Source: a virus. From it: DNA of 64,000 bases. Below are positions 1 to 64,000 of this stretch, piece after piece. The DNA lies in the IMG/VR virus record IMGVR_UViG_3300000553_000009, positions 62,316 to 126,315 of that record. One strand, 5' to 3'. A program made the position numbers and the translations under genes. The notes beneath the pieces are model-generated. The model searched no databases and was not told the DNA's origin. It saw only the letters and a list, made by a program, of their open reading frames with translations. Every line of letters begins with the position of its first letter. The first letter of the stretch is position 1.

Positions 1-114
1 AAAAACTTTCATGTGCAAGGAAATATTTCTCCTCCCACATATGACAATGTAACTGTAAATCCACTGTATATTCCATCTTCTACCGTTTTTACTACTATTT
101 CCGGGGCACTATAA
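1..114 (+). CDS. 3' end of a gene truncated by the window edge (Pro/Thr/Ser-rich tail)
   Basis: Frame 1 is open from base 1 (KNFHVQGNISPP...ISGAL) to TAA at 112-114, one base before the next ATG. Confidence 0.5.
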   Translation, partial: KNFHVQGNISPPTYDNVTVNPLYIPSSTVFTTISGAL

Positions 115-115
115 T

Positions 116-523
116 ATGGCGGACTCATCTTCAACTACAACTACTAGTGGGCCAACGACCACTTCTACTCCAACAACTCCCACTACTGGAACTACTGGAA
201 CTACTGGAACTACATCCACCACCCGAAAGCCAACAACCCCCACTACTCCTCATGGAACCACCACTACAACATGTAATCCGTGTTATCCATTTGTTCCAAC
301 TACTCCCCAATTTCCTCCTGGATTTATTCTGCCCGCAACTCAGACTGTTCAGCCAGTAATAATACCATTCACCACCCCAATTCCAGTGAATCCATTAACC
401 ATGGGTATTACTACGACCACTACGACCACTACAACCTCTACTACGACCACTACAACTACTACTATTCCAAATGTTGTGCCCGTTCCTCCATGTAAATTCA
501 ATTGTAATTCTCTTAGCTATTAA
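116..523 (+). CDS. Thr/Pro-rich mucin-like low-complexity protein
   Basis: 135-aa ORF with poly-Thr tracts and PTT/GTT repeats, Cys pairs (CNPC, CKFNC); tightly packed between neighbours. Confidence 0.65.
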   Translation: MADSSSTTTTSGPTTTSTPTTPTTGTTGTTGTTSTTRKPTTPTTPHGTTTTTCNPCYPFVPTTPQFPPGFILPATQTVQPVIIPFTTPIPVNPLTMGITTTTTTTTTSTTTTTTTTIPNVVPVPPCKFNCNSLSY

Positions 524-533
524 TAATTAAGAC

Positions 534-1358
534 ATGAGAAAATTGACTATTGGAATGGCGACCCATGATGACTATGATGGGGTTTATTTCACTATCCAAC
601 ATATTAGAATGTTTCACAAGGAGATTTTAAACGATATAGAATTCGTAATCGTGGATAATAATCCCAAAAGTCCTTGTGGACATGCCATTAGAGAACTTAC
701 CGATTGGATAAAAGAACCTATTCAATATCTACCATTTACAAAATATCAATCTACCTCAATTAAAAACAAAGTATTTGAATTAGCAGATACTCCATATGTC
801 CTTTGTATTGATTGTCATGTCATGCTGGAGGCAGGATCAATTGAAAAATTGATCTCTTTTTATGATAGTTTCGAAGATAATGGAAATTTACTACAAGGCC
901 CATTAATTTATGATGATATGACTTCCATTAGTACTCATTTTGACCTCTCGACCTGGAGTTCGCATATGTGGGGAACTTGGGCAACGGATGATAGAGGGCA
1001 ACATCCTTCAAACTCTCCTTTTGAAATTCCTGCACAGGGAATGGGGCTATTTTCATGTAGAAAAGAGTCCTGGTTAGGATTTAATAAAGAATTTAGAGGA
1101 TTTGGAGGAGAAGAGGGCTATATTCATGAAAAATATAGACAACACGGCAAAAAAACCCTATGTTTGCCCTTTTTAAGATGGTTACATAGATTTGGAAGGC
1201 CCAATGGAGCAAATTATCCTAATAATTTAGAAGAACGCTTCCGAAATTACTATATTGGACATAAAGAACTTAGTTTAGATATCTCTAATCTACTAAATCA
1301 TTTTAATGATCTTGATTTATATCCTTTGCTTGAGAGCATAGATAAAGAATTAAAGTAA
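534..1358 (+). CDS. Family-2 (GT-A fold) glycosyltransferase
   Basis: N-terminal LTIGMAT...FVIVDNN strand, CIDCH (DxD-like) motif, GFGGEE motif and C-terminal HRF. Confidence 0.8.
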   Translation: MRKLTIGMATHDDYDGVYFTIQHIRMFHKEILNDIEFVIVDNNPKSPCGHAIRELTDWIKEPIQYLPFTKYQSTSIKNKVFELADTPYVLCIDCHVMLEAGSIEKLISFYDSFEDNGNLLQGPLIYDDMTSISTHFDLSTWSSHMWGTWATDDRGQHPSNSPFEIPAQGMGLFSCRKESWLGFNKEFRGFGGEEGYIHEKYRQHGKKTLCLPFLRWLHRFGRPNGANYPNNLEERFRNYYIGHKELSLDISNLLNHFNDLDLYPLLESIDKELK

Positions 1359-1583
1359 TCCCAATTTCAATTCTTGAGTAACATCATGTAACATTGACGG
1401 AAACCTCTCTTTGATATAATCATCAATAGCATCGTGTCTTTTTAATGTTCGATAGTCCATTTTTAAATCTTTTGCCTTATTTTCTATATAAATAGTGGCC
1501 TCAGCAAAACACATCCATCGACTAAACTCTTCCAATTCCATTAATTCCGAGCCTCCCCCCCTTTTTTCTATTTTAACTAACAT
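1350..1583 (-). CDS. Hypothetical protein
   Basis: 77-aa ORF filling the space convergent with the GT2 gene; true start may be the inner Met (MELEEF). Confidence 0.55.
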   Translation of the reverse strand: MLVKIEKRGGGSELMELEEFSRWMCFAEATIYIENKAKDLKMDYRTLKRHDAIDDYIKERFPSMLHDVTQELKLGLL

Positions 1584-1606
1584 ATTACTAGTATTATATA
1601 TTGGTT

Positions 1607-2077
1607 TTAATTATTAATATCTCCAATCATAGTCTCAAATGTCTCGTTTGGAGACAGAGGTTCACTAATAAGGACAGAATCGTATTGAACATTAACTCTA
1701 TACTTATTCCTACACTTTTCACATTCCACAATATTTTCTAATTTTGGGGAAAATAGCCCCTGAAATGTATTTCCTCCGCATATACAAGGCAATTCTACTA
1801 ATTGGCTATCAAAGATCTTTTCATACTCAGTAATTACCTCCACTTGTTCGGCAATTACTGTCTCATATTCCGCAAATACCTCATCGTTTGATGACTTGGT
1901 TTTAATTTGAGATGATTTCCGAAAATGATATATACCAAATCCTAAAAGTTTTAAGTATGATACTACAATAAATGTTTTCCAAAAAGGAATGAAATCTGAA
2001 ACTCCAAATGCCAGTACTGCGCCAGCCCCAATTAAAGCGATAATTATTCCGCCATATTTCCAATATGTTTGTGTCAT
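1607..2077 (-). CDS. Membrane protein with C-terminal Zn-ribbon-like motif
   Basis: Two N-terminal hydrophobic segments; CICG...CEKC cysteine pairs. Confidence 0.65.
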   Translation of the reverse strand: MTQTYWKYGGIIIALIGAGAVLAFGVSDFIPFWKTFIVVSYLKLLGFGIYHFRKSSQIKTKSSNDEVFAEYETVIAEQVEVITEYEKIFDSQLVELPCICGGNTFQGLFSPKLENIVECEKCRNKYRVNVQYDSVLISEPLSPNETFETMIGDINN

Positions 2078-2106
2078 ACTTTATTTTACTACGATTTAGT
2101 TAAAAA

Positions 2107-2493
2107 TCAATACATTTCATCGAAATTATCCTCTTCATCATCAGCATGGCGACACCCTATTGTATATTTTTCTAAAGTAGGATCAACATTTTGCAGAAGA
2201 TATATAACTGCTTTTTCCGTATTCTTTTTTAAGAGAAAAAGTGCTTTCTTGTTTTTTATTCCTTTGGTTTTCAATATTCCTTCCAAGGTTTTACATGCCT
2301 GAATCCCATTATCTACCATTGCCCCAAAATATGTAGGTAGTTCCGCCATTTCGTAAGGAAGAGTATTTGGGCCGGTGTGTGTTTCCTTTTCCTCTTTCTT
2401 AAATAACCGCATTTGTGTAGTAGGATCAAGATCATAATCTATCTCTCCTGATGCGAAACTTGTGGAATATGGGGATTGTCCTTTAGAAGCCAT
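2107..2493 (-). CDS. Hypothetical late protein
   Basis: 128-aa ORF preceded by TAAATA-N5-ATG (motif at 2499-2504, minus strand). Confidence 0.7.
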   Translation of the reverse strand: MASKGQSPYSTSFASGEIDYDLDPTTQMRLFKKEEKETHTGPNTLPYEMAELPTYFGAMVDNGIQACKTLEGILKTKGIKNKKALFLLKKNTEKAVIYLLQNVDPTLEKYTIGCRHADDEEDNFDEMY

Positions 2494-2525
2494 GTAATTA
2501 TTTAACTAAAATGCTAAATATATCC

Positions 2526-3053
2526 ATGAGAACTGATTTGTTTGCCCAGGCATTCCTAAAAGTATTAAAAGAAGCAGACCAACCTTCCTTGGAACGTAAG
2601 GCAATGGAAGGAACATTGGATAGTGGAACGAATCCAGAAGATTTTGATACTAACATGGATATGCCTGATCAAAATTCTCAAGAAGGTCCAGTAGGTGATG
2701 AAGTAGCCGATGCCATGTCTCGTAGAAATGAGCAAATGGTGAAAGAACTTCAAGTATGGATTGATGAAATCGAACAATTTTTAAATTTCCTTAATAGTGA
2801 AGAACCTACCAGTATTCAATCAAGACTTGCTGCTGCGGTTCCTGATACTGTCATGGATAAAATGAAGCAATCTCAACAGACTAAAATTAGTCGGGTTGCT
2901 TCAGACTTGGCATCGTTACACCAGAATTTCTTAGGATTCATGGCACAGACATCCAACTCTAGATATAAGTACGTGGCCATTCCTCTGACATTTGGGTTAA
3001 GCATTCTTGGAGGTTTGAGTATGATTGGTTCTGCTATCAGCAATTTCTGTTAA
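2526..3053 (+). CDS. Hypothetical late (probable virion) protein
   Basis: Start reassigned to ATG 2526 (MRTDLF...), which follows TAAATA (2515-2520) by 5 nt; acidic helical protein. Confidence 0.7.
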   Translation: MRTDLFAQAFLKVLKEADQPSLERKAMEGTLDSGTNPEDFDTNMDMPDQNSQEGPVGDEVADAMSRRNEQMVKELQVWIDEIEQFLNFLNSEEPTSIQSRLAAAVPDTVMDKMKQSQQTKISRVASDLASLHQNFLGFMAQTSNSRYKYVAIPLTFGLSILGGLSMIGSAISNFC

Positions 3054-3130
3054 TCCCCGGATTATACCTTTTTCAAAAAAATCCAGTAATTTATTACTGG
3101 ATTTTTCGCATCTTAGCACTAAATATTATT

Positions 3131-3376
3131 ATGAAAAAGAAAGATCAAGAAGCAATTACCAAGTTATATGTAGAGAATTATGGGCAGGGATTGGACGAAT
3201 TCGATCCCCATAATACTACAATGCCAGAGGGACCGCTAGAAAGAATTCAAACCAGTCTATTTGAGTTTGCCAATACTGTAGAAAATGCCGCACAAGACAA
3301 TGAATCTCATCATTTAGCTGCGTGTGTACAAGCTCTTAGAACCGCGTCACATTATTTGGCAGAGTATTTAAAGTAA
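3131..3376 (+). CDS. Hypothetical late protein
   Basis: TAAATA at 3120-3125, 5 nt before the ATG. Confidence 0.65.
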   Translation: MKKKDQEAITKLYVENYGQGLDEFDPHNTTMPEGPLERIQTSLFEFANTVENAAQDNESHHLAACVQALRTASHYLAEYLK

Positions 3377-4489
3377 TCCTCCAAACAACATCTTACATTT
3401 GATAATACCCAATCCCCCACATTGGGTATTATCTTTTATAAATGATGGAGATATTTGATCAAGTTTATGCTTAATACAAATTTCATTGAAATCTTTGTAT
3501 TTTCCCCAATTTTTAGGCCAAATGAAAACACATTCCCCTTGCTCTAATAATTTTAGAGTCTTTTCACGGGAAGTTTTATCAATCCATTGACTATCAAGTA
3601 CCCAAATTTTCTTAAAAAACTTCAATTCTTCCAATTGATCTTGTTGTATCTGGGTATAACGATGATATCCAGTATTGATCCCTGCTACTGCCAATCCATT
3701 TTTTACAAAGAATGAATCTATTGGTCCTTCAAAGATAAAAACAGTATCAAAGTTTGGATCTATTTTATCCATTCCACATATAGACTTATCTCCCCCCTGC
3801 TTGGAGGTATAAGATGCCTTTTCATCCCAAGAAAATAGTTTTCTCGACTGATAGAATATAATTTTTCCATCTGTATCTTTAAAGGGAATGATTAACCTAT
3901 GTTTATGTACGACATCTTTTAACGAAATGTATAAAGCATCTGGGCCATTCTTGGCTGTTCTCAGCCTTCTCTCATCAATTACTTTGTTAGCTTCGATAAC
4001 TGCCAAATTTTGTTTATAGAATTCAACTTGAGTAGAATCAAACAAATTTATTGAATCCTCTGGAAGCGTAGGAATCACTTGTGCGGGCTTGCCACTTGCT
4101 TCATCGGGGAGTGTCGCCATCCTTGCCCCTGAGTTGCCTATATCCTCTCTGAGAGCGTCATCATCCATTCCAGAAACTAAACGAATCCAGTTGTAAGGCT
4201 TGAGACTACTTCCACAATTATGACAGTAGATCAGATCATCTTCTACCAAAAAGAAACATCTTCTTTTCTTACCCCAAGACTTTCCCTCTCTACAAATTGG
4301 ACAACACGATCTATATGTTTTTCCATAGGCATTATAACTTACTTTGTAGCCAAATTCATAAAATTTTTCCACGGTATATTCCAGAGGAATATTAAAATCA
4401 ATCGGCGGTTTTTTCGTTTTCGATAAACTGCGCTTTAGACGTATTTCTAACGTATCTCGGGACTCTTTCAATATATTCGATGATACCAT
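3368..4489 (-). CDS. gp61: DNA primase (T4 gp61-like)
   Basis: Zn finger CPIC...CHNC, RLIIPF, TOPRIM IFEGPIDSFF and VLD motifs. Confidence 0.92.
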   Translation of the reverse strand: MVSSNILKESRDTLEIRLKRSLSKTKKPPIDFNIPLEYTVEKFYEFGYKVSYNAYGKTYRSCCPICREGKSWGKKRRCFFLVEDDLIYCHNCGSSLKPYNWIRLVSGMDDDALREDIGNSGARMATLPDEASGKPAQVIPTLPEDSINLFDSTQVEFYKQNLAVIEANKVIDERRLRTAKNGPDALYISLKDVVHKHRLIIPFKDTDGKIIFYQSRKLFSWDEKASYTSKQGGDKSICGMDKIDPNFDTVFIFEGPIDSFFVKNGLAVAGINTGYHRYTQIQQDQLEELKFFKKIWVLDSQWIDKTSREKTLKLLEQGECVFIWPKNWGKYKDFNEICIKHKLDQISPSFIKDNTQCGGLGIIKCKMLFGGLL

Positions 4490-4670
4490 TTTTTAAAGCG
4501 AAGTCAAATTGTTCTTTGGGAATCCACAAGTTCTCCATAGTAGGAGTAGATAGAAATCCATACTGTTTTTGCTTATTTTCTTGAATGAAAACTAAAATCT
4601 TTCCAGCGTGATCACCTGTAATACAGGCGTATGCCTTGCCCAGTCTCATTCCTCGAAATATACTTATCAT
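4398..4670 (-). CDS. Hypothetical protein
   Basis: 90-aa ORF, ATGA overlap with the upstream gene. Confidence 0.6.
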   Translation of the reverse strand: MISIFRGMRLGKAYACITGDHAGKILVFIQENKQKQYGFLSTPTMENLWIPKEQFDFALKNGIIEYIERVPRYVRNTSKAQFIENEKTAD

Positions 4671-4960
4671 ACTTTACTTTTCATAAAAAGACCAATCTGC
4701 TCCATGAAAAGATTATTGAGTGCAGATTGTTGCATCTTATCGTTAAAAACTGTCATAACAACCGGATTTCCATCTACATCATACCCTATTAATTTATAGC
4801 AATCTAAAAATTCCATTATTGTATTAGATAATGCAAGATTCAACTGATTTTTTCTGGGAAGATTTCTTTTTTCCTCAATTTTGACCTTTAGTGCTTCCTT
4901 CAATATCTGAGTTATCTCAGCATCATTGAATTCCGTAAGTTCAAAATTGTCATCTTCCAT
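4667..4960 (-). CDS. Hypothetical protein
   Basis: 97-aa ORF with TAAATA-N5-ATG (motif 4966-4971). Confidence 0.7.
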   Translation of the reverse strand: MEDDNFELTEFNDAEITQILKEALKVKIEEKRNLPRKNQLNLALSNTIMEFLDCYKLIGYDVDGNPVVMTVFNDKMQQSALNNLFMEQIGLFMKSKV

Positions 4961-4968
4961 TCATATAT

Positions 4969-5310
4969 TTAGATCGCCTTGAGAAAATTACTATCTTCGG
5001 TTTTTTGAGGAATTCCTTTTTCAATCAAATTTGTTATGATAACTTCCATTGATTGTGTCTTTAGATTGTAATTTTTAGTAAACTTATTTCCCCCATCATT
5101 AAATTCAAATGCAACTTCTCCTACAGACTCCTTATTTTGATAACAAGTTATGATTAGAGAATATCCCCCTGGATCAATCATAATTGTCCACTTTCGAGGA
5201 TCAGCTTGTCCATACTCTTTGAATAGTCTAATGGCGATGAATCCACTTTCTCTCAATCTACGAAGAAAGTATCCCCCCGTTGTAATTTTATTTTTCGATG
5301 TATTATTCAT
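4969..5310 (-). CDS. Hypothetical protein
   Basis: 113-aa ORF coupled by ATGA overlap to the clamp gene. Confidence 0.7.
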   Translation of the reverse strand: MNNTSKNKITTGGYFLRRLRESGFIAIRLFKEYGQADPRKWTIMIDPGGYSLIITCYQNKESVGEVAFEFNDGGNKFTKNYNLKTQSMEVIITNLIEKGIPQKTEDSNFLKAI

Positions 5311-6020
5311 TTAGTTAATGATGTTAAAATGTAAGACAATGCCACTTTTCCATTTTGGATTTGTATATTTCCAATTCCTAGTTTATTAATTCTGAAATTA
5401 AAGTATAGCTCATCACTAAAATTCAATAATCTTATATTGTCCAGATTCACTATAAATTCTTCCATTACAAAATCCACGGAATCACCAATTATAGTCAATA
5501 CATCAGTATTCATTCTAGTTTTATCTCCTAATGACCAAACCAAATGATCATCATCGGTAAACACATATAACTTGTTTGTATCTTTAAATGTTGAGCTATT
5601 TTTTAATATCGATTGCATAAATGCTTTCGATACCTTAAATTCCCAGTCATATTTTTGACTTTTAATTTTTGATAGTGTGACCTTTGGTGCTACCAGCACT
5701 CCATCTCCGTGCAAATGATATTTAAACTTGGTAGTTGTCCCCTTATATTCCAAATTATTGGAATTAATTATTAATTCCACTGTATCGGTAGGAATTAAAT
5801 CCAAAGTCTTTGACAACTTATTCAAAGAGGGTAAATTCAATATTGTTTCAATATCAAAATTTTCTTCCATGGAGGACCAAAGAAACAAACTCTTATCTGT
5901 TGCCGAAGTGATCGCATACATACTATCATTTTCAATATGCAAAATTGCGGCGTCACTTACTTTTGAAAGACCATTGAGAAAATTTTGAAAATCCTGTTTT
6001 TTAAACTTGAGGCTTGGCAT
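5307..6020 (-). CDS. gp45: DNA polymerase sliding clamp (gp45/PCNA-like)
   Basis: ~237 aa from ATG 6020 (MPSLKF...); beta-rich two-domain pattern (LSKVSDAAILHIE..., FKYHL, FIVNLDNIRLL) and replication-gene context. Confidence 0.7.
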   Translation of the reverse strand: MPSLKFKKQDFQNFLNGLSKVSDAAILHIENDSMYAITSATDKSLFLWSSMEENFDIETILNLPSLNKLSKTLDLIPTDTVELIINSNNLEYKGTTTKFKYHLHGDGVLVAPKVTLSKIKSQKYDWEFKVSKAFMQSILKNSSTFKDTNKLYVFTDDDHLVWSLGDKTRMNTDVLTIIGDSVDFVMEEFIVNLDNIRLLNFSDELYFNFRINKLGIGNIQIQNGKVALSYILTSLTK

Positions 6021-6501
6021 TCGATTTCTGCTTTGGGATTGTGTCCTTCTCTTCCAAAAAACCAATAATCTTAGTCAATTTTTTTGATATTTCTCTCAAA
6101 AGATCATTCGTAACTTTCTGAGTTGACTGATCGAATGATAACATCATTTGTCCATCATCAGGATGAACTGGGGGAAATATTCCAATCGTATGTGGAAGTA
6201 CTGGAGGATAATTATTTGGAGATGCTGGGAAAGTTGGACTAATAGGAACTACGTGTGCTTCTTGAATATATTCGGGAGGAACATATTGGGGGGGAGGAGG
6301 CAGTTGCGCTCGAACAAGATTTTGTGCTTGTTCGAGCGCCCCTCGAATTTTCATGCTACCATCCTGTCTATGACCACCCACCACAGTATTCTCAGATGTC
6401 ATTTGTTCCAGCATTCGAGATTCCCCGAACAGTGGACCCGCCACTTCCATTAATGCTTGCATGTCTGCGGGTGACATGGGAGGTAAGTCATAGTTATTCA
6501 T
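6001..6501 (-). CDS. Pro-rich hypothetical protein
   Basis: 166-aa ORF between gp32 and the clamp gene. Confidence 0.65.
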   Translation of the reverse strand: MNNYDLPPMSPADMQALMEVAGPLFGESRMLEQMTSENTVVGGHRQDGSMKIRGALEQAQNLVRAQLPPPPQYVPPEYIQEAHVVPISPTFPASPNNYPPVLPHTIGIFPPVHPDDGQMMLSFDQSTQKVTNDLLREISKKLTKIIGFLEEKDTIPKQKSNAKPQV

Positions 6502-6505
6502 AGTA

Positions 6506-7447
6506 TTAGTCTAAATCCAATCCAGCGATAAGTTGATCTACCGTATCTTCAACTTCTTCCGTTTTTTCTACTCTCTTAGTAGAAGTCTTCTTAGGTTTTG
6601 GATCCGTATCATGAAACATTGGAATGTCATCATTTACCTCATCCTCATCAGGAACTACTGGAAGTTCTTTTTCCCTTTTAGGAGCAGATTTCTTCTCTTC
6701 CTTATCCTTCCTAGGCGCACTCTTCGTATCACAGAAGTAGTGCTCATCAAGCATAGCTTGAAGTTCCTCGTAAGTCTTAACCGGATAAACCTGATTTAGA
6801 TCATGAAGATTTTCATAAATCTTATCAACATCTTCATCCGTTATAACTGTTTTGGATTTTGTAGTGATAATTGAATTTTTGAAAGTGGTAAAAACTCCTT
6901 GCTTCTCGGCAACAATCTTAAGATCATGGCCCGCAGTAGGATCGAAAATTTCCCAACCAAGTTCATCTGCCTGAACACCTTCAGTTGCAGCATCAATTTT
7001 TTCCTTCAGTTGAATTCCCATCTTGAGAATCTTAACTGTCCCATTATTCTCCGGTGTGGACGGATCATCAATAACATAAACATTAATGAACCAGTTTTCT
7101 GCTTCCTTAATATCTCCATCATAATCCTTGTTATCCGCATTTGGATTTTCCGTTTTCCATTCCTTCCATTGTTTCCATCTCAGATTTGAGATTGGATCTT
7201 TTTCATTGAAAGTTCTTAGACTTAAAGCACTGATAAAAGAACCAGTTGCCTTGGAGGTCCAAGAATTAACATAGTGATGGAATAAAGGCTCAACGCCTTC
7301 ATCCAAGATTGGAAGCAATCGTAGGGTATATGTTTTACCCGCTGGGAACTTCATGACATTGGCGAATTGACCGCCACCACTATTTCCCTGTTTATTGAGA
7401 GATTCTTTTATACGTTCAAACATACTGACTCCGAATTTTTTACTCAT
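6506..7447 (-). CDS. gp32: Single-stranded DNA-binding protein (T4 gp32-like)
   Basis: TLRLLP, HYVN, WFINVYVIDDPSTPENNGTVKIL, FDP..G.D..I motifs and acidic C-terminal tail ending LDLD. Confidence 0.92.
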   Translation of the reverse strand: MSKKFGVSMFERIKESLNKQGNSGGGQFANVMKFPAGKTYTLRLLPILDEGVEPLFHHYVNSWTSKATGSFISALSLRTFNEKDPISNLRWKQWKEWKTENPNADNKDYDGDIKEAENWFINVYVIDDPSTPENNGTVKILKMGIQLKEKIDAATEGVQADELGWEIFDPTAGHDLKIVAEKQGVFTTFKNSIITTKSKTVITDEDVDKIYENLHDLNQVYPVKTYEELQAMLDEHYFCDTKSAPRKDKEEKKSAPKREKELPVVPDEDEVNDDIPMFHDTDPKPKKTSTKRVEKTEEVEDTVDQLIAGLDLD

Positions 7448-7483
7448 TTTTTATTACTTTTTAGTTTGTTTTGTTTTGTTTTA
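7448..7483 (-). promoter_or_regulatory. Unstructured (CAAAA)n A-rich leader upstream of gp32; candidate autogenous translational operator
   Basis: Minus strand reads TAAAACAAAACAAAACAAACTAAAAAGTAATAAAAA-ATG. Confidence 0.4.
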
Positions 7484-7494
7484 GAATGCTAATC

Positions 7495-8136
7495 TTATAA
7501 TAGCTCGTTTAATTTGTCTTGTATTTTAATTTTAGCTTGTTTTGTGAATTCTCGCATTTTACTGGACGCATAATACTTATTTTTTGTCTTTTGAAAAGTT
7601 CCGTAGAAATCTGAAAAGATGAAATCTATTATTCTTGAATCCAATTTTGGTGCTGAGAAAGACAACGCATGTAACGCATAGTAATTGATTTCGTGTTCTT
7701 TCAAATGCTTTACGAAACTTGGAATTGTCTCCTCTATATTTAGCTCATATTGCTCTAAAGTCAAGCCTTTTTCTTTGCAAAAATTGAAAATAAATTTCAA
7801 ACTCTGCTGAAGTCGTTCCAGACTTTTTTGAGAATCGGGGTCTTGAACCTCAAGCATCTTCATATATTGAGCATAGCACGAAACGGCCTTCTGCCCAGTG
7901 TAAAAAACCAATTTATATTCTGCTGGTTCTGGATAAACTTTATGGGGGGCAATAAAAAAATCCTCTTGATCTATAGTCGGATAAGATGTAAAAAAACGGT
8001 CAAGCTTTTCAAGATAAGGAATTTTTTCCTCATCAAATTTAGCAAAATTCTTTCTTATTGTATAAGGTTCCCATTTGGCCTTCCTTGATACTACCAGATG
8101 ATTATTGTAAATCCTTTGTTGATTTTCTGATATCAT
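7495..8136 (-). CDS. gp59: Helicase loader (T4 gp59-like)
   Basis: ~213 aa, adjacent to gp32 as in T4; FAKFDE..., FLEKL-like pattern. Confidence 0.6.
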   Translation of the reverse strand: MISENQQRIYNNHLVVSRKAKWEPYTIRKNFAKFDEEKIPYLEKLDRFFTSYPTIDQEDFFIAPHKVYPEPAEYKLVFYTGQKAVSCYAQYMKMLEVQDPDSQKSLERLQQSLKFIFNFCKEKGLTLEQYELNIEETIPSFVKHLKEHEINYYALHALSFSAPKLDSRIIDFIFSDFYGTFQKTKNKYYASSKMREFTKQAKIKIQDKLNELL

Positions 8137-9000
8137 TTATCTTTCTCCTATGAGTAGTTTTTGTTTTTCTATATATGCTAACCTAGATTTTCTCATATTT
8201 TCTCTAGCTTCCAATGACATTTTTCTACCTACATTCACTTGCCTTAATTTTTCCTTCGTTTCTTCTGTATGTACTCTACCTAGTTGGGATCGACTCATTT
8301 TTTGTTTAGTTTCTTCTGAATGAGTTTTTCCCAAATTTGCCAATCTCATATTTTCGACATGTTTTTCGGATTTGTGTTTTCCCAAGCTCGATTGACTCAT
8401 TTTCAATTTAGTTTCCTCTGACAGAATCATACCTAAATGTCCTTTGCCAATATTTTGCTTCCACTCCTCAGAAAATTCTGGTCTTGATTTTCCTAATTTA
8501 GACTGTCGCATTTTCACCAAAGCTTCTGGCGAATGTCCTTTATGTGGAACGCCGGTTTTAGTTTTCCGCATTTTTTCAATAGCTTCTTTGGATTTAGGTT
8601 TTCCTAAACTAGCTAAACTAATTTTCCTTCTGGTTTCTTCCGAGACAGTCAATCCGGTCCTATCCGTGGAATACTTACATATATTATAACCTTTATTTAC
8701 ATTTGTAGAATCAAACAATTCTATATAATAAGATTCTCTTTCAAGAAGTTTTTTATTGTCTTTAGTTTTATCAAAAACTTCAAATATTTCTAATATTTCT
8801 ACCGTAAAGGATGACCATCCATGTTTTTTAATAGCGTTCTGTATATAATATCCCTTAATACCTTTTCGGTTTTCAGAATTTTTATGTTGGTTCAATCGGA
8901 GATACAGGTTTACTGCCTTGCCTATATAAATTTTATTACTGCCTGTAGAAGTTAATTTATATACTCCTGCCTCTTTTGGATATTCATTTCTTGGTCCCAT
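8137..9000 (-). mobile_element. Free-standing GIY-YIG homing endonuclease with NUMOD3-type repeats
   Basis: GVYKL...KIYIGK, R..QH, ERESYYI, GYNIC and repeated HSEET/K.KMS motifs; own TAAATA-N5-ATG. Confidence 0.9.
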
Positions 9001-9274
9001 TTACATATTTATCGTTTCGGACCCATTTTGTAACATACTTACTTTTGGCTATAGTAGGATCGAATTCTAAAAACACTCTAACTAATTCATAATCTGTATC
9101 CAGATTCAGAATCTCCTTCATCACAGTTTTCAATTTCTCTGTTTGAAGAACATGAATGAATACATTTTGAACGGATAGTTTTTTACCCTTCAAATTCATT
9201 ACAAAGGTACAAAACGATAAGAATAAGTGGTTAGACTCATCTTCTATTAAATCTGATGCGGGGTCATAATTCAT
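8984..9274 (-). CDS. Hypothetical helical protein (syntenic position of T4 gp33)
   Basis: 96-aa ORF; only position supports a gp33-like role. Confidence 0.6.
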   Translation of the reverse strand: MNYDPASDLIEDESNHLFLSFCTFVMNLKGKKLSVQNVFIHVLQTEKLKTVMKEILNLDTDYELVRVFLEFDPTIAKSKYVTKWVRNDKYVNGTKK

Positions 9275-9277
9275 AAA

Positions 9278-10201
9278 TTAAAGTTGAAGCATTTTAGTTG
9301 TAAATTCCAAAAACTTCTCCGTCACATGACCACCAGCGGCCCATTCTCCCCCACCACCATTACAAAGATTCTCTGACATAAAAACTATATCTGCTTTGGA
9401 ATTGAGAGGCTTTCTAAAAGAGACGAACTTGGTGTCTGGATGAACCACAATAATAACATCGTGATCATGAATGTCCATCAATTTTTTGGATATTTCGTTC
9501 ACGGAAAGCTTGGAAAATACTGCCAAAACTGACCAAGATTTAAAATTTCCCACGTATACATCCAGATTAGAAACTTCATAATCAATTTCCTTGAAAAATT
9601 GTTCGGCCTGCTCTAATTCCTGATTAGTAAATCCATCATAACCATTCCAAAATCTCTTAACGAATTCCGCAAATCTATTATACTTCGTCTTTCTATATAA
9701 GGCATTTAAGTATTCTGATTCTGAATATTTTAAAGTGTACTTATTATAATCATCTACATAAGCCACAAGAGTTTTAATTTCTGTTGAAATTTCTACCTTA
9801 TCCTTGAATTTTTTATAAATCAATTTTGAACAGGATGAACATTCCTCTGAGATTAAGGTAGAATCAAACGTGTTTAATTTCTCTCCTCGATCTGATATGA
9901 AAACCACTTTAGAGTCATCAATCTTATTAATGAGAGATTGATCCAGTACCATCCCAACCACAAATACTTTATCATAATTATCTAAATTATCATCTACCCA
10001 ATTTGAATATTGAGTTAAAAAATCTCCAAAAAACACAGATTTATAATCCATATTAGGAAAAATATTTCCCAAAAGAACGGTGGAACATGCTCCGTCCAAG
10101 TCAGAATTAGCCCAAATGAAAATTTTCGACATATCATAATTATCCATAATATGTAATTTGACAACTTGGTCTTCCAAAGTAAGGGTCAAATGATAGTTCA
10201 T
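9278..10201 (-). CDS. DHH/DHHA1-family phosphoesterase
   Basis: SDLDG motif I, DHHA1-type VSFR...GGGGE.AAGG C-terminus; the DHH motif itself is degenerate (ISDRG); true start probably an inner Met. Confidence 0.75.
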   Translation of the reverse strand: MNYHLTLTLEDQVVKLHIMDNYDMSKIFIWANSDLDGACSTVLLGNIFPNMDYKSVFFGDFLTQYSNWVDDNLDNYDKVFVVGMVLDQSLINKIDDSKVVFISDRGEKLNTFDSTLISEECSSCSKLIYKKFKDKVEISTEIKTLVAYVDDYNKYTLKYSESEYLNALYRKTKYNRFAEFVKRFWNGYDGFTNQELEQAEQFFKEIDYEVSNLDVYVGNFKSWSVLAVFSKLSVNEISKKLMDIHDHDVIIVVHPDTKFVSFRKPLNSKADIVFMSENLCNGGGGEWAAGGHVTEKFLEFTTKMLQL

Positions 10202-10502
10202 TATATGAGTGCTTTCCTGCTAATTCCAACATATTTTTTTGAATTTTCTTCTGTCTGTCATCTTCAAATTCTTCATAAGAAGTAAAAATGTAATGTAAGG
10301 GACGATAAGATATTGAAACATCATTAGACCCAACCGAAAACTGTGGTTTTCTGGCCCATGTCATTTCTTCCGCTATATGTTTGGCCTCAGTTTTTGTACA
10401 CTTTATAGCAAATAAAGGAATTTCCGTGTCTCTCGACCCATACATTCCCTTAGAATATATACAAATGGCCCAATTTTCTATTTCTTCTTGTATGTGTTCC
10501 AT
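10140..10502 (-). CDS. Hypothetical protein
   Basis: 120-aa ORF starting 1 nt after the helicase stop. Confidence 0.55.
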   Translation of the reverse strand: MEHIQEEIENWAICIYSKGMYGSRDTEIPLFAIKCTKTEAKHIAEEMTWARKPQFSVGSNDVSISYRPLHYIFTSYEEFEDDRQKKIQKNMLELAGKHSYNELSFDPYFGRPSCQITYYG

Positions 10503-10503
10503 A

Positions 10504-11823
10504 TTATTGACTCGCCAGCCTTTCTAATAAGGACATTTCCTCTCGTCCCATCAATTCTTCATCTTCATTACTTTGCTGGATAGAAAGAGTTTCATAAATA
10601 ATTTTCATTGCTTGAATCATACCTCTCGGGCCAAATCTATTTTTCATCATTCCTAATCTTATTAGACCAAGTTCCATGTCTTCTTCGGTTTGAAAAATTG
10701 ACATGATACAGTCACAAGTAGCAGCAATTCCCAAACTTTCAGCAATACCTTCCATGCCAGGATTTTCTTTACCATAGACCGAACGGTTCGTCTGGCACCC
10801 GGTTATAATAGGACATTTAAAAATATAGGACATTGCCCTAACTTGTTCACATATATATTTGATTCTTTCATAAGAATTAGATCCCTTGTCACTATAGAGT
10901 AATGATAGATAATCAATTACAATAGCATCAATATGTTCTCCTGAATCGATTAACTTTTGAATAAAAGAAGTTAATTGTTTTGGAGTAATTGTAGATGGAG
11001 GAAATTCTTTAATGAAAATTTTAGCCGTTGGAAGTCTTTTGTGTTCCTCTTCCAGAGCATATCTAAGAGTATGAGTATCAGTTTTGAAATCCTTCATGGG
11101 GATTTTTGTAACATTAGAGGCAATTCTCTTAGCATAAAGCAATTCAGACATCTCCAACGAGATTACCAAAACAGTTTTATCCTGCATTGCAATATTTGAT
11201 GCAACATTTCCAAGAAAAATACTCTTACCGATATTAGCTTGTCCAGCAAACATATACAGTGCCTTCCCATCCTCTCTGAATCCCCCTCCAAGGGCATCAT
11301 CAAGCCATGCCCATCCCGAGGGAATACAGGCATCCTCGTTCAAAATATCATCAATTATTCTCTCTGTATCTCTAAAGAGTTCCAGTCCTTTTTCAATATC
11401 CAAACAAATCTTACAAATCTCTTCAAAAGAATCCAAAACCTCTATGGGATTCTTAACTTTCCTTTCAAGATTCTCTGAAATTTCTTCCAGAGCTACACAA
11501 GTTGCCCTTTCTTTTAGAAATCTTTCCGTATTGACATATAATTCCTTAACATTTAAATTTTTATCAATATCTCGAAAGGATTCTATTAACTTTTTGAATC
11601 CAGTCTTGAGAATATCCGTATTCAGATACATTTTAATCTCTGTCAGAGTGGGCAGAGATTGATGTTCCTCATAAAAATTCTTGATTATCTCAAAATAATT
11701 CGAGATATTCTGATTTTCAAAGTATTCGGGTTTAATGTAATCCGATATCGCGGCCAAATATGTGGAGTCGGTCATAGCACGATATGCTAACACCCGCTCA
11801 AAATCGGTAAGGTCAATGCCCAT
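10504..11823 (-). CDS. gp41: Replicative DNA helicase (T4 gp41/DnaB family)
   Basis: Walker A AGQANIGKS, ISLEMSE, IVIDYL, CQTNR, MKNRFG. Confidence 0.95.
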   Translation of the reverse strand: MGIDLTDFERVLAYRAMTDSTYLAAISDYIKPEYFENQNISNYFEIIKNFYEEHQSLPTLTEIKMYLNTDILKTGFKKLIESFRDIDKNLNVKELYVNTERFLKERATCVALEEISENLERKVKNPIEVLDSFEEICKICLDIEKGLELFRDTERIIDDILNEDACIPSGWAWLDDALGGGFREDGKALYMFAGQANIGKSIFLGNVASNIAMQDKTVLVISLEMSELLYAKRIASNVTKIPMKDFKTDTHTLRYALEEEHKRLPTAKIFIKEFPPSTITPKQLTSFIQKLIDSGEHIDAIVIDYLSLLYSDKGSNSYERIKYICEQVRAMSYIFKCPIITGCQTNRSVYGKENPGMEGIAESLGIAATCDCIMSIFQTEEDMELGLIRLGMMKNRFGPRGMIQAMKIIYETLSIQQSNEDEELMGREEMSLLERLASQ

Positions 11824-12193
11824 GAGCTATAATACGTCTTTTATTTGTACAAAGGTCTTGAGAGAAATAACAATCTCCGATTACTTTAAATATATAGTCA
11901 TGAAAAGGCATTGAATAATCAGATCGATTAGTGAAGATATAACATTCCTCTCCATTGTGGAAATATACCATGTCATCTAAAATAGTTTTCGGAAAGTACT
12001 TACTCCACGGTTTTTCATAGGTACTCTGATACCATCTAGTAAACCAATCGGCAACTTCCTCGTAATTTTTACATACAATTGCTCCTGCTCCATCTCCCCC
12101 ATCTTCTGATATACGTTCAAAAAACCACTTGAATAGATCTTCTGCCCATAAATTCGAGACAGTTATAATTGAATGTGGATCTTTAGTGTCCAT
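11813..12193 (-). CDS. Hypothetical protein
   Basis: 126-aa ORF overlapping both neighbours by ~11 nt. Confidence 0.6.
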   Translation of the reverse strand: MDTKDPHSIITVSNLWAEDLFKWFFERISEDGGDGAGAIVCKNYEEVADWFTRWYQSTYEKPWSKYFPKTILDDMVYFHNGEECYIFTNRSDYSMPFHDYIFKVIGDCYFSQDLCTNKRRIIAHGH

Positions 12194-12872
12194 ACTTACT
12201 AATAAAATATTTTTCTCCTTTTTTCCAGTCTTCCGTGAACTCTGTTAACCCCGGTGATTCGTGTGTTATTAACACATCTCCAACTCCCACTTTCAGTCCA
12301 GCCTTATGACAATCCATAGAGAAATTTAGGTCATAAAAATCGAAAGGCGCAGGATTATCCTCATCAAATCTCATTTTATTCATAACTTTTCTATTCAATG
12401 CCATGAATACTCCATCAATTAAAATTGCTCTGTGAGGGTAAACTCCAAAACTTGTCATGTATTTTCTATCAGCATTGCCATGTGCTACTGCTCCATGAAG
12501 ATTAGTAGAATTGTAACCACCCATAAGATGCCACAGAGCAGGGGACTTAATTTCTATTTGCGATGCTCCTGCCACTCCTACTAAATCAAACTGATCAAAC
12601 AGTCGTTCTAATTTTGGAAGAGGATCACATTCTAAAATAACATCATCATGGATTAACAACAGTGCATCCACGTCTTCTTCTAAGGCTTTGGATATAGCCC
12701 AATTATAAATGAATGGTAATGATTCCTTATTTTCCTTGATAAGGAAGGGTACAACCTCGAATCTTTCATTAAAAATAGTCCAACATTTTTGTAAATTTGT
12801 CAATTCTCCCTGCTTTTTCTTGCTCGCTGAGCAAACCATCGCTTTTTCGATATCCATGCCTGATATTAACAC
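12183..12872 (-). CDS. GT-A fold glycosyltransferase-like protein
   Basis: YN.AI...LLLIHDDV, GVAG, IDGVFMA, FDFYDLNFS, HESPG motifs. Confidence 0.75.
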   Translation of the reverse strand: MLISGMDIEKAMVCSASKKKQGELTNLQKCWTIFNERFEVVPFLIKENKESLPFIYNWAISKALEEDVDALLLIHDDVILECDPLPKLERLFDQFDLVGVAGASQIEIKSPALWHLMGGYNSTNLHGAVAHGNADRKYMTSFGVYPHRAILIDGVFMALNRKVMNKMRFDEDNPAPFDFYDLNFSMDCHKAGLKVGVGDVLITHESPGLTEFTEDWKKGEKYFISKYGH

Positions 12873-12921
12873 GGATTTGGAGAATTGTCAACTATTTTTG
12901 GAAATTTTGATAAATACCTAT

Positions 12922-14433
12922 ATGTCTAAGTTCGGATTTGAATACTTTGTTAAGCGCCAGGAAGTTATAAAGGAAATGGCAAGACCCAGCCCATTAGATT
13001 CTATGGGAGAAGTGGGACAATTAACAAAATCCATAATGGATAAAGTGGTGGGAGTTATAGGTCATGGGGGAGAAATTGATGGGGAATTTGTGCCCGGATT
13101 AGGAGGAAATAGACCAGTTAATAGAATGCTGAGATATGTCATTTACATGATGACAAAGATGGATAAAAATACTGAAGATCAAGATAGGGCATCCGAAGAA
13201 GAATCTCAATCAGAAATTACTGGAATGGCAACCCATATTTTAGGAATTCCGAGAGAAGGATATAGAAAAAAATATACCCCAGATGCTCTATACAGAGCGG
13301 CGATAATAAAAGGAATTACTGGGGATTATCATGATTATGTTATATCTCCCGAATTTAAGGAAAAAGTATTAAATCCTAATAATATTTTAAATTATGTTGC
13401 CAGAAACCGAGTTCCCAATGCTTCTGCTCATGGATTTGCGGCAAAAAGAGAAAAATTACATGGAATGTCTGCGGAAGATATTGACTTGGCGCAAACCGGA
13501 CTAAAAGATATTGTTAAAAAAATCAATAGAGCAGAAGCAGCAAAAAGACAACGAAAGATTCCAGATGTTGAAGAAGCGCCCAAATCGGATGAACAAGTCA
13601 CTAATGATTCCACAGTAAATCTTGATATTATCAGAATTGCCATTAAAGTTCTTATCCAGAAAAGCAATGTGGTGAAACAGGTAGTCAATACGACTCTTTC
13701 TAAATTTAGTGACGTAGATCAAGAAACTCTAAAACATGTTTTAGAGGACTGGGCTGTAAAATATAGAGAAAATGTAGAGGTTGTGGATACCCTATATAGG
13801 GCAAATGTCCCTACTTTGCAAGTGTTACTTGCTAGTTATGAAAAATTGGAAGAAGTTGGTATAGATATGCCAGTCTTCTACAAGACCATGAAAAGAATTA
13901 AGACCACTTATTCTTCTGATCGGGCAGTTGTCAATCTAATTGACATGCTTACCTATAGTGTAAATCAACTTCTAAGTAAAATGGTAGATCCTCAGAAAGA
14001 ACAACATGTTCAGGAATTTCCTGGATATGATAATGATATCATTAATACCTTTCTAAAAACCCCAGAAGATAAGGCAAAATTTGCCAAATATCATAATTGG
14101 TTGAAAATAGAAAAGGAAAGGAAAGCCCAGAAGCTTCAAAATGATATTATTGCCTTGAAATGGGTAGAACATGAAGTACCAGGAGAAAGAGAATGGGTCC
14201 GTGAGGGATTTGAGGATTTCCAAAAAAAAAGACCTGAGATGAAAACTCAACAGTTCGGTGCAGGTAATGAAGCTCAGAAAGCTTTAGGGCAAGCCCCGAG
14301 AAATGAATCCTATGTAATGGATTACATGTCCGAGCAGATTTCCAAAGATAGATTTAAACCAATTGGAGAATTTAAGGATCGTGGATTTAAAAAGGTCAAA
14401 AACTATGACCAATGGCTACAAGTTAATGGATAA
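12922..14433 (+). CDS. Large hypothetical late (probable virion-internal) protein
   Basis: Start reassigned to ATG 12922 (MSKFGF...), 5 nt after TAAATA (12911-12916); charged helical protein. Confidence 0.7.
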   Translation: MSKFGFEYFVKRQEVIKEMARPSPLDSMGEVGQLTKSIMDKVVGVIGHGGEIDGEFVPGLGGNRPVNRMLRYVIYMMTKMDKNTEDQDRASEEESQSEITGMATHILGIPREGYRKKYTPDALYRAAIIKGITGDYHDYVISPEFKEKVLNPNNILNYVARNRVPNASAHGFAAKREKLHGMSAEDIDLAQTGLKDIVKKINRAEAAKRQRKIPDVEEAPKSDEQVTNDSTVNLDIIRIAIKVLIQKSNVVKQVVNTTLSKFSDVDQETLKHVLEDWAVKYRENVEVVDTLYRANVPTLQVLLASYEKLEEVGIDMPVFYKTMKRIKTTYSSDRAVVNLIDMLTYSVNQLLSKMVDPQKEQHVQEFPGYDNDIINTFLKTPEDKAKFAKYHNWLKIEKERKAQKLQNDIIALKWVEHEVPGEREWVREGFEDFQKKRPEMKTQQFGAGNEAQKALGQAPRNESYVMDYMSEQISKDRFKPIGEFKDRGFKKVKNYDQWLQVNG

Positions 14434-14818
14434 TTTTATGAATATATTTCAAAATTTATATGAACAATTAATGTTAGAAATGGCAAGACCATTATCTAAA
14501 CCTCTCCTTGCGGGACAAGAAGCTACTAATAGATATGTCAAACTATTAGATCAATTAGGAAGGTACTTCAAATTGGGAAAAGGCCCAGATGGGCAACCAT
14601 TAACTGACAATGAGGGTAATGTGATACCGGGATTAGATAATAGTACTCTACAACATCGAAAACTATTATATTTTTTCTTGACTTTGATAAAACAAAAAGT
14701 TCCCACCGTCAATTCCACACAATTGAAGAAAGTTAATGATTATGCGAATCAAATACTAACCGATAATGGACTACCCGCTTACAATGGAGGGGCAAAATAT
14801 AATCTAAAAATAGCATAG
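14363..14818 (+). CDS. Hypothetical late protein sharing the EMARP motif with the upstream gene
   Basis: LMLEMARP vs VIKEMARP; true start probably 14426 or 14438. Confidence 0.6.
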   Translation: MENLRIVDLKRSKTMTNGYKLMDNFMNIFQNLYEQLMLEMARPLSKPLLAGQEATNRYVKLLDQLGRYFKLGKGPDGQPLTDNEGNVIPGLDNSTLQHRKLLYFFLTLIKQKVPTVNSTQLKKVNDYANQILTDNGLPAYNGGAKYNLKIA

Positions 14819-14827
14819 GATATATTC

Positions 14828-15031
14828 ATGAGAGAACATCCCGGTATTTTATCCAATGAATTCGAATCTGATCTATACGATCCTCAAAACATGGCAGATT
14901 TTATTAGTGCCTCCCGTGTAACATCAAATACCCAATCTTTAAAAGCAGTAAAAACAAAAGAACATTCCACTGGAATGGGCATTTCTGATTTAAATGCTAT
15001 TACTTCCAAAACTCGTCCACAGAGGCTTTAA
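14828..15031 (+). CDS. Small hypothetical protein
   Basis: 67-aa ORF filling the gap before the convergent methyltransferase. Confidence 0.4.
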   Translation: MREHPGILSNEFESDLYDPQNMADFISASRVTSNTQSLKAVKTKEHSTGMGISDLNAITSKTRPQRL

Positions 15032-15768
15032 GCAGATAATACTCGGTTCTTTCCGATTTCAAAATATACTGGATCTTTTTCAATACCAATAAATTTTCTA
15101 TTAGTATTTTTTGCCGAAACGCCTACTGAAAATCCACCGGCGGCGAAATCTAACACTGTATCCTCTTCTTGAGTATAAGTTTTTATTAGATATTCCATCA
15201 AAGTTATAGGTTTCTGTGTAGGATGATATCGAGTATATCCCTTATTTGCCTCCCAACATCCAGTAATGATACTTGTAGGATTTTTATCAGTATAAGTAAA
15301 GATCTTTGATTCATTATCTACATAATCTCCAATACCTTTTGAATTTTTTGTGACATTCCAAGTCGTCATAGGTTTATCTCTTGGAACTTTTATAGGATAA
15401 TAATTATGTTTGTAATTTTTAGAGAAAACTATGACATTTTCATGCTTACGCATAGGCTGTTGTTTAGCCTGATGCATTCCTCTTGGGATATGTTTATCCC
15501 AAAACCACTCATATCTAAACCATTCTCTATTAGAGCTTACCAAGTCAGAAGTGAACGGTTGTTGTCCTGTCATGACAATCACTCCATTTTCTTTAATTAT
15601 TCTTTTTAATTGAGTCCATAGGGGATCAAAAGGAATAATCACATCCCATGAGTACTACCTGTAGTTAGATGAATATGGGGGATCGGACAACACAAGGTCT
15701 ATGGAATTGTCTGGAAGATTTTTCATTTCTTCCAGACAATCGCCTAAAATGAATTGAAAATTATTCAT
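15028..15768 (-). pseudogene. N6-adenine/N4-cytosine DNA methyltransferase (beta class) interrupted by an in-frame TAG
   Basis: ATG 15768 (ATGA overlap with uvsX) gives MNNFQFILGDCLEEMKNLPDNSIDLVLSDPPYSSNYR, then TAG (15655-15657), then in-frame YSWDVIIPF...HPTQKP...VLDFAAGG...FIGIEKD. Confidence 0.8.
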
Positions 15769-17309
15769 TCTTCGTCTGATGGAATTTCTTCCTCTTCTAA
15801 TTCGTCTAACTTTTTAGATACTTTTCGTCTAATTGCCTTGAGTTTTTCCAATGGATCATCAGATACTTCATTATCTTCTTCATCATTATCCTCATCATCC
15901 ATTACGTCTTCTTCATCATATGGAGCTTCTTCATTAGAATATTTCCAAGCAGTTTGAATACGATTTTCTAATTCGGGTAAAAGAGTTTTTTCCCAAAGTT
16001 CCTTCTTCTTTCTCCAAGCTTTATAGAACCCTAATTGATTACCATTCCAATCTTTATATGTTTTACCACCAAGAACTACAACACCAAGACCTTTCATAAG
16101 ATCTAAAAGTCCATAATACCGATCCAATCCAGTTGCAAATGAAAGATATAGTTCCACTTCAAGATATTGTTTGATAAATCTGTTTTTAACAGATAGACAA
16201 CGAAGAATAACTCCAGAGAAGTTTCTCTGCCCTGCTGCTAATGTATTATCTACAGTTTTTCCTTCATCATCTTTCATTGGTTTTCGAGCCAATTGAATGG
16301 TGACGGAAGGTTTGTAGGCAGCACCCTTACCGCCAGGCATATTCTTATCCAGTGAAGGATACATCGCAGAAGGATCATCATATACTTCATTAGTTACTAT
16401 GATAGTTGTTTTCGTAAGCTTACCCCAATTCACACAAGTTTTTAAGAAGTTCTTAATTGACTTGGCAAATGTTCCCATATCAGCGGAAGTTGCTCCTTTA
16501 TCCATTCTAGCTTCTCCCAATTCGGTTTCCATATTAGCCAACGAATCAACTATAATGACAAACTTTCCAATTGCTCCTGCTTCTGCAACTTTTTTCAGGA
16601 AGTTGCGAACGGCATTTCGAGTATTCTCAATGGTTGTAGTTGGAACATACTTAACTTTTGTTGGATCAATCCCAAATGCTTTACATCCATCTCCCTCAAT
16701 AGCATTTTCACTATCAAAAACTACTACATGTTTTCCCATCTTCTGAGAATTTGCAATAAGTTTTTGAACAAAAAAAGTTTTTCCACAGTTATGACTACAT
16801 AACCCACCACTCCAATACCGTTGATTCATATGATTAACTGATATATCATACACAAGTTGTGGTTCAATTTTTTCTATATTCGTTATTTCCAAATCACCAG
16901 ACTGTGTTAATAGCATCTCCCCAATCTCTAAGTTTTTAGTAAACTCCCAAGTTTTATCATCTCTCTGAAATTGGTGTATCTCAGAACATTCCACACTATA
17001 ATCTCCTACCGTGACCCTATAACACTCCGAGATAGGTCGCTCAAATATTTTATTAATATCCGTCCATCCATCAGGAGAGTCCACTAAATATCTACAATTA
17101 TATTTCATCATTTCAGGAATAGTTATTTCCTCTGAGTAATTCGATACATGTATGTCAAATAATTGAATTATTTTGTCCTCAGTATGTTTCGACACCATTC
17201 CCCCGTGAAAAAGTTTCGACACTAACTCCCGGTCTACTTCTGCGAGTTCTCCAATCTCTGTAAACGTGTAAAACTCTTTAAGTTCCTCTAATATTTCTTG
17301 TACTGTCAT
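15765..17309 (-). CDS. uvsX: UvsX/RecA C-terminal part fused to split-intein C-fragment (IntC 16788-17309)
   Basis: Intein blocks CSEIH, VYDISV, SHN/C followed by CGKT (rest of Walker A), DSENA, IIVDSLAN, NEVY, PGGKG, KNRF. Confidence 0.92.
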   Translation of the reverse strand: MTVQEILEELKEFYTFTEIGELAEVDRELVSKLFHGGMVSKHTEDKIIQLFDIHVSNYSEEITIPEMMKYNCRYLVDSPDGWTDINKIFERPISECYRVTVGDYSVECSEIHQFQRDDKTWEFTKNLEIGEMLLTQSGDLEITNIEKIEPQLVYDISVNHMNQRYWSGGLCSHNCGKTFFVQKLIANSQKMGKHVVVFDSENAIEGDGCKAFGIDPTKVKYVPTTTIENTRNAVRNFLKKVAEAGAIGKFVIIVDSLANMETELGEARMDKGATSADMGTFAKSIKNFLKTCVNWGKLTKTTIIVTNEVYDDPSAMYPSLDKNMPGGKGAAYKPSVTIQLARKPMKDDEGKTVDNTLAAGQRNFSGVILRCLSVKNRFIKQYLEVELYLSFATGLDRYYGLLDLMKGLGVVVLGGKTYKDWNGNQLGFYKAWRKKKELWEKTLLPELENRIQTAWKYSNEEAPYDEEDVMDDEDNDEEDNEVSDDPLEKLKAIRRKVSKKLDELEEEEIPSDEE

Positions 17310-18414
17310 GATTATTAATTTTATTTTTTATTATCGTTCTAAACTGTAAAATCTTATCCTGTCGATTATCTATCTTTTCCCAAAAATATAAAATCTCGAA
17401 ATTATTGTGGTTAGCCAATTCCTCTTTGTTAAGATCTTTTTTTAAACTATCAGTTACTGTTATAAACGGAGTGTCCTTAACTCGGGGGTGAAACATTATT
17501 CCGTTGTATTCAATAATTAAATTAAGTTGCGGTATTGTAAAATCGTAAAAATATATTGATTTATTTTTATGGTCATAAATAAAATATTCATCGTCATCCA
17601 CATATATCTGGAAGTCTTGGGGAACTCCCAATCCGGCTATTATTTCCTTAAAAAATAAGGAAGAAGCTTTCGAATACCGTTTAAAACATGATGTCCTTTT
17701 CCATAAAATCTCGTCCTTCTCTGATTGGGGCCGAGCATTAAACGTGGTTGAGCATTTATTCGCTATAATAGATTGAATATTTAAAGCCTCAGATTCCGAT
17801 ACATTATGTCGAGTCATTATAGATTCCAATGACCGAGTATTTTGTAATATAGATATTCTTATTTTAGCGTCATCTGCTGAGAACCCTCTAAATGTCCAAA
17901 ACTCAATATTTTTACAGGACCATCTTTTTTTATAGCCACCCAATTTAATTATTGTATCCTTATTGGATTGAACTTTTCGCCTAACCCTATCTTCATATTT
18001 AAGTTTAGCTTCTTCCTGTGAAATACCATAATACTCTGCTAACTTAGCAGGATCTTTAAAATTATGAGCTTTCTTAACATTTATTTTTTCTAATTCCTCC
18101 AGAGATTTTTGAGCATTTGTAGTCTTCATTCTCTCCATCGCTCTTTCTTTAACCGCTAAATCTAAATACCGACCGCCCTGTAAGCGTAATATTTCCGATT
18201 TAGCAGAATCTAAATCCCAAAATCTCTCTAAAAAATGTGAGATATTTCGTACAGTATGCGTCGGAAATAAATCACTTATTATAGGACGCTTGTGTTTCCA
18301 TATCAGTAGGTACTCTCTATATTTTCTCCATGTATCACTTTTAGTTCCCCTATAATTTTTTACCTTTTTCATAAGGGACATGAAATGTTGTTTATTAGAT
18401 AATTTTTTAGCCAT
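17278..18414 (-). mobile_element. Free-standing Vsr-like/PD-(D/E)xK homing endonuclease between the split-intein halves
   Basis: C-terminal YDF...IIEYNG..FHP...KD..K......FEILYFWE motif; own TAAATA-N5-ATG. Confidence 0.8.
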
Positions 18415-18432
18415 ACTATTATTTAGTATGGC
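18410..18432 (-). promoter_or_regulatory. Perfect 9-bp hairpin enclosing the late promoter and AUG of the endonuclease
   Basis: GCCATACTA-AATAA-TAGTATGGC (minus strand). Confidence 0.65.
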
Positions 18433-18444
18433 GATCCGATTTTT

Positions 18445-18753
18445 TCATTGACCCCCCGGCGAGGTATATCGCCGCCTATAAACTCTGAGTTTTTGATTTC
18501 CGGTTAAACACATAGAAGGCCCAGCAAATTGAATTACTCGACCTTCTTGTGCTCCACCATACAATGATCCTGAAATAATAGCATTCAAAGCTAAAGAACC
18601 AGTATCAATCCAAGCGTCCACCCTCGAAAGAGTGGATTCGCTTAGATAGGTGGCATATGGATTGACTTCATCAATCGAATCCATAAGTTTCTTGTACTTC
18701 GCAAAGCTTTCTACTTCTTTTTTTTCTTTAATTTCTTTAACTTTAGCTGCCAT
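18445..18753 (-). CDS. uvsX: UvsX/RecA N-terminal part fused to a 21-aa split-intein N-fragment (IntN 18448-18510)
   Basis: IDTGSLALNAIISGSLYGG...QFAGPSM then intein block A CLTGNQKLRVY and a TGA stop. Confidence 0.9.
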   Translation of the reverse strand: MAAKVKEIKEKKEVESFAKYKKLMDSIDEVNPYATYLSESTLSRVDAWIDTGSLALNAIISGSLYGGAQEGRVIQFAGPSMCLTGNQKLRVYRRRYTSPGGQ

Positions 18754-18755
18754 AA

Positions 18756-19631
18756 TTAATTCCCTTCAATTTCCTTAGACTGTTTACGTTTAATATTATT
18801 CTGTTTCATTTTCTCTTTAGATTCTAAGGAATGTTTCCTTCCAAGTCCCGCCTGTCTTAACTTTTCCTTATGTTCTTCGGAAAGTTTTCTCCCCGTTTTT
18901 GCAAAACTCATATTTTGTTTTGCTTTCTCCGATTTAGGTTTTCTCATTTTTTCTTTGGCTTCTTCGGAATGTGTTCTCCCAAGATTAACTTGTCTAAATT
19001 TTTCCTTGGTTTCCTCTGATTTAGGTTTTCTCATTTTTTGCTTCGCCTCTTCAGAATGTTTTTTCCCTAATCTGCTTAGACTCATTTTTTCTTTGGTTTC
19101 TTGAGAATGCTTTCTCCCCAATCCAGTAGATTTTCCTAATCTAACCCGACTCATTTTTTCTTTAGTTTCCTTAGAAGCAGTTTTTCCTAGTTTGGCTTGT
19201 CTATATTTTTGTTTTATTTCCTCTGATGGTATCTTCCCTCTATTAGAATCTCCTATTTTTCTTTTTGTTTCTTCGGAGACGGGCATTCCAGTTCTATCAG
19301 TGGAAAACTTACATATATTATATCCTATATCTATATTAGTGGAATCAAACAATTCAATATAATGGGATTCTCTTTCTAATAAGAAAGTATTATCTTTTAA
19401 TTTATCAAAATTATCAATTATTTCCAAAATTTCGACGGAAAACGATTTCCATCTATGTTTAATCAAGGCATATTGAAGATATGATAATCTTTTATTACCC
19501 TGTTTAACATTTCTATAATGATAGAGTCTTTTTCTAATATTAATTGATTTTCCAATATATATTTTTCCATTATTAATACAAGTTAGTTTGTAGACCCCGG
19601 CGACATTTGGATATTCTGGATGAGTTCCCAT
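18756..19631 (-). mobile_element. Free-standing GIY-YIG/NUMOD3 homing endonuclease
   Basis: GVYKLTC...KIYIGKS, ERESHYI, HSEE/HSQE repeats; TAAATA-N5-ATG. Confidence 0.9.
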
Positions 19632-19639
19632 CCATATAT

Positions 19640-19996
19640 TTAATCAACCAGATCATTTATGGAAATAACTTTAGGATTCTTAGCCGCTGGTTGAGCCAAT
19701 TCAGGAGGAGTATTAATTCTTCCATATTGAGCAATCATATCAGCATTTAGTTCCACATTTGAAATTACAATATTGGCCTTATTATAAACCCATGTATTGT
19801 TTTCTCTCTTCGCCTTATCAATAAGTTCAAAGAAAAACAAAGGGAAAGTTTGAATTCCCAATTGTCCATTATCTTGAAGTTGAACATAAAGGATTACTGG
19901 ATTATATAGAGAAAGAGTTGTATCTGTCTCGTCTTCCAGAGTTCCAATAATAGTTCTTCCTACTTGGTCTGCTATTACTACGTATATTGGTTGCAT
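19640..19996 (-). CDS. Hypothetical beta-rich protein (possibly Sm-like fold)
   Basis: 118-aa ORF, GRTIIG...LYNPV pattern; fold call is a guess. Confidence 0.6.
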   Translation of the reverse strand: MQPIYVVIADQVGRTIIGTLEDETDTTLSLYNPVILYVQLQDNGQLGIQTFPLFFFELIDKAKRENNTWVYNKANIVISNVELNADMIAQYGRINTPPELAQPAAKNPKVISINDLVD

Positions 19997-20001
19997 ATGT
20001 C

Positions 20002-20496
20002 TTAATTTATCACGATTTCTTTGTTTGTCAAGAGGTCTTGCTTCTCTTTTAAAATATTTGCAAAAGCTTTTCCGACATTATTTTTCTTCTTTGCGAGAGC
20101 TTTGAAATGGTTCATTAAAGATTCAAAGGTTTGTAAAACCGTAGTCACTCTACACGGCAATGCAGTACTTAATATGTAGGGTCGATCCGATATAATAGCT
20201 TCGAACATATCAGTTATATCTTGTGTGGACCACTCTGGAACTTTTACTCTTATATCATCATATTCAAATTCAGACTGTTCAACATTTTTACTTGTCCCTA
20301 CTAATATCTGAATCAGTTGTTGTCTAAGTTCCTCCATTTTTGGATTTTGAAACTTTAAGGAATCATTTCCATTCAATAGTTCAGTGAAATTTTGAAACAC
20401 TGCGTTTTCTGCGGCATCTAAGCCCTTAACATAAGCATCATTTATAGTCATAATTTTAATTAAAAAAGTCTTCCAATTCAACTCGAACATTTTCAT
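20002..20496 (-). CDS. Hypothetical protein
   Basis: 164-aa ORF directly downstream of gp43. Confidence 0.6.
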   Translation of the reverse strand: MKMFELNWKTFLIKIMTINDAYVKGLDAAENAVFQNFTELLNGNDSLKFQNPKMEELRQQLIQILVGTSKNVEQSEFEYDDIRVKVPEWSTQDITDMFEAIISDRPYILSTALPCRVTTVLQTFESLMNHFKALAKKKNNVGKAFANILKEKQDLLTNKEIVIN

Positions 20497-23035
20497 TCGG
20501 CTTTCTAAGTTTCCAATTTACTGCTTCATAAAATCTTTCAATTGAAGAATAGAGAATTTTTAGGAACATTTTATCGTAATCAATATCAAATTCTTTCTCA
20601 AACTCTTCAGGATATTTAGATTTGAACCCAATAATGTCAATACCGTACTTATTCGGGGTCTTCAAATATACAGATTTTACTTTATCCCCTGATTTAAAGA
20701 TATCGTATTTTGAAGTTAGCCCCAATTTATCTACTAATAAATCATGATAATATGCAGCTTTAACGTGAGATGGCATACCTTTTACAGTATCAAATCCTTT
20801 ACATTGTTTACAATATTTTTCGTAATTATTGATTCCACTATTTTTATAAATTGCATCCACCCCTAACCCTTGAAAAATCTCATATGCTTCATTAAACATC
20901 TTATTTGTCGTTGCCAAGGATTTATTCATTATCATTGATTCAATAATACCCTTAACATAAGGTTTAATGGCTTTTGGCATAGTACTTTTAACTACATCAA
21001 CTCCTTTATACTTGAATTTATTAACAGGAGTTCCCTCATCGTCTAATATATGTAAAACATAATACTTTTTACCGAGAAATATTCCAGAATCACAAATAGC
21101 TTCTCTCTTAAAGACAAATCTTGGATCGGTGGATAATAATGCTTTCTTGGCCCATGCATTACATCCATCATTAATATGCTTTTCAAGTTTATTACAGATA
21201 TCGAAAAAAACCTGTGAAATATTTCCCAATTCGTCTTTTAAAAAAGTATTATATTTTTCCAATAACTTTAATGATATATAAACGCTGTCCGTATCGTTAT
21301 ATATAATATGTGCCTCTGCTTTATCATATAAATCTGGATAATTTATATCTATAAAGCTTAAAAATAATTCATTACTCTTTTTAATAACTGCTTGTCCAGT
21401 TTCCGTTACGGAAGATCCAATATCATTATCACCCAATGGAGCATATTGACTGGCACAATATCCATAAGTTGAATTAAGAGTAATCTTATAGGCGTGTTGA
21501 ACCGTGTCATATCGTTGAATATCTGCTTGTCTTTTAACTATCTCTTCTTTAGTTAAATTTGGCTTGTCTTGTTGTAAAGCTATTTTACGTTCAAACATCT
21601 TAGACTTCATATCCTTTCGTTTTGAATATAAAAAGTCCAAGAATTCTGGCATAATTCCTTTCTTTTTCTGAGAAAATAAAATATTTGATTTAGATAAACA
21701 TGCTTTTTCAGATGTTAGAAACTCTACAAATGATTCTTTTGATAATTTAAATAATTTTCCAGACACATGATAGATATGATATTCATCATCTACCTTTTCC
21801 AATCTTCCAATTTTTGTTTCTGGGGAAAGATTCAATGAAATCATAACACTTGGATATAGAGAATTGGCATCGAAACTAACCACACTCTCACAAAATCCCA
21901 ATTTGGGATCTGCTACATATCCCCCAACAATAGTCTCAGATGATTTTGGTCTGATAAAAGTAGGAATTTTTTCATTTCTATTTCTAGCTTGAATTGCCAC
22001 TGCACCATTCACAACTGGAACAGTTTTGATAGCATTCTCCATATTACACAATCCTAGATGAGAAATGAATCTAACCAGATTAATATATTTGAGTTTTTCA
22101 TCAAGTTCCACCAGAAGTTCCACATCAATGTAATTATAATTAACAAAATTATTCCAATCATTTTGAGCCAATTCCGACAACGACCCATCATAACTTAATT
22201 TATTTTTTCCCAATTCAATCTCCCCGACATAATCTAATTTATAAGATTCCAAGGGAACCAAGGCAAATTTTTTATACATTACATAATAATCAAGACAAGA
22301 AATACCTTCAATCACATATTCCTTTGAGGGCATTCCAAATTTTCCTTCTTGGTTGATCTTTTCATAGATTCTGCCAATTGGAGATAATTCATTTACCCAC
22401 CCTTCTTCCAATACGTTATTGATTCTATTGATTAGGTAAGGAATATCGAATCCGGCTGAATTATAACCGCATAATACATCAGGAAAATCAGAAGAAAAAT
22501 GACCAATAAATTTTTTCAAAAGATCTTCTTCTGATTTACAATGATAATATTTGATATTAGGCTTATCTGAAATGTAAGGCTTCAATCCAAACTGGGTGTA
22601 TATCTTGCTGACAGAATCGTATGCCGTAATCAAATTAATAACATTCTCTGCTAATTCCGGCTCGGGAAATTTTGCTCCCACCGCCCCAGGACATTCCAAG
22701 TCAAAAAACATTACTTTCAATGGATATTGAGCAAAATCGTCATCTCCACAACAATGATAATAATTATCAATTAAAAATTGTTGATATGGAGGAAGATTTT
22801 CGAAGATTCTCTTAATTCCTGAATCTTTTACAAACTTACTTCGATCCCACTGCGTATTAAATTCTCGTATTTTTAATGAGGTTCCAAAAATAGAAGTTTC
22901 GGTTCCTTTTTTATCTTCTAAATAGATATAAGGATTATAGTCTAACTCTTGATGGGTTCTATTGCCAGAACTATCCCACCCCCAAAGATGAATTGCTTTG
23001 TCTTTATTTGAATACACACAGTTTCTATAACTCAT
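20456..23035 (-). CDS. gp43: Family B DNA polymerase (T4 gp43-like), uninterrupted
   Basis: Exo motifs FDLE, GYNSAGFDIPY, YNYIDV; polymerase motifs FDANSLYPS, KITLNSTYG, YNDTDS, KKYY. Confidence 0.97.
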   Translation of the reverse strand: MSYRNCVYSNKDKAIHLWGWDSSGNRTHQELDYNPYIYLEDKKGTETSIFGTSLKIREFNTQWDRSKFVKDSGIKRIFENLPPYQQFLIDNYYHCCGDDDFAQYPLKVMFFDLECPGAVGAKFPEPELAENVINLITAYDSVSKIYTQFGLKPYISDKPNIKYYHCKSEEDLLKKFIGHFSSDFPDVLCGYNSAGFDIPYLINRINNVLEEGWVNELSPIGRIYEKINQEGKFGMPSKEYVIEGISCLDYYVMYKKFALVPLESYKLDYVGEIELGKNKLSYDGSLSELAQNDWNNFVNYNYIDVELLVELDEKLKYINLVRFISHLGLCNMENAIKTVPVVNGAVAIQARNRNEKIPTFIRPKSSETIVGGYVADPKLGFCESVVSFDANSLYPSVMISLNLSPETKIGRLEKVDDEYHIYHVSGKLFKLSKESFVEFLTSEKACLSKSNILFSQKKKGIMPEFLDFLYSKRKDMKSKMFERKIALQQDKPNLTKEEIVKRQADIQRYDTVQHAYKITLNSTYGYCASQYAPLGDNDIGSSVTETGQAVIKKSNELFLSFIDINYPDLYDKAEAHIIYNDTDSVYISLKLLEKYNTFLKDELGNISQVFFDICNKLEKHINDGCNAWAKKALLSTDPRFVFKREAICDSGIFLGKKYYVLHILDDEGTPVNKFKYKGVDVVKSTMPKAIKPYVKGIIESMIMNKSLATTNKMFNEAYEIFQGLGVDAIYKNSGINNYEKYCKQCKGFDTVKGMPSHVKAAYYHDLLVDKLGLTSKYDIFKSGDKVKSVYLKTPNKYGIDIIGFKSKYPEEFEKEFDIDYDKMFLKILYSSIERFYEAVNWKLRKPNENVRVELEDFFN

Positions 23036-23041
23036 TGAGTG

Positions 23042-23069
23042 AGTTTAGCCGATTTTTCGAGAAAATCAA
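23042..23069 (-). promoter_or_regulatory. Sigma70-type promoter of gp43
   Basis: TTGATT-N16-TAAACT, 6 nt before the ATG. Confidence 0.5.
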
Positions 23070-23073
23070 GTCC

Positions 23074-24264
23074 TCAATTCCACTTTTTCAGATATTTTCG
23101 CTCAGGGGAATTGAATGGAGTATCAATCGCCTCTAAAAAGCACCCAACATTATGAGGATGCTCAAGGAATCTGGTCGCTCCTACGTCTCTCAGAGCTTGT
23201 GGTAACTGATAATATTTGGTTCTATTTTTCCAATTGAGAATTTTATCCACTTTATGTTCAAGTTCTGCCGCGTCTTTAAACCTTAAAAAATCGGGAGCAT
23301 TCTTATAAGTTTCCATATCTTGACACAGGCAAGGAATACCCAGTTGGGCAGCTTCAATAAATTTAATGTCAGACTTACTTCTATTGAATGGGTTGTCCAT
23401 CAAAGGGGCTAAAAATAATTGAGCATTTAAAGAAGATAAAAATGTAGGATATTCCATCAGATTTTTCCAAGGATGAAACTCAATCTGTTTGGATAAAATG
23501 AAAGGATGAAGAGGAGGAGGAAATGCGCCAATAAAAACAAATTGATATTTGCCCACGTTATCAATAATGAACTTAAGAACATGGCTAAAGTCGTCCTGTT
23601 GACCATTCTGGTTCTTCATATCAAAGTGAGCACCTGAACCCGCATAAACAATCCGGGGCTTCTTTTTATTCTTATCGTAAGCCTCAATAATTCTACGATA
23701 ATTATATTGGTGACCTATCCACCAATAAGGCATGAAATTAGGAACAACTGTAATTTTTTGTTGTCCGGTTTTTTCCATATAAAGATTTTTCATATATTCA
23801 CAGGTGACTGTAACATCATCTGCCATATTAATCATATCAACACAATTCTGACGAATCATATCACAATCAAATCCATGTTTTGAAGCATTATAATCGGGTA
23901 TTTCTTCCTTAAAAACAACATCATCAACTTCATAAATCAATTTAAATCCGCATTCTGGTTGAATTGCCTTTAAAAATTCAAAAAATTGTTTTTGATGGGG
24001 GGCCGCTTGCCTTTGAAGAGTAATTGATTTGATTCCTGTATAGAATCCCTTATCTCCTACCATTTTAGTAAGATCAGCAACATCACCATATCCAGTCATT
24101 CTGATATGATTGGATAAAAATCCTCTTCTATAAAAAAAACACCCATCCATACCAGCAGCAAAGTTAATGTAGCGATTTCCTACCGGCTCTGGAGTAGAGA
24201 CTACACTTGTTTTTGAAATATATGGGGATTTTGGAAAGGGGGGAGAAAATGGAGGTATCAACAT
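23074..24264 (-). CDS. GT-B fold (GT4-like) glycosyltransferase
   Basis: YEVDD, VTVTCEY, VVPNF, IVYAG, LAPL.DN.FNRSKSDIKFIEAA..GIP motifs. Confidence 0.8.
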   Translation of the reverse strand: MLIPPFSPPFPKSPYISKTSVVSTPEPVGNRYINFAAGMDGCFFYRRGFLSNHIRMTGYGDVADLTKMVGDKGFYTGIKSITLQRQAAPHQKQFFEFLKAIQPECGFKLIYEVDDVVFKEEIPDYNASKHGFDCDMIRQNCVDMINMADDVTVTCEYMKNLYMEKTGQQKITVVPNFMPYWWIGHQYNYRRIIEAYDKNKKKPRIVYAGSGAHFDMKNQNGQQDDFSHVLKFIIDNVGKYQFVFIGAFPPPLHPFILSKQIEFHPWKNLMEYPTFLSSLNAQLFLAPLMDNPFNRSKSDIKFIEAAQLGIPCLCQDMETYKNAPDFLRFKDAAELEHKVDKILNWKNRTKYYQLPQALRDVGATRFLEHPHNVGCFLEAIDTPFNSPERKYLKKWN

Positions 24265-24272
24265 ATCTATAA

Positions 24273-25373
24273 TTACTCATCCATAATATAAAAGTCAAGT
24301 AGATATCCAGAATTAATAACCGATTGTTTTTTGAGAAGATTTTTTTCTAATTCTTTTTCGTAAGTCCACTTAGATTTCACTTCAATAATTCTATTATCTT
24401 TAGGAATAAAAATATCAGGATAATATACTTTAGTCTTACCGTTTAAAATATATCTAAAGGTCGGTACTTCATCTCTTCCTATTTTAATATCTTCTATAAG
24501 ATATCCTTCGGATAATAATTTATATATTCCTCGCAATTCATATCCCTGATATATAATTTCTATACCATCAATAATAGAAGTTTTGAACCGTAATCCTGAG
24601 TCCTGATTTTTAGTAAAATATTTTTTAACTTGCATAGGATTACGAACACCATATTTTTCTTCAAATTTATCACTTTGCCAATCTCTATAATTTTCCCAAC
24701 TTCCATAATTTTTAAATATGGAAGTTGCAGACATTTCTTTATTTTTACTAGTATTAGCCGCCTCTTTTTGACCTCTAATATGTATTTTCTGTTCATCTAA
24801 TATTCTAAAAATAACACAAGAATCATATTTTAATAATTTAGAAATATATTTTGCCCCATACCCTTCGGCGTATAAAGAGCAAATACGGTCAACTTCATCC
24901 TCAGAAACATTGCGCTGGACTTGCGTTTTTTGTTTTTCATATCGTCTTTCTATATTTCTAGCCTCTTTAGGAGTTCTAATATGAATACCGTTTCTCTTAA
25001 GCCAGGTACTAATAGTCATACTCTGAACACCAAATAAATCACATATTTCTGATGTTCCGTATCCCTCATCTACGTATAATTTTCTAATTTCCTCATCTTT
25101 TCCCAATAATTTGGGATGGGTGAACTTAAAATCTCCAAATTTAGAATTATTCTCAACCCTAAATTTTCCCATAGTGGATCTAGCTTGATCCAAGGTTCTA
25201 GTATTTAACCTATTGGCTCTAAACCATTTAGTTATAGTATCACAGGAGCACTTATATCTGTCCGCAATATATAAAATGGGAGCACCCTGAACATAATATA
25301 GATCAATAATTTCCTTTTCTTTACCGATTAAATTTTTATGATTAAATAGTTTAACAATAGTAATAGCATCCAT
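24273..25373 (-). mobile_element. Free-standing endonuclease with tandem HTH-like repeats and a PD-(D/E)xK domain
   Basis: Three I..LY..G....I...(Y/F) repeats, EEKYGVRNP motif, C-terminal YYPDIFIP...IIEVKS; TAAATA-N5-ATG. Confidence 0.75.
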
Positions 25374-25403
25374 ATTATTATTTATGGTTACGCTTACTAT
25401 TTT

Positions 25404-27221
25404 TCAAATAATTCTTCTAGTTATTCCATTTTCTTTCTCTAAATTAACAATCTCCCCATCAATATGCTTCAAAGTCTCTTTTCTATGAGAAATTGTATAA
25501 CAAGACATACTATTAGCTTCAATTCTTTCCTTAATTACTTCAATTAGAAGATCAACTCCTCTTTCATCAAAAGCTGAATCTAGAATCTCGTCTAAAAATT
25601 CGACATTAGAAGATATTCCTGAAATTTTTCTCTTAATATCCTTAAAGGCCCACGCGCACGCAATGTCAACCGTTCTTCTTTCCCCGCCCGAGAAGTTCCA
25701 ATACGAGATATTTTTACCCTTCTCATTGGTAATCTGTTCCTCAAAATATTCATCGAACTTACATCTCATGGTCATTCCCAACTTCGTTATATATTTTTGA
25801 ATGGACCTGTTGAGCATATCTAAAAGCCTCTTGATAATGAATGACTTAACTCCTTCTTCTCCAAGAATAAACTTACAAGTTTCGTAATCTTCCGTTTTTT
25901 GTTTAAAAGTCGAATAATTTAATTCCTCTTCTTCTTTTCTTTTTTCAGTTTCTTGGATATATTCTTCCATAGAAGTCAAATTATCTTCTACTAAACCAAT
26001 ATCTTGATCAATATCCGCCAATTGTCTCTTGAAATCCTTCAAACTTATTTCAAGGTCTATCAATTTTTTACAATTAAATATGTTATTTTGTAATTCTGTA
26101 TTGGTAAGAATCAATTTTGTGGAGATTTTTTCTCTACTATCACTCAAAGAATTCATATCAATCTCAATGAGACAGATTTTAGTATGAATCTCTCCCATTT
26201 CTTCTGTTAGAGTTCTTCGCAATTCTGATAAGTGGGCCACATGATCACCAGTTATCAATTGTAGGCATTCAGGACAAACGACTCCACTACTAGGTCTTAA
26301 AGTATTATCTTGTTCTTTTTTCTTTAGAGAATATTCTGCTTTTCGAATAGATAAATCCGTGGATAAAGAAGAAAGTCTTTTATTTATTTTATCAATTGCA
26401 CTACTAAGCTTTTCCTTTTCTTCTTCTAACGTAGTTCCATTATCAATTATTAATTCTTTTAAATTGATAAAATCTTCTTCCGTTTTTAAAATTTTATTAT
26501 TTAAATCAGATTTTCGATTATTTAAAATCTCTGATCTTTCTTCTGATTGTTTTTTGTGAAGATCGTATTGCTTTCTTTGAGAAGTTATACTATTTTCAAT
26601 TTCTTCCTTCTTGGCTACGGATATTGAAAGATCGGATTTATTATCCTTAATATTCTCCTTTAATTCTTTGAGCATCTTGCCAAATATCTCCAATGAGAAA
26701 ATATCTTCAATAAATTTCCTTTTCTCCTCTGGTTTCTTCGCCATGAAAGGAATATTATCACTCAAAGATAAAATATCGCAACTTTTACAGATAGTAGGAT
26801 TCGATCCAATCAATTCACAAATATATTTGTTAGTATTCGTAATAGAATCCTTTGAAATATCTTCATCAATATCTCCAAGCTTGATCAATTTAACTGTCGA
26901 GGGCTTTAAAGTTCTTTCAATTCTATATGAATTAGTGGAAGAATCTGTTTGAACCTTAAATGTTAGTTGAATTTTACCCTCTCCTCTTGTTATATTGTTG
27001 AGACAAAATTCTTTTTTAATGTCTCGAATAGTAGTCCCAAATAAAGCATAATAATATGCCTCAATAACACTGGACTTTCCTGATCCATTGGCTCGTTCGG
27101 GACTATCTATATTTTTACCCACTATAAGATTAAATCCATCCTGAAAATCAATGGAGATAGTTTCATTTCCAACACTAAGGAAATTTTGAGTAGTTAATTT
27201 TTCAAATGTGATTTTTTTCAT
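25404..27221 (-). CDS. gp46: Recombination ATPase subunit (gp46/SbcC/Rad50)
   Basis: NGSGKS Walker A, coiled coil with CPEC hook, FSGGE signature, FLDE, ISH. Confidence 0.95.
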   Translation of the reverse strand: MKKITFEKLTTQNFLSVGNETISIDFQDGFNLIVGKNIDSPERANGSGKSSVIEAYYYALFGTTIRDIKKEFCLNNITRGEGKIQLTFKVQTDSSTNSYRIERTLKPSTVKLIKLGDIDEDISKDSITNTNKYICELIGSNPTICKSCDILSLSDNIPFMAKKPEEKRKFIEDIFSLEIFGKMLKELKENIKDNKSDLSISVAKKEEIENSITSQRKQYDLHKKQSEERSEILNNRKSDLNNKILKTEEDFINLKELIIDNGTTLEEEKEKLSSAIDKINKRLSSLSTDLSIRKAEYSLKKKEQDNTLRPSSGVVCPECLQLITGDHVAHLSELRRTLTEEMGEIHTKICLIEIDMNSLSDSREKISTKLILTNTELQNNIFNCKKLIDLEISLKDFKRQLADIDQDIGLVEDNLTSMEEYIQETEKRKEEEELNYSTFKQKTEDYETCKFILGEEGVKSFIIKRLLDMLNRSIQKYITKLGMTMRCKFDEYFEEQITNEKGKNISYWNFSGGERRTVDIACAWAFKDIKRKISGISSNVEFLDEILDSAFDERGVDLLIEVIKERIEANSMSCYTISHRKETLKHIDGEIVNLEKENGITRRII

Positions 27222-27264
27222 TAGTATCCTTGACTTACTTTTATATAATGTGCCTCTTCTTCAA

Positions 27265-28317
27265 TTATCTATTCAGCAAAAGCAGTTCTTTTATTATTTT
27301 ATCCACACGCTTCTGTTTTTCTTCTTCAAGCTTCAATTGTTCAATATACTCATCAAACTGATCAGCTAAATCAATAGAATCTATCTCAACTTCTTCTAAT
27401 GTCTTTTGAACTACATTATATTCAGTATTAAATTGAAATGGTTTGAATTTTGAGATATACGTCTGTATTTTCTCAACTTGTTTATCAGTCATTTCAATAT
27501 CTATAATTAATTTGATGATATTATTTTCGATATCATCTTTTTTATAGGTCTTAATATTCGAAACAAAGAGTTTTTTAAATCTAGGAGAAATATCGTTCTC
27601 GAAAAATTGCAAATCAGCAGTTTCCAAATCCAAAATATAATATCCTTTCAGATTATCTACATCTGAAAAATCCATCGGAAAGGTATTACCAATGTAATTT
27701 ATTACTCCCTCATTATATTGTTTGGCATTTCTATGATGAAAATGTCCAGAGAATACAGTATCGGTCTTTGACAAGAGATCTAAAGCGGATAGACCATGAT
27801 CACAAATCTTGAAATTATTCATTTTGAATGATTTGATTTCAAAATGACCAAAAATATAATCGAATTTTTCATCTGGAAGTTCATTATTCCAAGGAACAAA
27901 TAGTAATCTATTATCAAATGCATCAACTACATAATTTTTATCAACAATAGTAATATTTTGATGTCCACTTAATAGTCCTAAGCTATGAATATCACTTCGA
28001 TTCTTATAGAAGGCATCGTGATTTCCAATAACCATCAAAATATTAAAGTCTTTTAAAATATCAAAGATCTTTGATGCTACATGCATTGTCTGCACGCTTA
28101 TCTCCGATCTATTGTGAAAGAAATCACCTAAAAAGAAAATATCCTTTATTTCATGAAAATTTAATTCAGCGACAATCCATTCAGCCCAATCCAAGGCAAT
28201 CTTAAGCCAAGCTTCCGAATTTCCATATATTCCCAAATGTAAATCTGAGAATAACGCTACTTTAGGATTTAAGATTTTCATATCCTTGATTGTATTTTTC
28301 CCCATCCATGATTCCAT
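27265..28317 (-). CDS. gp47: Recombination nuclease subunit (gp47/SbcD/Mre11)
   Basis: SDLHLG, LGDFFH, GNHD, GHFE, SGHFH metallophosphoesterase motifs. Confidence 0.95.
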   Translation of the reverse strand: MESWMGKNTIKDMKILNPKVALFSDLHLGIYGNSEAWLKIALDWAEWIVAELNFHEIKDIFFLGDFFHNRSEISVQTMHVASKIFDILKDFNILMVIGNHDAFYKNRSDIHSLGLLSGHQNITIVDKNYVVDAFDNRLLFVPWNNELPDEKFDYIFGHFEIKSFKMNNFKICDHGLSALDLLSKTDTVFSGHFHHRNAKQYNEGVINYIGNTFPMDFSDVDNLKGYYILDLETADLQFFENDISPRFKKLFVSNIKTYKKDDIENNIIKLIIDIEMTDKQVEKIQTYISKFKPFQFNTEYNVVQKTLEEVEIDSIDLADQFDEYIEQLKLEEEKQKRVDKIIKELLLLNR

Positions 28318-28555
28318 TCTTATAAAAGAATCCTGCCGCCGTAATGGATATTCCGAAATCCATGCAAATATCTAACACAACCCATCGAGGGGCATCCGTT
28401 TTTGCTTCTCGCATCATTGGAACGTGTCCAGTTTTATACTGTCGATAATAAATTAACTCGTAACCACGCTTATCTAATTCTTCAAATAATATACCTTCCA
28501 TAATATCGTGTTCATTTTCGGTTAAACTCAAAGTAAAGTAAAAAACATCTTTCAT
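28262..28555 (-). CDS. Hypothetical protein
   Basis: Start reassigned to ATG 28555 (MKDVFY...), ATGA overlap with the small membrane gene. Confidence 0.55.
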   Translation of the reverse strand: MKDVFYFTLSLTENEHDIMEGILFEELDKRGYELIYYRQYKTGHVPMMREAKTDAPRWVVLDICMDFGISITAAGFFYKNGIMDGEKYNQGYENLKS

Positions 28556-28707
28556 GTCTTCTTTTCTGCTAAAATTAGGCCCACATTTGCCATCGAATAT
28601 GCGAACCACACCAATGCCCAAGCGTACTGGCCTTTTAGGAAGTATGACACGCCAACTGAAAAATACAAGATCGCCGATATTGAAATTACGATTTGTTCAA
28701 AATTCAC
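28552..28707 (-). CDS. Small two-helix membrane protein (51 aa, not in the ORF track)
   Basis: GTG 28707: MNFEQIVISISAILYFSVGVSYFLKGQYAWALVWFAYSMANVGLILAEKKT. Confidence 0.6.
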   Translation of the reverse strand: MNFEQIVISISAILYFSVGVSYFLKGQYAWALVWFAYSMANVGLILAEKKT

Positions 28708-28879
28708 TTTTCGAGGAAAATTTAATTTCAATATTTTCGGCGGGAACAGGCACGGATAAATTGGCTTCTACGTCCCAACCATCCTTAGTTCTAGTAATAA
28801 TTATTTGTTGAATATCATGATCTCTCTTGGTTGAAAGATCCAATAAGAAGGTCAATCGTTTAAGAAGTTCTTCATTCAT
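28697..28879 (-). CDS. Small hypothetical protein
   Basis: Inner start MNEELLKRLTFLL overlaps the gp55 stop. Confidence 0.5.
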   Translation of the reverse strand: MNEELLKRLTFLLDLSTKRDHDIQQIIITRTKDGWDVEANLSVPVPAENIEIKFSSKSEF

Positions 28880-29327
28880 CACAACCTCCGTCCTCATAAT
28901 CATGTTCAAGCATTGGGCGCACATACACTGCTCCATGAGAGGAATCATTCATTTCCTCTTCATACATCATTTGTTTATATTCCTGAAGCCCCTCATGTTG
29001 TTTCTTTTCCTTTTTGATCCTATTGGAAAATGCATTCCAAGCAATCTTATTGAAATATGAAAATGGATTGAATTCCGATTCAAGTTTAAATTTCTTGGAT
29101 TCCAATGCCGCGTACATTTTTACGATAGCATCACCCACCATTTCTTCTTTCCAACTGGGAGTGTAAGAAAGGAATCTCCAATTATAGCTAAGTCCCTCTG
29201 CTATTTTCACGACATTTTCCGCTAAGATATTTATCATCTTATTATTTTCATAATAATCATTCAATTGTTCTCGAAATAACTTCGAGGATACATAATACTT
29301 TTCCTTTATTTCCTTGTTGGTAATCAT
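28872..29327 (-). CDS. gp55: Late-transcription sigma factor (T4 gp55-like)
   Basis: YVS...IAEGLSY...F.SY...EEMVGDA...NPFSYF.KIAWNAF..RIKKEKKQ, typical of gp55. Confidence 0.92.
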   Translation of the reverse strand: MITNKEIKEKYYVSSKLFREQLNDYYENNKMINILAENVVKIAEGLSYNWRFLSYTPSWKEEMVGDAIVKMYAALESKKFKLESEFNPFSYFNKIAWNAFSNRIKKEKKQHEGLQEYKQMMYEEEMNDSSHGAVYVRPMLEHDYEDGGCDE

Positions 29328-29331
29328 AAAT

Positions 29332-29499
29332 TTATTCTGGTTCTACTATTACTGCTTTTTTAAGTTCTGGGGTTCTATCATCTATCCAAGTACTATGAGG
29401 CTCTATTAACATTGCTTTGGAATTGGGTCCATTGTAATCTAGTACTGCTTTCCATTTATCTACTATTCTTTTTAATTCTTCTGGTGACGTTTCGCTCAT
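29332..29499 (-). CDS. 55-aa ORF resembling the N-terminal propeptide of T4-like major capsid proteins
   Basis: MSETSPEELKRIVDKWKAVLDYNGPNSKAMLIEP...; ATGA overlap with the upstream endonuclease. Confidence 0.55.
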   Translation of the reverse strand: MSETSPEELKRIVDKWKAVLDYNGPNSKAMLIEPHSTWIDDRTPELKKAVIVEPE

Positions 29500-30251
29500 A
29501 AATCAATTTTAATAACGGGGATTACTATATTAGTTTTTCTTTTAGATTCTCTTAATTTATCTTTATGTTCTTGAGAGAAAGGCTTGCCCAATTTGGCCAG
29601 TCTCATCTTTAATTTAGTTTCATCTGAGCGTTTCTTTCCTAGATTAGATTGTCTATTTTTTTCTTTAGATTCTTCAGTATGCTTCTTACCCATACGACTT
29701 TTTCTTATATTTTCTCTAGCTTCCTTGGATCTAGGTTGTCTCATCTTTTCCTTCGATTCTTCAGAATGAGTTTTTCCTAAATTATAATTTCTCATCTTTT
29801 CTCTATTCTCTTCAGTTGACATTTTATTTTTAATAGCTTCTTTATGATGATCAGATAAAGGCTTTCCGAGTTTAGCCTTGCTCATTTTTTCTTTTGTATC
29901 ATCTGAATGGACCAATCCGGTCCTATCTTGGGAATAGGTGCAGATATTGTATCCTATATCTTTATTAGTGGATTCAAATACTCCTATATAATATGCCTCC
30001 TTCTCTAATAAAAATTTATTATCTTTAGTTTTATCAAAATTTTCAAAAGTTTCTATAATTTCAACTACAAAAGAATTCCATCCATACTTTATAATCACAT
30101 TTTCAAAATAACATCTACCTTTAGATCTACGTTCACAGTATCTATGTGAATTTAATCGTTTATTTAAATTAATAGCTTTACCTATATATACTTTACCATT
30201 ATATATACAAGTTAATTTATAAATTCCCGCGACATTTGGATAGCTAGTCAT
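29496..30251 (-). mobile_element. Free-standing GIY-YIG/NUMOD3 homing endonuclease
   Basis: Start at 30251 (MTSYPNVAGIYKLTC), ATGA overlap with uvsW; KVYIGK, EKEAYYI, HSEE repeats. Confidence 0.9.
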
Positions 30252-31675
30252 TTTAGTATTAATTTGCCGAGCAAATTTATTTCCGATTCTTTCCACGGAA
30301 TTTGTTCTTCTGTGTAAAATTGTTTTCTCTCTTCCACATGTCTCTTGGAATATTTTAGATTATCATAGATATCGAATAACACAAGTTGATCCTTTGAATC
30401 ATGTAATCTTAATCCTCTTCCAATTGACTGTATAGTTCTGATGAAACTTTTACCTCCAGACACAAACATAATATAATGAAGATTCTTAATATTTATACCA
30501 GTTGAAAATATTTTAGACATGGCAATACAGACAATATTATCCTGTATTTCCATCTTATTTGTTATGGACTGTCTTTCTTCCACAGGCATTTCACCATTGA
30601 TAAAATAAACCTCTTTGCCTTCTAATTCAAGAGCGGCCAATAAATTATTACCATGCTCAAGTCTGTTGACAAGAATTAGAACATTTTTATCCAATCTCTT
30701 CACCAGAACCTTTATCATATTATTTCTCAAAGAAGACTCATGAATAAATTGAAGTTCTTCCTCATATCCCTTAATTTTAAGGGAATGATTTAATTTAATA
30801 ATCTTAATTATCGCATTAGATAAGTATCCCTCATCTCTGAGTTCTTTGGATTTCTTTTCGTAAATCACTCTTCCAAATGTTCCAATGACTTTCCATTTAT
30901 CCATTAATGCTTTTGGAAGAGTTCCAGTGAATCCAAACTTATAAGGAGTTTTTATCTTATGTAATACTTTTGCTAATTTACTGGAAGTGTTTACTTTGTG
31001 ACACTCATCAGTTATAACCAAATCAACTTCTGTCAACCACTTGAAATTTGAAAATTGAGAACATAAATTTTCAGAATTGGCAATTATTACCTGAGTGTCC
31101 TGAGGTTTCGTCCCACCCGTCCAGCCTGAATATGTAAATGTTACTCCATAATCTTCAAAGTCTCCCATAAGTTGATCTACCAGAGATAACCCAGGAACGA
31201 CCAGGAGGCACTTGAAATCATCCGAAACCTTTTCCTTGTAAGTCTGCAAGAGGGATGCTTGCAACAAGCTCTTACCTGATCCTGTGGCACTTACGATGGT
31301 TCCGTGATGACTAGAGAAAGCACATTCCAATGTTTCTCTTTGATATTCTCTTAAATCATATCTAAGAGTATCCGACATGGATAAAACTATTCCGAATTGA
31401 ACATATACTCGTTTTCTAAAAGCTTCAGTATATTCAACTTCTCCCAATTGTTTTTCTCGAATAAATTTTTGAATATCATCTTCCAATCCAAAATCGAAAG
31501 ATCCATTAGATCCGATGGCATAATCTCTATCAGGAATATGCTTATTGACTTTTTTAATATAATAACTTCCCGCCTTTTTAACGGAAAAATGGTTACGAAT
31601 CAAACCGAAAATTGAGGAGTCTTCACAACTCAATTTTCCCTTTCTCGATTTTTCATCATAATCCAAAGTTATCAT
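30248..31675 (-). CDS. uvsW: SF2 DNA helicase (UvsW)
   Basis: LREYQ, ATGSGKS, DECH, GFTGT, FSTGINI, QSIGRGLR. Confidence 0.95.
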   Translation of the reverse strand: MITLDYDEKSRKGKLSCEDSSIFGLIRNHFSVKKAGSYYIKKVNKHIPDRDYAIGSNGSFDFGLEDDIQKFIREKQLGEVEYTEAFRKRVYVQFGIVLSMSDTLRYDLREYQRETLECAFSSHHGTIVSATGSGKSLLQASLLQTYKEKVSDDFKCLLVVPGLSLVDQLMGDFEDYGVTFTYSGWTGGTKPQDTQVIIANSENLCSQFSNFKWLTEVDLVITDECHKVNTSSKLAKVLHKIKTPYKFGFTGTLPKALMDKWKVIGTFGRVIYEKKSKELRDEGYLSNAIIKIIKLNHSLKIKGYEEELQFIHESSLRNNMIKVLVKRLDKNVLILVNRLEHGNNLLAALELEGKEVYFINGEMPVEERQSITNKMEIQDNIVCIAMSKIFSTGINIKNLHYIMFVSGGKSFIRTIQSIGRGLRLHDSKDQLVLFDIYDNLKYSKRHVEERKQFYTEEQIPWKESEINLLGKLILK

Positions 31676-31926
31676 TTATAAAAATCCACTTCTCCATTTT
31701 GGGTTAGCTTAATTTCTTCATAAGGAGCAATTCTACGACGATAAACTTCTTGCTTCACACATTCCAAAACTCCTATAATATCATTGTAAGTTTGATATGA
31801 TTCTTGTTTAAGAAAAAGATAATCGTTTAGTAGATCATGAATTTTATAATTCAAATCTCCCGCACACATTGGTTTAACCCCAGGAACCTTTAAAAGTTTT
31901 CTTGTATCTTGTTTAATATATGGCAT
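31672..31926 (-). CDS. Conserved-looking hypothetical phage protein
   Basis: MPYIKQ...GDLNY...YNDIIGVLECVKQE.YRR.IAPYEE.K pattern. Confidence 0.7.
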   Translation of the reverse strand: MPYIKQDTRKLLKVPGVKPMCAGDLNYKIHDLLNDYLFLKQESYQTYNDIIGVLECVKQEVYRRRIAPYEEIKLTQNGEVDFYK

Positions 31927-31988
31927 ATGTTATTCGCTTTCCAATCTTTTATAAAGTTTATCATCGAAGATATTCCTAAATATACAAC

Positions 31989-32387
31989 TTAAGACTCTTC
32001 GAGCCTTTTTATATCAATAATATTTTTAATATCCTGTGCTATGAATGAAACCGACTTTACAAGTAGTTCCAAATATTCTATAAGATATTCCAATTCCTGA
32101 ATTTTATCATTAATTTCGGACAATAGAGGAGTGTCGATATTTTCAAGAGTTTTTTTGGTAATATTTGATACCGGACTCGACTCAATCATTTTGGTCGCCT
32201 CATCATTCCAAAGCTTTTTCTTTTCCTTGATAAGCTTTCCCTTGGCAATCTTAGTCTCAATCAACCGAGAAACCCAAAAATGCTTTTCCGCAGGAACTCT
32301 TTTAGCCCTTTGTTCTAAATTGAAGTCAGTTATATCGCAGAATTCTGTGTACTGTAACTGGTATTTAGATAGTAAATTTGAGTTCAT
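31989..32387 (-). CDS. uvsY: Recombination mediator (UvsY-like)
   Basis: ~132-aa helical protein upstream of uvsW; ends IKNIIDIKRLE like T4-type UvsY. Confidence 0.75.
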   Translation of the reverse strand: MNSNLLSKYQLQYTEFCDITDFNLEQRAKRVPAEKHFWVSRLIETKIAKGKLIKEKKKLWNDEATKMIESSPVSNITKKTLENIDTPLLSEINDKIQELEYLIEYLELLVKSVSFIAQDIKNIIDIKRLEES

Positions 32388-32475
32388 ATTAGAATATATA
32401 TCACACTTTTTACGAATGTCAATATTTTAGCAAAATATTCCATTTTAAAATCTACTCCAACGAGTAAATATAATC

Positions 32476-33318
32476 ATGTATACTGAATATTACGTTTATA
32501 TATTAAAAGATCAAGATGGAATTATAAGATATGTGGGAAAAACCGGAGACTATAAAAACAGAATAGCTTCACATTTTAAAAAATCTAGTAATCCATTAGT
32601 TAGAGAACATATAAATAAAAACTGGACTCATGACCATATTATATGTTCCAGTGATGAAATCGAAATATTAAAGATAGAAAAAAACATAATCGAAAAATAT
32701 AAACCACAACTTTACAATATAAAAAATTTTGGAGGTATATCTGGGAAATATAATAAAAATCCATCAGTAAAGATAAAAAATATCAATACTAATAATGTAC
32801 TTCAATTTAAAACACAAAAAGAAGCCGCCCTTTTTCTAAATGTTCATAAATCCACTGTATCTTATTTAATAAAAGGTAAAAAATCTCATATTTCTGGACA
32901 ATGGGTTTTAGAAAACACAGATCCGTCCATTATAAATATAAATCCCAGAAAAACAGGGTTTTTAGTAGATAAACAAGAAAGATATTTTAAATTATATGAT
33001 ACCGTCGAAAATACCTATATTGAATTTAAATCTGTTACTGATTGTGCGAATAAATTAAAAACAAACACTACTTCTATTTCTAGATTAAAAAAAGGAAGTC
33101 TACAATCCATAAAAAATGGTAGATATAAATTATCAGTTAATAATATCAGTCAATATAAACCCATAAAAATATATGATAAATTAACCAACACAGTATTACA
33201 ATTTAATAAAAAATCAGAATTTTGTAAAGAATTTAATATTCATTCATCATATGCTTCCCAATTATCTTCTGGAAAAATAAAACACATTCATAATAGATTT
33301 GAATTATATATTTCTTAA
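32476..33318 (+). mobile_element. Free-standing GIY-YIG endonuclease with NUMOD1-like repeats
   Basis: YYVYIL...RYVGKT, three F.S/T..E.A..LN repeats; TAAATA-N5-ATG. Confidence 0.8.
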
Positions 33319-33326
33319 ATAAAAAC

Positions 33327-33557
33327 ATGAGATTAACAATTGAAGACCATGATAAATTAGCAAACCTTTACATGGAAAGTGTTTTGGTTGAGATGGATGT
33401 GGGAAGTGTTGTAGGGGGAAGTCCTACACATGGAGGAGCAATTGAAAATGGAGATAATTATGCCAAGGGAGATACAAGAATTCCAAAAGTTTTAGGAGCT
33501 ATACAAACCCGAAAGGGAAAACTTAAGAGAAAAGGCAAAGTTCGGAGAAAAGTCTAA
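33327..33557 (+). CDS. Small late protein with basic C-terminus
   Basis: TAAATA-N5-ATG; D.YA.GDTRIPKVLG...TRK motif. Confidence 0.65.
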   Translation: MRLTIEDHDKLANLYMESVLVEMDVGSVVGGSPTHGGAIENGDNYAKGDTRIPKVLGAIQTRKGKLKRKGKVRRKV

Positions 33558-33730
33558 CAGTTTTCGCTTATAACTACTAATAATAGTAATAACATTAGTA
33601 GTTATAATATTTATTATTGTTATTATAATTCTTATTACTACCAAAGCCCGCCCGCTACACCCATTAACTAATTTAACAATTACTAAAGTCAAGAGGTTTT
33701 ATTGAAAAAAATAAAAATAGTTAAAAATAC

Positions 33731-33759
33731 TTGACAATAACAATAATACGGTATATAAT
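33731..33759 (+). promoter_or_regulatory. Consensus sigma70 promoter
   Basis: TTGACA-N17-TATAAT with upstream A-tracts. Confidence 0.85.
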
Positions 33760-33762
33760 TAG

Positions 33763-34218
33763 ATGACAACCTGGGAGAGATTACCTGAAGATACTACTAA
33801 TTATATAGGTTTTATATATATTATTATTAATAATTATAAAGAAAATACTATAGACCCACCAATAAAAAAGTACTATATAGGAAAAAAACAATTACTTAAA
33901 AAGACAAGATTAAAGAAAAACAATACTAGAAAAAGAGATAAAATTGTATGGAAAGATAATGATGTGGAAAAATATTGGGGATCTTCCAAAGAATTATTAC
34001 AAGATATTGAAAAATATGGTATAGAAAATTTTAGAAGAGTAGTAATAGAAATGTGTACATCAAAATGGCATATGACTTATTCAGAACTAGCCTGGCAAAT
34101 GGAATTTAATGCTATTATTGACCCAACATTCTATAATGGAATATTAAATTGCAGATTGGTAAAATGTCCAAAGGGATATGTTGACATTGAAAGAAACCGT
34201 GATAACCTCAATTTATGA
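33763..34218 (+). CDS. Stand-alone GIY-YIG nuclease domain protein (no DNA-binding tail)
   Basis: GFIYII...YYIGKK, YWGSSKEL..DIEKYG.ENF.R...E...Q...YNG. Confidence 0.8.
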   Translation: MTTWERLPEDTTNYIGFIYIIINNYKENTIDPPIKKYYIGKKQLLKKTRLKKNNTRKRDKIVWKDNDVEKYWGSSKELLQDIEKYGIENFRRVVIEMCTSKWHMTYSELAWQMEFNAIIDPTFYNGILNCRLVKCPKGYVDIERNRDNLNL

Positions 34219-34721
34219 GCATTTGGATGAGGAGATTTGGAGTTACAGTAGAATCAATTGATCAAATATTTAATTCTACTAATAAAATGGTAGGGCAATA
34301 TCTCTTAAATCAAGGGTTGCCAATAACATTTGATTTTTCTAATAAGTTTAATAAAGCAATTTATACACATTATTTTTTAAATAATTTATGTGAATATATT
34401 AGAACATATCCATATGATAATAAATTAATGCTTTATAATGACACCTTATCAAAGGATGTATTTCGCAATTCTATAATAAAAAAGGTTAAAAGGATTTTTG
34501 GAATTAAAATCTGGAATGGGGTATGGGATTTCTACACTTTTGTAGGTAAGCTAAAAGACAACGATATTACTCTAGTAGATCAATTTGAAGTTTATATTGA
34601 AGCAGAGACAAAACCCAAGACATTTAGGCATATTAAGAAATACCTAGAGAAAGAAGGATTCAAAGCATTATCAGATAACTATTTCAAAGATATAGCAAAT
34701 AAAATGGCTATTTGTAGTTAA
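34215..34721 (+). CDS. Hypothetical protein
   Basis: 168 aa, ATGA-coupled to the nuclease gene. Confidence 0.65.
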   Translation: MSIWMRRFGVTVESIDQIFNSTNKMVGQYLLNQGLPITFDFSNKFNKAIYTHYFLNNLCEYIRTYPYDNKLMLYNDTLSKDVFRNSIIKKVKRIFGIKIWNGVWDFYTFVGKLKDNDITLVDQFEVYIEAETKPKTFRHIKKYLEKEGFKALSDNYFKDIANKMAICS

Positions 34722-34738
34722 AGGGATTAAATAGTTGC

Positions 34739-35104
34739 ATGAGTAGATTCTTAGAACTATTGGAGCAATTAAATCCTGAAACCTCTGGTGATCCTAAATG
34801 GGCATTAATAGACTTTTTAAAATCGAAAGGTATTCATGTCTCTTTGGTGAAAAATACCGATATGTTGTATATTGATACGGGTCACCGCACAGTTTGTGTC
34901 ACTGTTTCCAATAAGGAAGAAGAGTCACAGGAAAGTGATTTAGTTAATGACATATCCAAAGATGACACTAATAAATTACAACCACAAGCTGCCCAGATAG
35001 CAAAACAGCAACAGCAACTTGCTCCAAAGGCAATTCAAAATGCTAAAGTTCGCACTCAAAATCTTCAAAAGGAATTACAGCGTCCTGTTAAACCTATTCA
35101 ATGA
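34739..35104 (+). CDS. Hypothetical late protein
   Basis: TAAATA-N5-ATG; Gln-rich C-terminus. Confidence 0.65.
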   Translation: MSRFLELLEQLNPETSGDPKWALIDFLKSKGIHVSLVKNTDMLYIDTGHRTVCVTVSNKEEESQESDLVNDISKDDTNKLQPQAAQIAKQQQQLAPKAIQNAKVRTQNLQKELQRPVKPIQ

Positions 35105-35721
35105 AATCAAAAACTTTAGAATTACTGGATTACTATCTTAGGGTTATCAAAGAACAGGGCGATGATCCTTCCATGACTACGCCTACTGCGCCGGAAGATT
35201 CTCCTGCCCCTGATCCCTCTCAACCACCTACGGATGAACCAGAACCTCCACAAGAAGATAATGCTCCTCCGACATCATTGGCAGAAAATAAGTACGTGGA
35301 AGCATTAATCTATGGCGCATTATATACTCCAACTCCCCAACAGGTGATTCTTCTTAATAAAATGAAGGATCTTTTAGTAAAAGATAAGTATATAAATCCG
35401 AAAACTGACGTATTACCTATTCTTTTAAGAATGATTAATTTTAACTTCACACAAGTACCATCAGGAACAAATACCCCAAATCCATCGGAAGAATTAGCTT
35501 TGACACCGGAATTGGAAAATTCTTATATAAACGAATTAATTGATGCTACCATTCATGAACCTGATCCAGAGGAAACAATGACTCTTAATAATCTTAGAGA
35601 TGCCTTCCAAAAGGGATTGGTTAAAAATGCCAGAGAGGAAGCAATGCCGGAAATTTTAAGTATTATTTCCAATGAAACCGGGGAAACTGAATTTAAAAAA
35701 GATTTACCAACACTTGATTAA
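35101..35721 (+). CDS. Hypothetical late protein with an internal duplication
   Basis: ENKYVEALIYGALYTPTP vs ENSYINELIDATIHEPDP; Pro/acidic linker. Confidence 0.65.
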   Translation: MKSKTLELLDYYLRVIKEQGDDPSMTTPTAPEDSPAPDPSQPPTDEPEPPQEDNAPPTSLAENKYVEALIYGALYTPTPQQVILLNKMKDLLVKDKYINPKTDVLPILLRMINFNFTQVPSGTNTPNPSEELALTPELENSYINELIDATIHEPDPEETMTLNNLRDAFQKGLVKNAREEAMPEILSIISNETGETEFKKDLPTLD

Positions 35722-35729
35722 ATAATACT

Positions 35730-36122
35730 ATGAGATTTAAAGATAATGAATTAATGTGGGAAGCATATAGTGCGCCTATGAGTTTTGGTGGTGGCCAGGA
35801 TGAACAGGAACTTGTATTATCTTTGGGAAGTGATCAAGATTTAGGGGTTGGAGACGAATTTGAATCTGATGAACTATCTGATGATGATTTAGATGGAATT
35901 ATGGATGATGGTGATGTGGGGGAAGATGAAATTGATAAACTTGTCATGATAGAACTTAAAAAACTTGCCAAATATTCCGATATGATTCTTCAACATTGTT
36001 CAGAAGTTGAACTAGAACCTTGGATGCTGGCCAAATTAGTCAAGGCCGCAACTTATGTCTGTGATATTTGGGACCAAATAGATCATGGAGCAGACTTCGC
36101 AAATGATGGCATCGCCCTGTAA
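35730..36122 (+). CDS. Acidic hypothetical late protein
   Basis: TAAATA-N5-ATG; EPWMLAKLVKAATYV motif. Confidence 0.65.
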   Translation: MRFKDNELMWEAYSAPMSFGGGQDEQELVLSLGSDQDLGVGDEFESDELSDDDLDGIMDDGDVGEDEIDKLVMIELKKLAKYSDMILQHCSEVELEPWMLAKLVKAATYVCDIWDQIDHGADFANDGIAL

Positions 36123-36128
36123 TGAAAC

Positions 36129-36578
36129 ATGAAATCTTTCAAACTATATTTTGTAGAAAAAACTATTCTTGGTTTGGAAGAAACCATTTATATTGATGAA
36201 ATTGGACAACTTAAAGCAAAGCTCGATACTGGTAATGGCGCATTTAATGTTCTCCACGGGGAGGATATCCAACAAGATGGAAAACTTGTTCGCTTTACCA
36301 CCGACAAGGCAATCGTTTTGGAAAAGCCCATATCCAGTAGAATCACAATTAACCTTGGAGCAGGCAATACGGAAGAACGTCCGGTTGTCCTTCTGAATGT
36401 AAAAATTGGAAATAAGATTTTTAAAGACATTCCGTTTTCCATAGGAGACAGAAAAGATAATGTTCATAAGGTTCTAATTGGTAAGAATTTTATACAGACA
36501 AATCTCAACGCACTTGTGGATGTATCCTTGATAGATGTAGCCAGTAAAAATTTAGAGGCAGATTATAAAAATGTATGA
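36129..36578 (+). CDS. Retropepsin-like aspartic protease (RimK-associated 'Zn protease' family-like)
   Basis: KAKLDTGNG catalytic motif, ERPVV, FSIGDR...VLIGKNF. Confidence 0.8.
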   Translation: MKSFKLYFVEKTILGLEETIYIDEIGQLKAKLDTGNGAFNVLHGEDIQQDGKLVRFTTDKAIVLEKPISSRITINLGAGNTEERPVVLLNVKIGNKIFKDIPFSIGDRKDNVHKVLIGKNFIQTNLNALVDVSLIDVASKNLEADYKNV

Positions 36579-37330
36579 AATCATATCCAACAGGAGCGGG
36601 AATATATAAATTGACTTGTGTCAAGAATGGAAAGGTATATATAGGAAAGTCCGTTAATATTTATTTTAGACTTAGTTATCATAAAAGCTGTGAAAAAAAA
36701 TCTAAGGGGAGAGGATATTTTGAAAATTCTATAATAAAATATGGATGGGATTATTTTAATATCGAGATATTAGAAACTGTCGATAATTTTGATAAATTAA
36801 AAGACAACGTCGCTCTTCTTGAAAGAGAAGCATATTATATAAAATTATTTGATTCTACCAATACTTCTAAGGGATATAATATATGTTCGTATTCTACCGA
36901 TAGAACTGGAATACCAAATTCTGAAGAGACGAGAAAAAATATAAGTCAAGGTCAATTAGGACGAAAGCTTTCAGAAGAAACAAAAGAAAAGATTAGACAA
37001 TCTAGACTTGGAAAAGCCGGTACCCCCCATTCTGAAGCGACTAAAGAACACCTAAGACAAATTAATACTGGAAAAAAACTTTCAGAAGAACAGAAAAGTA
37101 AACTGAGACAATTTCGACTCGGGACAAAACACTCCGAAGAAACCAAATTAAAGTTAAGTTTGGCCAGAATTGGCAACTCTAATGCCCGTGGGTTTAAACA
37201 TTCAGAAGAGACTAAAGAAAAATGTAGGTTAGGTAAACTAAAAAGTAAGCAATCCACAACAGAACTTGATGCTCTAATTGATGTTAGTTTATTAAATGTA
37301 GCAGATAAGAATTTGGAGGTATCGGTATGA
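36575..37330 (+). mobile_element. GIY-YIG/NUMOD3 homing endonuclease ending in a copy of the protease C-terminus
   Basis: GIYKLTC...KVYIGKS; last ~24 aa align with the end of the upstream protease. Confidence 0.9.
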
Positions 37331-37887
37331 ATCATTTAACTCAAAAGGAACTTTTATCGGAGGGATTTTGGTCAAAGTTTGGGCAAGGATTGAAAAGTGC
37401 TGGGAAAGCTGGATGGGAAGTTGGAAAATTTTCGGCTAAACATGTAGCTCCATCAGTATATAATCCACTTGCTGCAACAGCAAATGCCACCAAAGAATTA
37501 AATCAAAATATAATCAAGGCTACCACCCCAACTGAAAAATATATCTCAGATCAATTACATATGAGAGGATATGTAGTAGAGGGCCAAATTGAACCTATTC
37601 CAATGCCAAGAGGATTTTCCAAAGAAAAACAAACATTCTTTGTCACTGTCAATAAAATGGCATTCAACCCCACAAGTAAAAAAATGGAAGTATCTACTCT
37701 ACCAAGAGATTTAGATATTCCTTTAGTTGTGGATAAGTATGGAAGCATTATAGAAAATCTGAGAAATAACCCAGAAAAAATTAAGGCATTTAAAGGAAAG
37801 ACTATCACTCGTCCTCCAAAACCAAATCCTCAAGTAATAAATACGCCAGTTGCTCCTGCAACTCCGGTTACTTCTGTAGCCCCTTGA
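37327..37887 (+). CDS. Hypothetical late protein
   Basis: LLSEGFWSK N-terminus, Pro/Thr tail; ATGA overlap. Confidence 0.65.
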   Translation: MNHLTQKELLSEGFWSKFGQGLKSAGKAGWEVGKFSAKHVAPSVYNPLAATANATKELNQNIIKATTPTEKYISDQLHMRGYVVEGQIEPIPMPRGFSKEKQTFFVTVNKMAFNPTSKKMEVSTLPRDLDIPLVVDKYGSIIENLRNNPEKIKAFKGKTITRPPKPNPQVINTPVAPATPVTSVAP

Positions 37888-37919
37888 CATTAAGAAATTT
37901 CATGCTACTTTAGATTTTT

Positions 37920-38189
37920 ATGAACATAGAAATCGTAGCAATAACAGACCAAAACTTTTCTTTAATTTCAAACGGACTTAAAGAAACCATTACTGAACAA
38001 GTAGAATCCTTAGATGAAACTACCGTAGAACTTCCAGTGATTGAGATTCTACCCGATCCAGTAACAGTATCAACTCCTTCCAAAAGAGGTCCAAGACCTG
38101 TCCCATTAGAAAATCATAGTTCTACTGGAACAGGTTGGTTTGAAGGAACTTCTTGGGGAACTTCTGAGAATAAGCACACCTTCAACTAA
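37920..38189 (+). CDS. Hypothetical protein
   Basis: 89 aa, preceded by TTGACA-N16-TACTTT. Confidence 0.5.
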   Translation: MNIEIVAITDQNFSLISNGLKETITEQVESLDETTVELPVIEILPDPVTVSTPSKRGPRPVPLENHSSTGTGWFEGTSWGTSENKHTFN

Positions 38190-38226
38190 AATTGCTTTCT
38201 CTAACTAAGAGATTAAATAATATCAC

Positions 38227-38973
38227 ATGGCAACTAAATCTACCCCCAGGGCGAGACGTAAAGAAGTTAAAAATATTGAGATAGAAACCGCGTTAGCTCA
38301 TAATTATGCTAAATTGGATTTTAAATTTAGAAAAAGAGATTACTCCTTTACGGAAAAACAGAAAGCATTAATTAATGTAATTTTAGATCCTGATATTAAA
38401 GTTGTGATGATTGATGGGGTAGCGGGAACTTCTAAAAGTTTGATTTCTGTTTACTGTGGCTTGACCATGTTACTGAAACAATCCACAAATAAGATGCTTT
38501 TCATGCGATCTGTAGTAGAAAGTTCTCAAAAAGGATTGGGATTTTTGAAAGGCACGCTCGAAGAAAAAATGGAAGTTTGGAGACATGTACTAGATAGTAA
38601 ATGTGAAGAACTGATTGAGCCTTTACATCTTCCGTTAGTTATGGCCTCTGGAAAATTAGAAGCTCTTCCAATTAATTATATTCGAGGGGCATCATGGAAA
38701 AATATGTATGTGGTGGTGGATGAATGTCAAAATCTAGATTATGATGCATATAAATTGATAATGAGTCGGATTGGTGACAATACAAAACTTATTATGTGTG
38801 GGGATTCTGATCAATGTGATATTAAGGATTCTGGATTTAAAAAAGTATATGAAATATTTAATGATTATGATTCCCAAAATATGGGGATAGTGTCTTTTAA
38901 ATTTGAGGAGTCTGACATTGTTAGGTGTGAATTATGTAAGTATATAGTGGGAAAATTTCGAATAGATAGATAA
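38227..38973 (+). CDS. phoH: PhoH-family ATPase
   Basis: GVAGTSKS, RSVVE, LGFLKG...EK, YIRGASW, VDECQN, SRIG, CGDSDQCD, DIVR. Confidence 0.93.
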   Translation: MATKSTPRARRKEVKNIEIETALAHNYAKLDFKFRKRDYSFTEKQKALINVILDPDIKVVMIDGVAGTSKSLISVYCGLTMLLKQSTNKMLFMRSVVESSQKGLGFLKGTLEEKMEVWRHVLDSKCEELIEPLHLPLVMASGKLEALPINYIRGASWKNMYVVVDECQNLDYDAYKLIMSRIGDNTKLIMCGDSDQCDIKDSGFKKVYEIFNDYDSQNMGIVSFKFEESDIVRCELCKYIVGKFRIDR

Positions 38974-39257
38974 CAAGAGAAGATTTTTCATTTTCCGATA
39001 AAAAAGAAACCAGTTATAATAAATAATAGTTTATTCTCGGAAATGAATAGACGATCACATTTATCTTTTTCTAATATTATTTTTACTAGAAAATTTAAAA
39101 CTAAATCTGATAATATTTTACTTTGTTTAGACCAGTCTAGTAATTATGATTGTTATGATACTTTTAAAACTAATAGTACCCTCTATCATAGATGTAAAAA
39201 CTATAAATTGCTAAGACGGATCAAAAAAATTTTGGATGGTAAATCTACAAAAACCAA

Positions 39258-39285
39258 TTGACAAATTAAAAAAATGTGGTAAATT
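39258..39285 (+). promoter_or_regulatory. Sigma70-type promoter with extended -10
   Basis: TTGACA-N16-TAAATT with TG upstream of the -10; ATG 39294 lies 8 nt downstream. Confidence 0.6.
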
Positions 39286-39293
39286 ATTGTTAT

Positions 39294-40025
39294 ATGAGAG
39301 TAAGTATATCTGGATCGGCCGGGGTTGGAAAATCAACATTGGTCGATGCTTTTAAGAGAAGGTGGCCAATGTATCAATATCCCATGAAGACTTATAGAGA
39401 TATTTTAATTGAGAATAATCTTGGGCATTCCACAAATACTTCGGATGAGTCTCAACTGTTGATTTTAGATTGGATGATGGTGGAGCAAAAGAGTCGCCCA
39501 AAAGGGTCGAAGACAATATATGATCGTTGTTCCTGGGACAACCTGTCATACACCCTACAAGGAAATGCGCTTGGAAAAATTTCTGATGAAGTCACTGCCG
39601 CATCCATTTCTTTAGTAAAAGAATCTTTAAAGGATATTGATATTATATTTTGGATCAAATATAATCCAAAAATTAAATTAGTTGAAGATGGAGTAAGAGA
39701 TGTTAAGAAAGAATTTGTCAAAGGAACGGAGGCAGTATTTACGGATTTGTTTCATCAATATATGGAAAATTTAGAACTAGATTTATTCTATCCAAAAGAG
39801 GATTGTCCTGCAATAATTGCAATTGATGATAGTTTCTCTAGCGTTGATGATCGTTTAATGTTTATTGGTGAATTTCTAGACCAGAATGGTGATCTTATTG
39901 AAACTAAGGATAGCATATTAGATCCTGCCAATAATGACATGATGTTGCAAATGTTGAAGGAACAGGAAAAGGAAAAGGCCGCCGATGAGAGACTTAAGAA
40001 AATTATACAAGAATTTAAAAAATAA
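39294..40025 (+). CDS. P-loop nucleoside/nucleotide kinase-like (AAA_28/NadR-type) protein
   Basis: MRVSISGSAGVGKST, IYDRC, D.VRD lid; start reassigned to 39294. Confidence 0.75.
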   Translation: MRVSISGSAGVGKSTLVDAFKRRWPMYQYPMKTYRDILIENNLGHSTNTSDESQLLILDWMMVEQKSRPKGSKTIYDRCSWDNLSYTLQGNALGKISDEVTAASISLVKESLKDIDIIFWIKYNPKIKLVEDGVRDVKKEFVKGTEAVFTDLFHQYMENLELDLFYPKEDCPAIIAIDDSFSSVDDRLMFIGEFLDQNGDLIETKDSILDPANNDMMLQMLKEQEKEKAADERLKKIIQEFKK

Positions 40026-40279
40026 TGCCCTCTAAATCTTATAATCCAAAAGCTTGTTGTGGAGATGATTGTTATTATTTTAATATAGGAGATGAGAAAA
40101 AATATGGAGAATGTTGGGGAGATGTTGAAGTGGTTGGCGAAGAATGTTATGATTATGGAGATGATAATATTGATTGGAATTGGGTCCATTCATGTCAAGC
40201 CCATAAGGACATGTACGATAATCAATGGGAATCCGATTCTGTAAAATACTATATAAAGGAACCAGAAAATGATAAATAA
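40025..40279 (+). CDS. Small Cys-rich acidic protein
   Basis: CC..C...C...C...HSC..H. Confidence 0.55.
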   Translation: MPSKSYNPKACCGDDCYYFNIGDEKKYGECWGDVEVVGEECYDYGDDNIDWNWVHSCQAHKDMYDNQWESDSVKYYIKEPENDK

Positions 40280-41123
40280 TGAACGAATTGGCATAGGAAT
40301 AGTGACCTGCTCTAGAAAAAATATATTTCAGAAATTACATAAATCTTTAATTCAATGCGAAGATATTATTGATCGATTGGTAGTTTTTGAGGATGTTAAA
40401 GGCGAAAGACCCTTTGGTGATGGGGGATATGCTGAAGATATGTTATTCAATTGGAACGGATCACATAGATGTGTGCTGGCCAATGAAAATAAAGGGGTAG
40501 GAAAAGCGAAAAATTATTGTCTTCGAGATCTACTAATTGATGGATGCGACCATATATTTCTAATTGAAGACGATATTTGCATCAGAGATTCTTCAGTATT
40601 TGAAAAATATATTGAAGCTTCTAAGGTTTCTGGTATTCAACATTTCAATTATTCCCAACATGGAGTAATGAATAAGACTTATGGTTGCGGGGTAGATACT
40701 CCAATGCCAAATCCTCGATTTATAATGGATTATGGTCCTCTTAGGATTCCACTGTACCCTCATTGTGTGGGCGCATTCTCATATTACTCTAGAAAATGTT
40801 TAGAAGATGTAGGACTACTTGATGAACGATATTACAATGCCTGCGAGCACGTAGATCATACTTATGAAGTTATTAAAGCGGGAATGCATCCTCCATTTTG
40901 GTATTTTGCAGATATTGACCACTCAGATTTTTATTTAGAGGATGATCCATGGTCAATAGAAAAATCTACAATTTCATCAAATCCCCGACATAAAGAAATG
41001 ATGATTGATGCAGATAAGATATTTGTAACCAAGCATGGACTACTACCCGCACAAATACCATTGACTTCTGAGAAAGAAGTGATAAATTCATTAAAGCAAA
41101 TAAAAAAAAATCATGAAAAATAG
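40269..41123 (+). CDS. Family-2 glycosyltransferase
   Basis: IGIGIVTC, NKGVGKAKN, FLIEDD, VGLLDERY..ACEHVD. Confidence 0.85.
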   Translation: MINNERIGIGIVTCSRKNIFQKLHKSLIQCEDIIDRLVVFEDVKGERPFGDGGYAEDMLFNWNGSHRCVLANENKGVGKAKNYCLRDLLIDGCDHIFLIEDDICIRDSSVFEKYIEASKVSGIQHFNYSQHGVMNKTYGCGVDTPMPNPRFIMDYGPLRIPLYPHCVGAFSYYSRKCLEDVGLLDERYYNACEHVDHTYEVIKAGMHPPFWYFADIDHSDFYLEDDPWSIEKSTISSNPRHKEMMIDADKIFVTKHGLLPAQIPLTSEKEVINSLKQIKKNHEK

Positions 41124-41667
41124 TTTAGATTCTTTATGGATCGGAGCAACCACCAGAAAAATACAGCAGATTAGAGAAGAGTGGGAGTGGCTTATATTTA
41201 AAATTAAAGAGAAGGGATATTCTCAAAATATTTTAGAAATTGGATGTTATGATGGGGGGTCGTCTTGGTATTTAAATCATTTTGCCAAGAACATGATTAC
41301 TATAGATAATAATTATCCTTGTAGATTTGATCCTTCTCAATTAGGAGAAGGATATTTATATGTAGGAGGAGATAGTCATGATCCAAAAATGGATGAATAT
41401 TTTTCTAGATATGAATGGGATTTTGTGTTTATTGATGGTGATCACTCTTATGAAGGAGTAAAAGCAGATTTCTATAATATTTTACCTTTCCTGAAGGAAG
41501 AAACTATAGTTGCATTTCACGATATAGCAATCTCAGATTTTCATAACACTCATGGTTGTCATGTGGGAGAGTTTTGGAGAGACTTAAAAGACAAATATCC
41601 ACCATCACAAATTAATGAGTTTTCTCTTAATAAAGAGTGGGCAGGAATAGGAATAATAACACTTTAA
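41113..41667 (+). CDS. Class I SAM-dependent methyltransferase
   Basis: LEIGCYDGGS, GDSH, FIDGDHSYEGVKADF, AFHDI. Confidence 0.88.
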   Translation: MKNSLDSLWIGATTRKIQQIREEWEWLIFKIKEKGYSQNILEIGCYDGGSSWYLNHFAKNMITIDNNYPCRFDPSQLGEGYLYVGGDSHDPKMDEYFSRYEWDFVFIDGDHSYEGVKADFYNILPFLKEETIVAFHDIAISDFHNTHGCHVGEFWRDLKDKYPPSQINEFSLNKEWAGIGIITL

Positions 41668-41671
41668 TATT

Positions 41672-42184
41672 ATGAGAAATCAACTTTTTAAAAGAAGGAC
41701 AGCGGAATTTATTGAAACGGGATCACATACAGGAATAGGAATTCAATTGGCATTAATGTCAGGATTTTCTAAAATATATTCCATAGAGTTAGTGGATAAT
41801 TATTTCAATGAGTGTGTAGAAAAATTTAAAAATAATAGTAATGTATATTTAATTTTAGGGGATTCTTATTTTAAACTTAAAGAATTACTAGATAATAATC
41901 CTAATATTCCATTTACTTATTGGCTGGATGGGCATTATAGCGGAGGAGATACTGGATTTGGAGTAGAGGAATCTCCTCTAATGAAAGAATTGGAAACTAT
42001 TTTGAGCAGAGAAGTAAAAGGAGAACTTATCTATGTGGATGATATGAGACTATATAGAGAGTTTAATGAGTCTTTAAATTTTCCCAATATGGTAAAACTT
42101 ATTAAAAGATATCAACCCGATGCGGTCATTTGGTATGAGTCTAGTCCGTATGACATAGAAGATATATTAGCTATAGAATATTAA
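41672..42184 (+). CDS. Methyltransferase-fold protein
   Basis: FIETG, SIE, GDS, WLDGHYSGG, IYVDDMR. Confidence 0.7.
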   Translation: MRNQLFKRRTAEFIETGSHTGIGIQLALMSGFSKIYSIELVDNYFNECVEKFKNNSNVYLILGDSYFKLKELLDNNPNIPFTYWLDGHYSGGDTGFGVEESPLMKELETILSREVKGELIYVDDMRLYREFNESLNFPNMVKLIKRYQPDAVIWYESSPYDIEDILAIEY

Positions 42185-42186
42185 TT

Positions 42187-42933
42187 ATGAATTTAACATT
42201 ATTGACATGTAACTATAATACACCTGGATTAATAGTAAATCTATTAAAATCTTTAAAACATACTTCTTCAAATTTACCTAAAGTAGTAGTTATGAACACT
42301 TCGACCATAGATTCTGATGACTTGAAGAAATATGGCATTCCATATTATAATTTTAGAGGAGGAATACACGGAGAAGCTATTAATTTGGGATTAACTAAAA
42401 TAACTACTCGATATGTATTATTAGTAGATTCTGATGTATTATTTCTAAAAGATTTTTCCCCCGCATTTGAGAAATTCAAGTCTTCTAATTTAGCTTTAAT
42501 GGGTAAAGTAGTAGGCGATTGTGCCGGAAAAAGCTTATATCCCAGGGTTGAACCTTGGTATTGTTTTATGGATTTATATCAATTAAAACAGCATAAAATT
42601 AAATTTTTTGATAGAGAAAGAACAGAAAGAAGCAAAGCCAGATTAACAAATCCTCCAAGAGTATATGATATTGGTTCGACTATGTTCGAGGATATAACAA
42701 AAGAAAATCTACTTATCGGAGATGTGAATTTAGAAAATAAGTTCTTTAAACATTACGGGGGAATGTCTTGGAGAGCGAAAAAATATGATCCTTTTCAAGC
42801 TGATACTGATATTGATTTTGGGGGAACACATCCCCATAAATGTCTTTTTGATTTAGGGCTTTACATTGAACAATTATATTTTAAGGAAACAGAATATTTA
42901 GTTCCGATAGATATTAAAAATATATTCCAATGA
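42187..42933 (+). CDS. Family-2 glycosyltransferase
   Basis: TCNYNT, HGEAIN, YVLLVDSD. Confidence 0.75.
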   Translation: MNLTLLTCNYNTPGLIVNLLKSLKHTSSNLPKVVVMNTSTIDSDDLKKYGIPYYNFRGGIHGEAINLGLTKITTRYVLLVDSDVLFLKDFSPAFEKFKSSNLALMGKVVGDCAGKSLYPRVEPWYCFMDLYQLKQHKIKFFDRERTERSKARLTNPPRVYDIGSTMFEDITKENLLIGDVNLENKFFKHYGGMSWRAKKYDPFQADTDIDFGGTHPHKCLFDLGLYIEQLYFKETEYLVPIDIKNIFQ

Positions 42934-43670
42934 GTAAATTTGACTTGACCAATACCTCTTTTATAATACACTATAGAAAAGATTCTTTAGATAGGGCTTT
43001 TAATTTAAGAACTATATGTAGATTTTTTCTTGAAAAAATTGATTATGGTCAATTAATTATAATCAATGATAATAATAAAGTAGATGATGAAATGGAACAG
43101 TTTAAAAATAATGTAAATAATATAGTTCCATTATTTTTTCAGAATGATGATCATTTTAAAAAATCGGCCTCTTTCAATGCCGCCAGTAATTATGCTACTG
43201 GAGAATTACTATGTTTTTATGATGTAGATGTATTGATAGAACCTCGTTTTTTAAAAGAGGCCCAAGATAAAATACTACGGGGGGAATATGATCACATATA
43301 TCCTTTTAATGGTACATTCTTTAATGTGAAACAGGAATACTTTCCTAGATTTTTAAATACTTTTAACTTTGAATTATTGCTACTTTCTAAAGAACTGGAA
43401 TATTTAGAATTTGCATCTGATACTTCTCCTGGTGGATGTAATATAATATCTAAAGAGGCATTTAAAAAAATCGGAGGATATGATGAATCATTTATTGGCT
43501 GGGGTTTTGAGGACACTGACTTTAAAGAAAGATCATGTAGACAAAATAAAATACATTATTTGTCAGACAAAGATGCTATATGTTGGCATTTAAATCATGA
43601 TAATTCTATACGATTGGAAAATCCACATTATCAACGTAATTTACAAATCTTTATTAAAAATAACAGATGA
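42930..43670 (+). CDS. GT-A glycosyltransferase (galactosyltransferase C-terminal/GT7-like)
   Basis: FKKSASFN, FYDVD, GGYDESFIGWGFEDTDF, WHLNH. Confidence 0.85.
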   Translation: MSKFDLTNTSFIIHYRKDSLDRAFNLRTICRFFLEKIDYGQLIIINDNNKVDDEMEQFKNNVNNIVPLFFQNDDHFKKSASFNAASNYATGELLCFYDVDVLIEPRFLKEAQDKILRGEYDHIYPFNGTFFNVKQEYFPRFLNTFNFELLLLSKELEYLEFASDTSPGGCNIISKEAFKKIGGYDESFIGWGFEDTDFKERSCRQNKIHYLSDKDAICWHLNHDNSIRLENPHYQRNLQIFIKNNR

Positions 43671-44497
43671 TAGAAGTTAATTTATTTGATTTAGCATTCC
43701 AACATACCAGAGGTATGATAGGTGAAGTTACCTCCACCTACATTTATCCACCAACAAACATTAAGTGGATTGACTCTAAGATGGAATTTGATGGGATAAC
43801 AGTATTCACTGAAAATATGATTTTTGATCCGGTAGTAGATCAAGTAAAATCCAGATTAAAAGTAGCATGGTTGATGGAACCTCCCGCAATTAATCCTTAT
43901 ACATATTCTAAAATAAAGGAAATAGAAGATAAGTTTGATTATATATTAACCTTTGAGGAGGAGTTATTAAAAACTGGATCAAAATATGTAAAATATATTG
44001 TGGGGCAAAGTAGAGTGCCCGATTCAATTGCGAATTTTTATGAAAAATCTAAACACATATCATTAATATCGTCTGGAAAATCAATGAGTACAGGTCACAG
44101 ATTTAGAGGAGAGATTGTGAATAGATTGCATGCTAAATATAATTTTGATTTGTGGGGATATGCCTTTAAACCATTCAAGGAAAAAACAGAACCTTTAATA
44201 GATTATGAATTTAGTATTGCAGTGATGAATTCTAAAATCAATAATTACTTTACTGAAATATTATTAGATTGTTTTAGATTGGGAACAATTCCTATTTTTT
44301 GGGGATGTCCCAACATCGGAGAATACTTTGATATTAGAGGTATGCATTTCTTTGACACTGTTCAAGAGTTGGATTATATTCTTGGCAATTTAAGACCATA
44401 TAAAGATTACTTAAAATATGCAAAAGAGAACTTTAATCTATGTAAAGAATATATTCACACTGATGATTATATTTCAAAAATTTTAGAAAAATTATGA
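43667..44497 (+). CDS. GT10 fucosyltransferase-like protein
   Basis: WLMEPP, YEFSIAVMN...NYFTE...DCF..GTIPIFWG (variant of the EN...Y.TEK motif). Confidence 0.7.
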   Translation: MIEVNLFDLAFQHTRGMIGEVTSTYIYPPTNIKWIDSKMEFDGITVFTENMIFDPVVDQVKSRLKVAWLMEPPAINPYTYSKIKEIEDKFDYILTFEEELLKTGSKYVKYIVGQSRVPDSIANFYEKSKHISLISSGKSMSTGHRFRGEIVNRLHAKYNFDLWGYAFKPFKEKTEPLIDYEFSIAVMNSKINNYFTEILLDCFRLGTIPIFWGCPNIGEYFDIRGMHFFDTVQELDYILGNLRPYKDYLKYAKENFNLCKEYIHTDDYISKILEKL

Positions 44498-45144
44498 AAC
44501 CTAAGATAAGTGTAAGGTATAGAAACTTTGATTTTTTTATATATGACGTTCCGACAAATACTCATATTGTATCTCATTTGATAAAATCTGGAATAGGGTG
44601 GGACACCGAACAATTAGAATTTATTATATCTAGTATTGCAAATAAATCCAAAAATATGATTGATGTTGGAGGGGAAATAGGTTCATATTCAATTCCGCTG
44701 TCCCCATATTTTAATAAGATACATACCTTTGAACCAAATATTGAAAATTATAGTCTTATTAAAGATACAATAGATAAAAATAATATAACCCAAATATCAT
44801 TGTATAACTTAGCATGTGGAGATGTCAACAGTACATGTACAGTGGTAGGCACATACTCCACTGAGATATCCTTAAAAGAAGGCATAACTAAAATTGTACG
44901 ATTGGATGATTTTATCACGGATGAAATTTCGTTTATTAAAATAGATGTGGAAGGATTTGAATATGATGTTTTGCGGGGGGCAAAACAAATTATTGATAAG
45001 TATAAGCCGATAATATATTTAGAAACTCACCCTACCATGGTATCTGATTCTCTTAGTAATTGCGAAACATGGTTATTAAATATGGGATACGAATCATTTA
45101 ATATCGTATCTCCATCTGATAAATTTTGGAAATATAATCAATGA
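44494..45144 (+). CDS. FkbM-family methyltransferase
   Basis: IDVGG.IG, FEPN, FIKIDVEGFE..VLRGA. Confidence 0.88.
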   Translation: MKPKISVRYRNFDFFIYDVPTNTHIVSHLIKSGIGWDTEQLEFIISSIANKSKNMIDVGGEIGSYSIPLSPYFNKIHTFEPNIENYSLIKDTIDKNNITQISLYNLACGDVNSTCTVVGTYSTEISLKEGITKIVRLDDFITDEISFIKIDVEGFEYDVLRGAKQIIDKYKPIIYLETHPTMVSDSLSNCETWLLNMGYESFNIVSPSDKFWKYNQ

Positions 45145-45953
45145 AAATATTAGTATTAGGATCATCAGGACAAATTGGACATCCAACCTGTAAATATCTA
45201 AGATCAAAGGGATATGAAGTAGTAGAATGGGATATTAAAAAAGAATTATGTCAGGACTTAAGAGTAATTAATGACAAGCTAATAAGGATTATGTCAAATT
45301 GTGATTTTGTATATTATTTTGCATGCGATGTAGGCGGAGCGAAATATTTGGAAAAATATCAAAACACTTTTGGTTTTATAAAAAATAATATGGATATAAT
45401 GTCTCATACATTTCAAGCACTTAATATAACCCAAACTCCATTTATTTTTACTTCTTCCCAAATGTCAGAATTATCATACTCCATGTATGGTACATTGAAA
45501 AAGGTAGGAGAAACTATTACGAAAGATCTTGGAGGATTGGTGGTTAGACTGTGGAATGTCTATGGACCAGAAGAAGATGAACTGAAATCACATGTTATAA
45601 CGGATTTTTGCAATATGGCAAAAAGAGACGGAGTAATTAAAATGAGAACAGATGGAACGGAATCCAGACAATTACTCTACGCTGAAGATTGTGCGGAATG
45701 TCTATTGACTCTCACAGAACATTATGATAAACTGGATAAGAATAAGGATTTCCATATAACAAGTTTTCAATGGAAAACAATGTTAGATGTTGCTAATTGT
45801 GTGAAGAATATTTCAGGATGTGATATAATTCCATCAACTAGAAAAGATGAGACTCAGATGAATGCGATGAATGAACCAGATCCATATATATTAGATTTCT
45901 GGTCGCCAATGACAACTCTACAAGAAGGGATTAAAAAAATTTATAACTCATGA
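45141..45953 (+). CDS. NAD-dependent nucleotide-sugar epimerase/dehydratase
   Basis: GSSGQIG Rossmann motif, FTSS, YGTLK (YxxxK), NVYGP. Confidence 0.9.
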   Translation: MKILVLGSSGQIGHPTCKYLRSKGYEVVEWDIKKELCQDLRVINDKLIRIMSNCDFVYYFACDVGGAKYLEKYQNTFGFIKNNMDIMSHTFQALNITQTPFIFTSSQMSELSYSMYGTLKKVGETITKDLGGLVVRLWNVYGPEEDELKSHVITDFCNMAKRDGVIKMRTDGTESRQLLYAEDCAECLLTLTEHYDKLDKNKDFHITSFQWKTMLDVANCVKNISGCDIIPSTRKDETQMNAMNEPDPYILDFWSPMTTLQEGIKKIYNS

Positions 45954-46558
45954 ATAAAAAACAATTAAAAATAATTAAATCTGAAGTGGATAGTATTGAT
46001 TTGACCAAATTATCAGAACTATCTACTGTAGATGGGCCAGATTTTTCAAAGGCCGGTATTGAAGTGTATAAATTTTATGCATATCTGAGTACATTGGTAG
46101 ATAATGCTTTGATAATGGAAATAGGAACCAGATATGGAAAATCTGCATTGGCTCTATCATTTAATCCTAAAAATAAAGTAATATCTTATGATATTTTAGA
46201 ACAAGGAGCATCCCAAATAGTTAAAGATAATTTAGAATTTAGAATTTCTAATTTTATGGAAGATGTAACTATTGATTGGAATTTAGTGGACATTTTACTT
46301 ATTAATGTAGATCCTCATGATGGAATTAAAGACCGAGAATTTTTAACTTTTCTTAGAGAAAAGGGTTGGTGAGGAATTCTTATATTAGACGATATTCTGC
46401 CCAATTGGTCGGTAATTGTAAGTGGGGCCAATCCAGTAAAAATGAATAATTGGTGGAATAGTTTGGAAGATGAAAAATATGACTTGTCCGATGTTGGTCA
46501 TTTTTCAGGAACCGGGCTGGTCAATTTAGGCACTAACTGGTCAGTAGAAATAATATAA
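45950..46558 (+). pseudogene. Class I methyltransferase with an internal in-frame TGA
   Basis: MEIGTRYG, VDPHDG, then KGW-TGA(46370-46372)-GILILDDI...GHFSGTGLV; the extended frame ends TAATG-coupled to the next gene. Confidence 0.75.
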
Positions 46559-47178
46559 TGTTACTCGAATTTAATCTATTACAAAAATATAATATTGCCC
46601 CTACGGGAGTAATTCATGTAGGTATGCATAAAGCAGAGGAATATCCAATATATAAAAAGGCAGGAGTTAAGCATATGCTTTTTATTGAAGCTAATAAAAA
46701 ATTAGTGGATGAATTTCTGACTAGATCTGATATAGATGATTTAGTATATGTTGCTAATGCGGCAATTTCCAATAAGAAAGAGGTTATACAATTCATAATA
46801 ACTAATAATGGAGAGTCTTCTTCTATTTTAGAGTTAAAGGATCACTCTAAAATATATCCACACATCGTAGAAACTCAAAGAATTGAAATGACTACCAAAA
46901 CTTTAGATAATATTATGGATATCATGGATGGTTATCGCCCGAGTTCAGACTTTAACATTATTAATCTCGATATCCAAGGAGCAGAGTTGAAAGCTATGCA
47001 AGGATTTACTGATTGGAAATATATTGATGCGGTATTCACGGAAGTCAATTATAGAGAAATGTATGCCGGATGTCCAATGATCGAGGAGATAACGGAATTT
47101 CTATTATCCAAGGGATTAAATAAAGTGGAAGAAGTTGATACTGGCTGTGGCTGGGGAGATGCATTATATGTCAGATAA
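46558..47178 (+). CDS. FkbM-family methyltransferase
   Basis: IHVGMH, FIEAN, ESSSILE, LDIQGAEL, WGDALY. Confidence 0.88.
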   Translation: MLLEFNLLQKYNIAPTGVIHVGMHKAEEYPIYKKAGVKHMLFIEANKKLVDEFLTRSDIDDLVYVANAAISNKKEVIQFIITNNGESSSILELKDHSKIYPHIVETQRIEMTTKTLDNIMDIMDGYRPSSDFNIINLDIQGAELKAMQGFTDWKYIDAVFTEVNYREMYAGCPMIEEITEFLLSKGLNKVEEVDTGCGWGDALYVR

Positions 47179-47920
47179 TAATTGTTATGCTACTGTTGTG
47201 GGAGGACTTGGAAATCAACTATTCATAGTTGCTGCCGCATATGCCTATGCTAAAAAGACCAATAGAAAACTGTTCATAGATCCTACGCAATGGACAGCAT
47301 CACAGGGAAAATATCCCTTTGAATATCAAAGATCCATTTTTCAAAATTTCAAATATAAATGTTCTTTAGATGTCCCTACTATAATTAGTGAGCAGAGATT
47401 TAATTATGATGAACTTCCAAATCCAAATCCAAATTACAGTGCATCATTACATGGATATTTTCAATCTTTGAAGTATTTCGAGAATTATACGGAAGATTTT
47501 ATTAAAAAATTAAGTCTTCCAGAAGTTAATACATCATTCATTAAGAAAAAAAATGTGGCCTTTCATATTAGACGAGGGGATTATTTAAAGTTCCCCATAC
47601 ATTATATTTGCAATACAGAGTATTTTAAAGACCGATTTAGAGAATTTGCGGGATACCAGATAAATGTTTTTACGGACAGTCCCGACATAGTTCTTAAAGA
47701 ATTTGAAAACGAGGAATTCAATCTGATTGAGACTTCTTCGGAATTAAATGACTTGACTATGATGAGCAAGCATGATAATATTGTTTGCAGCAATTCCTCG
47801 TTTTCATGGTGGGCAGCACTTTTAGGAAAAATGAATAAAGTGATAGTTCCGGATAAATGGTTTTTGGGAATAGATTGTGAAGATATATATCTTCCAAATA
47901 TGACTCGAATTAATATATGA
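47135..47920 (+). CDS. GT11 alpha-1,2-fucosyltransferase-like protein
   Basis: GGLGNQLF, GYFQS, FHIRRGDY, NSSFSWWAA. Confidence 0.9.
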   Translation: MILAVAGEMHYMSDNNCYATVVGGLGNQLFIVAAAYAYAKKTNRKLFIDPTQWTASQGKYPFEYQRSIFQNFKYKCSLDVPTIISEQRFNYDELPNPNPNYSASLHGYFQSLKYFENYTEDFIKKLSLPEVNTSFIKKKNVAFHIRRGDYLKFPIHYICNTEYFKDRFREFAGYQINVFTDSPDIVLKEFENEEFNLIETSSELNDLTMMSKHDNIVCSNSSFSWWAALLGKMNKVIVPDKWFLGIDCEDIYLPNMTRINI

Positions 47921-48687
47921 CCGCTCTTGCAGTTTGCCCCACTTACGGAAGACTACCATACTTAGGTAGAATGTTAGCCAGTTTTCTTCATCAAGAATAT
48001 AGCGATAAGCATTTAGTTATTGTAAATGATGATAAAAATATTGAATTGAAATGTGCCAGTCCAATGGTGACTATATTAAATTGTTCTCAAAGAATGATTA
48101 TAGGAGAAAAAAGAAACCTGGGAACGGCTTTTGGGCATTATGATATTATCTTTCCTTGGGACGATGATGATGTATTTCTTCCTAATCGAATGAATAATCA
48201 TATTCAGAAATATTCTGATGAAAATATCAAAGCGTATAGAAATTATAGTACATATATAATATATGGAGATGAATTTACCACTGCCGATGGAACTCCAAAT
48301 GATATTTCTTTTAGAAAATCGGAATGGTTTAAATTAAATGGGTATCAAGAGAAAACCTGGATAGGAGAAGACACAGAGTTTTTCAATAAACTGATAGATA
48401 ATATCTGGGTTGAAAATAATCCGGATAATAAAGATTATGTTTATAATTTTGGAGGAGTCAATTATCACTTATCTTGTAATTCAAATCCGGATAGTCTGGA
48501 AGAGATAGCATTCAATCAATTGAAAACCATGGGACTAGTGGGTAAGACATTTTGGATTGAACCAGATTTTGAAGAATATTTTAAATTTTTGAAACTTGAT
48601 AGTTTATATAAAAAAGTCAAAATGAAAATTCCGATAACACATAATTCAGACGCTAAAATAACCATACCATATGTTTACCACAATTGA
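47917..48687 (+). CDS. Family-2 glycosyltransferase
   Basis: CPTYGR, IVNDD, GEKRN, WDDDD, GEDTEF. Confidence 0.85.
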   Translation: MTALAVCPTYGRLPYLGRMLASFLHQEYSDKHLVIVNDDKNIELKCASPMVTILNCSQRMIIGEKRNLGTAFGHYDIIFPWDDDDVFLPNRMNNHIQKYSDENIKAYRNYSTYIIYGDEFTTADGTPNDISFRKSEWFKLNGYQEKTWIGEDTEFFNKLIDNIWVENNPDNKDYVYNFGGVNYHLSCNSNPDSLEEIAFNQLKTMGLVGKTFWIEPDFEEYFKFLKLDSLYKKVKMKIPITHNSDAKITIPYVYHN

Positions 48688-49036
48688 TTATTTAATGTAT
48701 AAAAAGAACAAACAAGATCTAGATGCCGATTTATTGGCTAACTTCGTTCCTTTTATTACGACCAAAACTTTTTCTTATTACAATGGAGGAACATACTGTG
48801 ATTACATAAATGACACTTTAAATGTTTATTCCAATATTTTTACCACTATAGAAGATCAATTTAGATTTTTTGATAATGTCATTCCACTTCTGAAAAGAAG
48901 AAAATCTGAATATATTAAAAAGTCAAAATCTGAAAAAGTTGAATCGCGAACTGTTCCCGATTTTTATTCAAAGAGAGAACTTGACATGATGGAAAATATG
49001 AATAAGTATGACTATGGAACCTACAGTATCGATTGA
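48671..49036 (+). CDS. Clamp-loader small subunit (gp62-like)
   Basis: F.PFI...FSY...Q..F....IP..K...YIKK pattern of gp62-like proteins. Confidence 0.55.
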   Translation: MFTTIDYLMYKKNKQDLDADLLANFVPFITTKTFSYYNGGTYCDYINDTLNVYSNIFTTIEDQFRFFDNVIPLLKRRKSEYIKKSKSEKVESRTVPDFYSKRELDMMENMNKYDYGTYSID

Positions 49037-49430
49037 TAAACTAAAACCTCTACATTCTCATATTGACTTATCTGATAAGTCTTTACCTACGGATTTTGGA
49101 ATGGATGAATATATGTTATCTCGTCTCATGGACGATGTAATGCTTCTGGAATTTTGCGATTTACAAGGATCAGATGATGGTGTGGAATATATCATGCGAG
49201 GAGGTATCGCAATTCCCATCAATAATGTCATGAATGCTTGGAGAAAAGGAATTGTAATTCTCAAGGGTCCAAATGTTCGATACACTGAAGTTGGAGAAAT
49301 TGTCATGTTTCCTGCCAATATGGGAGTCCAAATCTCAAATATTGAAGTAGAAGGACACGGAACTATTAAAAAGGGACTTTTTCTAAACGAACAACGAATG
49401 TTCGGAGTCTGTAAGGAGAAGGTTAAATAA
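49008..49430 (+). CDS. GroES/Cpn10-like co-chaperonin
   Basis: DDVMLLE, GGIAIP, GIVILKGP...VGEIV.FP, FLNEQRMFG. Confidence 0.7.
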   Translation: MTMEPTVSIDKLKPLHSHIDLSDKSLPTDFGMDEYMLSRLMDDVMLLEFCDLQGSDDGVEYIMRGGIAIPINNVMNAWRKGIVILKGPNVRYTEVGEIVMFPANMGVQISNIEVEGHGTIKKGLFLNEQRMFGVCKEKVK

Positions 49431-49435
49431 CATAT

Positions 49436-49969
49436 GTGACCGATAAGCAGAGATACGAAAAAATTTCCATGGATGCTAGGGGCAGTCTTAGAGACGCCTG
49501 GGGTAGATTTGCTAATAAATGGCAAGACGTTGAAGCTTATAAGACGGATATTAAAATATCTGACCGTCAAATTCAAAGAGGAGAACTTAAAAATATACTT
49601 ACAAATAATTCTTGTGAAATAATATTTGTACGTAGAAGACCTGAACGCGCTCCCAATAGACCAGAGATTAGAAGAATGTTATGCACAAATGCAATGAATA
49701 TTCTAGCATCTCAAAATGACCTAATGTCATTGGGATATCATCCTCCGAAAACCACTCGGAGAATTGACGAGATTAAGCATAATATTGTGGTGGTTTGGGA
49801 CATTATAATGAAAGATTATAGAAATGTTTCCATGGATACTTGCTACTTGAGGCAGACTATACCTGACGATGATACTTTTTGGAAATATTATAACAAAATA
49901 CTTTTCAACCTGACAATTGATCAAAAACAAAATTTTATGGATTCTGTGTTGGACATTACAGTAAAGTAA
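49436..49969 (+). CDS. Hypothetical protein (SH3-like/WYL_2-type phage domain possible)
   Basis: ELK..L......F.R.....R.M.CT...VWD...DYR.V pattern. Confidence 0.55.
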   Translation: MTDKQRYEKISMDARGSLRDAWGRFANKWQDVEAYKTDIKISDRQIQRGELKNILTNNSCEIIFVRRRPERAPNRPEIRRMLCTNAMNILASQNDLMSLGYHPPKTTRRIDEIKHNIVVVWDIIMKDYRNVSMDTCYLRQTIPDDDTFWKYYNKILFNLTIDQKQNFMDSVLDITVK

Positions 49970-49981
49970 TGTAATTATAAT

Positions 49982-50032
49982 ATGATTAGAGTAGAAGACC
50001 AGCTTAAAAATACTAAATACATGAATGAGTGA
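49982..50032 (+). pseudogene. Orphaned 5' end of the gene now starting at 50872
   Basis: MIRVEDQLKN(TKYMNE*) vs MLRLDNQLKS. Confidence 0.6.
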
Positions 50033-50885
50033 TCATTCTAAATATCCAAAAGAGGCCGGTATCTATAAATTAACTTGTTCTGATAATGGAAAAGTGTATA
50101 TAGGAAAATCAGTAAACATTCATGTTAGACTTATAAACCATAAAAGTTATGAAAACAAGTCTAAAGGGAAATGTTATTTCCAAAATGCTATAATAAAATA
50201 TGGTTGGAACGCTTTCACGGTTGAAATACTAGAAATATTCGAAAATTTTGATAAGTTAAAAGATAACGATAGTCTTCTTTCAAGAGAATCATACTATATA
50301 GAACTATTTGATTCTGCCAATGTTGACAAAGGATACAACTTATGTAAATATTCTAATGATATGACTGGTCGAAAACTTTCCGAAGAAACGAAAGAAAAAA
50401 TGAGAAAGCCTAAATCCGAGGAACATATAGCAAAAATGAGAAATCGCCCGTGTTCAAAAGAAACAAGAGATAAAATAAGACAGTCTCAGATAGGAAGACA
50501 ACACTCCGAAGAATCTAAAGAAAAAATGAGAAGGGCGAATATAGGAAAAAAATTATCTGAAGAAACTAAAGAAAAAATAGGAAAGGCTGGAAAGGGGAGA
50601 CGACACTCCAAAGAAGCTAAAGAGAAAATGAGACTAGCTAATATGGGAAAAAAACACTCCGAAGAAACCAAAGAAAAACTTCGAAATATATCCGAAGAAA
50701 AGAGAGAAGAAACAAGACAAATGGGAAAGTCAAACTTGGGCAGAAAACACTCCGATGAAACCAAGAAAAAAATAAGCGAAGCCGGAAAGAAAAACTCTGG
50801 GAAACATCACTCGGAAGAAACAAAAGAGAAAATGAGATTATCTCACCAGAAACGATGGAATATAAAAAAATATGCTACGACTTGA
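50025..50885 (+). mobile_element. Free-standing GIY-YIG/NUMOD3 homing endonuclease
   Basis: GIYKLTC...KVYIGKS, RESYYI, many HSEE repeats; TAAATA-N5-ATG. Confidence 0.9.
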
Positions 50886-51207
50886 CAACCAACTAAAAAG
50901 TTTAATATTTAAACATGTGGATTTTCAATTGGATGGGAAATCCATTAAGAAAGGAAAAATTCAAATATTCAATACTAAACAATTTTTCATAAAGTTTAAA
51001 TTAGATAATGGAGGAGATATTAAAGAATATGAGTTGCCCTATCCTTTTAAAGTCGTAAAAATTCCAAATGGATATTTGTTTGATTATTCCTTATCTGCAT
51101 TCATTCCAAGAACTGAAGAAATGTATTGGAAAATGAAATGTATGAACAAATCAGAAGCTTCCAAGCTTCATGACAGTTATCTCTACGTTTTGACACTTTC
51201 CTCTTGA
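50872..51207 (+). CDS. Hypothetical beta-rich protein
   Basis: 111 aa, overlaps the endonuclease stop by 14 nt. Confidence 0.65.
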   Translation: MLRLDNQLKSLIFKHVDFQLDGKSIKKGKIQIFNTKQFFIKFKLDNGGDIKEYELPYPFKVVKIPNGYLFDYSLSAFIPRTEEMYWKMKCMNKSEASKLHDSYLYVLTLSS

Positions 51208-51231
51208 TTTGAATCAAAATCGTGGTAAAGT
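51204..51231 (+). promoter_or_regulatory. Sigma70-type promoter with extended -10
   Basis: TTGATT-N16-TAAAGT with TG upstream of the -10; ATG 51239 follows after 7 nt. Confidence 0.55.
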
Positions 51232-51238
51232 CGAACAA

Positions 51239-52849
51239 ATGACAGGACTTTTACTCAACTTTCCCGAAGGATACGAACCAAACAATGCACAGAAAATCAT
51301 TCTCACTAAGATGGAAAAAGCCATCGGAGAGAATAAAAAATTCATAATTGTGAATGCACCAACTGGAAGTGGTAAAAGTTTACTTCCCAAAACATTGGCA
51401 AATGTTGTAAATGGTCCATCCGAAAATTTTAAAAAATGTGTAGATAACTATTCAATTTTTGGAGATGATGGCCCAGATTTAATGGAAGATGAAAATTTTG
51501 GAGTTTATGCATTGACAATAACCAAAGCATTACAAGATCAATATAAAAATACTTTTCCTGATACTGGAATCTTAAAAGGGCAAGGAAATTATCAATGTGG
51601 ATTAGATGATTCCATGACAGTTGATATTGCCCCTTGCATATATGTGAAAGGGTTAAAACAAGATTGTTGGAAATGTAATAAATGTCCATACTATAATCAT
51701 AGAAATGAAATGCTTAAGAGTACTTTTTCCTCTTTAAATTATAGTATGTTTTTTTCCCTTCCGTCTCATTTGAGAAAAAGAAAAGTTATTGTGTGTGATG
51801 AGGGATCGGAATTGGAAGATCAATTGATAAATCTTTTTACATGTGAAGTGGATTTACCATTTTTAGTAAAAACGAATACGGAAGTTTCATCATTTCCAAT
51901 GCAGGAAACAGATCAAAAAGTCTTAGCATGGGCAACTTCATTACTTAGAAGTGTTGCCGATAATGTGGAAAATTATAAAGATCTTATCAAAAATGAAAAA
52001 CGAGGAATTGATTTATCTAAAAGACGTTCCGAATATACTAAACTGACCAATCTTCAAAAATCCTTGGAGACACTGATTCATACTTATTATGATGCTCAAT
52101 ATCTTATAGAGCGTATAGATAAAAAGATAAGATTTATCCCACTTAAAATAGATAAACTTTCCAAATTCATTTTTGATTGCGCGGAACATGTGGTTATTAT
52201 GTCTGCTACCATTATTGATCCTGTCAACTTTTGTAAAAACTTAGGAATAACAGATTATGAATATATTGAAGTATCCACTGGATTTGATCCAGAGAAAGCT
52301 CCAATATATGTAATGGTAAAACAGAAATTAAATTTTGGAAATCTTAAGGATATGTTGCCCAAACTGGCAACACAAGTAGCAGGGTTATTGGAAGAACATA
52401 AAAATGAAAAGGGAATCATACACACTCACACCCAGTATATTACAGATTATATTAAAGATAATGTTCATTCGTCCAGGTTACTTTGTAGGGCGCCGGGAGT
52501 TCGCAATGAAGAGCTACTTGACATGCATGAACAAAGTCCACACGCGACAGTTTTGGTGTCTCCAAGCATGACCTACGGAGTTGACCTTCACGGTGATTTG
52601 GCAACTTTTCAAATTCTTTTAAAAGCTCCATGGTTGCCAACAAAAGAGATAAGGGTTGAAAAAATGATGAAACTTGATAAATCGTGGTACACTAATAAAA
52701 TGCTGTGTACTTTGGTTCAAGCATGCGGAAGAGGAATACGATCCCTCGATGATGAATGTATCACTTATATTTTAGATGGGTCCATTTACGATACGATAGA
52801 AGAAAACAAACAAAAACTTCCAAAATTCTTTATAGATAGATTTCAATGA
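51239..52849 (+). CDS. DinG/XPD-like SF2 helicase with Fe-S-type Cys cluster
   Basis: APTGSGKS, KALQDQY, LKGQGNYQC...C...C..C..CPY, DEGS, MSAT, GVDL, KAPW, QACGRGIRS.DD. Confidence 0.9.
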   Translation: MTGLLLNFPEGYEPNNAQKIILTKMEKAIGENKKFIIVNAPTGSGKSLLPKTLANVVNGPSENFKKCVDNYSIFGDDGPDLMEDENFGVYALTITKALQDQYKNTFPDTGILKGQGNYQCGLDDSMTVDIAPCIYVKGLKQDCWKCNKCPYYNHRNEMLKSTFSSLNYSMFFSLPSHLRKRKVIVCDEGSELEDQLINLFTCEVDLPFLVKTNTEVSSFPMQETDQKVLAWATSLLRSVADNVENYKDLIKNEKRGIDLSKRRSEYTKLTNLQKSLETLIHTYYDAQYLIERIDKKIRFIPLKIDKLSKFIFDCAEHVVIMSATIIDPVNFCKNLGITDYEYIEVSTGFDPEKAPIYVMVKQKLNFGNLKDMLPKLATQVAGLLEEHKNEKGIIHTHTQYITDYIKDNVHSSRLLCRAPGVRNEELLDMHEQSPHATVLVSPSMTYGVDLHGDLATFQILLKAPWLPTKEIRVEKMMKLDKSWYTNKMLCTLVQACGRGIRSLDDECITYILDGSIYDTIEENKQKLPKFFIDRFQ

Positions 52850-52912
52850 CACCTAAAGAGGAACTCACATTTCTCAAAAAAGCATTAAAATTTTTAAAAA
52901 AATAAAACACAA

Positions 52913-54040
52913 ATGACACAGTTAATAACACAATTACTAAAACAAATAACTTGGATTGATAGAAATATAAAAATTCCCCGTGAATATGCTATGAAACCTG
53001 ATTATCCATCAGAGTTTCAACAATATTTTGGAACTACTCCTTTCGCATCCTTAAAGTTCGATAAAATTCTCTATAGAAATAAGTTTAAAAGCTTTGTGAA
53101 GTATCTCATGGATTTGGATTTTGTGCCGGTTCAAATGGGAACGTCATCATTCAAATTAGTGAACTTTCATAGAAATATTTTAATTGTGGGAGAGATTGCG
53201 GACATCATTAAAGAAGAATCAGAGGAGGAAGAAGAGCAAGGATATGCTGTTAATAATAACGAAGAGGTATTTGTTTCTTTTTATCCAACTATGGAAAATA
53301 AAGGATTTGTCACTGAACTTATTAAAAAAGTTGATTCTAAGTTTTTAAGAGAAGAGTTGATTGTTCGTAATAAGTTTTTCATGGTGGCACAGAATCAAAG
53401 AGGTTTATATTCTCAAAGGACCACATTTAAAGCAATTCCTATTAAGGATGATAGATATGATTTATTTTACGGTAAAAAGTTTCCCCACGAAGATTTTAAA
53501 AAGTTCATAACAGATGAAACTGAACATTTAATGTTATTTTATGGAGAACCAGGCACAGGCAAGTCAAATTATCTCAAAAATCTTATAATCAATTCCAGAA
53601 AGAATGTTATATACATTCCACCGGGAATGTTAAGGGTGATTTCTTCTCCAGATTTTGTATCTTATGTGATGGAAAATAAAAATAGTATTTTGATTGTAGA
53701 AGACGCAGAAGATGTTCTTTCAATAGATAGGAACGCTGCGACAACAAATCTATTACAAATTTGCGACGGATTTTTACGCGACTGCCTCAACTTGAAGGTA
53801 CTGGCAACTTTTAACGCGCCTATAAGTAAAATTGATCCAGCTTTATTACGTAAAGGGAGATTATATATGAGTCATGAATTTGTAAAATTAACTCCCAGCG
53901 AATCTAATAAATTGGCGGATTTCTGTGGAATAAATTATAATTTTACGGAGGATTCTTCATTGGCGGAAATTTTTAATGTTAAGAAATCTACTTCTGCTCT
54001 ATCCAAACCTACTACTGCTATTGGTTTTGGAAACTTTTAA
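52913..54040 (+). CDS. AAA+ ATPase with N-terminal domain
   Basis: YGEPGTGKS, LIVEDAE, ATFN, IDPALLRKGR. Confidence 0.88.
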   Translation: MTQLITQLLKQITWIDRNIKIPREYAMKPDYPSEFQQYFGTTPFASLKFDKILYRNKFKSFVKYLMDLDFVPVQMGTSSFKLVNFHRNILIVGEIADIIKEESEEEEEQGYAVNNNEEVFVSFYPTMENKGFVTELIKKVDSKFLREELIVRNKFFMVAQNQRGLYSQRTTFKAIPIKDDRYDLFYGKKFPHEDFKKFITDETEHLMLFYGEPGTGKSNYLKNLIINSRKNVIYIPPGMLRVISSPDFVSYVMENKNSILIVEDAEDVLSIDRNAATTNLLQICDGFLRDCLNLKVLATFNAPISKIDPALLRKGRLYMSHEFVKLTPSESNKLADFCGINYNFTEDSSLAEIFNVKKSTSALSKPTTAIGFGNF

Positions 54041-55068
54041 ATTTCGTTCGATGAATCAGACTCATTTAAGAGTTTTAGTTTTAAAACACGTCTTTGTTTA
54101 TTAGAATTTCTTATTTTTTGTTTAGTTTCCTCACTATGCGGAAATCGTTTTCTATTCTTTTGAGCAATAGACATTTTTAACTTAGACTCTTCGGACATAG
54201 GGATTCCTTTTTTCAGGCTGGGTTTGCCTTTCCGAGAAATAGACATTTTCATTCTGGATTCTTCTGATACCGATTTTCCTTTTCTTGGACTGGCTTTTCC
54301 CTTATGGGCATTCGAAATTTTTAACTTAGTTTCTTCAGACATAGGAGAACGAGTTTTTCCTTTTCGAGCTAAAGACATTTTGAGTTTTGTTTCCTCTGTA
54401 TGTTTTCGCCCTCTAACGGAATCAGCTAATTTTTGGCGATGTTCAGGAGTTCTACACTTAGCTTTATCCGATAGATATTGTCTTTGCTCCGGTGTTAAAT
54501 TTAATTTTTTCCCTTTATTGATATTAGGAATTCCTTTCCGCAATCCCGCCAATCGTTGACGTTCCTCTTCTGAGCAAGATTTACCGAAATTATGGTGATT
54601 CTCTCCCGATCTGGCCAATGACATATTATTTCTAGCTTCCAATGACATTTTAGTTCCTAGTTTAAGAGAAGACATTCTTTGTTTGCACTCTTCGGTATGT
54701 TTAAATCCTTTATTAGATTCTACTCTTTTTCGTTTAGTTTCTTCGGATTGAACTATTCCAGTCGGATCTATTCCTCTGGCAGATATATTATATCCATTAG
54801 GAACTAACGAATTATATCTTACTATCATTTGTTCTTCTAAGTCTAATAAACTTTCCTTGTCAAAATCTGGAAGATAATATATTTCTAATTCAAAGTTTTC
54901 CTTTCCATATTTTTCTATGGCTTTTCTTATAATTTGCGTATTGGGTCTATTATGTTGGGCCATCCTTCTTTTCATGTTACTAGTCTCCCCGATATAGTAT
55001 TTGTCATTCACAATACATCTCATAATGTAAACTCCTGCTCGTCTCTCAAATACATCTGTTAATTTCAT
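54037..55068 (-). mobile_element. GIY-YIG/NUMOD3 endonuclease of RHH cassette 1
   Basis: GVYIM...YYIGET, LEEQMI, VPNGYN, basic SEE repeats. Confidence 0.88.
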
Positions 55069-55073
55069 AATAA

Positions 55074-55208
55074 TTATTTTAAATAGTTTTCTAATAGCCT
55101 TTTAATAACCTCAGACATGGTTATCCCAGTGTCCTTGGCGTTTTGTCTTAATTTTTCTTTCATAATTTTAGTTAGAAAGACTTCTATTTTTTCTTTATTG
55201 GTGGGCAT
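55074..55208 (-). CDS. Ribbon-helix-helix (CopG-like) protein, 44 aa, not in the ORF track
   Basis: MPTNKEKIEVFLTKIMKEKLRQNAKDTGITMSEVIKRLLENYLK; TAAATA-N5-ATG. Confidence 0.75.
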   Translation of the reverse strand: MPTNKEKIEVFLTKIMKEKLRQNAKDTGITMSEVIKRLLENYLK

Positions 55209-55284
55209 AATATTATTTAGCTTTTTTCGTCATGTTTTTTTCATGATTAAGTTTAAACTAAATACCATGGTATAAATAGGAGTA

Positions 55285-55353
55285 GTGCAGAGATATTCCT
55301 ATCACAAAGAGCAACTTCAAATGCTAACACAATTTGTGGCGGCATTTGAATAG
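55285..55353 (+). pseudogene. Orphaned 5' end of gp15 behind a TATAAATA late promoter
   Basis: GTG-QRYSYHKEQLQMLTQFVAAFE* vs gp15 MEKYAYYREQMSMLTQFSAAFDG (12/22 identical). Confidence 0.8.
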
Positions 55354-55397
55354 TTAAAAATCCTTTTTATAGTACCGCGGGATACGAATTAATTCGT

Positions 55398-56063
55398 TTA
55401 ATTCATTAATTCATTTAATTGTTGTAATAATTGAGAAAGTTTTTTTCTTTTTTGATCAATTCTTATTTTTTCTTTATGCTCTGGTGATTGCTTTCGACCT
55501 TTTAATGGACTGATCTTTCCTCTATGTGAAAGGGATTGTTTCAATCTCCATTGAGAGGATCTTGGAGGGTGTGTTCTTCCGACCTGCGACCGGGACATTT
55601 GTTCTCTGGTTTCTATAGATAATGGCCCCTTTAATTTACCCTTTTTTCTGTCGGACATTTTTTTCTTAGTTTCATCAGAAAATATTCTTTTGGGATTATC
55701 TATCCATGATTGTTTTATTTTAAAAATGGCCTCTGGAGTATGTTTATATCCAGTACTATCATTTCCCCGTTTTGATATATTATAACCGAACGGCACCAAA
55801 GAATTAAACTTTATAATTAGTTGTTCTTCTAAGTCTAATAAGTCACATTTTTTAAAATATGAAAAATATTCCACGTATACACTAAAATTATCAATCCCAT
55901 ATTTTTTAATGGCGCTATGGATTACTTGATTTCCGATAGCGTTTCGATGAGTAAAAAGTCTTTCTTTTATATCTACGCTCTCTCCAATATAGTATTTATG
56001 ATTTATATTATTCTGTATAATATAAATCCCCGGTATACGATTAAATGTATCAGTAAGTTTCAT
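55398..56063 (-). mobile_element. GIY-YIG/NUMOD3 endonuclease of RHH cassette 2
   Basis: GIYII...YYIGES, LEEQLI, VPFGYN; same MKLTD.F.R start as cassette 1. Confidence 0.88.
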
Positions 56064-56205
56064 GTTGTGTTTTGAAATATTGTTCTAATGCACGCTTAAT
56101 GACCTCTCCCATAGTTATACCCAACTGATTAGCATTATCTTTGATCTTTGTTTTAGAATCTTCGGATATAAATACTTCTATTTTTTTCTTTTTCATTTTT
56201 TCCAT
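56050..56205 (-). CDS. Ribbon-helix-helix (CopG-like) protein, 51 aa
   Basis: Start reassigned to 56205: MEKMKKKKIEVFISEDSKTKIKDNANQLGITMGEVIKRALEQYFKTQHETY; TAAATA (56211-56216)-N5-ATG. Confidence 0.75.
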   Translation of the reverse strand: MEKMKKKKIEVFISEDSKTKIKDNANQLGITMGEVIKRALEQYFKTQHETY

Positions 56206-56218
56206 ATAAGTATTTAGC

Positions 56219-56261
56219 ATTTTTCCAGATTTTTTCCAGATTTTTTCCAGATTTTTTCCAG
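56219..56261 (-). repeat. Four tandem 11-bp direct repeats (CTGGAAAAAAT)
   Basis: Three exact copies plus one with one fewer A, abutting the RHH late promoter. Confidence 0.9.
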
Positions 56262-56301
56262 TAATAATTATATTTAGTATCAACATACTAAATATTTTCA
56301 C

Positions 56302-57378
56302 ATGGAAAAATACGCATATTATAGAGAACAGATGAGTATGCTTACTCAATTTTCAGCGGCTTTCGATGGAGCTTTTCTTTATAGATATTCACTTGATGGG
56401 ACTCCACAGGAAAAAATATCTGTCCGATATGTAATGGGGCCAAAACAAAGAGTATTATATGATATTGTAAGTCAAGCTAAAAATATAACTCTTCCCGTAA
56501 TTGCCATGGAACAGACAAATATTAGAAGAGATTCTTCTCGTATTCAGTTTAAGGACCAAAAGATTACGCGACCTAATATGTCCAATCGGAACATATCAAA
56601 GGTTCCATCGCCCGTTCCAGTTATGTGCGACTTGAATGTTTCCTTCATCGCCAATTATAAGGAAGACGTAGATCAAATAGTATCCAACTTTATACCCTGG
56701 TGTAATCCATATTTTATAATTTCATGGAAAGTTCCGCCTGATTTTGGAATGGATTTCATTGATGAACTGAGAACAGAAGTGTCTTGGTCAGGTACGGTGG
56801 ATTATGAAAATCCAGTAAATATTGCCGCGCAAGACAAATATAAAATAGTTGGAAATACATCATTTACTATTAAAGGATGGATATTTCCTGCATTAGAGAC
56901 TCCTCAAGCTCCAATTTATGTAATAAATTCAAATTTTATATCTGTATCATCTGGAAGTCTTTTTAGTTATAATACTTGGGAAACATTATCATCATATGAT
57001 TCTACTGATACCATTTTAATTTCGGCATATCCGGAGATAACTAATTCTTTCTATAATGGAAAACCATATTATGATAATCCTACAATATCTACCAATAATG
57101 ATAGCAACTTTACATATTATGGTAAACGATTCGGATTTAATAATTCTTGGTATCTTTCTGGTAATTATGTCGCTCCTTTGATACTGGAGGAAATAGATAC
57201 ATTCAAATTTCCCACTATTTCCGCATATAGACTTCCAGATAGTTTTATAACAACGGTCAATGACAACATTGCGGTCATTTCTTTAAGTTCCAGATATCTC
57301 TCTGCGGGGTCGTTTACAATTGTAACATCTAATTCCGCTGGTTGGGTATCATCTCCAAATGTAATAACTATTATATAA
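56302..57378 (+). CDS. gp15: Tail terminator / sheath stabilizer (gp15-like) with C-terminal extension
   Basis: V.Y.MGPKQR, LPVIA, R.SSR, PVP...LNV......DQIVSNFIPW.NPY, FTIKGWIFP. Confidence 0.85.
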   Translation: MEKYAYYREQMSMLTQFSAAFDGAFLYRYSLDGTPQEKISVRYVMGPKQRVLYDIVSQAKNITLPVIAMEQTNIRRDSSRIQFKDQKITRPNMSNRNISKVPSPVPVMCDLNVSFIANYKEDVDQIVSNFIPWCNPYFIISWKVPPDFGMDFIDELRTEVSWSGTVDYENPVNIAAQDKYKIVGNTSFTIKGWIFPALETPQAPIYVINSNFISVSSGSLFSYNTWETLSSYDSTDTILISAYPEITNSFYNGKPYYDNPTISTNNDSNFTYYGKRFGFNNSWYLSGNYVAPLILEEIDTFKFPTISAYRLPDSFITTVNDNIAVISLSSRYLSAGSFTIVTSNSAGWVSSPNVITII

Positions 57379-57413
57379 TGCTTGATATTTAGTCAAATCG
57401 CTTAAATAACGAT

Positions 57414-59228
57414 ATGGCGAATACTATGAATAATCCGAATAATCGGAGTAATTTAAGCAGGGACGGTAAATCGGGCATGTATGATCGCTCATTGACCTCC
57501 TATTTAAAAAATAGATTGCCATATAATTATAGTGTTTTGGATTCCGATGATTCCAAAAATACCAAATATAAGTATTTCCAAAAGGTTGGAATGCGTCGTC
57601 CAGAGGCGATTGCTAAGAATTCCATAACCCTTTCCAATGACTTTAATAATACCGCTTACTCTTCTATTGAAAGAGATAAAAGCTTCGGAGAAGTCATGTA
57701 TGCCGCCGCTTCTGAGGATAAACCTGGAAGAATGCGCGATTACCGCACTATGGCAGCATTCTCAGAGATTAATGATGCTCTGAATGAAATAGCGGATGAA
57801 ACCATAAATGTCGATGATAACGATCAGATAGTTTTACTCAAAATAAAAAATGCAGACTTGGACTCGGATCAAAAGGAAACATTGATGACTGAGTTCGATA
57901 AGTATATCGAACATTTTGATCTACCTAATAATGGATGGAAATATTTTAAGACATTCCTAGTAGAGGGGGAATTATTTTTCGAACAGATAATTCATAAGGA
58001 TTATGTAAATCAGGGTGTTCTTGGAATTGTTAATATTCCTTCCGAAATGATAGATCCCGTATATTCCAATATTCAAAATATGTTGGTAAAAGGATATCTT
58101 TATCAAAAACCTATTTTTGATAAAAACGATCCAAAAAAGATTGAAAAATATGAACCTATTCCCTTCGAGGAAAATCAGGTGGTATATATTAACAATTCGG
58201 AATATAACGAGACAAAAGAATTCATTGTTCCATATATTGAAAATGCCCGTAGAGCGTATAGGCAATTATCGATGATTGAAGATTCCATTGTAATTCATAG
58301 AATGGTCCATGCTCCTCTTCGGTTTGTGTTTAATGTAGATGTGGGACGATTGCCGGTCCCACAAGCGGAAGCATATCTAAGAAAACTTCAATCACAATAT
58401 TGGTCAACTAAAACATTTGATGCGGACCAGGGCGATATCGTAAAGAAATATAGTCCTCAATCCACTTTAGATTCTTATTGGTTCGCTAAGAAACAAGGTC
58501 AAGAGGCAACCTCAGTTCAAGAAATTGGAGGAACTCCGGGTTTAGGGGAACTGGCGGATTTAATGTTTTTTATTAAAAAACTTTATAGATCACTGGGAGT
58601 GCCCACATCGAGATTAGATCCAGAAGATTCATTTCGAGATGGTACAGATATTTTAAGAGAAGAATTAAAGTTTGATACCATGATTATGAGGCAACAAAAG
58701 AAATTTGCTTCTGGTCTTAAAAGAGGATTTATAACTCATTTAAAATTCAGGGAATTATTTGATGAATACGATTTAACTGAACAAAATATTAGTATTACAT
58801 TCAATCCGCCCTCCAATTTTCATGATCTTAGAAATAATCAAAAACTAGAGCTTAAGATTAATTCTTTCAATAATCTTATAAGTACGGGAAAAATTTCTAC
58901 TACATTAGGATTGAAAAAGGTTATGGGATGGCAAGATAAAGAAATTCTTGCAAATCGGGAGTTTCTTCGCAAAGACAGTGCTCTTGAGTGGGAGTTGGCA
59001 CAGATAACATCTCTAGGGCCAGCATGGAAGAAACAATTATTAGATCAAGCTAATGCCGGTGCTCCTCCTGCCGAGGGAGATTTGGGGGGAGGAGCTGGGG
59101 GAGGAGCCGCTATACCCTCATTTGGGGGAGGGCCAGTAGATATAGGAGGGGAAGAAGCTCCAGTTCCCCCGCCCAATGCGGGAAATCCTCCTGTGGCTCC
59201 AGCAGTTCCAGAAGAACCTCCGACTTAA
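57414..59228 (+). CDS. gp20: Portal protein (gp20)
   Basis: YR.MA..SEI.DA..EI, FLVEGE, QLSMIEDSIVIHR..HAP.R.VFNVDVG.LP..QAE.YL, YWFAK, KKLYRSL.VP.SRL. Confidence 0.97.
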   Translation: MANTMNNPNNRSNLSRDGKSGMYDRSLTSYLKNRLPYNYSVLDSDDSKNTKYKYFQKVGMRRPEAIAKNSITLSNDFNNTAYSSIERDKSFGEVMYAAASEDKPGRMRDYRTMAAFSEINDALNEIADETINVDDNDQIVLLKIKNADLDSDQKETLMTEFDKYIEHFDLPNNGWKYFKTFLVEGELFFEQIIHKDYVNQGVLGIVNIPSEMIDPVYSNIQNMLVKGYLYQKPIFDKNDPKKIEKYEPIPFEENQVVYINNSEYNETKEFIVPYIENARRAYRQLSMIEDSIVIHRMVHAPLRFVFNVDVGRLPVPQAEAYLRKLQSQYWSTKTFDADQGDIVKKYSPQSTLDSYWFAKKQGQEATSVQEIGGTPGLGELADLMFFIKKLYRSLGVPTSRLDPEDSFRDGTDILREELKFDTMIMRQQKKFASGLKRGFITHLKFRELFDEYDLTEQNISITFNPPSNFHDLRNNQKLELKINSFNNLISTGKISTTLGLKKVMGWQDKEILANREFLRKDSALEWELAQITSLGPAWKKQLLDQANAGAPPAEGDLGGGAGGGAAIPSFGGGPVDIGGEEAPVPPPNAGNPPVAPAVPEEPPT

Positions 59229-59566
59229 TAATTACTATTAATGGTATGGGCGTATTTCAATGGCTCTAAAGGCTGACACCAAGTCACACAATTAAAAGCG
59301 GAACTATAATAAAAATTAGTGCCATAATTTGCTCCCGTGCTTAAGGTAGGAGAGGAAGAAACACTACAGACCGTGGCATAAAAATTACTTCCATAATTTA
59401 CAGATAATTCAGGATATATGGTAGATTGCCCATATATAATGTAATCATTTGCAGAATTGAAATAGTAATGTGTTCCCGAATTTGCCCAAGTTAAAAGACT
59501 TGCATCGGAAGGAATTCCACACGATTCGGGATAAAAAATGGTTGCACTATTTAAATCATAAGCCAT
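59225..59566 (-). CDS. Ser/Tyr/Asn-rich hypothetical late protein
   Basis: TAAATA-N5-ATG; internal NYG(S/T)NFY repeats. Confidence 0.65.
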   Translation of the reverse strand: MAYDLNSATIFYPESCGIPSDASLLTWANSGTHYYFNSANDYIIYGQSTIYPELSVNYGSNFYATVCSVSSSPTLSTGANYGTNFYYSSAFNCVTWCQPLEPLKYAHTINSNY

Positions 59567-59592
59567 AACTATATTTAATACTAAATAGTTTT

Positions 59593-60273
59593 ATGTCCGA
59601 TCTTTGTCAAGAACTTAAAATATGCACTAAATGTAGGGAGGAGAGAAGCATCAGTGAATTTGTTGCTGATAAACAGAAAAAGGATGGGTTGAGATCTTCT
59701 TGTAAAAGATGTGGCCAAATATCAAATAAAAAATATTATAACGATAATAAAAATTATTTATTAGAACAGCATAAAGTATATAGAGAAACAATAAAATGCA
59801 GTCCTGTAAAAAATGATAAACAAAAAGAATATCATAAAATACATAATAAAAACTATAGAGAACTTCCAAAAACTAAACTTAGACGATCAGAAATTAGTAA
59901 TATTAGAAAAATTGAAAATAGGCCCTATAAAAATACCCTAAAATTATCTAATCCGAAATTGTATAGTCGGATTAGATGTTTATATACTAAAAAATATAGA
60001 TTAAAAAATCCAGATAAAATCACCCAATATAAGATAAAACGAAGAACGGGGGAACTTCGTTCTATTAAATTTCTGTCTCCTGATGATATATTTAAAATGC
60101 GATTGATATATTTAAAAAGAGATTTTATATCAGAATTGACGGGAATAAAACATCACGTAGACCATATACATCCATTAATCCATCCTGATTTTTGTGGATT
60201 ACACGTCCCATGGAACCTACAGATATTAACCGAATCGGAAAACTGTAAAAAGAGTAATAAACTTATTTATTAA
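59593..60273 (+). mobile_element. Free-standing HNH endonuclease with N-terminal Zn finger
   Basis: CTKC...CKRC; HHVDHIHPL...GLHVPWNLQIL...ENCKKSN. Confidence 0.9.
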
Positions 60274-60281
60274 ATATAGGT

Positions 60282-61427
60282 ATGAGTCAACTTTGTTCTT
60301 TAACCCCTATTTCTGCTTTCATGAGCACAAATTTAAGCTCAAGGATACAATGTTATCAAGAATTGGGTCAAAGAGTTCTTAGACTTCTTGGACATCCCAT
60401 GATTAATGTAGAGATTCATCCAGATCAGTTATATGACGCCATTTCCATGGCTTGTGAATTTTTTACCAGATATGCGGGATATACAAAAGAATATTTGATT
60501 TTTGATTCCACTTTATATGAGGCAAATAGAGGAATAAGACTGGATCATTTATTCACAGTGGCAAATACAGGATTTACCTTATCACAAAAGTTAAACGAGA
60601 GTACTATTCCCAATCCAGACTTTACAGTTACTCTTAGAGAAAACGTATATATTTCTTTGTCTGCTTTGGATTATTCTTATTTTTTGGGATCTTCTTCTCT
60701 GTCATGTCAAGTACCACTGGACGGCATTTCTATGTTACAAGTGGTTGACGGAACGACATATGCACAATTAACTGCATATAGTCCAGATTTGATAAATGTA
60801 TTTAAAGTTTCTCCTATAAAACCTTTCACTATTCAATGTGAAACAATTCCCGACGTAACTACATATAATAATGTATTTGATTACGACACTCTAGACTATA
60901 GAAAAGTTATAGAAGTGGTTAATTTTGAAGAAGGAAGTGCTAGTGGAATTACTTCTTTATTTTCTTTGGAGGCTACTATGGCACAACAGACCTTCTATAG
61001 CTATGCCATGGGAAATTTTGGATTTGATCTTCTGTCTTGGCATGCAGTAAAAGACTGGCAAAAAACTAGAGAAAAACTTCTGGCGATTCGTAGAGATATA
61101 TATTTCGACAATAGAACTCAATATCTAAGATTTATACCTCAACCTAAAAGCTCTTCCTCATTTGTTGGAGTATTAGAATGTTATGTGGAACGTCCTTTAA
61201 GAGACATAATAAAAGAAAAATGGGTATTGGAATATGCCGTTGCCCTTAGCAAAATTATGTGGGGTAGGATTTTGACTAAAATAGATGGGGTTCAGCTATT
61301 GGGAGGAGGAACGCTAAATGGTCGAGAAGTTCTATCTGAAGGGGTATCCGATAAGAAAGAATTGGAAGAAATGTTAATAGATGGCGGATATGGTGATGTT
61401 TTGCCCATGGATTTTCTTGTAAATTAA
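60282..61427 (+). CDS. gp13: Neck protein (gp13-like)
   Basis: L..R.LR.LGHP.INVEI...QL.DAI, W.LEYA.AL.K..WG..L.K..GVQL.GG.TLNG. Confidence 0.9.
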   Translation: MSQLCSLTPISAFMSTNLSSRIQCYQELGQRVLRLLGHPMINVEIHPDQLYDAISMACEFFTRYAGYTKEYLIFDSTLYEANRGIRLDHLFTVANTGFTLSQKLNESTIPNPDFTVTLRENVYISLSALDYSYFLGSSSLSCQVPLDGISMLQVVDGTTYAQLTAYSPDLINVFKVSPIKPFTIQCETIPDVTTYNNVFDYDTLDYRKVIEVVNFEEGSASGITSLFSLEATMAQQTFYSYAMGNFGFDLLSWHAVKDWQKTREKLLAIRRDIYFDNRTQYLRFIPQPKSSSSFVGVLECYVERPLRDIIKEKWVLEYAVALSKIMWGRILTKIDGVQLLGGGTLNGREVLSEGVSDKKELEEMLIDGGYGDVLPMDFLVN

Positions 61428-61469
61428 TAATAGTATTGACAATTCTATTTTATTACTAAATAAGGTAGA

Positions 61470-64000
61470 ATGAAACTGTTTAGCTCGTCGGTGAAACCCA
61501 CCTACACTAACTCTCCGCATAATATCTTACAAGTTGAAGCTTTTAACGAAATCTTTTTCGATGTTTTTGAGGTAGAGATAAACAAGAAGAAATATCCAGC
61601 AGAAAAAATTTCCGAATATCAAGGAAATCCTGTGGTATCTATTCCTGTGGTGTTGGAGGGAATAGAAAGTCTGTATCCCTTTATTTTACACAAGGGAAAG
61701 TTTGGGGTATTTTTTAATAAAAATAACAAAGGGTTATCTTCAGATATTTTAAAAGAAGAAGATGATAAGGCAGACACATGGCTAGAAAGTATATTGAATC
61801 CTGTAGTAGTTGATGAATCTAAAATTGAACTGGCGGAGATTTCAAAACGTCATATTCTTAGTCAAATATCGGAAGCAAAATTAAAGGCGACTCAAGAAGT
61901 TAATAATGCATGGAAACAAAAATCCATTCAATTAAAATCTCAAATTAAAGAGGATCAAAAAGTTTTTGAACTGGGATTGAACAAGGCAAGATCTTCTATG
62001 GTAGAAGAATTTCTTAAAATATCAGAAGATATTAAATCGGAATTGTTGGATTGCAATGACTCAAGATTTGAGGAGATCGTCCACACCATCGATAATAAAA
62101 TAGAAGTATTATCTAATTCTTTGAAAGAATCTTTAGATAAGGATTTTAATTCATCTTCTAAATTATTTGATTCTTCAATTAAACAATTGGTTAAGGATTT
62201 ATACTTATCCACTATTGTTCCACAAGTTGACACTGAACTCAAATCAATTGCGCAGGATATTGTAGAGAAAGTCGATTCAATTGACAAAACTTTAAATTCC
62301 AAACTTGAAGACAAAGCAGATATTATTCTATTGGAGGATATTACTTCGGAATTGGATTCCCTACGAGATTCTAATATAGAACTCAATAATACTATTAGTA
62401 AGGGAATTAACAAAGCATTGTCTCGGGTTGGAAATGTTAATACTAAAGTAGATGAGCTAACTATTGCCATTTCTGAAGAATTAGATTCAAAAATATTACA
62501 AGTAGAATCTAATATTAATAAATTTTATACTGAAAAACTTAATTTATTAGAAGAAAAAACTTTTGATATTACAGAGGAGACTAGAAAATATATTATTGAA
62601 TTGGTCCAGGAATCTAGAAATAATTTAATTCAGGAAATTCGTCAACTTAAAAATGAGAAGCCTATTGAATATGTTATAGAATCTACGGGAAAACGAGAAA
62701 TAATAACTGAGGAAAAATTATTAAAGGAGTATGACAAGAAAATTAATACTCGAATAGATAATGAAGTAACTAAGCTTAGAAGATATATCTCAGTATATTC
62801 TGGAGGAGGGTCGGTAGCAATGCAATTTGCAGCGGGTGGAACTATGGGGGGAAATTTAAATATAGTGGGAAATCTTCTAGTAGTCGGGACCATATCAGCG
62901 TCCAGTTATCTAGGATTGCCGTCTTTGTCGGGTGGTGGAACCGGAACTTCTATATTATCCAGTGATAATAATTTTTATGGTATCAATACATTTAACAATA
63001 CCACAAATTTTGAATATCCTGTAAATTTTGATAATAACACTTATTATAATGGAAATACCTACTATACATATGCTGCCCAATTTGATGATATTGCTATTTT
63101 TAATAATGAAACCTATTTCAATAATAATTCCGTAATATTAAATAATGCGCCCGTTATATCCAATAGTTCAGCGGTATTTGGGTCAGTATCAGCATTATCT
63201 TACTTAGGACTACCCGCGCAAGTAGATATTGACAATTTTCTTCCGTTGTCTGGGGGGACACTTACAGGGACAGTAAATATTCCCGCCCTATCTGCAAGTT
63301 CTGCCTTTTTCAATAGTGTGTCATCCAATCAATATTCGGGAATTTCCAAAGGCATGGTGGGGTTATCTCAAGTAGATAACACATCAGATATTAATAAACC
63401 CGTTTCTACCTCTACCCAGAATGCTCTAAATTTAAAATTAGATAGTGTAATCTTTAATAATTTATCAGCCAATTGGCAAAATAGTTATACTACTGTTCAA
63501 TCTAATAGTTCAAATTGGAATTCTGCTTACAGTACCTTATCTTCCAAAGCAAATATTACCACCCTTTCGAGTTATCTACCATTATCGGGAGGAACAATAA
63601 ACGGGGATTTAACAATTGAAGGAGTTGTATATGCCGATAATCTTGCAAATTTGCAAGATATGTCTCAACAATCTTCCAATAATGTTAATATAACAGGAGG
63701 AACTATTCAGGGAGTAACGGGATTAGGGTACGCAGATATTAACGGGCTAGGTGGCATGGCAATACAAACACCATATAATGTTAGTATAACTGGGGGAACT
63801 GCGATCCTCGATTCAATTTCAGCGGCATCATATCAAGGATTACCAACATATAATCTTTCAAAGTATCTTGCAGTATCAGGAGGAAATCTTACAGGTGTCT
63901 TATCATCCAATTCTAATGCAACATTTGTAAATATATCTGCCACTAATTATACCGGGGTCACCCCTACAATGGTTGGATTGGGAAATGTTAATAATATCTC
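61470..64000 (+). CDS. Long fibre protein (acidic coiled-coil N-half, tail-fibre repeats C-half), truncated by the window edge
   Basis: ATG 61470 after TAAATA-N7; frame spot-checked at several points, not codon by codon; LPLSGGT/LAVSGG repeats and GLSQVDNTSDINKPVST fibre motif. Confidence 0.8.
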   Translation, partial: MKLFSSSVKPTYTNSPHNILQVEAFNEIFFDVFEVEINKKKYPAEKISEYQGNPVVSIPVVLEGIESLYPFILHKGKFGVFFNKNNKGLSSDILKEEDDKADTWLESILNPVVVDESKIELAEISKRHILSQISEAKLKATQEVNNAWKQKSIQLKSQIKEDQKVFELGLNKARSSMVEEFLKISEDIKSELLDCNDSRFEEIVHTIDNKIEVLSNSLKESLDKDFNSSSKLFDSSIKQLVKDLYLSTIVPQVDTELKSIAQDIVEKVDSIDKTLNSKLEDKADIILLEDITSELDSLRDSNIELNNTISKGINKALSRVGNVNTKVDELTIAISEELDSKILQVESNINKFYTEKLNLLEEKTFDITEETRKYIIELVQESRNNLIQEIRQLKNEKPIEYVIESTGKREIITEEKLLKEYDKKINTRIDNEVTKLRRYISVYSGGGSVAMQFAAGGTMGGNLNIVGNLLVVGTISASSYLGLPSLSGGGTGTSILSSDNNFYGINTFNNTTNFEYPVNFDNNTYYNGNTYYTYAAQFDDIAIFNNETYFNNNSVILNNAPVISNSSAVFGSVSALSYLGLPAQVDIDNFLPLSGGTLTGTVNIPALSASSAFFNSVSSNQYSGISKGMVGLSQVDNTSDINKPVSTSTQNALNLKLDSVIFNNLSANWQNSYTTVQSNSSNWNSAYSTLSSKANITTLSSYLPLSGGTINGDLTIEGVVYADNLANLQDMSQQSSNNVNITGGTIQGVTGLGYADINGLGGMAIQTPYNVSITGGTAILDSISAASYQGLPTYNLSKYLAVSGGNLTGVLSSNSNATFVNISATNYTGVTPTMVGLGNVNNI

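Follow-up and report, generated by a model that had tools for sequence, protein, structure and literature searches.

How can an endonuclease gene lie within the coding sequence of a phage gene and leave that gene complete? On the prevailing view, homing endonucleases gain access to conserved coding sites chiefly by way of introns or inteins. At four loci of an uncultured T4-like phage, whose contig carries T4-type portal, gp15 and gp13 genes, an endonuclease gene interrupts a phage gene 5-22 codons from one of its ends. Each interrupted host gene is still complete, as the insert supplies a replacement copy of the severed end. In all four cases the endonuclease ORF lies between two copies of the host terminus, and the copy adjoining the gene body (the substitute) keeps the gene intact, the other being an orphan. 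The duplicated terminus is N-terminal at three loci and C-terminal only at a protease gene. An earlier note on this DNA had described an endonuclease within a host-gene terminus that is present twice, with gp13 as a possible fourth case. This anatomy proved right at all four loci in the 64,000-nucleotide stretch analysed here (the window), and gp13 was borne out by synteny with relatives.

Pfam PF01541 was detected in all four GIY-YIG genes of the region, together with 1-4 copies of the NUMOD3 repeat (PF07460) per protein. Alignment of the seven GIY-YIG paralogs of the window showed that G9/Y11, Y22-I23-G24, R32, E85 and N102 are invariant (7/7), and the catalytic Tyr, Tyr, Arg, Glu and Asn are kept by all seven. 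As the note had also held, neither an intron nor an intein is involved: no intron-like RNA was detected between 35500 and 62000 (no Rfam match at E <= 0.1), and each of the host genes forms a separate ORF of full length that matches its relatives end to end. Host and nuclease genes are separated by stops, whereas the helicase intein of related phages forms one continuous ORF with its host.

The C-terminal case comprises the following features.

36129..36578, + strand: host gene 1, Zn_protease family, 149 aa (Pfam PF05618)
36498-36575, + strand: working, HEG-associated substitute C-terminus of the protease, last ~26 codons (outlier versus empty alleles)
36575..37330, + strand: GIY1, GIY-YIG/NUMOD3 endonuclease gene (Pfam; catalytic residues conserved)
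37259..37330, + strand: resident-type C-terminus of the protease, an orphan that keeps the original stop (14/20 aa identical to the working copy)

The two copies of the protease end (36498-36557 and 37259-37318) are identical at 14 of 20 amino acids, and the duplicate was the best non-self match in a six-frame tblastn search of the whole window (E 1e-5). The ATG of GIY1 overlaps the protease stop (ATGA), coupling the nuclease to it, and the ORF continues in frame across the orphan, which makes up its last ~22 codons, as far as the original stop/start overlap; in alignment this tail runs ~20 aa beyond the normal end of the family. The orphan stop and the start of the following gene (37327) overlap, again as ATGA, and the orphan fits both the consensus of the empty alleles (ELDALIDV..NVA.K..EV.V) and their ATGA stop/start overlap. 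Compared with nine empty alleles, codons 124-143 are the outlier of the protease gene (nucleotide identity 0.53 versus 0.65, same-codon fraction 0.32 versus 0.43), and this divergent tract is bounded exactly by the duplicated segment.

The second host gene, orf50872, is interrupted near its start.

49982..50032, + strand: orphan N-terminus of orf50872, a 16-codon remnant ORF (unique 9-mer; upstream motif)
50025..50885, + strand: GIY2, GIY-YIG/NUMOD3 endonuclease gene (Pfam, motif, alignment)
50872..51207, + strand: host gene 2, orf50872, 111 aa, function unassigned, with substitute N-terminus MLRLDNQLK (relatives match residues 1-111)

The working start MLRLDNQLK is matched by MIRVEDQLK at 49982, the only other 9-mer that scored at least 30 by BLOSUM62 among 75,157 six-frame 9-mers. 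Ten homologous codons (49982-50011) remain in the orphan, which lies 43 nt upstream of the GIY2 start and retains the motif (gtaattat..ATG) that relatives have upstream, as well as the M-x-[KR]-[LV]-E signature of its family. The stop of the remnant ORF overlaps the GIY2 start codon. GIY2 has its own TAAATA-N5-ATG (50014-50027), and at its 3' end it shares 14 nt with the new start of orf50872. This site is empty in all relatives.

At gp13 the nuclease has taken the host start itself.

59582..59607, + strand: ancestral start of gp13, made up of TAAATA-N5-ATG and codons 1-5, MSDLC (upstream sequence, spacing, consensus)
59593..60273, + strand: HNH/EndoVII-like endonuclease ORF headed in frame by codons 1-5 of gp13 (phrog_1035)
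60271..61427, + strand: host gene 4, gp13-like neck/adaptor gene 60282-61427 (phrog_211)

The HNH ORF begins on the old gp13 start codon with the first five codons of gp13 (MSDLC; consensus in relatives MS[DE]LC), thereby taking over the promoter-like motif, start codon and first five codons of its host, and distant homologs align to it only from residue 7-9 onward. The sequence upstream is identical to that of relative L016 (taaatagtttt ATG), and the start lies 26 nt from the divergent gene 59225-59566(-), the spacing found for gp13 in relatives. gp13 restarts as MSQLC at 60282 with a substitute TAAATA-N5-ATG, whose first three bases are the TAA stop of the HNH ORF, and it matches relatives across residues 1-380. 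The duplicated coding part is only five codons; no gp13 orphan was found by tblastn within the window, and the case is settled only by synteny with relatives. The HNH ORF matched phrog_1035 ("endonuclease VII") at 1.2e-22 and other HNH phrogs and has an HHxDH motif, with no above-threshold Pfam match.

Upstream of gp15 the nucleases are antisense to their host.

54037..55208, - strand: first antisense cassette, GIY3 54037-55068 and small RHH gene 55074-55208 (Pfam GIY-YIG/NUMOD3; RHH_1)
55271..55353, + strand: orphan gp15 start, TATAAATA, GTG start, 22 codons, stop (E 2e-6 versus gp15)
55398..56205, - strand: second antisense cassette, GIY4 55398-56063 and RHH gene 56050-56205 (Pfam)
56289..57378, + strand: host gene 3, gp15-like tail sheath stabiliser 56302-57378 (Pfam PF16724, phrog_227)

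The gp15 N-terminus (56302-56367) and the orphan (55285-55350) are identical at 12 of 22 amino acids (E 2e-6, tblastn against the window), and a stop codon at 55351 closes the orphan. Working gp15 has its own TAAATA (56289-56294) and an ATG start and is full length compared with relatives. The orphan shows the GTG start and YSY/QFVAAF features of most relatives; the context that it has in common with them is only a TAAATA-type motif and the GTG start. The RHH_1 match in the first cassette scored 26 bits against a cut-off of 20.5, and this RHH gene carries a TAAATA-N5-ATG. An RHH and GIY module of the first-cassette type also precedes gp15 in relatives L007 and L013, both of which align with the orphan-gp15 module over its whole length, and GIY4 shares 64% identity with the nuclease that L013 has at this site. 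The window carries the whole gp15-site module twice in tandem, the two copies having diverged. In L007 and L013 the gp15-site cassette comes with no orphan, so the element does not require one. The gp15 case may have arisen as a by-product when two cassettes became stacked. As the 3' flank of GIY4 did not align with either L007 or L013, the left junction is placed only between 55351 and 55398.

These loci have a common logic. A cassette at the 3' end of a gene brings a stop codon that overlaps the nuclease start, and one at the 5' end brings a new start codon, with the TAAATA promoter-like motif added at gp13 and gp15. Because substitute end and signals are carried by the cassette, the host gene remains a complete ORF, with the resident end persisting as an orphan. 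The ancestral sequence context is kept by three of the four orphans (protease, orf50872 and gp13), and three of the four nuclease genes (GIY1, GIY2 and HNH) use host expression signals. The spacing of TAAATA-N5-ATG suggests that transcripts from it may be leaderless. The repeats do not resemble the target-site duplications of transposons, which are short, identical direct repeats left by a staggered cut, being 15-66 nt long, only ~60-65% identical and conserved at the protein level. Duplication does not accompany every nuclease gene: none was detected at the termini flanking GIY5, GIY6 and GIY7 of the window or an HNH paralog outside it (C1:31532-32383).

Empty alleles were present in ~20-35 related metagenomic phages with conserved gene order. 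They were seen at all four sites, and occupied alleles in some relatives at the protease and gp15 sites. GIY1 homologs occupy the same protease site in L085/86 and L088/89. The closest homologs of GIY2 (about 52-56%) and of the HNH ORF (at most 31% over full length) are none of them at the same site, and no relative carries an HNH at the gp13 site; site-specific homing is therefore not demonstrable for these two. Viral and metagenome scans gave at most ~75% amino acid identity, so the window's orphans could not be matched to a near-isogenic empty allele. Among cultured phages, 12.5 kb had no megablast match and the nearest portal was ~29% identical.

The note had predicted that empty alleles should match the orphan. 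This held cleanly in L088, where the protease orphan is identical to empties L093/L094 at 14/14 amino acids and 35-36/42 nt, and in L138, which has another terminus duplication (24 codons; junction score 83 versus a null maximum of 64) and an orphan that is nearer than the working copy to all seven empties. In the window it held modestly for orf50872 (orphan nearer in 11 of 14 comparisons; codons 2-10 of the gene diverge slightly more from the empties than the orphan does) and for the protease (7 of 9). At gp15, neither copy was closer to the empties and the working N-terminus had no outlier tract. The working protease end of the window is nearest to the HEG-bearing alleles L085, L087 and L088 (30-31/42 nt), and that of L088 is identical to that of L085 at 13 of 14 amino acids. 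Between these two relatives the nuclease gene has 88-92% nucleotide identity against 70-80% for the backbone; the rise begins within the final codons of the protease, and downstream of the orphan the two have unrelated DNA. An element more similar than its backbone indicates, on these identities, that the protease-site cassette has spread horizontally between relatives. One further candidate, L143 (12 codons), scored 42, inside the null range (null fraction 0.047).

Heavy synonymous recoding of the duplicated ends, which the note had also proposed, was not upheld for those of the protease and gp15. In the protease and gp15 copies of the window, codon changes are no greater than between orthologous alleles at matched amino acid identity; this comparison rules out excess synonymous change and leaves ordinary allelic divergence. 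Divergence beyond that of ordinary alleles takes the form of a tract, found only in the window's protease and in L138, where codons 1-24 have a same-codon fraction of 0.32 versus 0.66 among empties, return to normal from codon 25, and coincide exactly with the duplicated segment. It is plausible that the spare end destroys the nuclease's own putative target site.

The most probable explanation is that the window contains free-standing homing endonuclease cassettes, three GIY-YIG and one HNH, that are placed inside gene ends rather than between genes, each bringing a substitute end and its signals. In this model, the nuclease would cut the empty allele close to the junction, and double-strand-break repair would copy the cassette from a cassette-bearing genome, with the gene body as one homology arm and the orphan plus far flank as the other. 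The substitute end would belong to a different allele lineage and presumably therefore not be cut. It could be speculated, at somewhat less than even chances, that terminus replacement is a general and as yet undescribed splicing-free route for such endonucleases into phage coding sequence, that its N-terminal form seizes the TAAATA-N5-ATG of the host and gives the gene a foreign replacement, and that the spare end is a discrete cleavage-resistant module.

Another possibility is that the orphans are incidental scars of ordinary intergenic HEG cassettes, formed when homology was one-sided during homing and the other side had to be joined illegitimately. gp15 fits this best, with an RHH+GIY4+gp15-start module landing where RHH+GIY3 already preceded gp15: the two diverged modules in tandem, the orphan-free cassettes of L007 and L013 and the lack of allele preference or outlier tract would all follow, as would the merely ordinary divergence between the window's copies and the lack of duplication at GIY5-7. 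However, three diverged lineages retain the protease-site arrangement, orphan included, which has also been transferred horizontally as a whole, and in L138 and the window's protease the substitute end forms a discrete tract with exactly the same limits as the duplication. Nuclease starts and stops are also repeatedly aligned with host signals, which is unexpected from random joins without selection. We consider scars an unlikely explanation.

The direct repeats flanking each insert could also reflect tandem duplication of each gene end in situ, with the nuclease gene inserted later between copies that then diverged. This is very improbable, since 35-40% of the bases differ while protein similarity is kept and changes are mostly synonymous or conservative; this implies that selection acted on both copies as functional alleles of different genomes, as an orphan free of selection would decay. 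In addition, in L088 the orphan falls into one allele group and the working end into another, both of them present in other phages. Finally, a contig of uncultured source, known from assembly alone, might join two strain variants in tandem, or the similarity might be fortuitous. The same architecture, however, occurs in independent assemblies from different samples (L085/86, L088/89, L138 and L143) with coherent reading frames and stop/start overlaps, and whole-window statistics exclude chance; artefact or coincidence is scarcely credible.

Cassettes within gene ends have a precedent. The note had pointed to terminus duplication in fungal mitochondria, and PMC3630166 confirms it: in mORF "gene hybrids" of Allomyces macrogynus atp6, Glomus atp6, atp9, cox2 and nad3, Rhizopus atp9 and Mortierella cox2 (PMC3630166 and work cited there), a GIY-YIG or LAGLIDADG ORF lies at the gene end with a foreign substitute C-terminus upstream and the native one downstream. 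The native copy agrees with relatives, the inserted one has diverged as DNA but stays similar as protein, and some are fused in phase (PMC3630166). The protease/GIY1 locus follows this design closely. In contrast to the mitochondrial hybrids, the host is a phage genome rather than an organelle, and three of the four cases are N-terminal, a form absent from the mitochondrial reports consulted. These duplicate the start codon, plus the TAAATA motif at gp13 and gp15; the nuclease gene takes over (gp13) or directly follows (orf50872) the original host start, and one cassette is antisense with an RHH gene. The phage arrangement works like an mORF hybrid and by its context, phage and mostly N-terminal, is not a member of that class. 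No published phage precedent for terminus replacement was found in literature searches, only the fungal mitochondrial one.

The free-standing Seg (GIY-YIG) and Mob (HNH) homing endonucleases of T4-like phages, whose genes are described as intergenic, similarly join a GIY-YIG or HNH catalytic domain to DNA-binding modules, vary in presence at fixed sites among related phages, have starts that overlap upstream stops (e.g. mobE) and cassette-embedded promoters for the downstream host gene, and co-convert flanking markers (PMC2988022). Unlike seg and mob, the present genes are inserted within coding sequence and duplicate a piece of the host gene, which is partly translated with the nuclease (GIY1 tail, HNH head). 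As with inteins, group I introns and the "fractured genes" of split inteins (PMC2677866), a HEG occupies a conserved coding site and the gene survives; unlike in those systems, there is no RNA or protein splicing, with no ribozyme detected and no intein blocks, and a spare end makes the gene whole again in the DNA itself, a solution workable only near gene termini.

An element-supplied gene end would be a DNA-level fix that widens the sites open to homing endonucleases. It would account for short remnant ORFs and for odd N- or C-terminal extensions of phage nuclease genes in annotation, and hybrid host genes, with ends and bodies of different histories, would be a source of mosaicism in essential structural genes. 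Orphan/substitute pairs would mark likely recognition sites of uncharacterised nucleases and could be useful for finding new sequence-specific enzymes. Separately, the same phage lineage also has an HNH intein, located in the P-loop of a helicase.

The window forms the final 64 kb of one 126-kb contig from an uncultured myovirus of low GC content (~32%) with T4-type portal, gp15-like and gp13-like genes. DNA-level comparison with cultured phages gave no match, and the closest portal proteins, those of T4-like cyanophages, are ~29% identical. IMG/VR and metagenome collections contain dozens of collinear relatives (L-numbers; 50-75% protein identity, some contigs about 200 kb) with the common gene order o49436, orf50872, helicase, (AAA), gp15, portal, small antisense gene, gp13, fibre. 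Most of them lack the nuclease genes at the sites occupied here. Five nuclease genes lie in the flagged range, 36129-61427, four of them GIY-YIG/NUMOD3 and one HNH/EndoVII-like:

36575-37330, + strand, GIY1, GIY-YIG/NUMOD3
50025-50885, + strand, GIY2, GIY-YIG/NUMOD3
54037-55068, - strand, GIY3, GIY-YIG/NUMOD3
55398-56063, - strand, GIY4, GIY-YIG/NUMOD3
59593-60273, + strand, HNH, HNH/EndoVII-like

The window has three further GIY-YIG paralogs (GIY5-7) before this range, and the contig has a second HNH gene elsewhere. The catalytic Tyr, Tyr, Arg, Glu and Asn are kept in all seven GIY-YIG proteins of the window. GIY6 (18756-19631) falls within 15765-19631 (- strand), a region earlier read as a split-intein "fractured" uvsX.

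To search for duplicated gene ends, we compared each terminal 40-residue peptide with a six-frame translation of the whole window. The best non-self match of the protease C-terminus was the tail of GIY1 (14/20 residues, E 1e-5). Empty alleles of the protease, which have no nuclease gene at this site, end in ELDALIDV..NVA.K..EV.V, with a stop codon that overlaps the ATG of the next gene (ATGA). The orphan in the window (the severed resident end) has the same C-terminal form and the same ATGA overlap, while the working copy, attached to the gene body, ends differently and its stop overlaps the start of GIY1. The gp15 N-terminus matched 55285-55350 (12/22 residues, E 2e-6); in most relatives gp15 starts with GTG a few bases past a TAAATA motif, as does the orphan (TATAAATA, then GTG). 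For orf50872, a peptide at 49982, just upstream of GIY2, was the sole other 9-mer among 75,157 scoring at least 30 against the first nine residues of the gene. This orphan retains the upstream motif of the relatives (gtaattat..ATG) and the family signature, and its remnant ORF of 16 codons has its stop on top of the GIY2 ATG.

The same peptide search found no second copy of the gp13 N-terminus in the window. In the relatives, 26-28 nt separate the gp13 start from that of the divergent antisense gene, and the gp13 start has TAAATA-N5-ATG and encodes MS[DE]LC. The HNH ORF starts (MSDLC) at exactly this position. A new start for gp13, again with TAAATA-N5-ATG but now reading MSQLC, follows 689 nt further on, and the first three bases of this second TAAATA motif serve as the HNH stop codon. 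Alignments with distant HNH homologs begin only at residue 7-9, as expected of a fusion to the first codons of gp13. Gene order in the relatives and the empty alleles thus settle a duplicated terminus at all four loci, including gp13, which had been listed as a possible case. The earlier note also held that no intron or intein is needed. An Rfam search of 35500-62000 found no intron-like RNA and all four host genes are full length compared to the relatives, which bears this out. Its interpretation of the loci as terminus replacement is supported, with qualifications concerning the gp15 locus and "recoding".

Which copy is foreign was clearest at the protease site. A GIY1 homolog occupies this site in L085/86 and L088/89, and each is followed by an orphan, which stays in frame in L088 but carries a frameshift in L085. 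The L088 orphan is identical to empty alleles L093 and L094 at 14/14 residues and 35-36/42 nt, but to its own working end at only 8/14 residues; that working end matches the one in L085 at 13/14. Between L088 and L085, the nuclease gene is 88-92% identical compared to 70-80% for the backbone; identity begins to rise within the final codons of the protease, and past the orphan the two sequences are unrelated. These allele matches and this identity profile indicate that the substitute end and the nuclease gene moved as one unit into a different allele background, leaving the end native to the recipient as the orphan. The working protease end of the window comes closest to the nuclease-associated alleles (30-31/42 nt), and in 7/9 comparisons the window orphan resembles the empty alleles more than the working end does. 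The prediction that empty alleles match the orphan held cleanly in L088 and in most comparisons for the window protease; at gp15, neither copy was closer to the empty alleles.

The spare ends had also been described as heavily changed at synonymous sites. We measured the fraction of identical residues with different codons, comparing window copies with orthologous pairs at the same protein identity. This fraction was 0.64 for the protease copies (0.55 ± 0.13 for orthologous pairs) and 0.58 for the gp15 copies (0.52 ± 0.12). Both pairs lie within the range of ordinary alleles, so normal allelic divergence suffices and the claim of heavy recoding was not upheld. In a block-wise comparison, gp15 and gp13 contained no outlier tract, whereas the window protease has a localized one at codons 124-143. 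It is of the same kind as that in L138, where a GIY-YIG gene follows codon 24 of a fibre gene (window homolog, the gene at 61470). In codons 1-24 of the working L138 copy, only 32% of the residues identical to those of seven empty alleles use the same codon, compared to 72% for the orphan and 66% among the empties themselves; past codon 24 the gene shows ordinary values (0.58 versus 0.55). The orf50872 gene leans toward the outlier pattern, over nine codons only.

The L138 case came from a scan of similarity between left and right junctions, with mismatched pairs as the null. It covered the eight nuclease loci of the window and 16 GIY-YIG loci of related contigs, of which 14 had been retrieved with GIY2 and two were the protease-site loci of L085 and L088. 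Two cases were added to those at the protease site:

L138:570-3464, fibre-like gene, insertion after codon 24
L143:1203-3435, homolog of window ORF 10504-11823 (- strand), insertion after codon 12

L138 scored 83 against a null maximum of 64. In L143, 12 codons are duplicated and both copies are Met-initiated; its score of 42 is inside the null range (null fraction 0.047), so the case is based on inspection, not on statistics. The window alleles of both host genes are empty. No terminal duplication was found at GIY5-7 or the second HNH gene. Terminus duplication is therefore frequent in this phage lineage, but not universal.

The gp15 locus has a further layer. A segment running from the nuclease start through a ~200-nt spacer and TAAATA to the gp15 start has four homologous copies, two in the window and one apiece in L007 and L013. 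Its spacer carries the gene for a small ribbon-helix-helix (RHH) protein on the nuclease strand, with PF01402 above cut-off for the first copy. Each RHH gene in the window precedes an antisense GIY-YIG gene:

55074-55208, - strand, RHH gene preceding GIY3
56050-56205, - strand, RHH gene preceding GIY4

RHH and GIY-YIG form a conserved two-gene cassette, also found upstream of gp15 in L007 and L013/L221; the other GIY-YIG subfamily in the window lacks an RHH partner. The RHH protein might act as a repressor, or as a partner that gives the nuclease its specificity. Since the homologous segments stand in tandem and the cassettes of L007 and L013 lack any orphan, the window looks as if another cassette, bringing a gp15 start with it, had entered a genome already holding one. 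A serious alternative for this locus is that the orphan is an incidental product of one-sided repair. Alignment found no match for the left join, which lies somewhere in 55351-55398.

We propose that, after cutting of an empty allele, repair would copy the cassette from an occupied genome, with the gene body as one homology arm and the orphan plus neighboring gene as the other. The substitute end, being another allele, would escape cutting, and at ~60-65% nt identity it may differ too much from the orphan for recombination between the two to remove the insert. Nuclease expression would be piggy-backed on host signals: GIY1 has ATGA overlaps at both ends, the orf50872 remnant stops on the start codon of GIY2, and the HNH ORF is joined to the original gp13 start. 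GIY2 also has a TAAATA-N5-ATG of its own. This motif occurs 21 times in the window (3.0 expected; 0/100 shuffles reach 21), mostly at ORF starts, for example:

50014-50027, 57403-57416, 59582-59595 and 60271-60284, + strand
55206-55219, 56203-56216, 8998-9011 and 19629-19642, - strand

If TAAATA acts like a T4 late promoter, the spacing would set the transcript start at or beside the AUG, giving leaderless late mRNAs.

The nearest known parallel is the mORF "gene hybrid" of fungal mitochondria, in which an endonuclease ORF arrives with a foreign C-terminus, while the native one, which matches close relatives, is left downstream (PMC3630166). The protease locus follows the same design. That paper, which cites Allomyces atp6 as a case, describes no N-terminal form, whereas the window has three N-terminal cases. 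Each of these has a second copy of the start codon and, for gp13 and gp15, of a TAAATA promoter-like motif as well. Free-standing seg and mob genes of T4 are described as intergenic, with start/stop overlaps and embedded host promoters (PMC2988022); unlike at the window loci, duplicated gene ends are not mentioned. A full-text literature search of incomplete coverage found no phage description of duplicated-end endonuclease insertion. Of interest are the recurrence, the N-terminal form that takes over the start of the host gene, and the sharp limits of the substitute tract.

By comparison, the same lineage uses an HNH intein at a mid-gene site, the helicase P-loop (APTG|C...HN|SGKS). This intein (L020:2191-4740, also L004 and L019) is about 300 residues with an HNH motif in one continuous ORF; the window helicase (51209-52849) is intein-free. 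The gp15-portal gap, 25-40 nt in the window and other relatives, holds variable insertions of about 0.8-5 kb in L004, L007, L008, L014, L015 and L019. The helicase-gp15 slot is a hotspot for variable content, because its AAA ATPase gene (52913-54040) is found in only some relatives and is far more diverged (45-52% amino acid identity) than the neighboring genes (70-75%).

Follow-up and report, generated by a model that had tools for sequence, protein, structure and literature searches.

The closest described systems come from T-even phages and fungal mitochondria. SegF, SegG and SegB of T-even phages are encoded by free-standing GIY-YIG genes that lie between conserved genes, are patchily distributed among relatives and have a late promoter of their own (PMC2988022). 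Free-standing endonucleases of this kind cut away from their own gene; the cut is expected some way off in a neighbouring gene, flanking markers being co-converted, and in T4 double-strand breaks are also known to be repaired illegitimately and one-sidedly at microhomology (PMC2988022). I-TevI represses its own expression at its late promoter (PMC2988022), for which it uses its own DNA-binding domain. In T6, SegB drives the amplification of tandem units that consist of the endonuclease gene and adjacent target DNA, the target DNA being joined to the 3′ end of segB; these repeats are identical and arise in one genome under selection (PMC13096335). In fungal mitochondria, mORFs have been described in Allomyces atp6 and in Glomus atp6, atp9, cox2 and nad3: an endonuclease ORF brings with it a foreign gene end, which is then expressed, while the displaced native end persists in diverged form (PMC3630166).

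The locus considered here lies in a stretch of 64,000 nt (positions 62,316–126,315 of IMGVR_UViG_3300000553_000009), referred to below as the window, which belongs to a metagenome-assembled contig of an uncultured T4-like phage. It contains two tandem cassettes, each composed of a GIY-YIG homing endonuclease gene and a small ribbon-helix-helix (RHH) gene, and after each of them come operator-like repeats, a predicted late promoter and a start of gp15 (Table 1). We propose, with a probability of about 0.6, that gp15 was broken near codon 22 and that one-sided repair of this break copied in the second homing module, which comprises the cassette, its promoter and a recoded 5′ end of gp15. The initial annotation had recognised a gp15 start on both sides of a minus-strand RHH and GIY-YIG cassette, and the coordinates that it gave for the promoter box, the GTG, the remnant stop and the functional gp15 all hold. 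The identity of that cassette is likewise borne out, GIY-YIG and NUMOD3 being recognised by Pfam and RHH by PHROG and by fold. The other, diverged cassette of the same type (54037-55208), immediately upstream of the remnant, was missing from that annotation.

Table 1. Features of the gp15 locus, in coordinates of the window
Feature	Position	Strand	Remarks
AAA ATPase gene	52913..54040	+	left neighbour; stop overlaps the GIY1 stop; Pfam AAA, E 3e-9
GIY1 (cassette 1)	54037..55068	-	343-aa homing endonuclease; Pfam GIY-YIG 6.5e-14, NUMOD3 1e-37; PHROG homing endonuclease
RHH1 (cassette 1)	55074..55208	-	44-aa ribbon-helix-helix protein; Pfam RHH_1, 26 bits (cut-off 20.5); 64% identical to the RHH protein of another related locus, L007
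CTAAATA box, late-promoter-like	55214..55220	-	5 nt ahead of the RHH1 ATG
Two direct operator-like repeats (T-run, then CATG)	55221..55246	.	abut the RHH1 promoter box
TATAAATA, old gp15 late promoter box	55271..55278	+	exact match; 6-nt spacing to the GTG, as in relatives
gp15 5′ remnant	55285..55353	+	GTG and 21 codons, then TAG at 55351-55353
44-nt junction spacer	55354..55397	.	separates the remnant from the GIY2 stop
GIY2 (cassette 2)	55398..56063	-	221-aa homing endonuclease; Pfam GIY-YIG 1.4e-10, NUMOD3 6.7e-13
RHH2 (cassette 2)	56050..56205	-	51-aa ribbon-helix-helix protein; stop overlaps the GIY2 start; PHROG transcriptional repressor, 8e-7
CTAAATA box	56211..56217	-	5 nt ahead of the RHH2 ATG
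Four exact 11-nt direct repeats	56220..56262	.	between two divergent promoters; candidate RHH2 operator
CTAAATA box	56288..56294	+	7 nt ahead of the functional gp15 ATG
Functional gp15, tail sheath stabiliser	56302..57378	+	358 aa; portal gene next, at 57414

The functional gp15 matches Pfam PF16724 (T4-gp15_tss) over residues 13-212 with 46.2 bits (cut-off 25, E 4.4e-12) and PHROG 227, tail sheath stabilizer (1.2e-11); its full-length homologues are 50-76% identical. The resemblance between the remnant and the N-terminus of gp15, noted earlier, amounts to 12 of 22 residues, with 41 of 69 bases common to both starts, and tblastn with gp15 as the query against the window recovers the remnant with an E-value of 1e-4. 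An HMM that represents the N-terminal 22 residues in 17 relatives, and to which the window did not contribute, was searched in all six frames of the window. The remnant scored higher (44.3 bits, E 1.5e-12) than the functional start (40.8 bits, E 1.9e-11), and no third match appeared below E 0.9. The layout of the remnant, TAAATA followed by 6 nt and GTG, is the usual one of the family and is present in most close relatives. The homology to gp15 breaks off abruptly at codon 22: the 50 bases past the remnant, compared with gp15 codons 22-50 of the 17 relatives, scored 9, where shuffled sequence averaged 10.7, and thus show no gp15 homology. The best explanation of the 22-codon frame would be that it is the displaced original start of gp15, a putatively dead copy with its promoter. 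Joining of the remnant to gp15 by translational bypass or splicing was considered and rejected, since 1 kb separates the two and the functional gene has a complete start of its own. The idea that the cassette lies in a group I intron or another structured RNA was rejected as well: no Rfam match was obtained at E 0.1, and the endonuclease is encoded on the opposite strand.

Both GIY proteins carry Pfam PF01541 plus NUMOD3, and the invariant columns of the GIY alignment include G12, Y14, Y24-Y25, G27, R35, E79 and N95. RHH2 reaches 16.8 bits with the Pfam RHH model, under the cut-off of 20.5, and matches PHROG repressor families. Its AlphaFold model (pLDDT 87) has an extended N-terminal segment and helices at 15-28 and 32-50. 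The top fold matches of this model are the RHH domains of CopG, PutA, an antitoxin, omega and Arc, with a probability of 0.99 and with E-values that are weak for so small a protein. GIY2 is without about 22 residues found in relatives. A C-terminal truncation at the junction is not favoured, because the final residues of GIY2 align with the tail of the family, which makes an internal deletion equally likely. A phmmer comparison of GIY2 with PDB sequences gave no match, and a metagenome scan with the endonuclease alignment returned 19 loci, none of them a closer donor.

TAAATA-N5-ATG recurs in this genome as a positional signature: of 102 TAAATA sites, 26 lie 4-9 nt (usually 5) ahead of an ORF start, counting ORFs of 40 codons or more, compared with 4-11% for permuted hexamers. 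In each of the eleven cassettes examined (cassette 1 and ten others with the same paired repeat placement), direct repeats lie immediately next to the TAAATA box of the RHH gene. Their position suggests that the repeats are operator-like candidate sites for a separate CopG-like RHH repressor.

The locus was compared with about 70 related loci. The order helicase-(AAA)-gp15-portal is found in 57 distinct cassette-free loci. About a dozen distinct loci have a single RHH and GIY-YIG cassette, which without exception lies immediately ahead of gp15. The cassette is thus present or absent at one site among syntenic relatives, which is the mark by which mobility of GIY-YIG genes is recognised. The left neighbour varies (AAA or helicase) and the right neighbour never does, so the module is tied to gp15. 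Its normal home is intergenic, between the stop of AAA or helicase and the gp15 promoter, and the window is the exception. A second gp15 start was found in none of the other loci, cassette-bearing or cassette-free (71 loci examined); cassette-free relatives with both copies, which had been named as the observation that would speak against invasion by the cassette, were looked for among these relatives and not found. The closest locus of the GIY2 type (L013) carries no remnant, and this indicates that the usual outcome of homing by the module is a clean intergenic insertion. A DNA search of a cultured-phage collection gave no match, and a protein search there gave only relatives at 26% identity. 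The exact 26-nt junction had no match in the part of IMG/VR that was searched, a set outside which the records of this genome itself possibly lie. Within the window, an endonuclease gene flanked by two copies of a gene end, the anatomy typical of mORFs, is seen at 55285-56370, 49982-50901 and 36498-37330, so that duplicated gene ends accompany three of the seven GIY-YIG genes of the 64 kb; the latter two sites had also been recognised in the initial annotation and were verified here. The same arrangement as at one of these three sites is also present in two relatives, L212 and L215.

It had been suggested initially that the cassette invaded gp15 at codon ~22 and supplied a new promoter and a recoded start. 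The core of this proposal fits all tests; however, the cassette family is normally intergenic and two tandem cassettes are present, which a single invasion does not capture. We infer the following course of events. A selfish module of two genes, RHH and GIY-YIG, would home to a site immediately before gp15, oriented away from that gene, and would be driven by its own late promoter with adjacent operator-like repeats. The lineage would already have carried cassette 1 and, downstream of it, gp15 with its promoter when it met, in a mixed infection, a phage bearing the diverged cassette 2. The gp15 of the cassette-1 genome would then have been broken at or next to codon 22, where the best-conserved DNA block of the first 40 codons has its 3′ edge, most likely by the cassette-2 endonuclease. 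The right-hand end could have been mended via homology within gp15, and the left-hand end would have been joined illegitimately just past the 3′ end of the GIY2 gene. Because cassette 1 sat where the partner had other DNA, the left end would have been without nearby homology and the repair one-sided. Transfer would thus have run from the cassette-2 phage into the cassette-1 genome, and the outcome would be the order cassette 1, old promoter with codons 1-22, cassette 2, new promoter with recoded codons 1-22, and the rest of gp15.

The same final structure could be produced by a chance illegitimate crossover between a cassette-1 phage and a cassette-2 phage, at codon 22 on one side and just past GIY2 on the other, with no endonuclease break. 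Illegitimate recombination is known in T4-type phages (PMC2988022), and cleavage at codon 22 is a prediction from the sequence. The position of the breakpoint speaks against pure chance, however. Among 23 distinct gp15 alleles, codons 17-22 (18 nt) form the highest-information DNA block of the first 40 codons, and the breakpoint falls at the edge of this block. No allele deviates more in this block than the functional one that survives (7 of 18 bases differ, rank 1 among the 23), and the remnant has three differences. Such deviance would fit what is expected of a cleavage-resistant allele, a first rank among 23 being a weak indication of it. In addition, two more endonuclease genes of the window adjoin duplicated gene ends, which suggests that the endonucleases are causal. 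When gp15 was compared in sliding windows with that of 17 relatives, no mosaic breakpoint indicative of a co-conversion tract appeared, the relatives being too distant (76% identity or less). On balance, a crossover by chance is unlikely.

It is more doubtful still that the remnant and its promoter have been kept because they are useful, be it as a second, upstream promoter for gp15, through antisense RNA that would dampen the endonuclease operon, or through a role of the 22-residue peptide. The TATAAATA box is perfect and the 22-codon frame uninterrupted. With the box intact, late antisense transcripts through cassette 2 and on into gp15 would be expected, and no terminator is predicted between the old promoter and gp15. 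The remnant RNA can form a stem of 9 bp that encloses a second stem of four pairs (z -2.1). This hairpin was rejected as a terminator, given that z is just -2.1 and that a U-run does not directly follow. A recent event, however, would explain the intactness equally well, and GIY2 appears to be already broken in another assembly, which fits decay rather than regulation. As the arrangement is absent from all relatives, there is no conservation that would argue for selection on the remnant.

It appears very improbable that one unit, made up of cassette, promoter and codons 1-22 of gp15, was duplicated in tandem within a single genome by a SegB-like process and that the two copies then diverged. 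The head-to-tail layout does resemble the tRNA-segB repeats of T6, including the junction of target DNA with the 3′ side of the endonuclease gene (PMC13096335). However, GIY1 and GIY2 are 43% identical and RHH1 and RHH2 57%; the endonucleases differ at 57% of residues, more than gp15 diverges over the whole sampled clade. Under a local origin, it would also be hard to see why the remnant, on which no selection acts, outscores the functional start on the family profile. GIY2 is nearer to the enzyme of L013 (61-64% identity) than to GIY1. Since the cassette proteins are this diverged, yet the remnant is near the consensus, the two units probably derive from different lineages and not from a local duplication. 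An assembly chimera of two strain variants, conceivable in a metagenome-assembled contig when both cassette types occur in related phages, is more improbable still: the junction has no shared repeat able to mislead an assembler, and an exact-sequence look-up, in which identical AAA, GIY1, RHH1 and gp15 proteins and fragments of GIY2 map to an 8413-nt contig from another source, suggests that the contig carries these four genes together with a broken GIY2.

The entry of a second module at a break near codon 22 has several implications. A homing module that reaches the occupied site of a relative would not replace the resident one; instead, the modules would stack, and in this way tandem endonuclease arrays could arise and structural genes could acquire new promoter arrangements. 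A concrete prediction of a cleavage site follows from the position of the breakpoint, codon 22, and the consensus-type remnant together with the recoded functional copy makes a candidate pair of sensitive and resistant substrates. As a tentative generalisation, which we hold at somewhat below even odds, the GIY-YIG modules of this clade may routinely travel with a recoded end of the target gene, plus a promoter in the case of 5′ ends, and leave the displaced native ends behind as fossils. They would then be a phage counterpart of mORFs, to which the modules at gp15 would add a CopG-like repressor whose operator repeats change with the module. If this is true, selfish endonucleases could enter essential structural genes harmlessly. 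On the proposed reading, the locus would be a natural, datable footprint of free-standing homing endonucleases remodelling essential phage genes.

The cassettes at gp15 resemble the T-even Seg genes in being free-standing between conserved genes, patchy among relatives and equipped with a predicted late promoter, and in the expectation of a distant cut in the neighbouring gene. In contrast to the Seg enzymes, the endonuclease is accompanied by a small RHH gene of its own and by operator-like repeats, and two diverged modules are stacked with a piece of the target gene and its promoter left between them. The T6 SegB amplification provides a parallel for a unit of endonuclease gene and adjacent target DNA joined at the endonuclease 3′ side, but the units described here are 43-57% identical in protein and therefore derive from different lineages, unlike the T6 repeats. 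As with I-TevI, an operator-like sequence immediately adjoins the late promoter from which the endonuclease gene is expressed, and this suggests that expression limits itself. Here the presumed repressor would not be the endonuclease, as it is for I-TevI, but a CopG-like RHH protein, the product of the first gene in the operon, and the recurrence of this design of RHH gene, operator and late promoter in eleven cassettes points to self-limitation by a dedicated repressor. An endonuclease gene between a putative incoming gene end, the expressed one, and a presumed displaced native end is shared with the mORFs, whose direct counterpart in the window is the site at 36498-37330, where the C-terminal end of a gene is duplicated. 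Relative to the mORFs, the gp15 case is a mirror image: a 5′ end and a promoter would have been brought in, the endonuclease is on the opposite strand and not fused in frame, and the host genome is that of a phage. Overall, the gp15 locus would show in a natural phage what has been described in fungal mitochondria and in laboratory crosses of T4.

The duplication of the start of gp15, the gene of the tail sheath stabiliser, is real and goes far beyond chance. A perfect TATAAATA promoter box is followed, 6 bases on, by GTG and by a frame that is closed after 22 codons; box, start and stop were re-derived, and all coordinates in the initial annotation turned out to be correct, as did its count of 12 identical residues out of 22 between this remnant and the functional gp15 start (41 of 69 bases). 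A profile of the first 22 gp15 residues of 17 relatives, built with the window excluded, was run against the six reading frames of the window. It matched the remnant with 44.3 bits (E 1.5e-12) and the functional start with 40.8 bits, the next-best match having an E of 0.9. Since the remnant outscores the functional start, it is the working copy that lies further from the family consensus. The remnant also retains the family spacing (TAAATA, 6 bases, GTG) and carries an LTQFVAAF motif that is identical in several relatives. No gp15 homology was found past codon 22 of the remnant, the next 50 bases matching gp15 of the 17 relatives no better than shuffled sequence.

Coordinates of features in the window and in related loci (L-numbers)
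Feature	Positions	Strand
GIY-YIG gene	8200-9000	
GIY-YIG gene	18783-19631	
GIY-YIG gene	29535-30245	
Site with duplicated 3' gene end	36498-37330	
GIY-YIG frame at that site	36575-37330	
Site with duplicated 5' gene end	49982-50901	
GIY-YIG gene at that site	50025-50885	plus
DNA helicase gene	51209-52849	
AAA ATPase gene	52913-54040	
GIY1, GIY-YIG endonuclease	54037-55068	minus
RHH1, ribbon-helix-helix gene	55074-55208	minus
Operator-like repeats, cassette 1	55221-55246	
Promoter box of remnant	55271-55278	
22-codon frame (gp15 remnant)	55285-55353	
GIY2, second endonuclease	55398-56063	minus
RHH2, second RHH gene	56050-56205	
Operator-like repeats, cassette 2	56220-56262	
gp15	56302-57378	
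T4-type portal gene	57414-59228	
Split helicase gene, L004	2215-4746	
Split helicase gene, L019	3057-5570	
Split helicase gene, L020	2191-4737	
Cassette in L182/L184	3489-4393	

The window is the final 64 kb of a 126-kb IMG/VR virus record (completeness estimate 61%; G+C 33%). The closest cultured phages are cyanophages and pelagiphages, with a gp15 identity of only about 26%, so the useful comparisons all come from uncultured virus contigs. Relatives of gp15 with 50–75% identity were taken from 80 virus contigs, and searches with the endonuclease and with an RHH (ribbon-helix-helix) alignment supplied more loci. The usual gene order in the relatives is helicase, sometimes AAA ATPase, gp15 and portal, the gp15 promoter box lying a few bases past the upstream stop codon. 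A single cassette of an RHH gene and a GIY-YIG homing endonuclease gene occurs in about a dozen distinct loci, always on the opposite strand, with the upstream stop on one side and the gp15 promoter on the other; it is absent from 57 distinct loci. Its left neighbour is variable (helicase in L007 and L013, AAA in the L083 and L163 groups) and its right neighbour is gp15 without exception, which ties the module to the gp15 side. When the N-terminus profile was also run on six-frame translations of loci L001–L207, all those fetched by then, a gp15 start was present in 71 loci and a second start in a short frame only in the window's own genome. Thus, no cassette-free relative among these loci carries both copies, and the initial annotation's attribution of the duplication to a cassette is left intact.

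Other variability was seen around this locus. In three relatives (L004, L019 and L020) the helicase gene is split by about 0.9 kb after the residue equivalent to G53 of the window's helicase, within the P-loop; an intein, an intron and an endonuclease insertion are all candidate explanations. The distance between gp15 and portal is 0.8–5.5 kb in L004, L007, L008, L014, L015 and L019, as compared to 25–40 nt in the window and most others, and this is a variable site in addition to the one upstream of gp15.

The initial annotation placed one cassette between the two gp15 starts. That cassette is present, but the window actually has two tandem units, cassette 1 (GIY1 and RHH1) upstream of the remnant and cassette 2 (GIY2 and RHH2) between the remnant and functional gp15, and each unit comprises an endonuclease, an RHH gene, operator-like repeats, a late promoter box and a gp15 start. 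GIY1 and GIY2 are 43% identical, RHH1 and RHH2 57%. GIY2 is nearer to the L013 enzyme (61–64%) than to GIY1, and the best relative of RHH1 is the RHH of L007 (64%). These sequence relationships indicate that the two units derive from different phage lineages. Stacking of a second, diverged module on top of the resident one accounts for the remnant. The earlier interpretation, invasion of gp15 at about codon 22 by a cassette bringing a new promoter and a recoded N-terminus, was right in outline and needs refinement: the cassette family is normally intergenic, and it is a second module that was added to a resident one.

The position of the break is informative. Among 23 distinct alleles, the most conserved DNA in the first 40 gp15 codons encodes residues 17–22, and the homology of the remnant stops at the 3' edge of this block. 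Over its 18 nt the remnant has 3 differences from the consensus, one of them being the final base before the break; near-consensus blocks are found in the alleles linked to a cassette of type 1 (L007, the L083 group and the remnant). The functional copy has 7 differences, the most of all 23 distinct alleles. This pattern would fit a cassette-2 endonuclease that recognises or cleaves the consensus block and whose own genome bears a resistant version, a rank of 1 in 23 having small statistical weight. In the proposed mechanism, two phages would have come together, one combining cassette 1 with consensus-type gp15 and the other combining cassette 2 with recoded gp15, and gp15 of the cassette-1 genome would have been cut near codon 22. 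The right end would then have been repaired homologously on the partner, within gp15. The left end would have had no nearby homology, because cassette 1 filled the upstream position, and would have been joined illegitimately right beyond the GIY2 3' end. Copying across cassette 2, its repeats and the partner's promoter and first 22 codons would yield the present gene order. We infer the cleavage at codon 22 by GIY2, the direction of transfer and the one-sided repair; by analogy, every step has laboratory precedent. Free-standing endonucleases of T4 cleave at a distance from their own gene, and in T4 one-sided homing has been demonstrated to leave illegitimate junctions where there is microhomology (PMC2988022). 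SegB of T6 makes tandem units whose junction consists of target DNA and the 3' side of segB (PMC13096335). An identical structure would also result from a crossover that fell at this position by chance, which we consider unlikely.

A chimeric assembly was also considered. Exact protein look-up found AAA, GIY1, RHH1 and gp15 each on several contigs from other sources, the longest being 8413 nt each time, and GIY2, split in another public assembly into two pieces (proteins P0122 and P0124; residues 1–118 and 136–221), on a contig also of 8413 nt. The simplest reading of these matches is one independent contig with both cassettes and a broken GIY2, which argues against a chimera. GIY2 is probably already decaying in part of the population, the expected fate of an endonuclease without sites left to invade. 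Local duplication followed by divergence is very unlikely, since an unselected remnant would decay before the endonucleases diverged so far.

Of the 102 TAAATA sites in the window, 26 have the start codon of an ORF with 40 or more codons 4–9 bases further on (usually five), vs. 4–11% for permuted hexamers. This spacing enrichment suggests that the box acts as a promoter set right against gene starts. It precedes both RHH genes, several other endonuclease genes, gp15 and the portal gene, and late genes, including those of endonucleases, seem to be nearly leaderless. No intrinsic terminator is predicted between the remnant's box and gp15; a hairpin with a 9-bp perfect stem lies inside the remnant, the regional folding z-score being only -2.1. 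With a perfect box and no predicted terminator, late transcripts antisense to cassette 2 are plausible, and a recent event accounts equally well for the intactness of the box.

RHH1 scores above the cut-off of Pfam RHH_1; RHH2 falls below it (16.8 vs. 20.5 bits) but matches phage repressor families. The RHH2 model (pLDDT 87) reveals an extended N-terminal segment and then two helices, with CopG, PutA, omega, Arc and antitoxin RHH domains as top structural matches. In 10 of the 11 cassettes examined, the RHH gene has two direct repeats of about 11–12 nt immediately adjacent to its TAAATA box, the unit being an A-run followed by TCATG in the RHH sense; three of these cassettes have quite different neighbouring genes. 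The eleventh, cassette 2 of the window, has four exact 11-nt repeats with a changed motif. Outside the window, repeats were located upstream of RHH in L007, L013, L083, L163, L181, L182, L184, L185, L186 and L188. Judged from these sequences, the RHH and GIY-YIG cassette resembles a self-regulating operon whose candidate operator is specific to the module. The L182/L184 cassette has the operator layout of the gp15 site and a different C-terminal region; flanked by a 189-aa gene and by a 460-aa gene that bears no relation to gp15, it indicates that the two-gene module is not restricted to the gp15 site.

The first 62 kb of the 126-kb record contain no GIY-YIG gene; all seven lie in the window, and duplicated gene ends adjoin three of them. 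At 49982, ten orphan codons ahead of a GIY-YIG gene match the family-consensus start of a 111-residue gene, whose working start (50872) is now embedded in the 3' end of that endonuclease gene; a short motif before the ten codons is the one preceding the 111-residue gene in relatives, where the flanking genes are about 35 bases apart. At the other site, the final ~20 residues of the GIY-YIG frame mirror the C-terminus of the upstream 150-residue gene (14 of 20), and the end of the frame overlaps the following gene through the native GTATGA, exactly the arrangement of relatives that lack the cassette. The match and the overlap mark this tail as the old gene end. L215 and L212 (around 2438–3250) have an endonuclease at the equivalent site and a comparable remnant. 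The 150-residue gene has no PHROG match, and its 'protease' name is unconfirmed. Limited text searches found no account of endonuclease-linked duplicated gene ends in phages. In the mobile ORF elements of fungal mitochondria, the C-terminus of the host gene comes in as a foreign copy together with an endonuclease, and its native counterpart remains as a leftover (PMC3630166). The endonucleases beside duplicated gene ends in the window resemble these elements; the gp15 case is their mirror image, involving the 5' end and its promoter.
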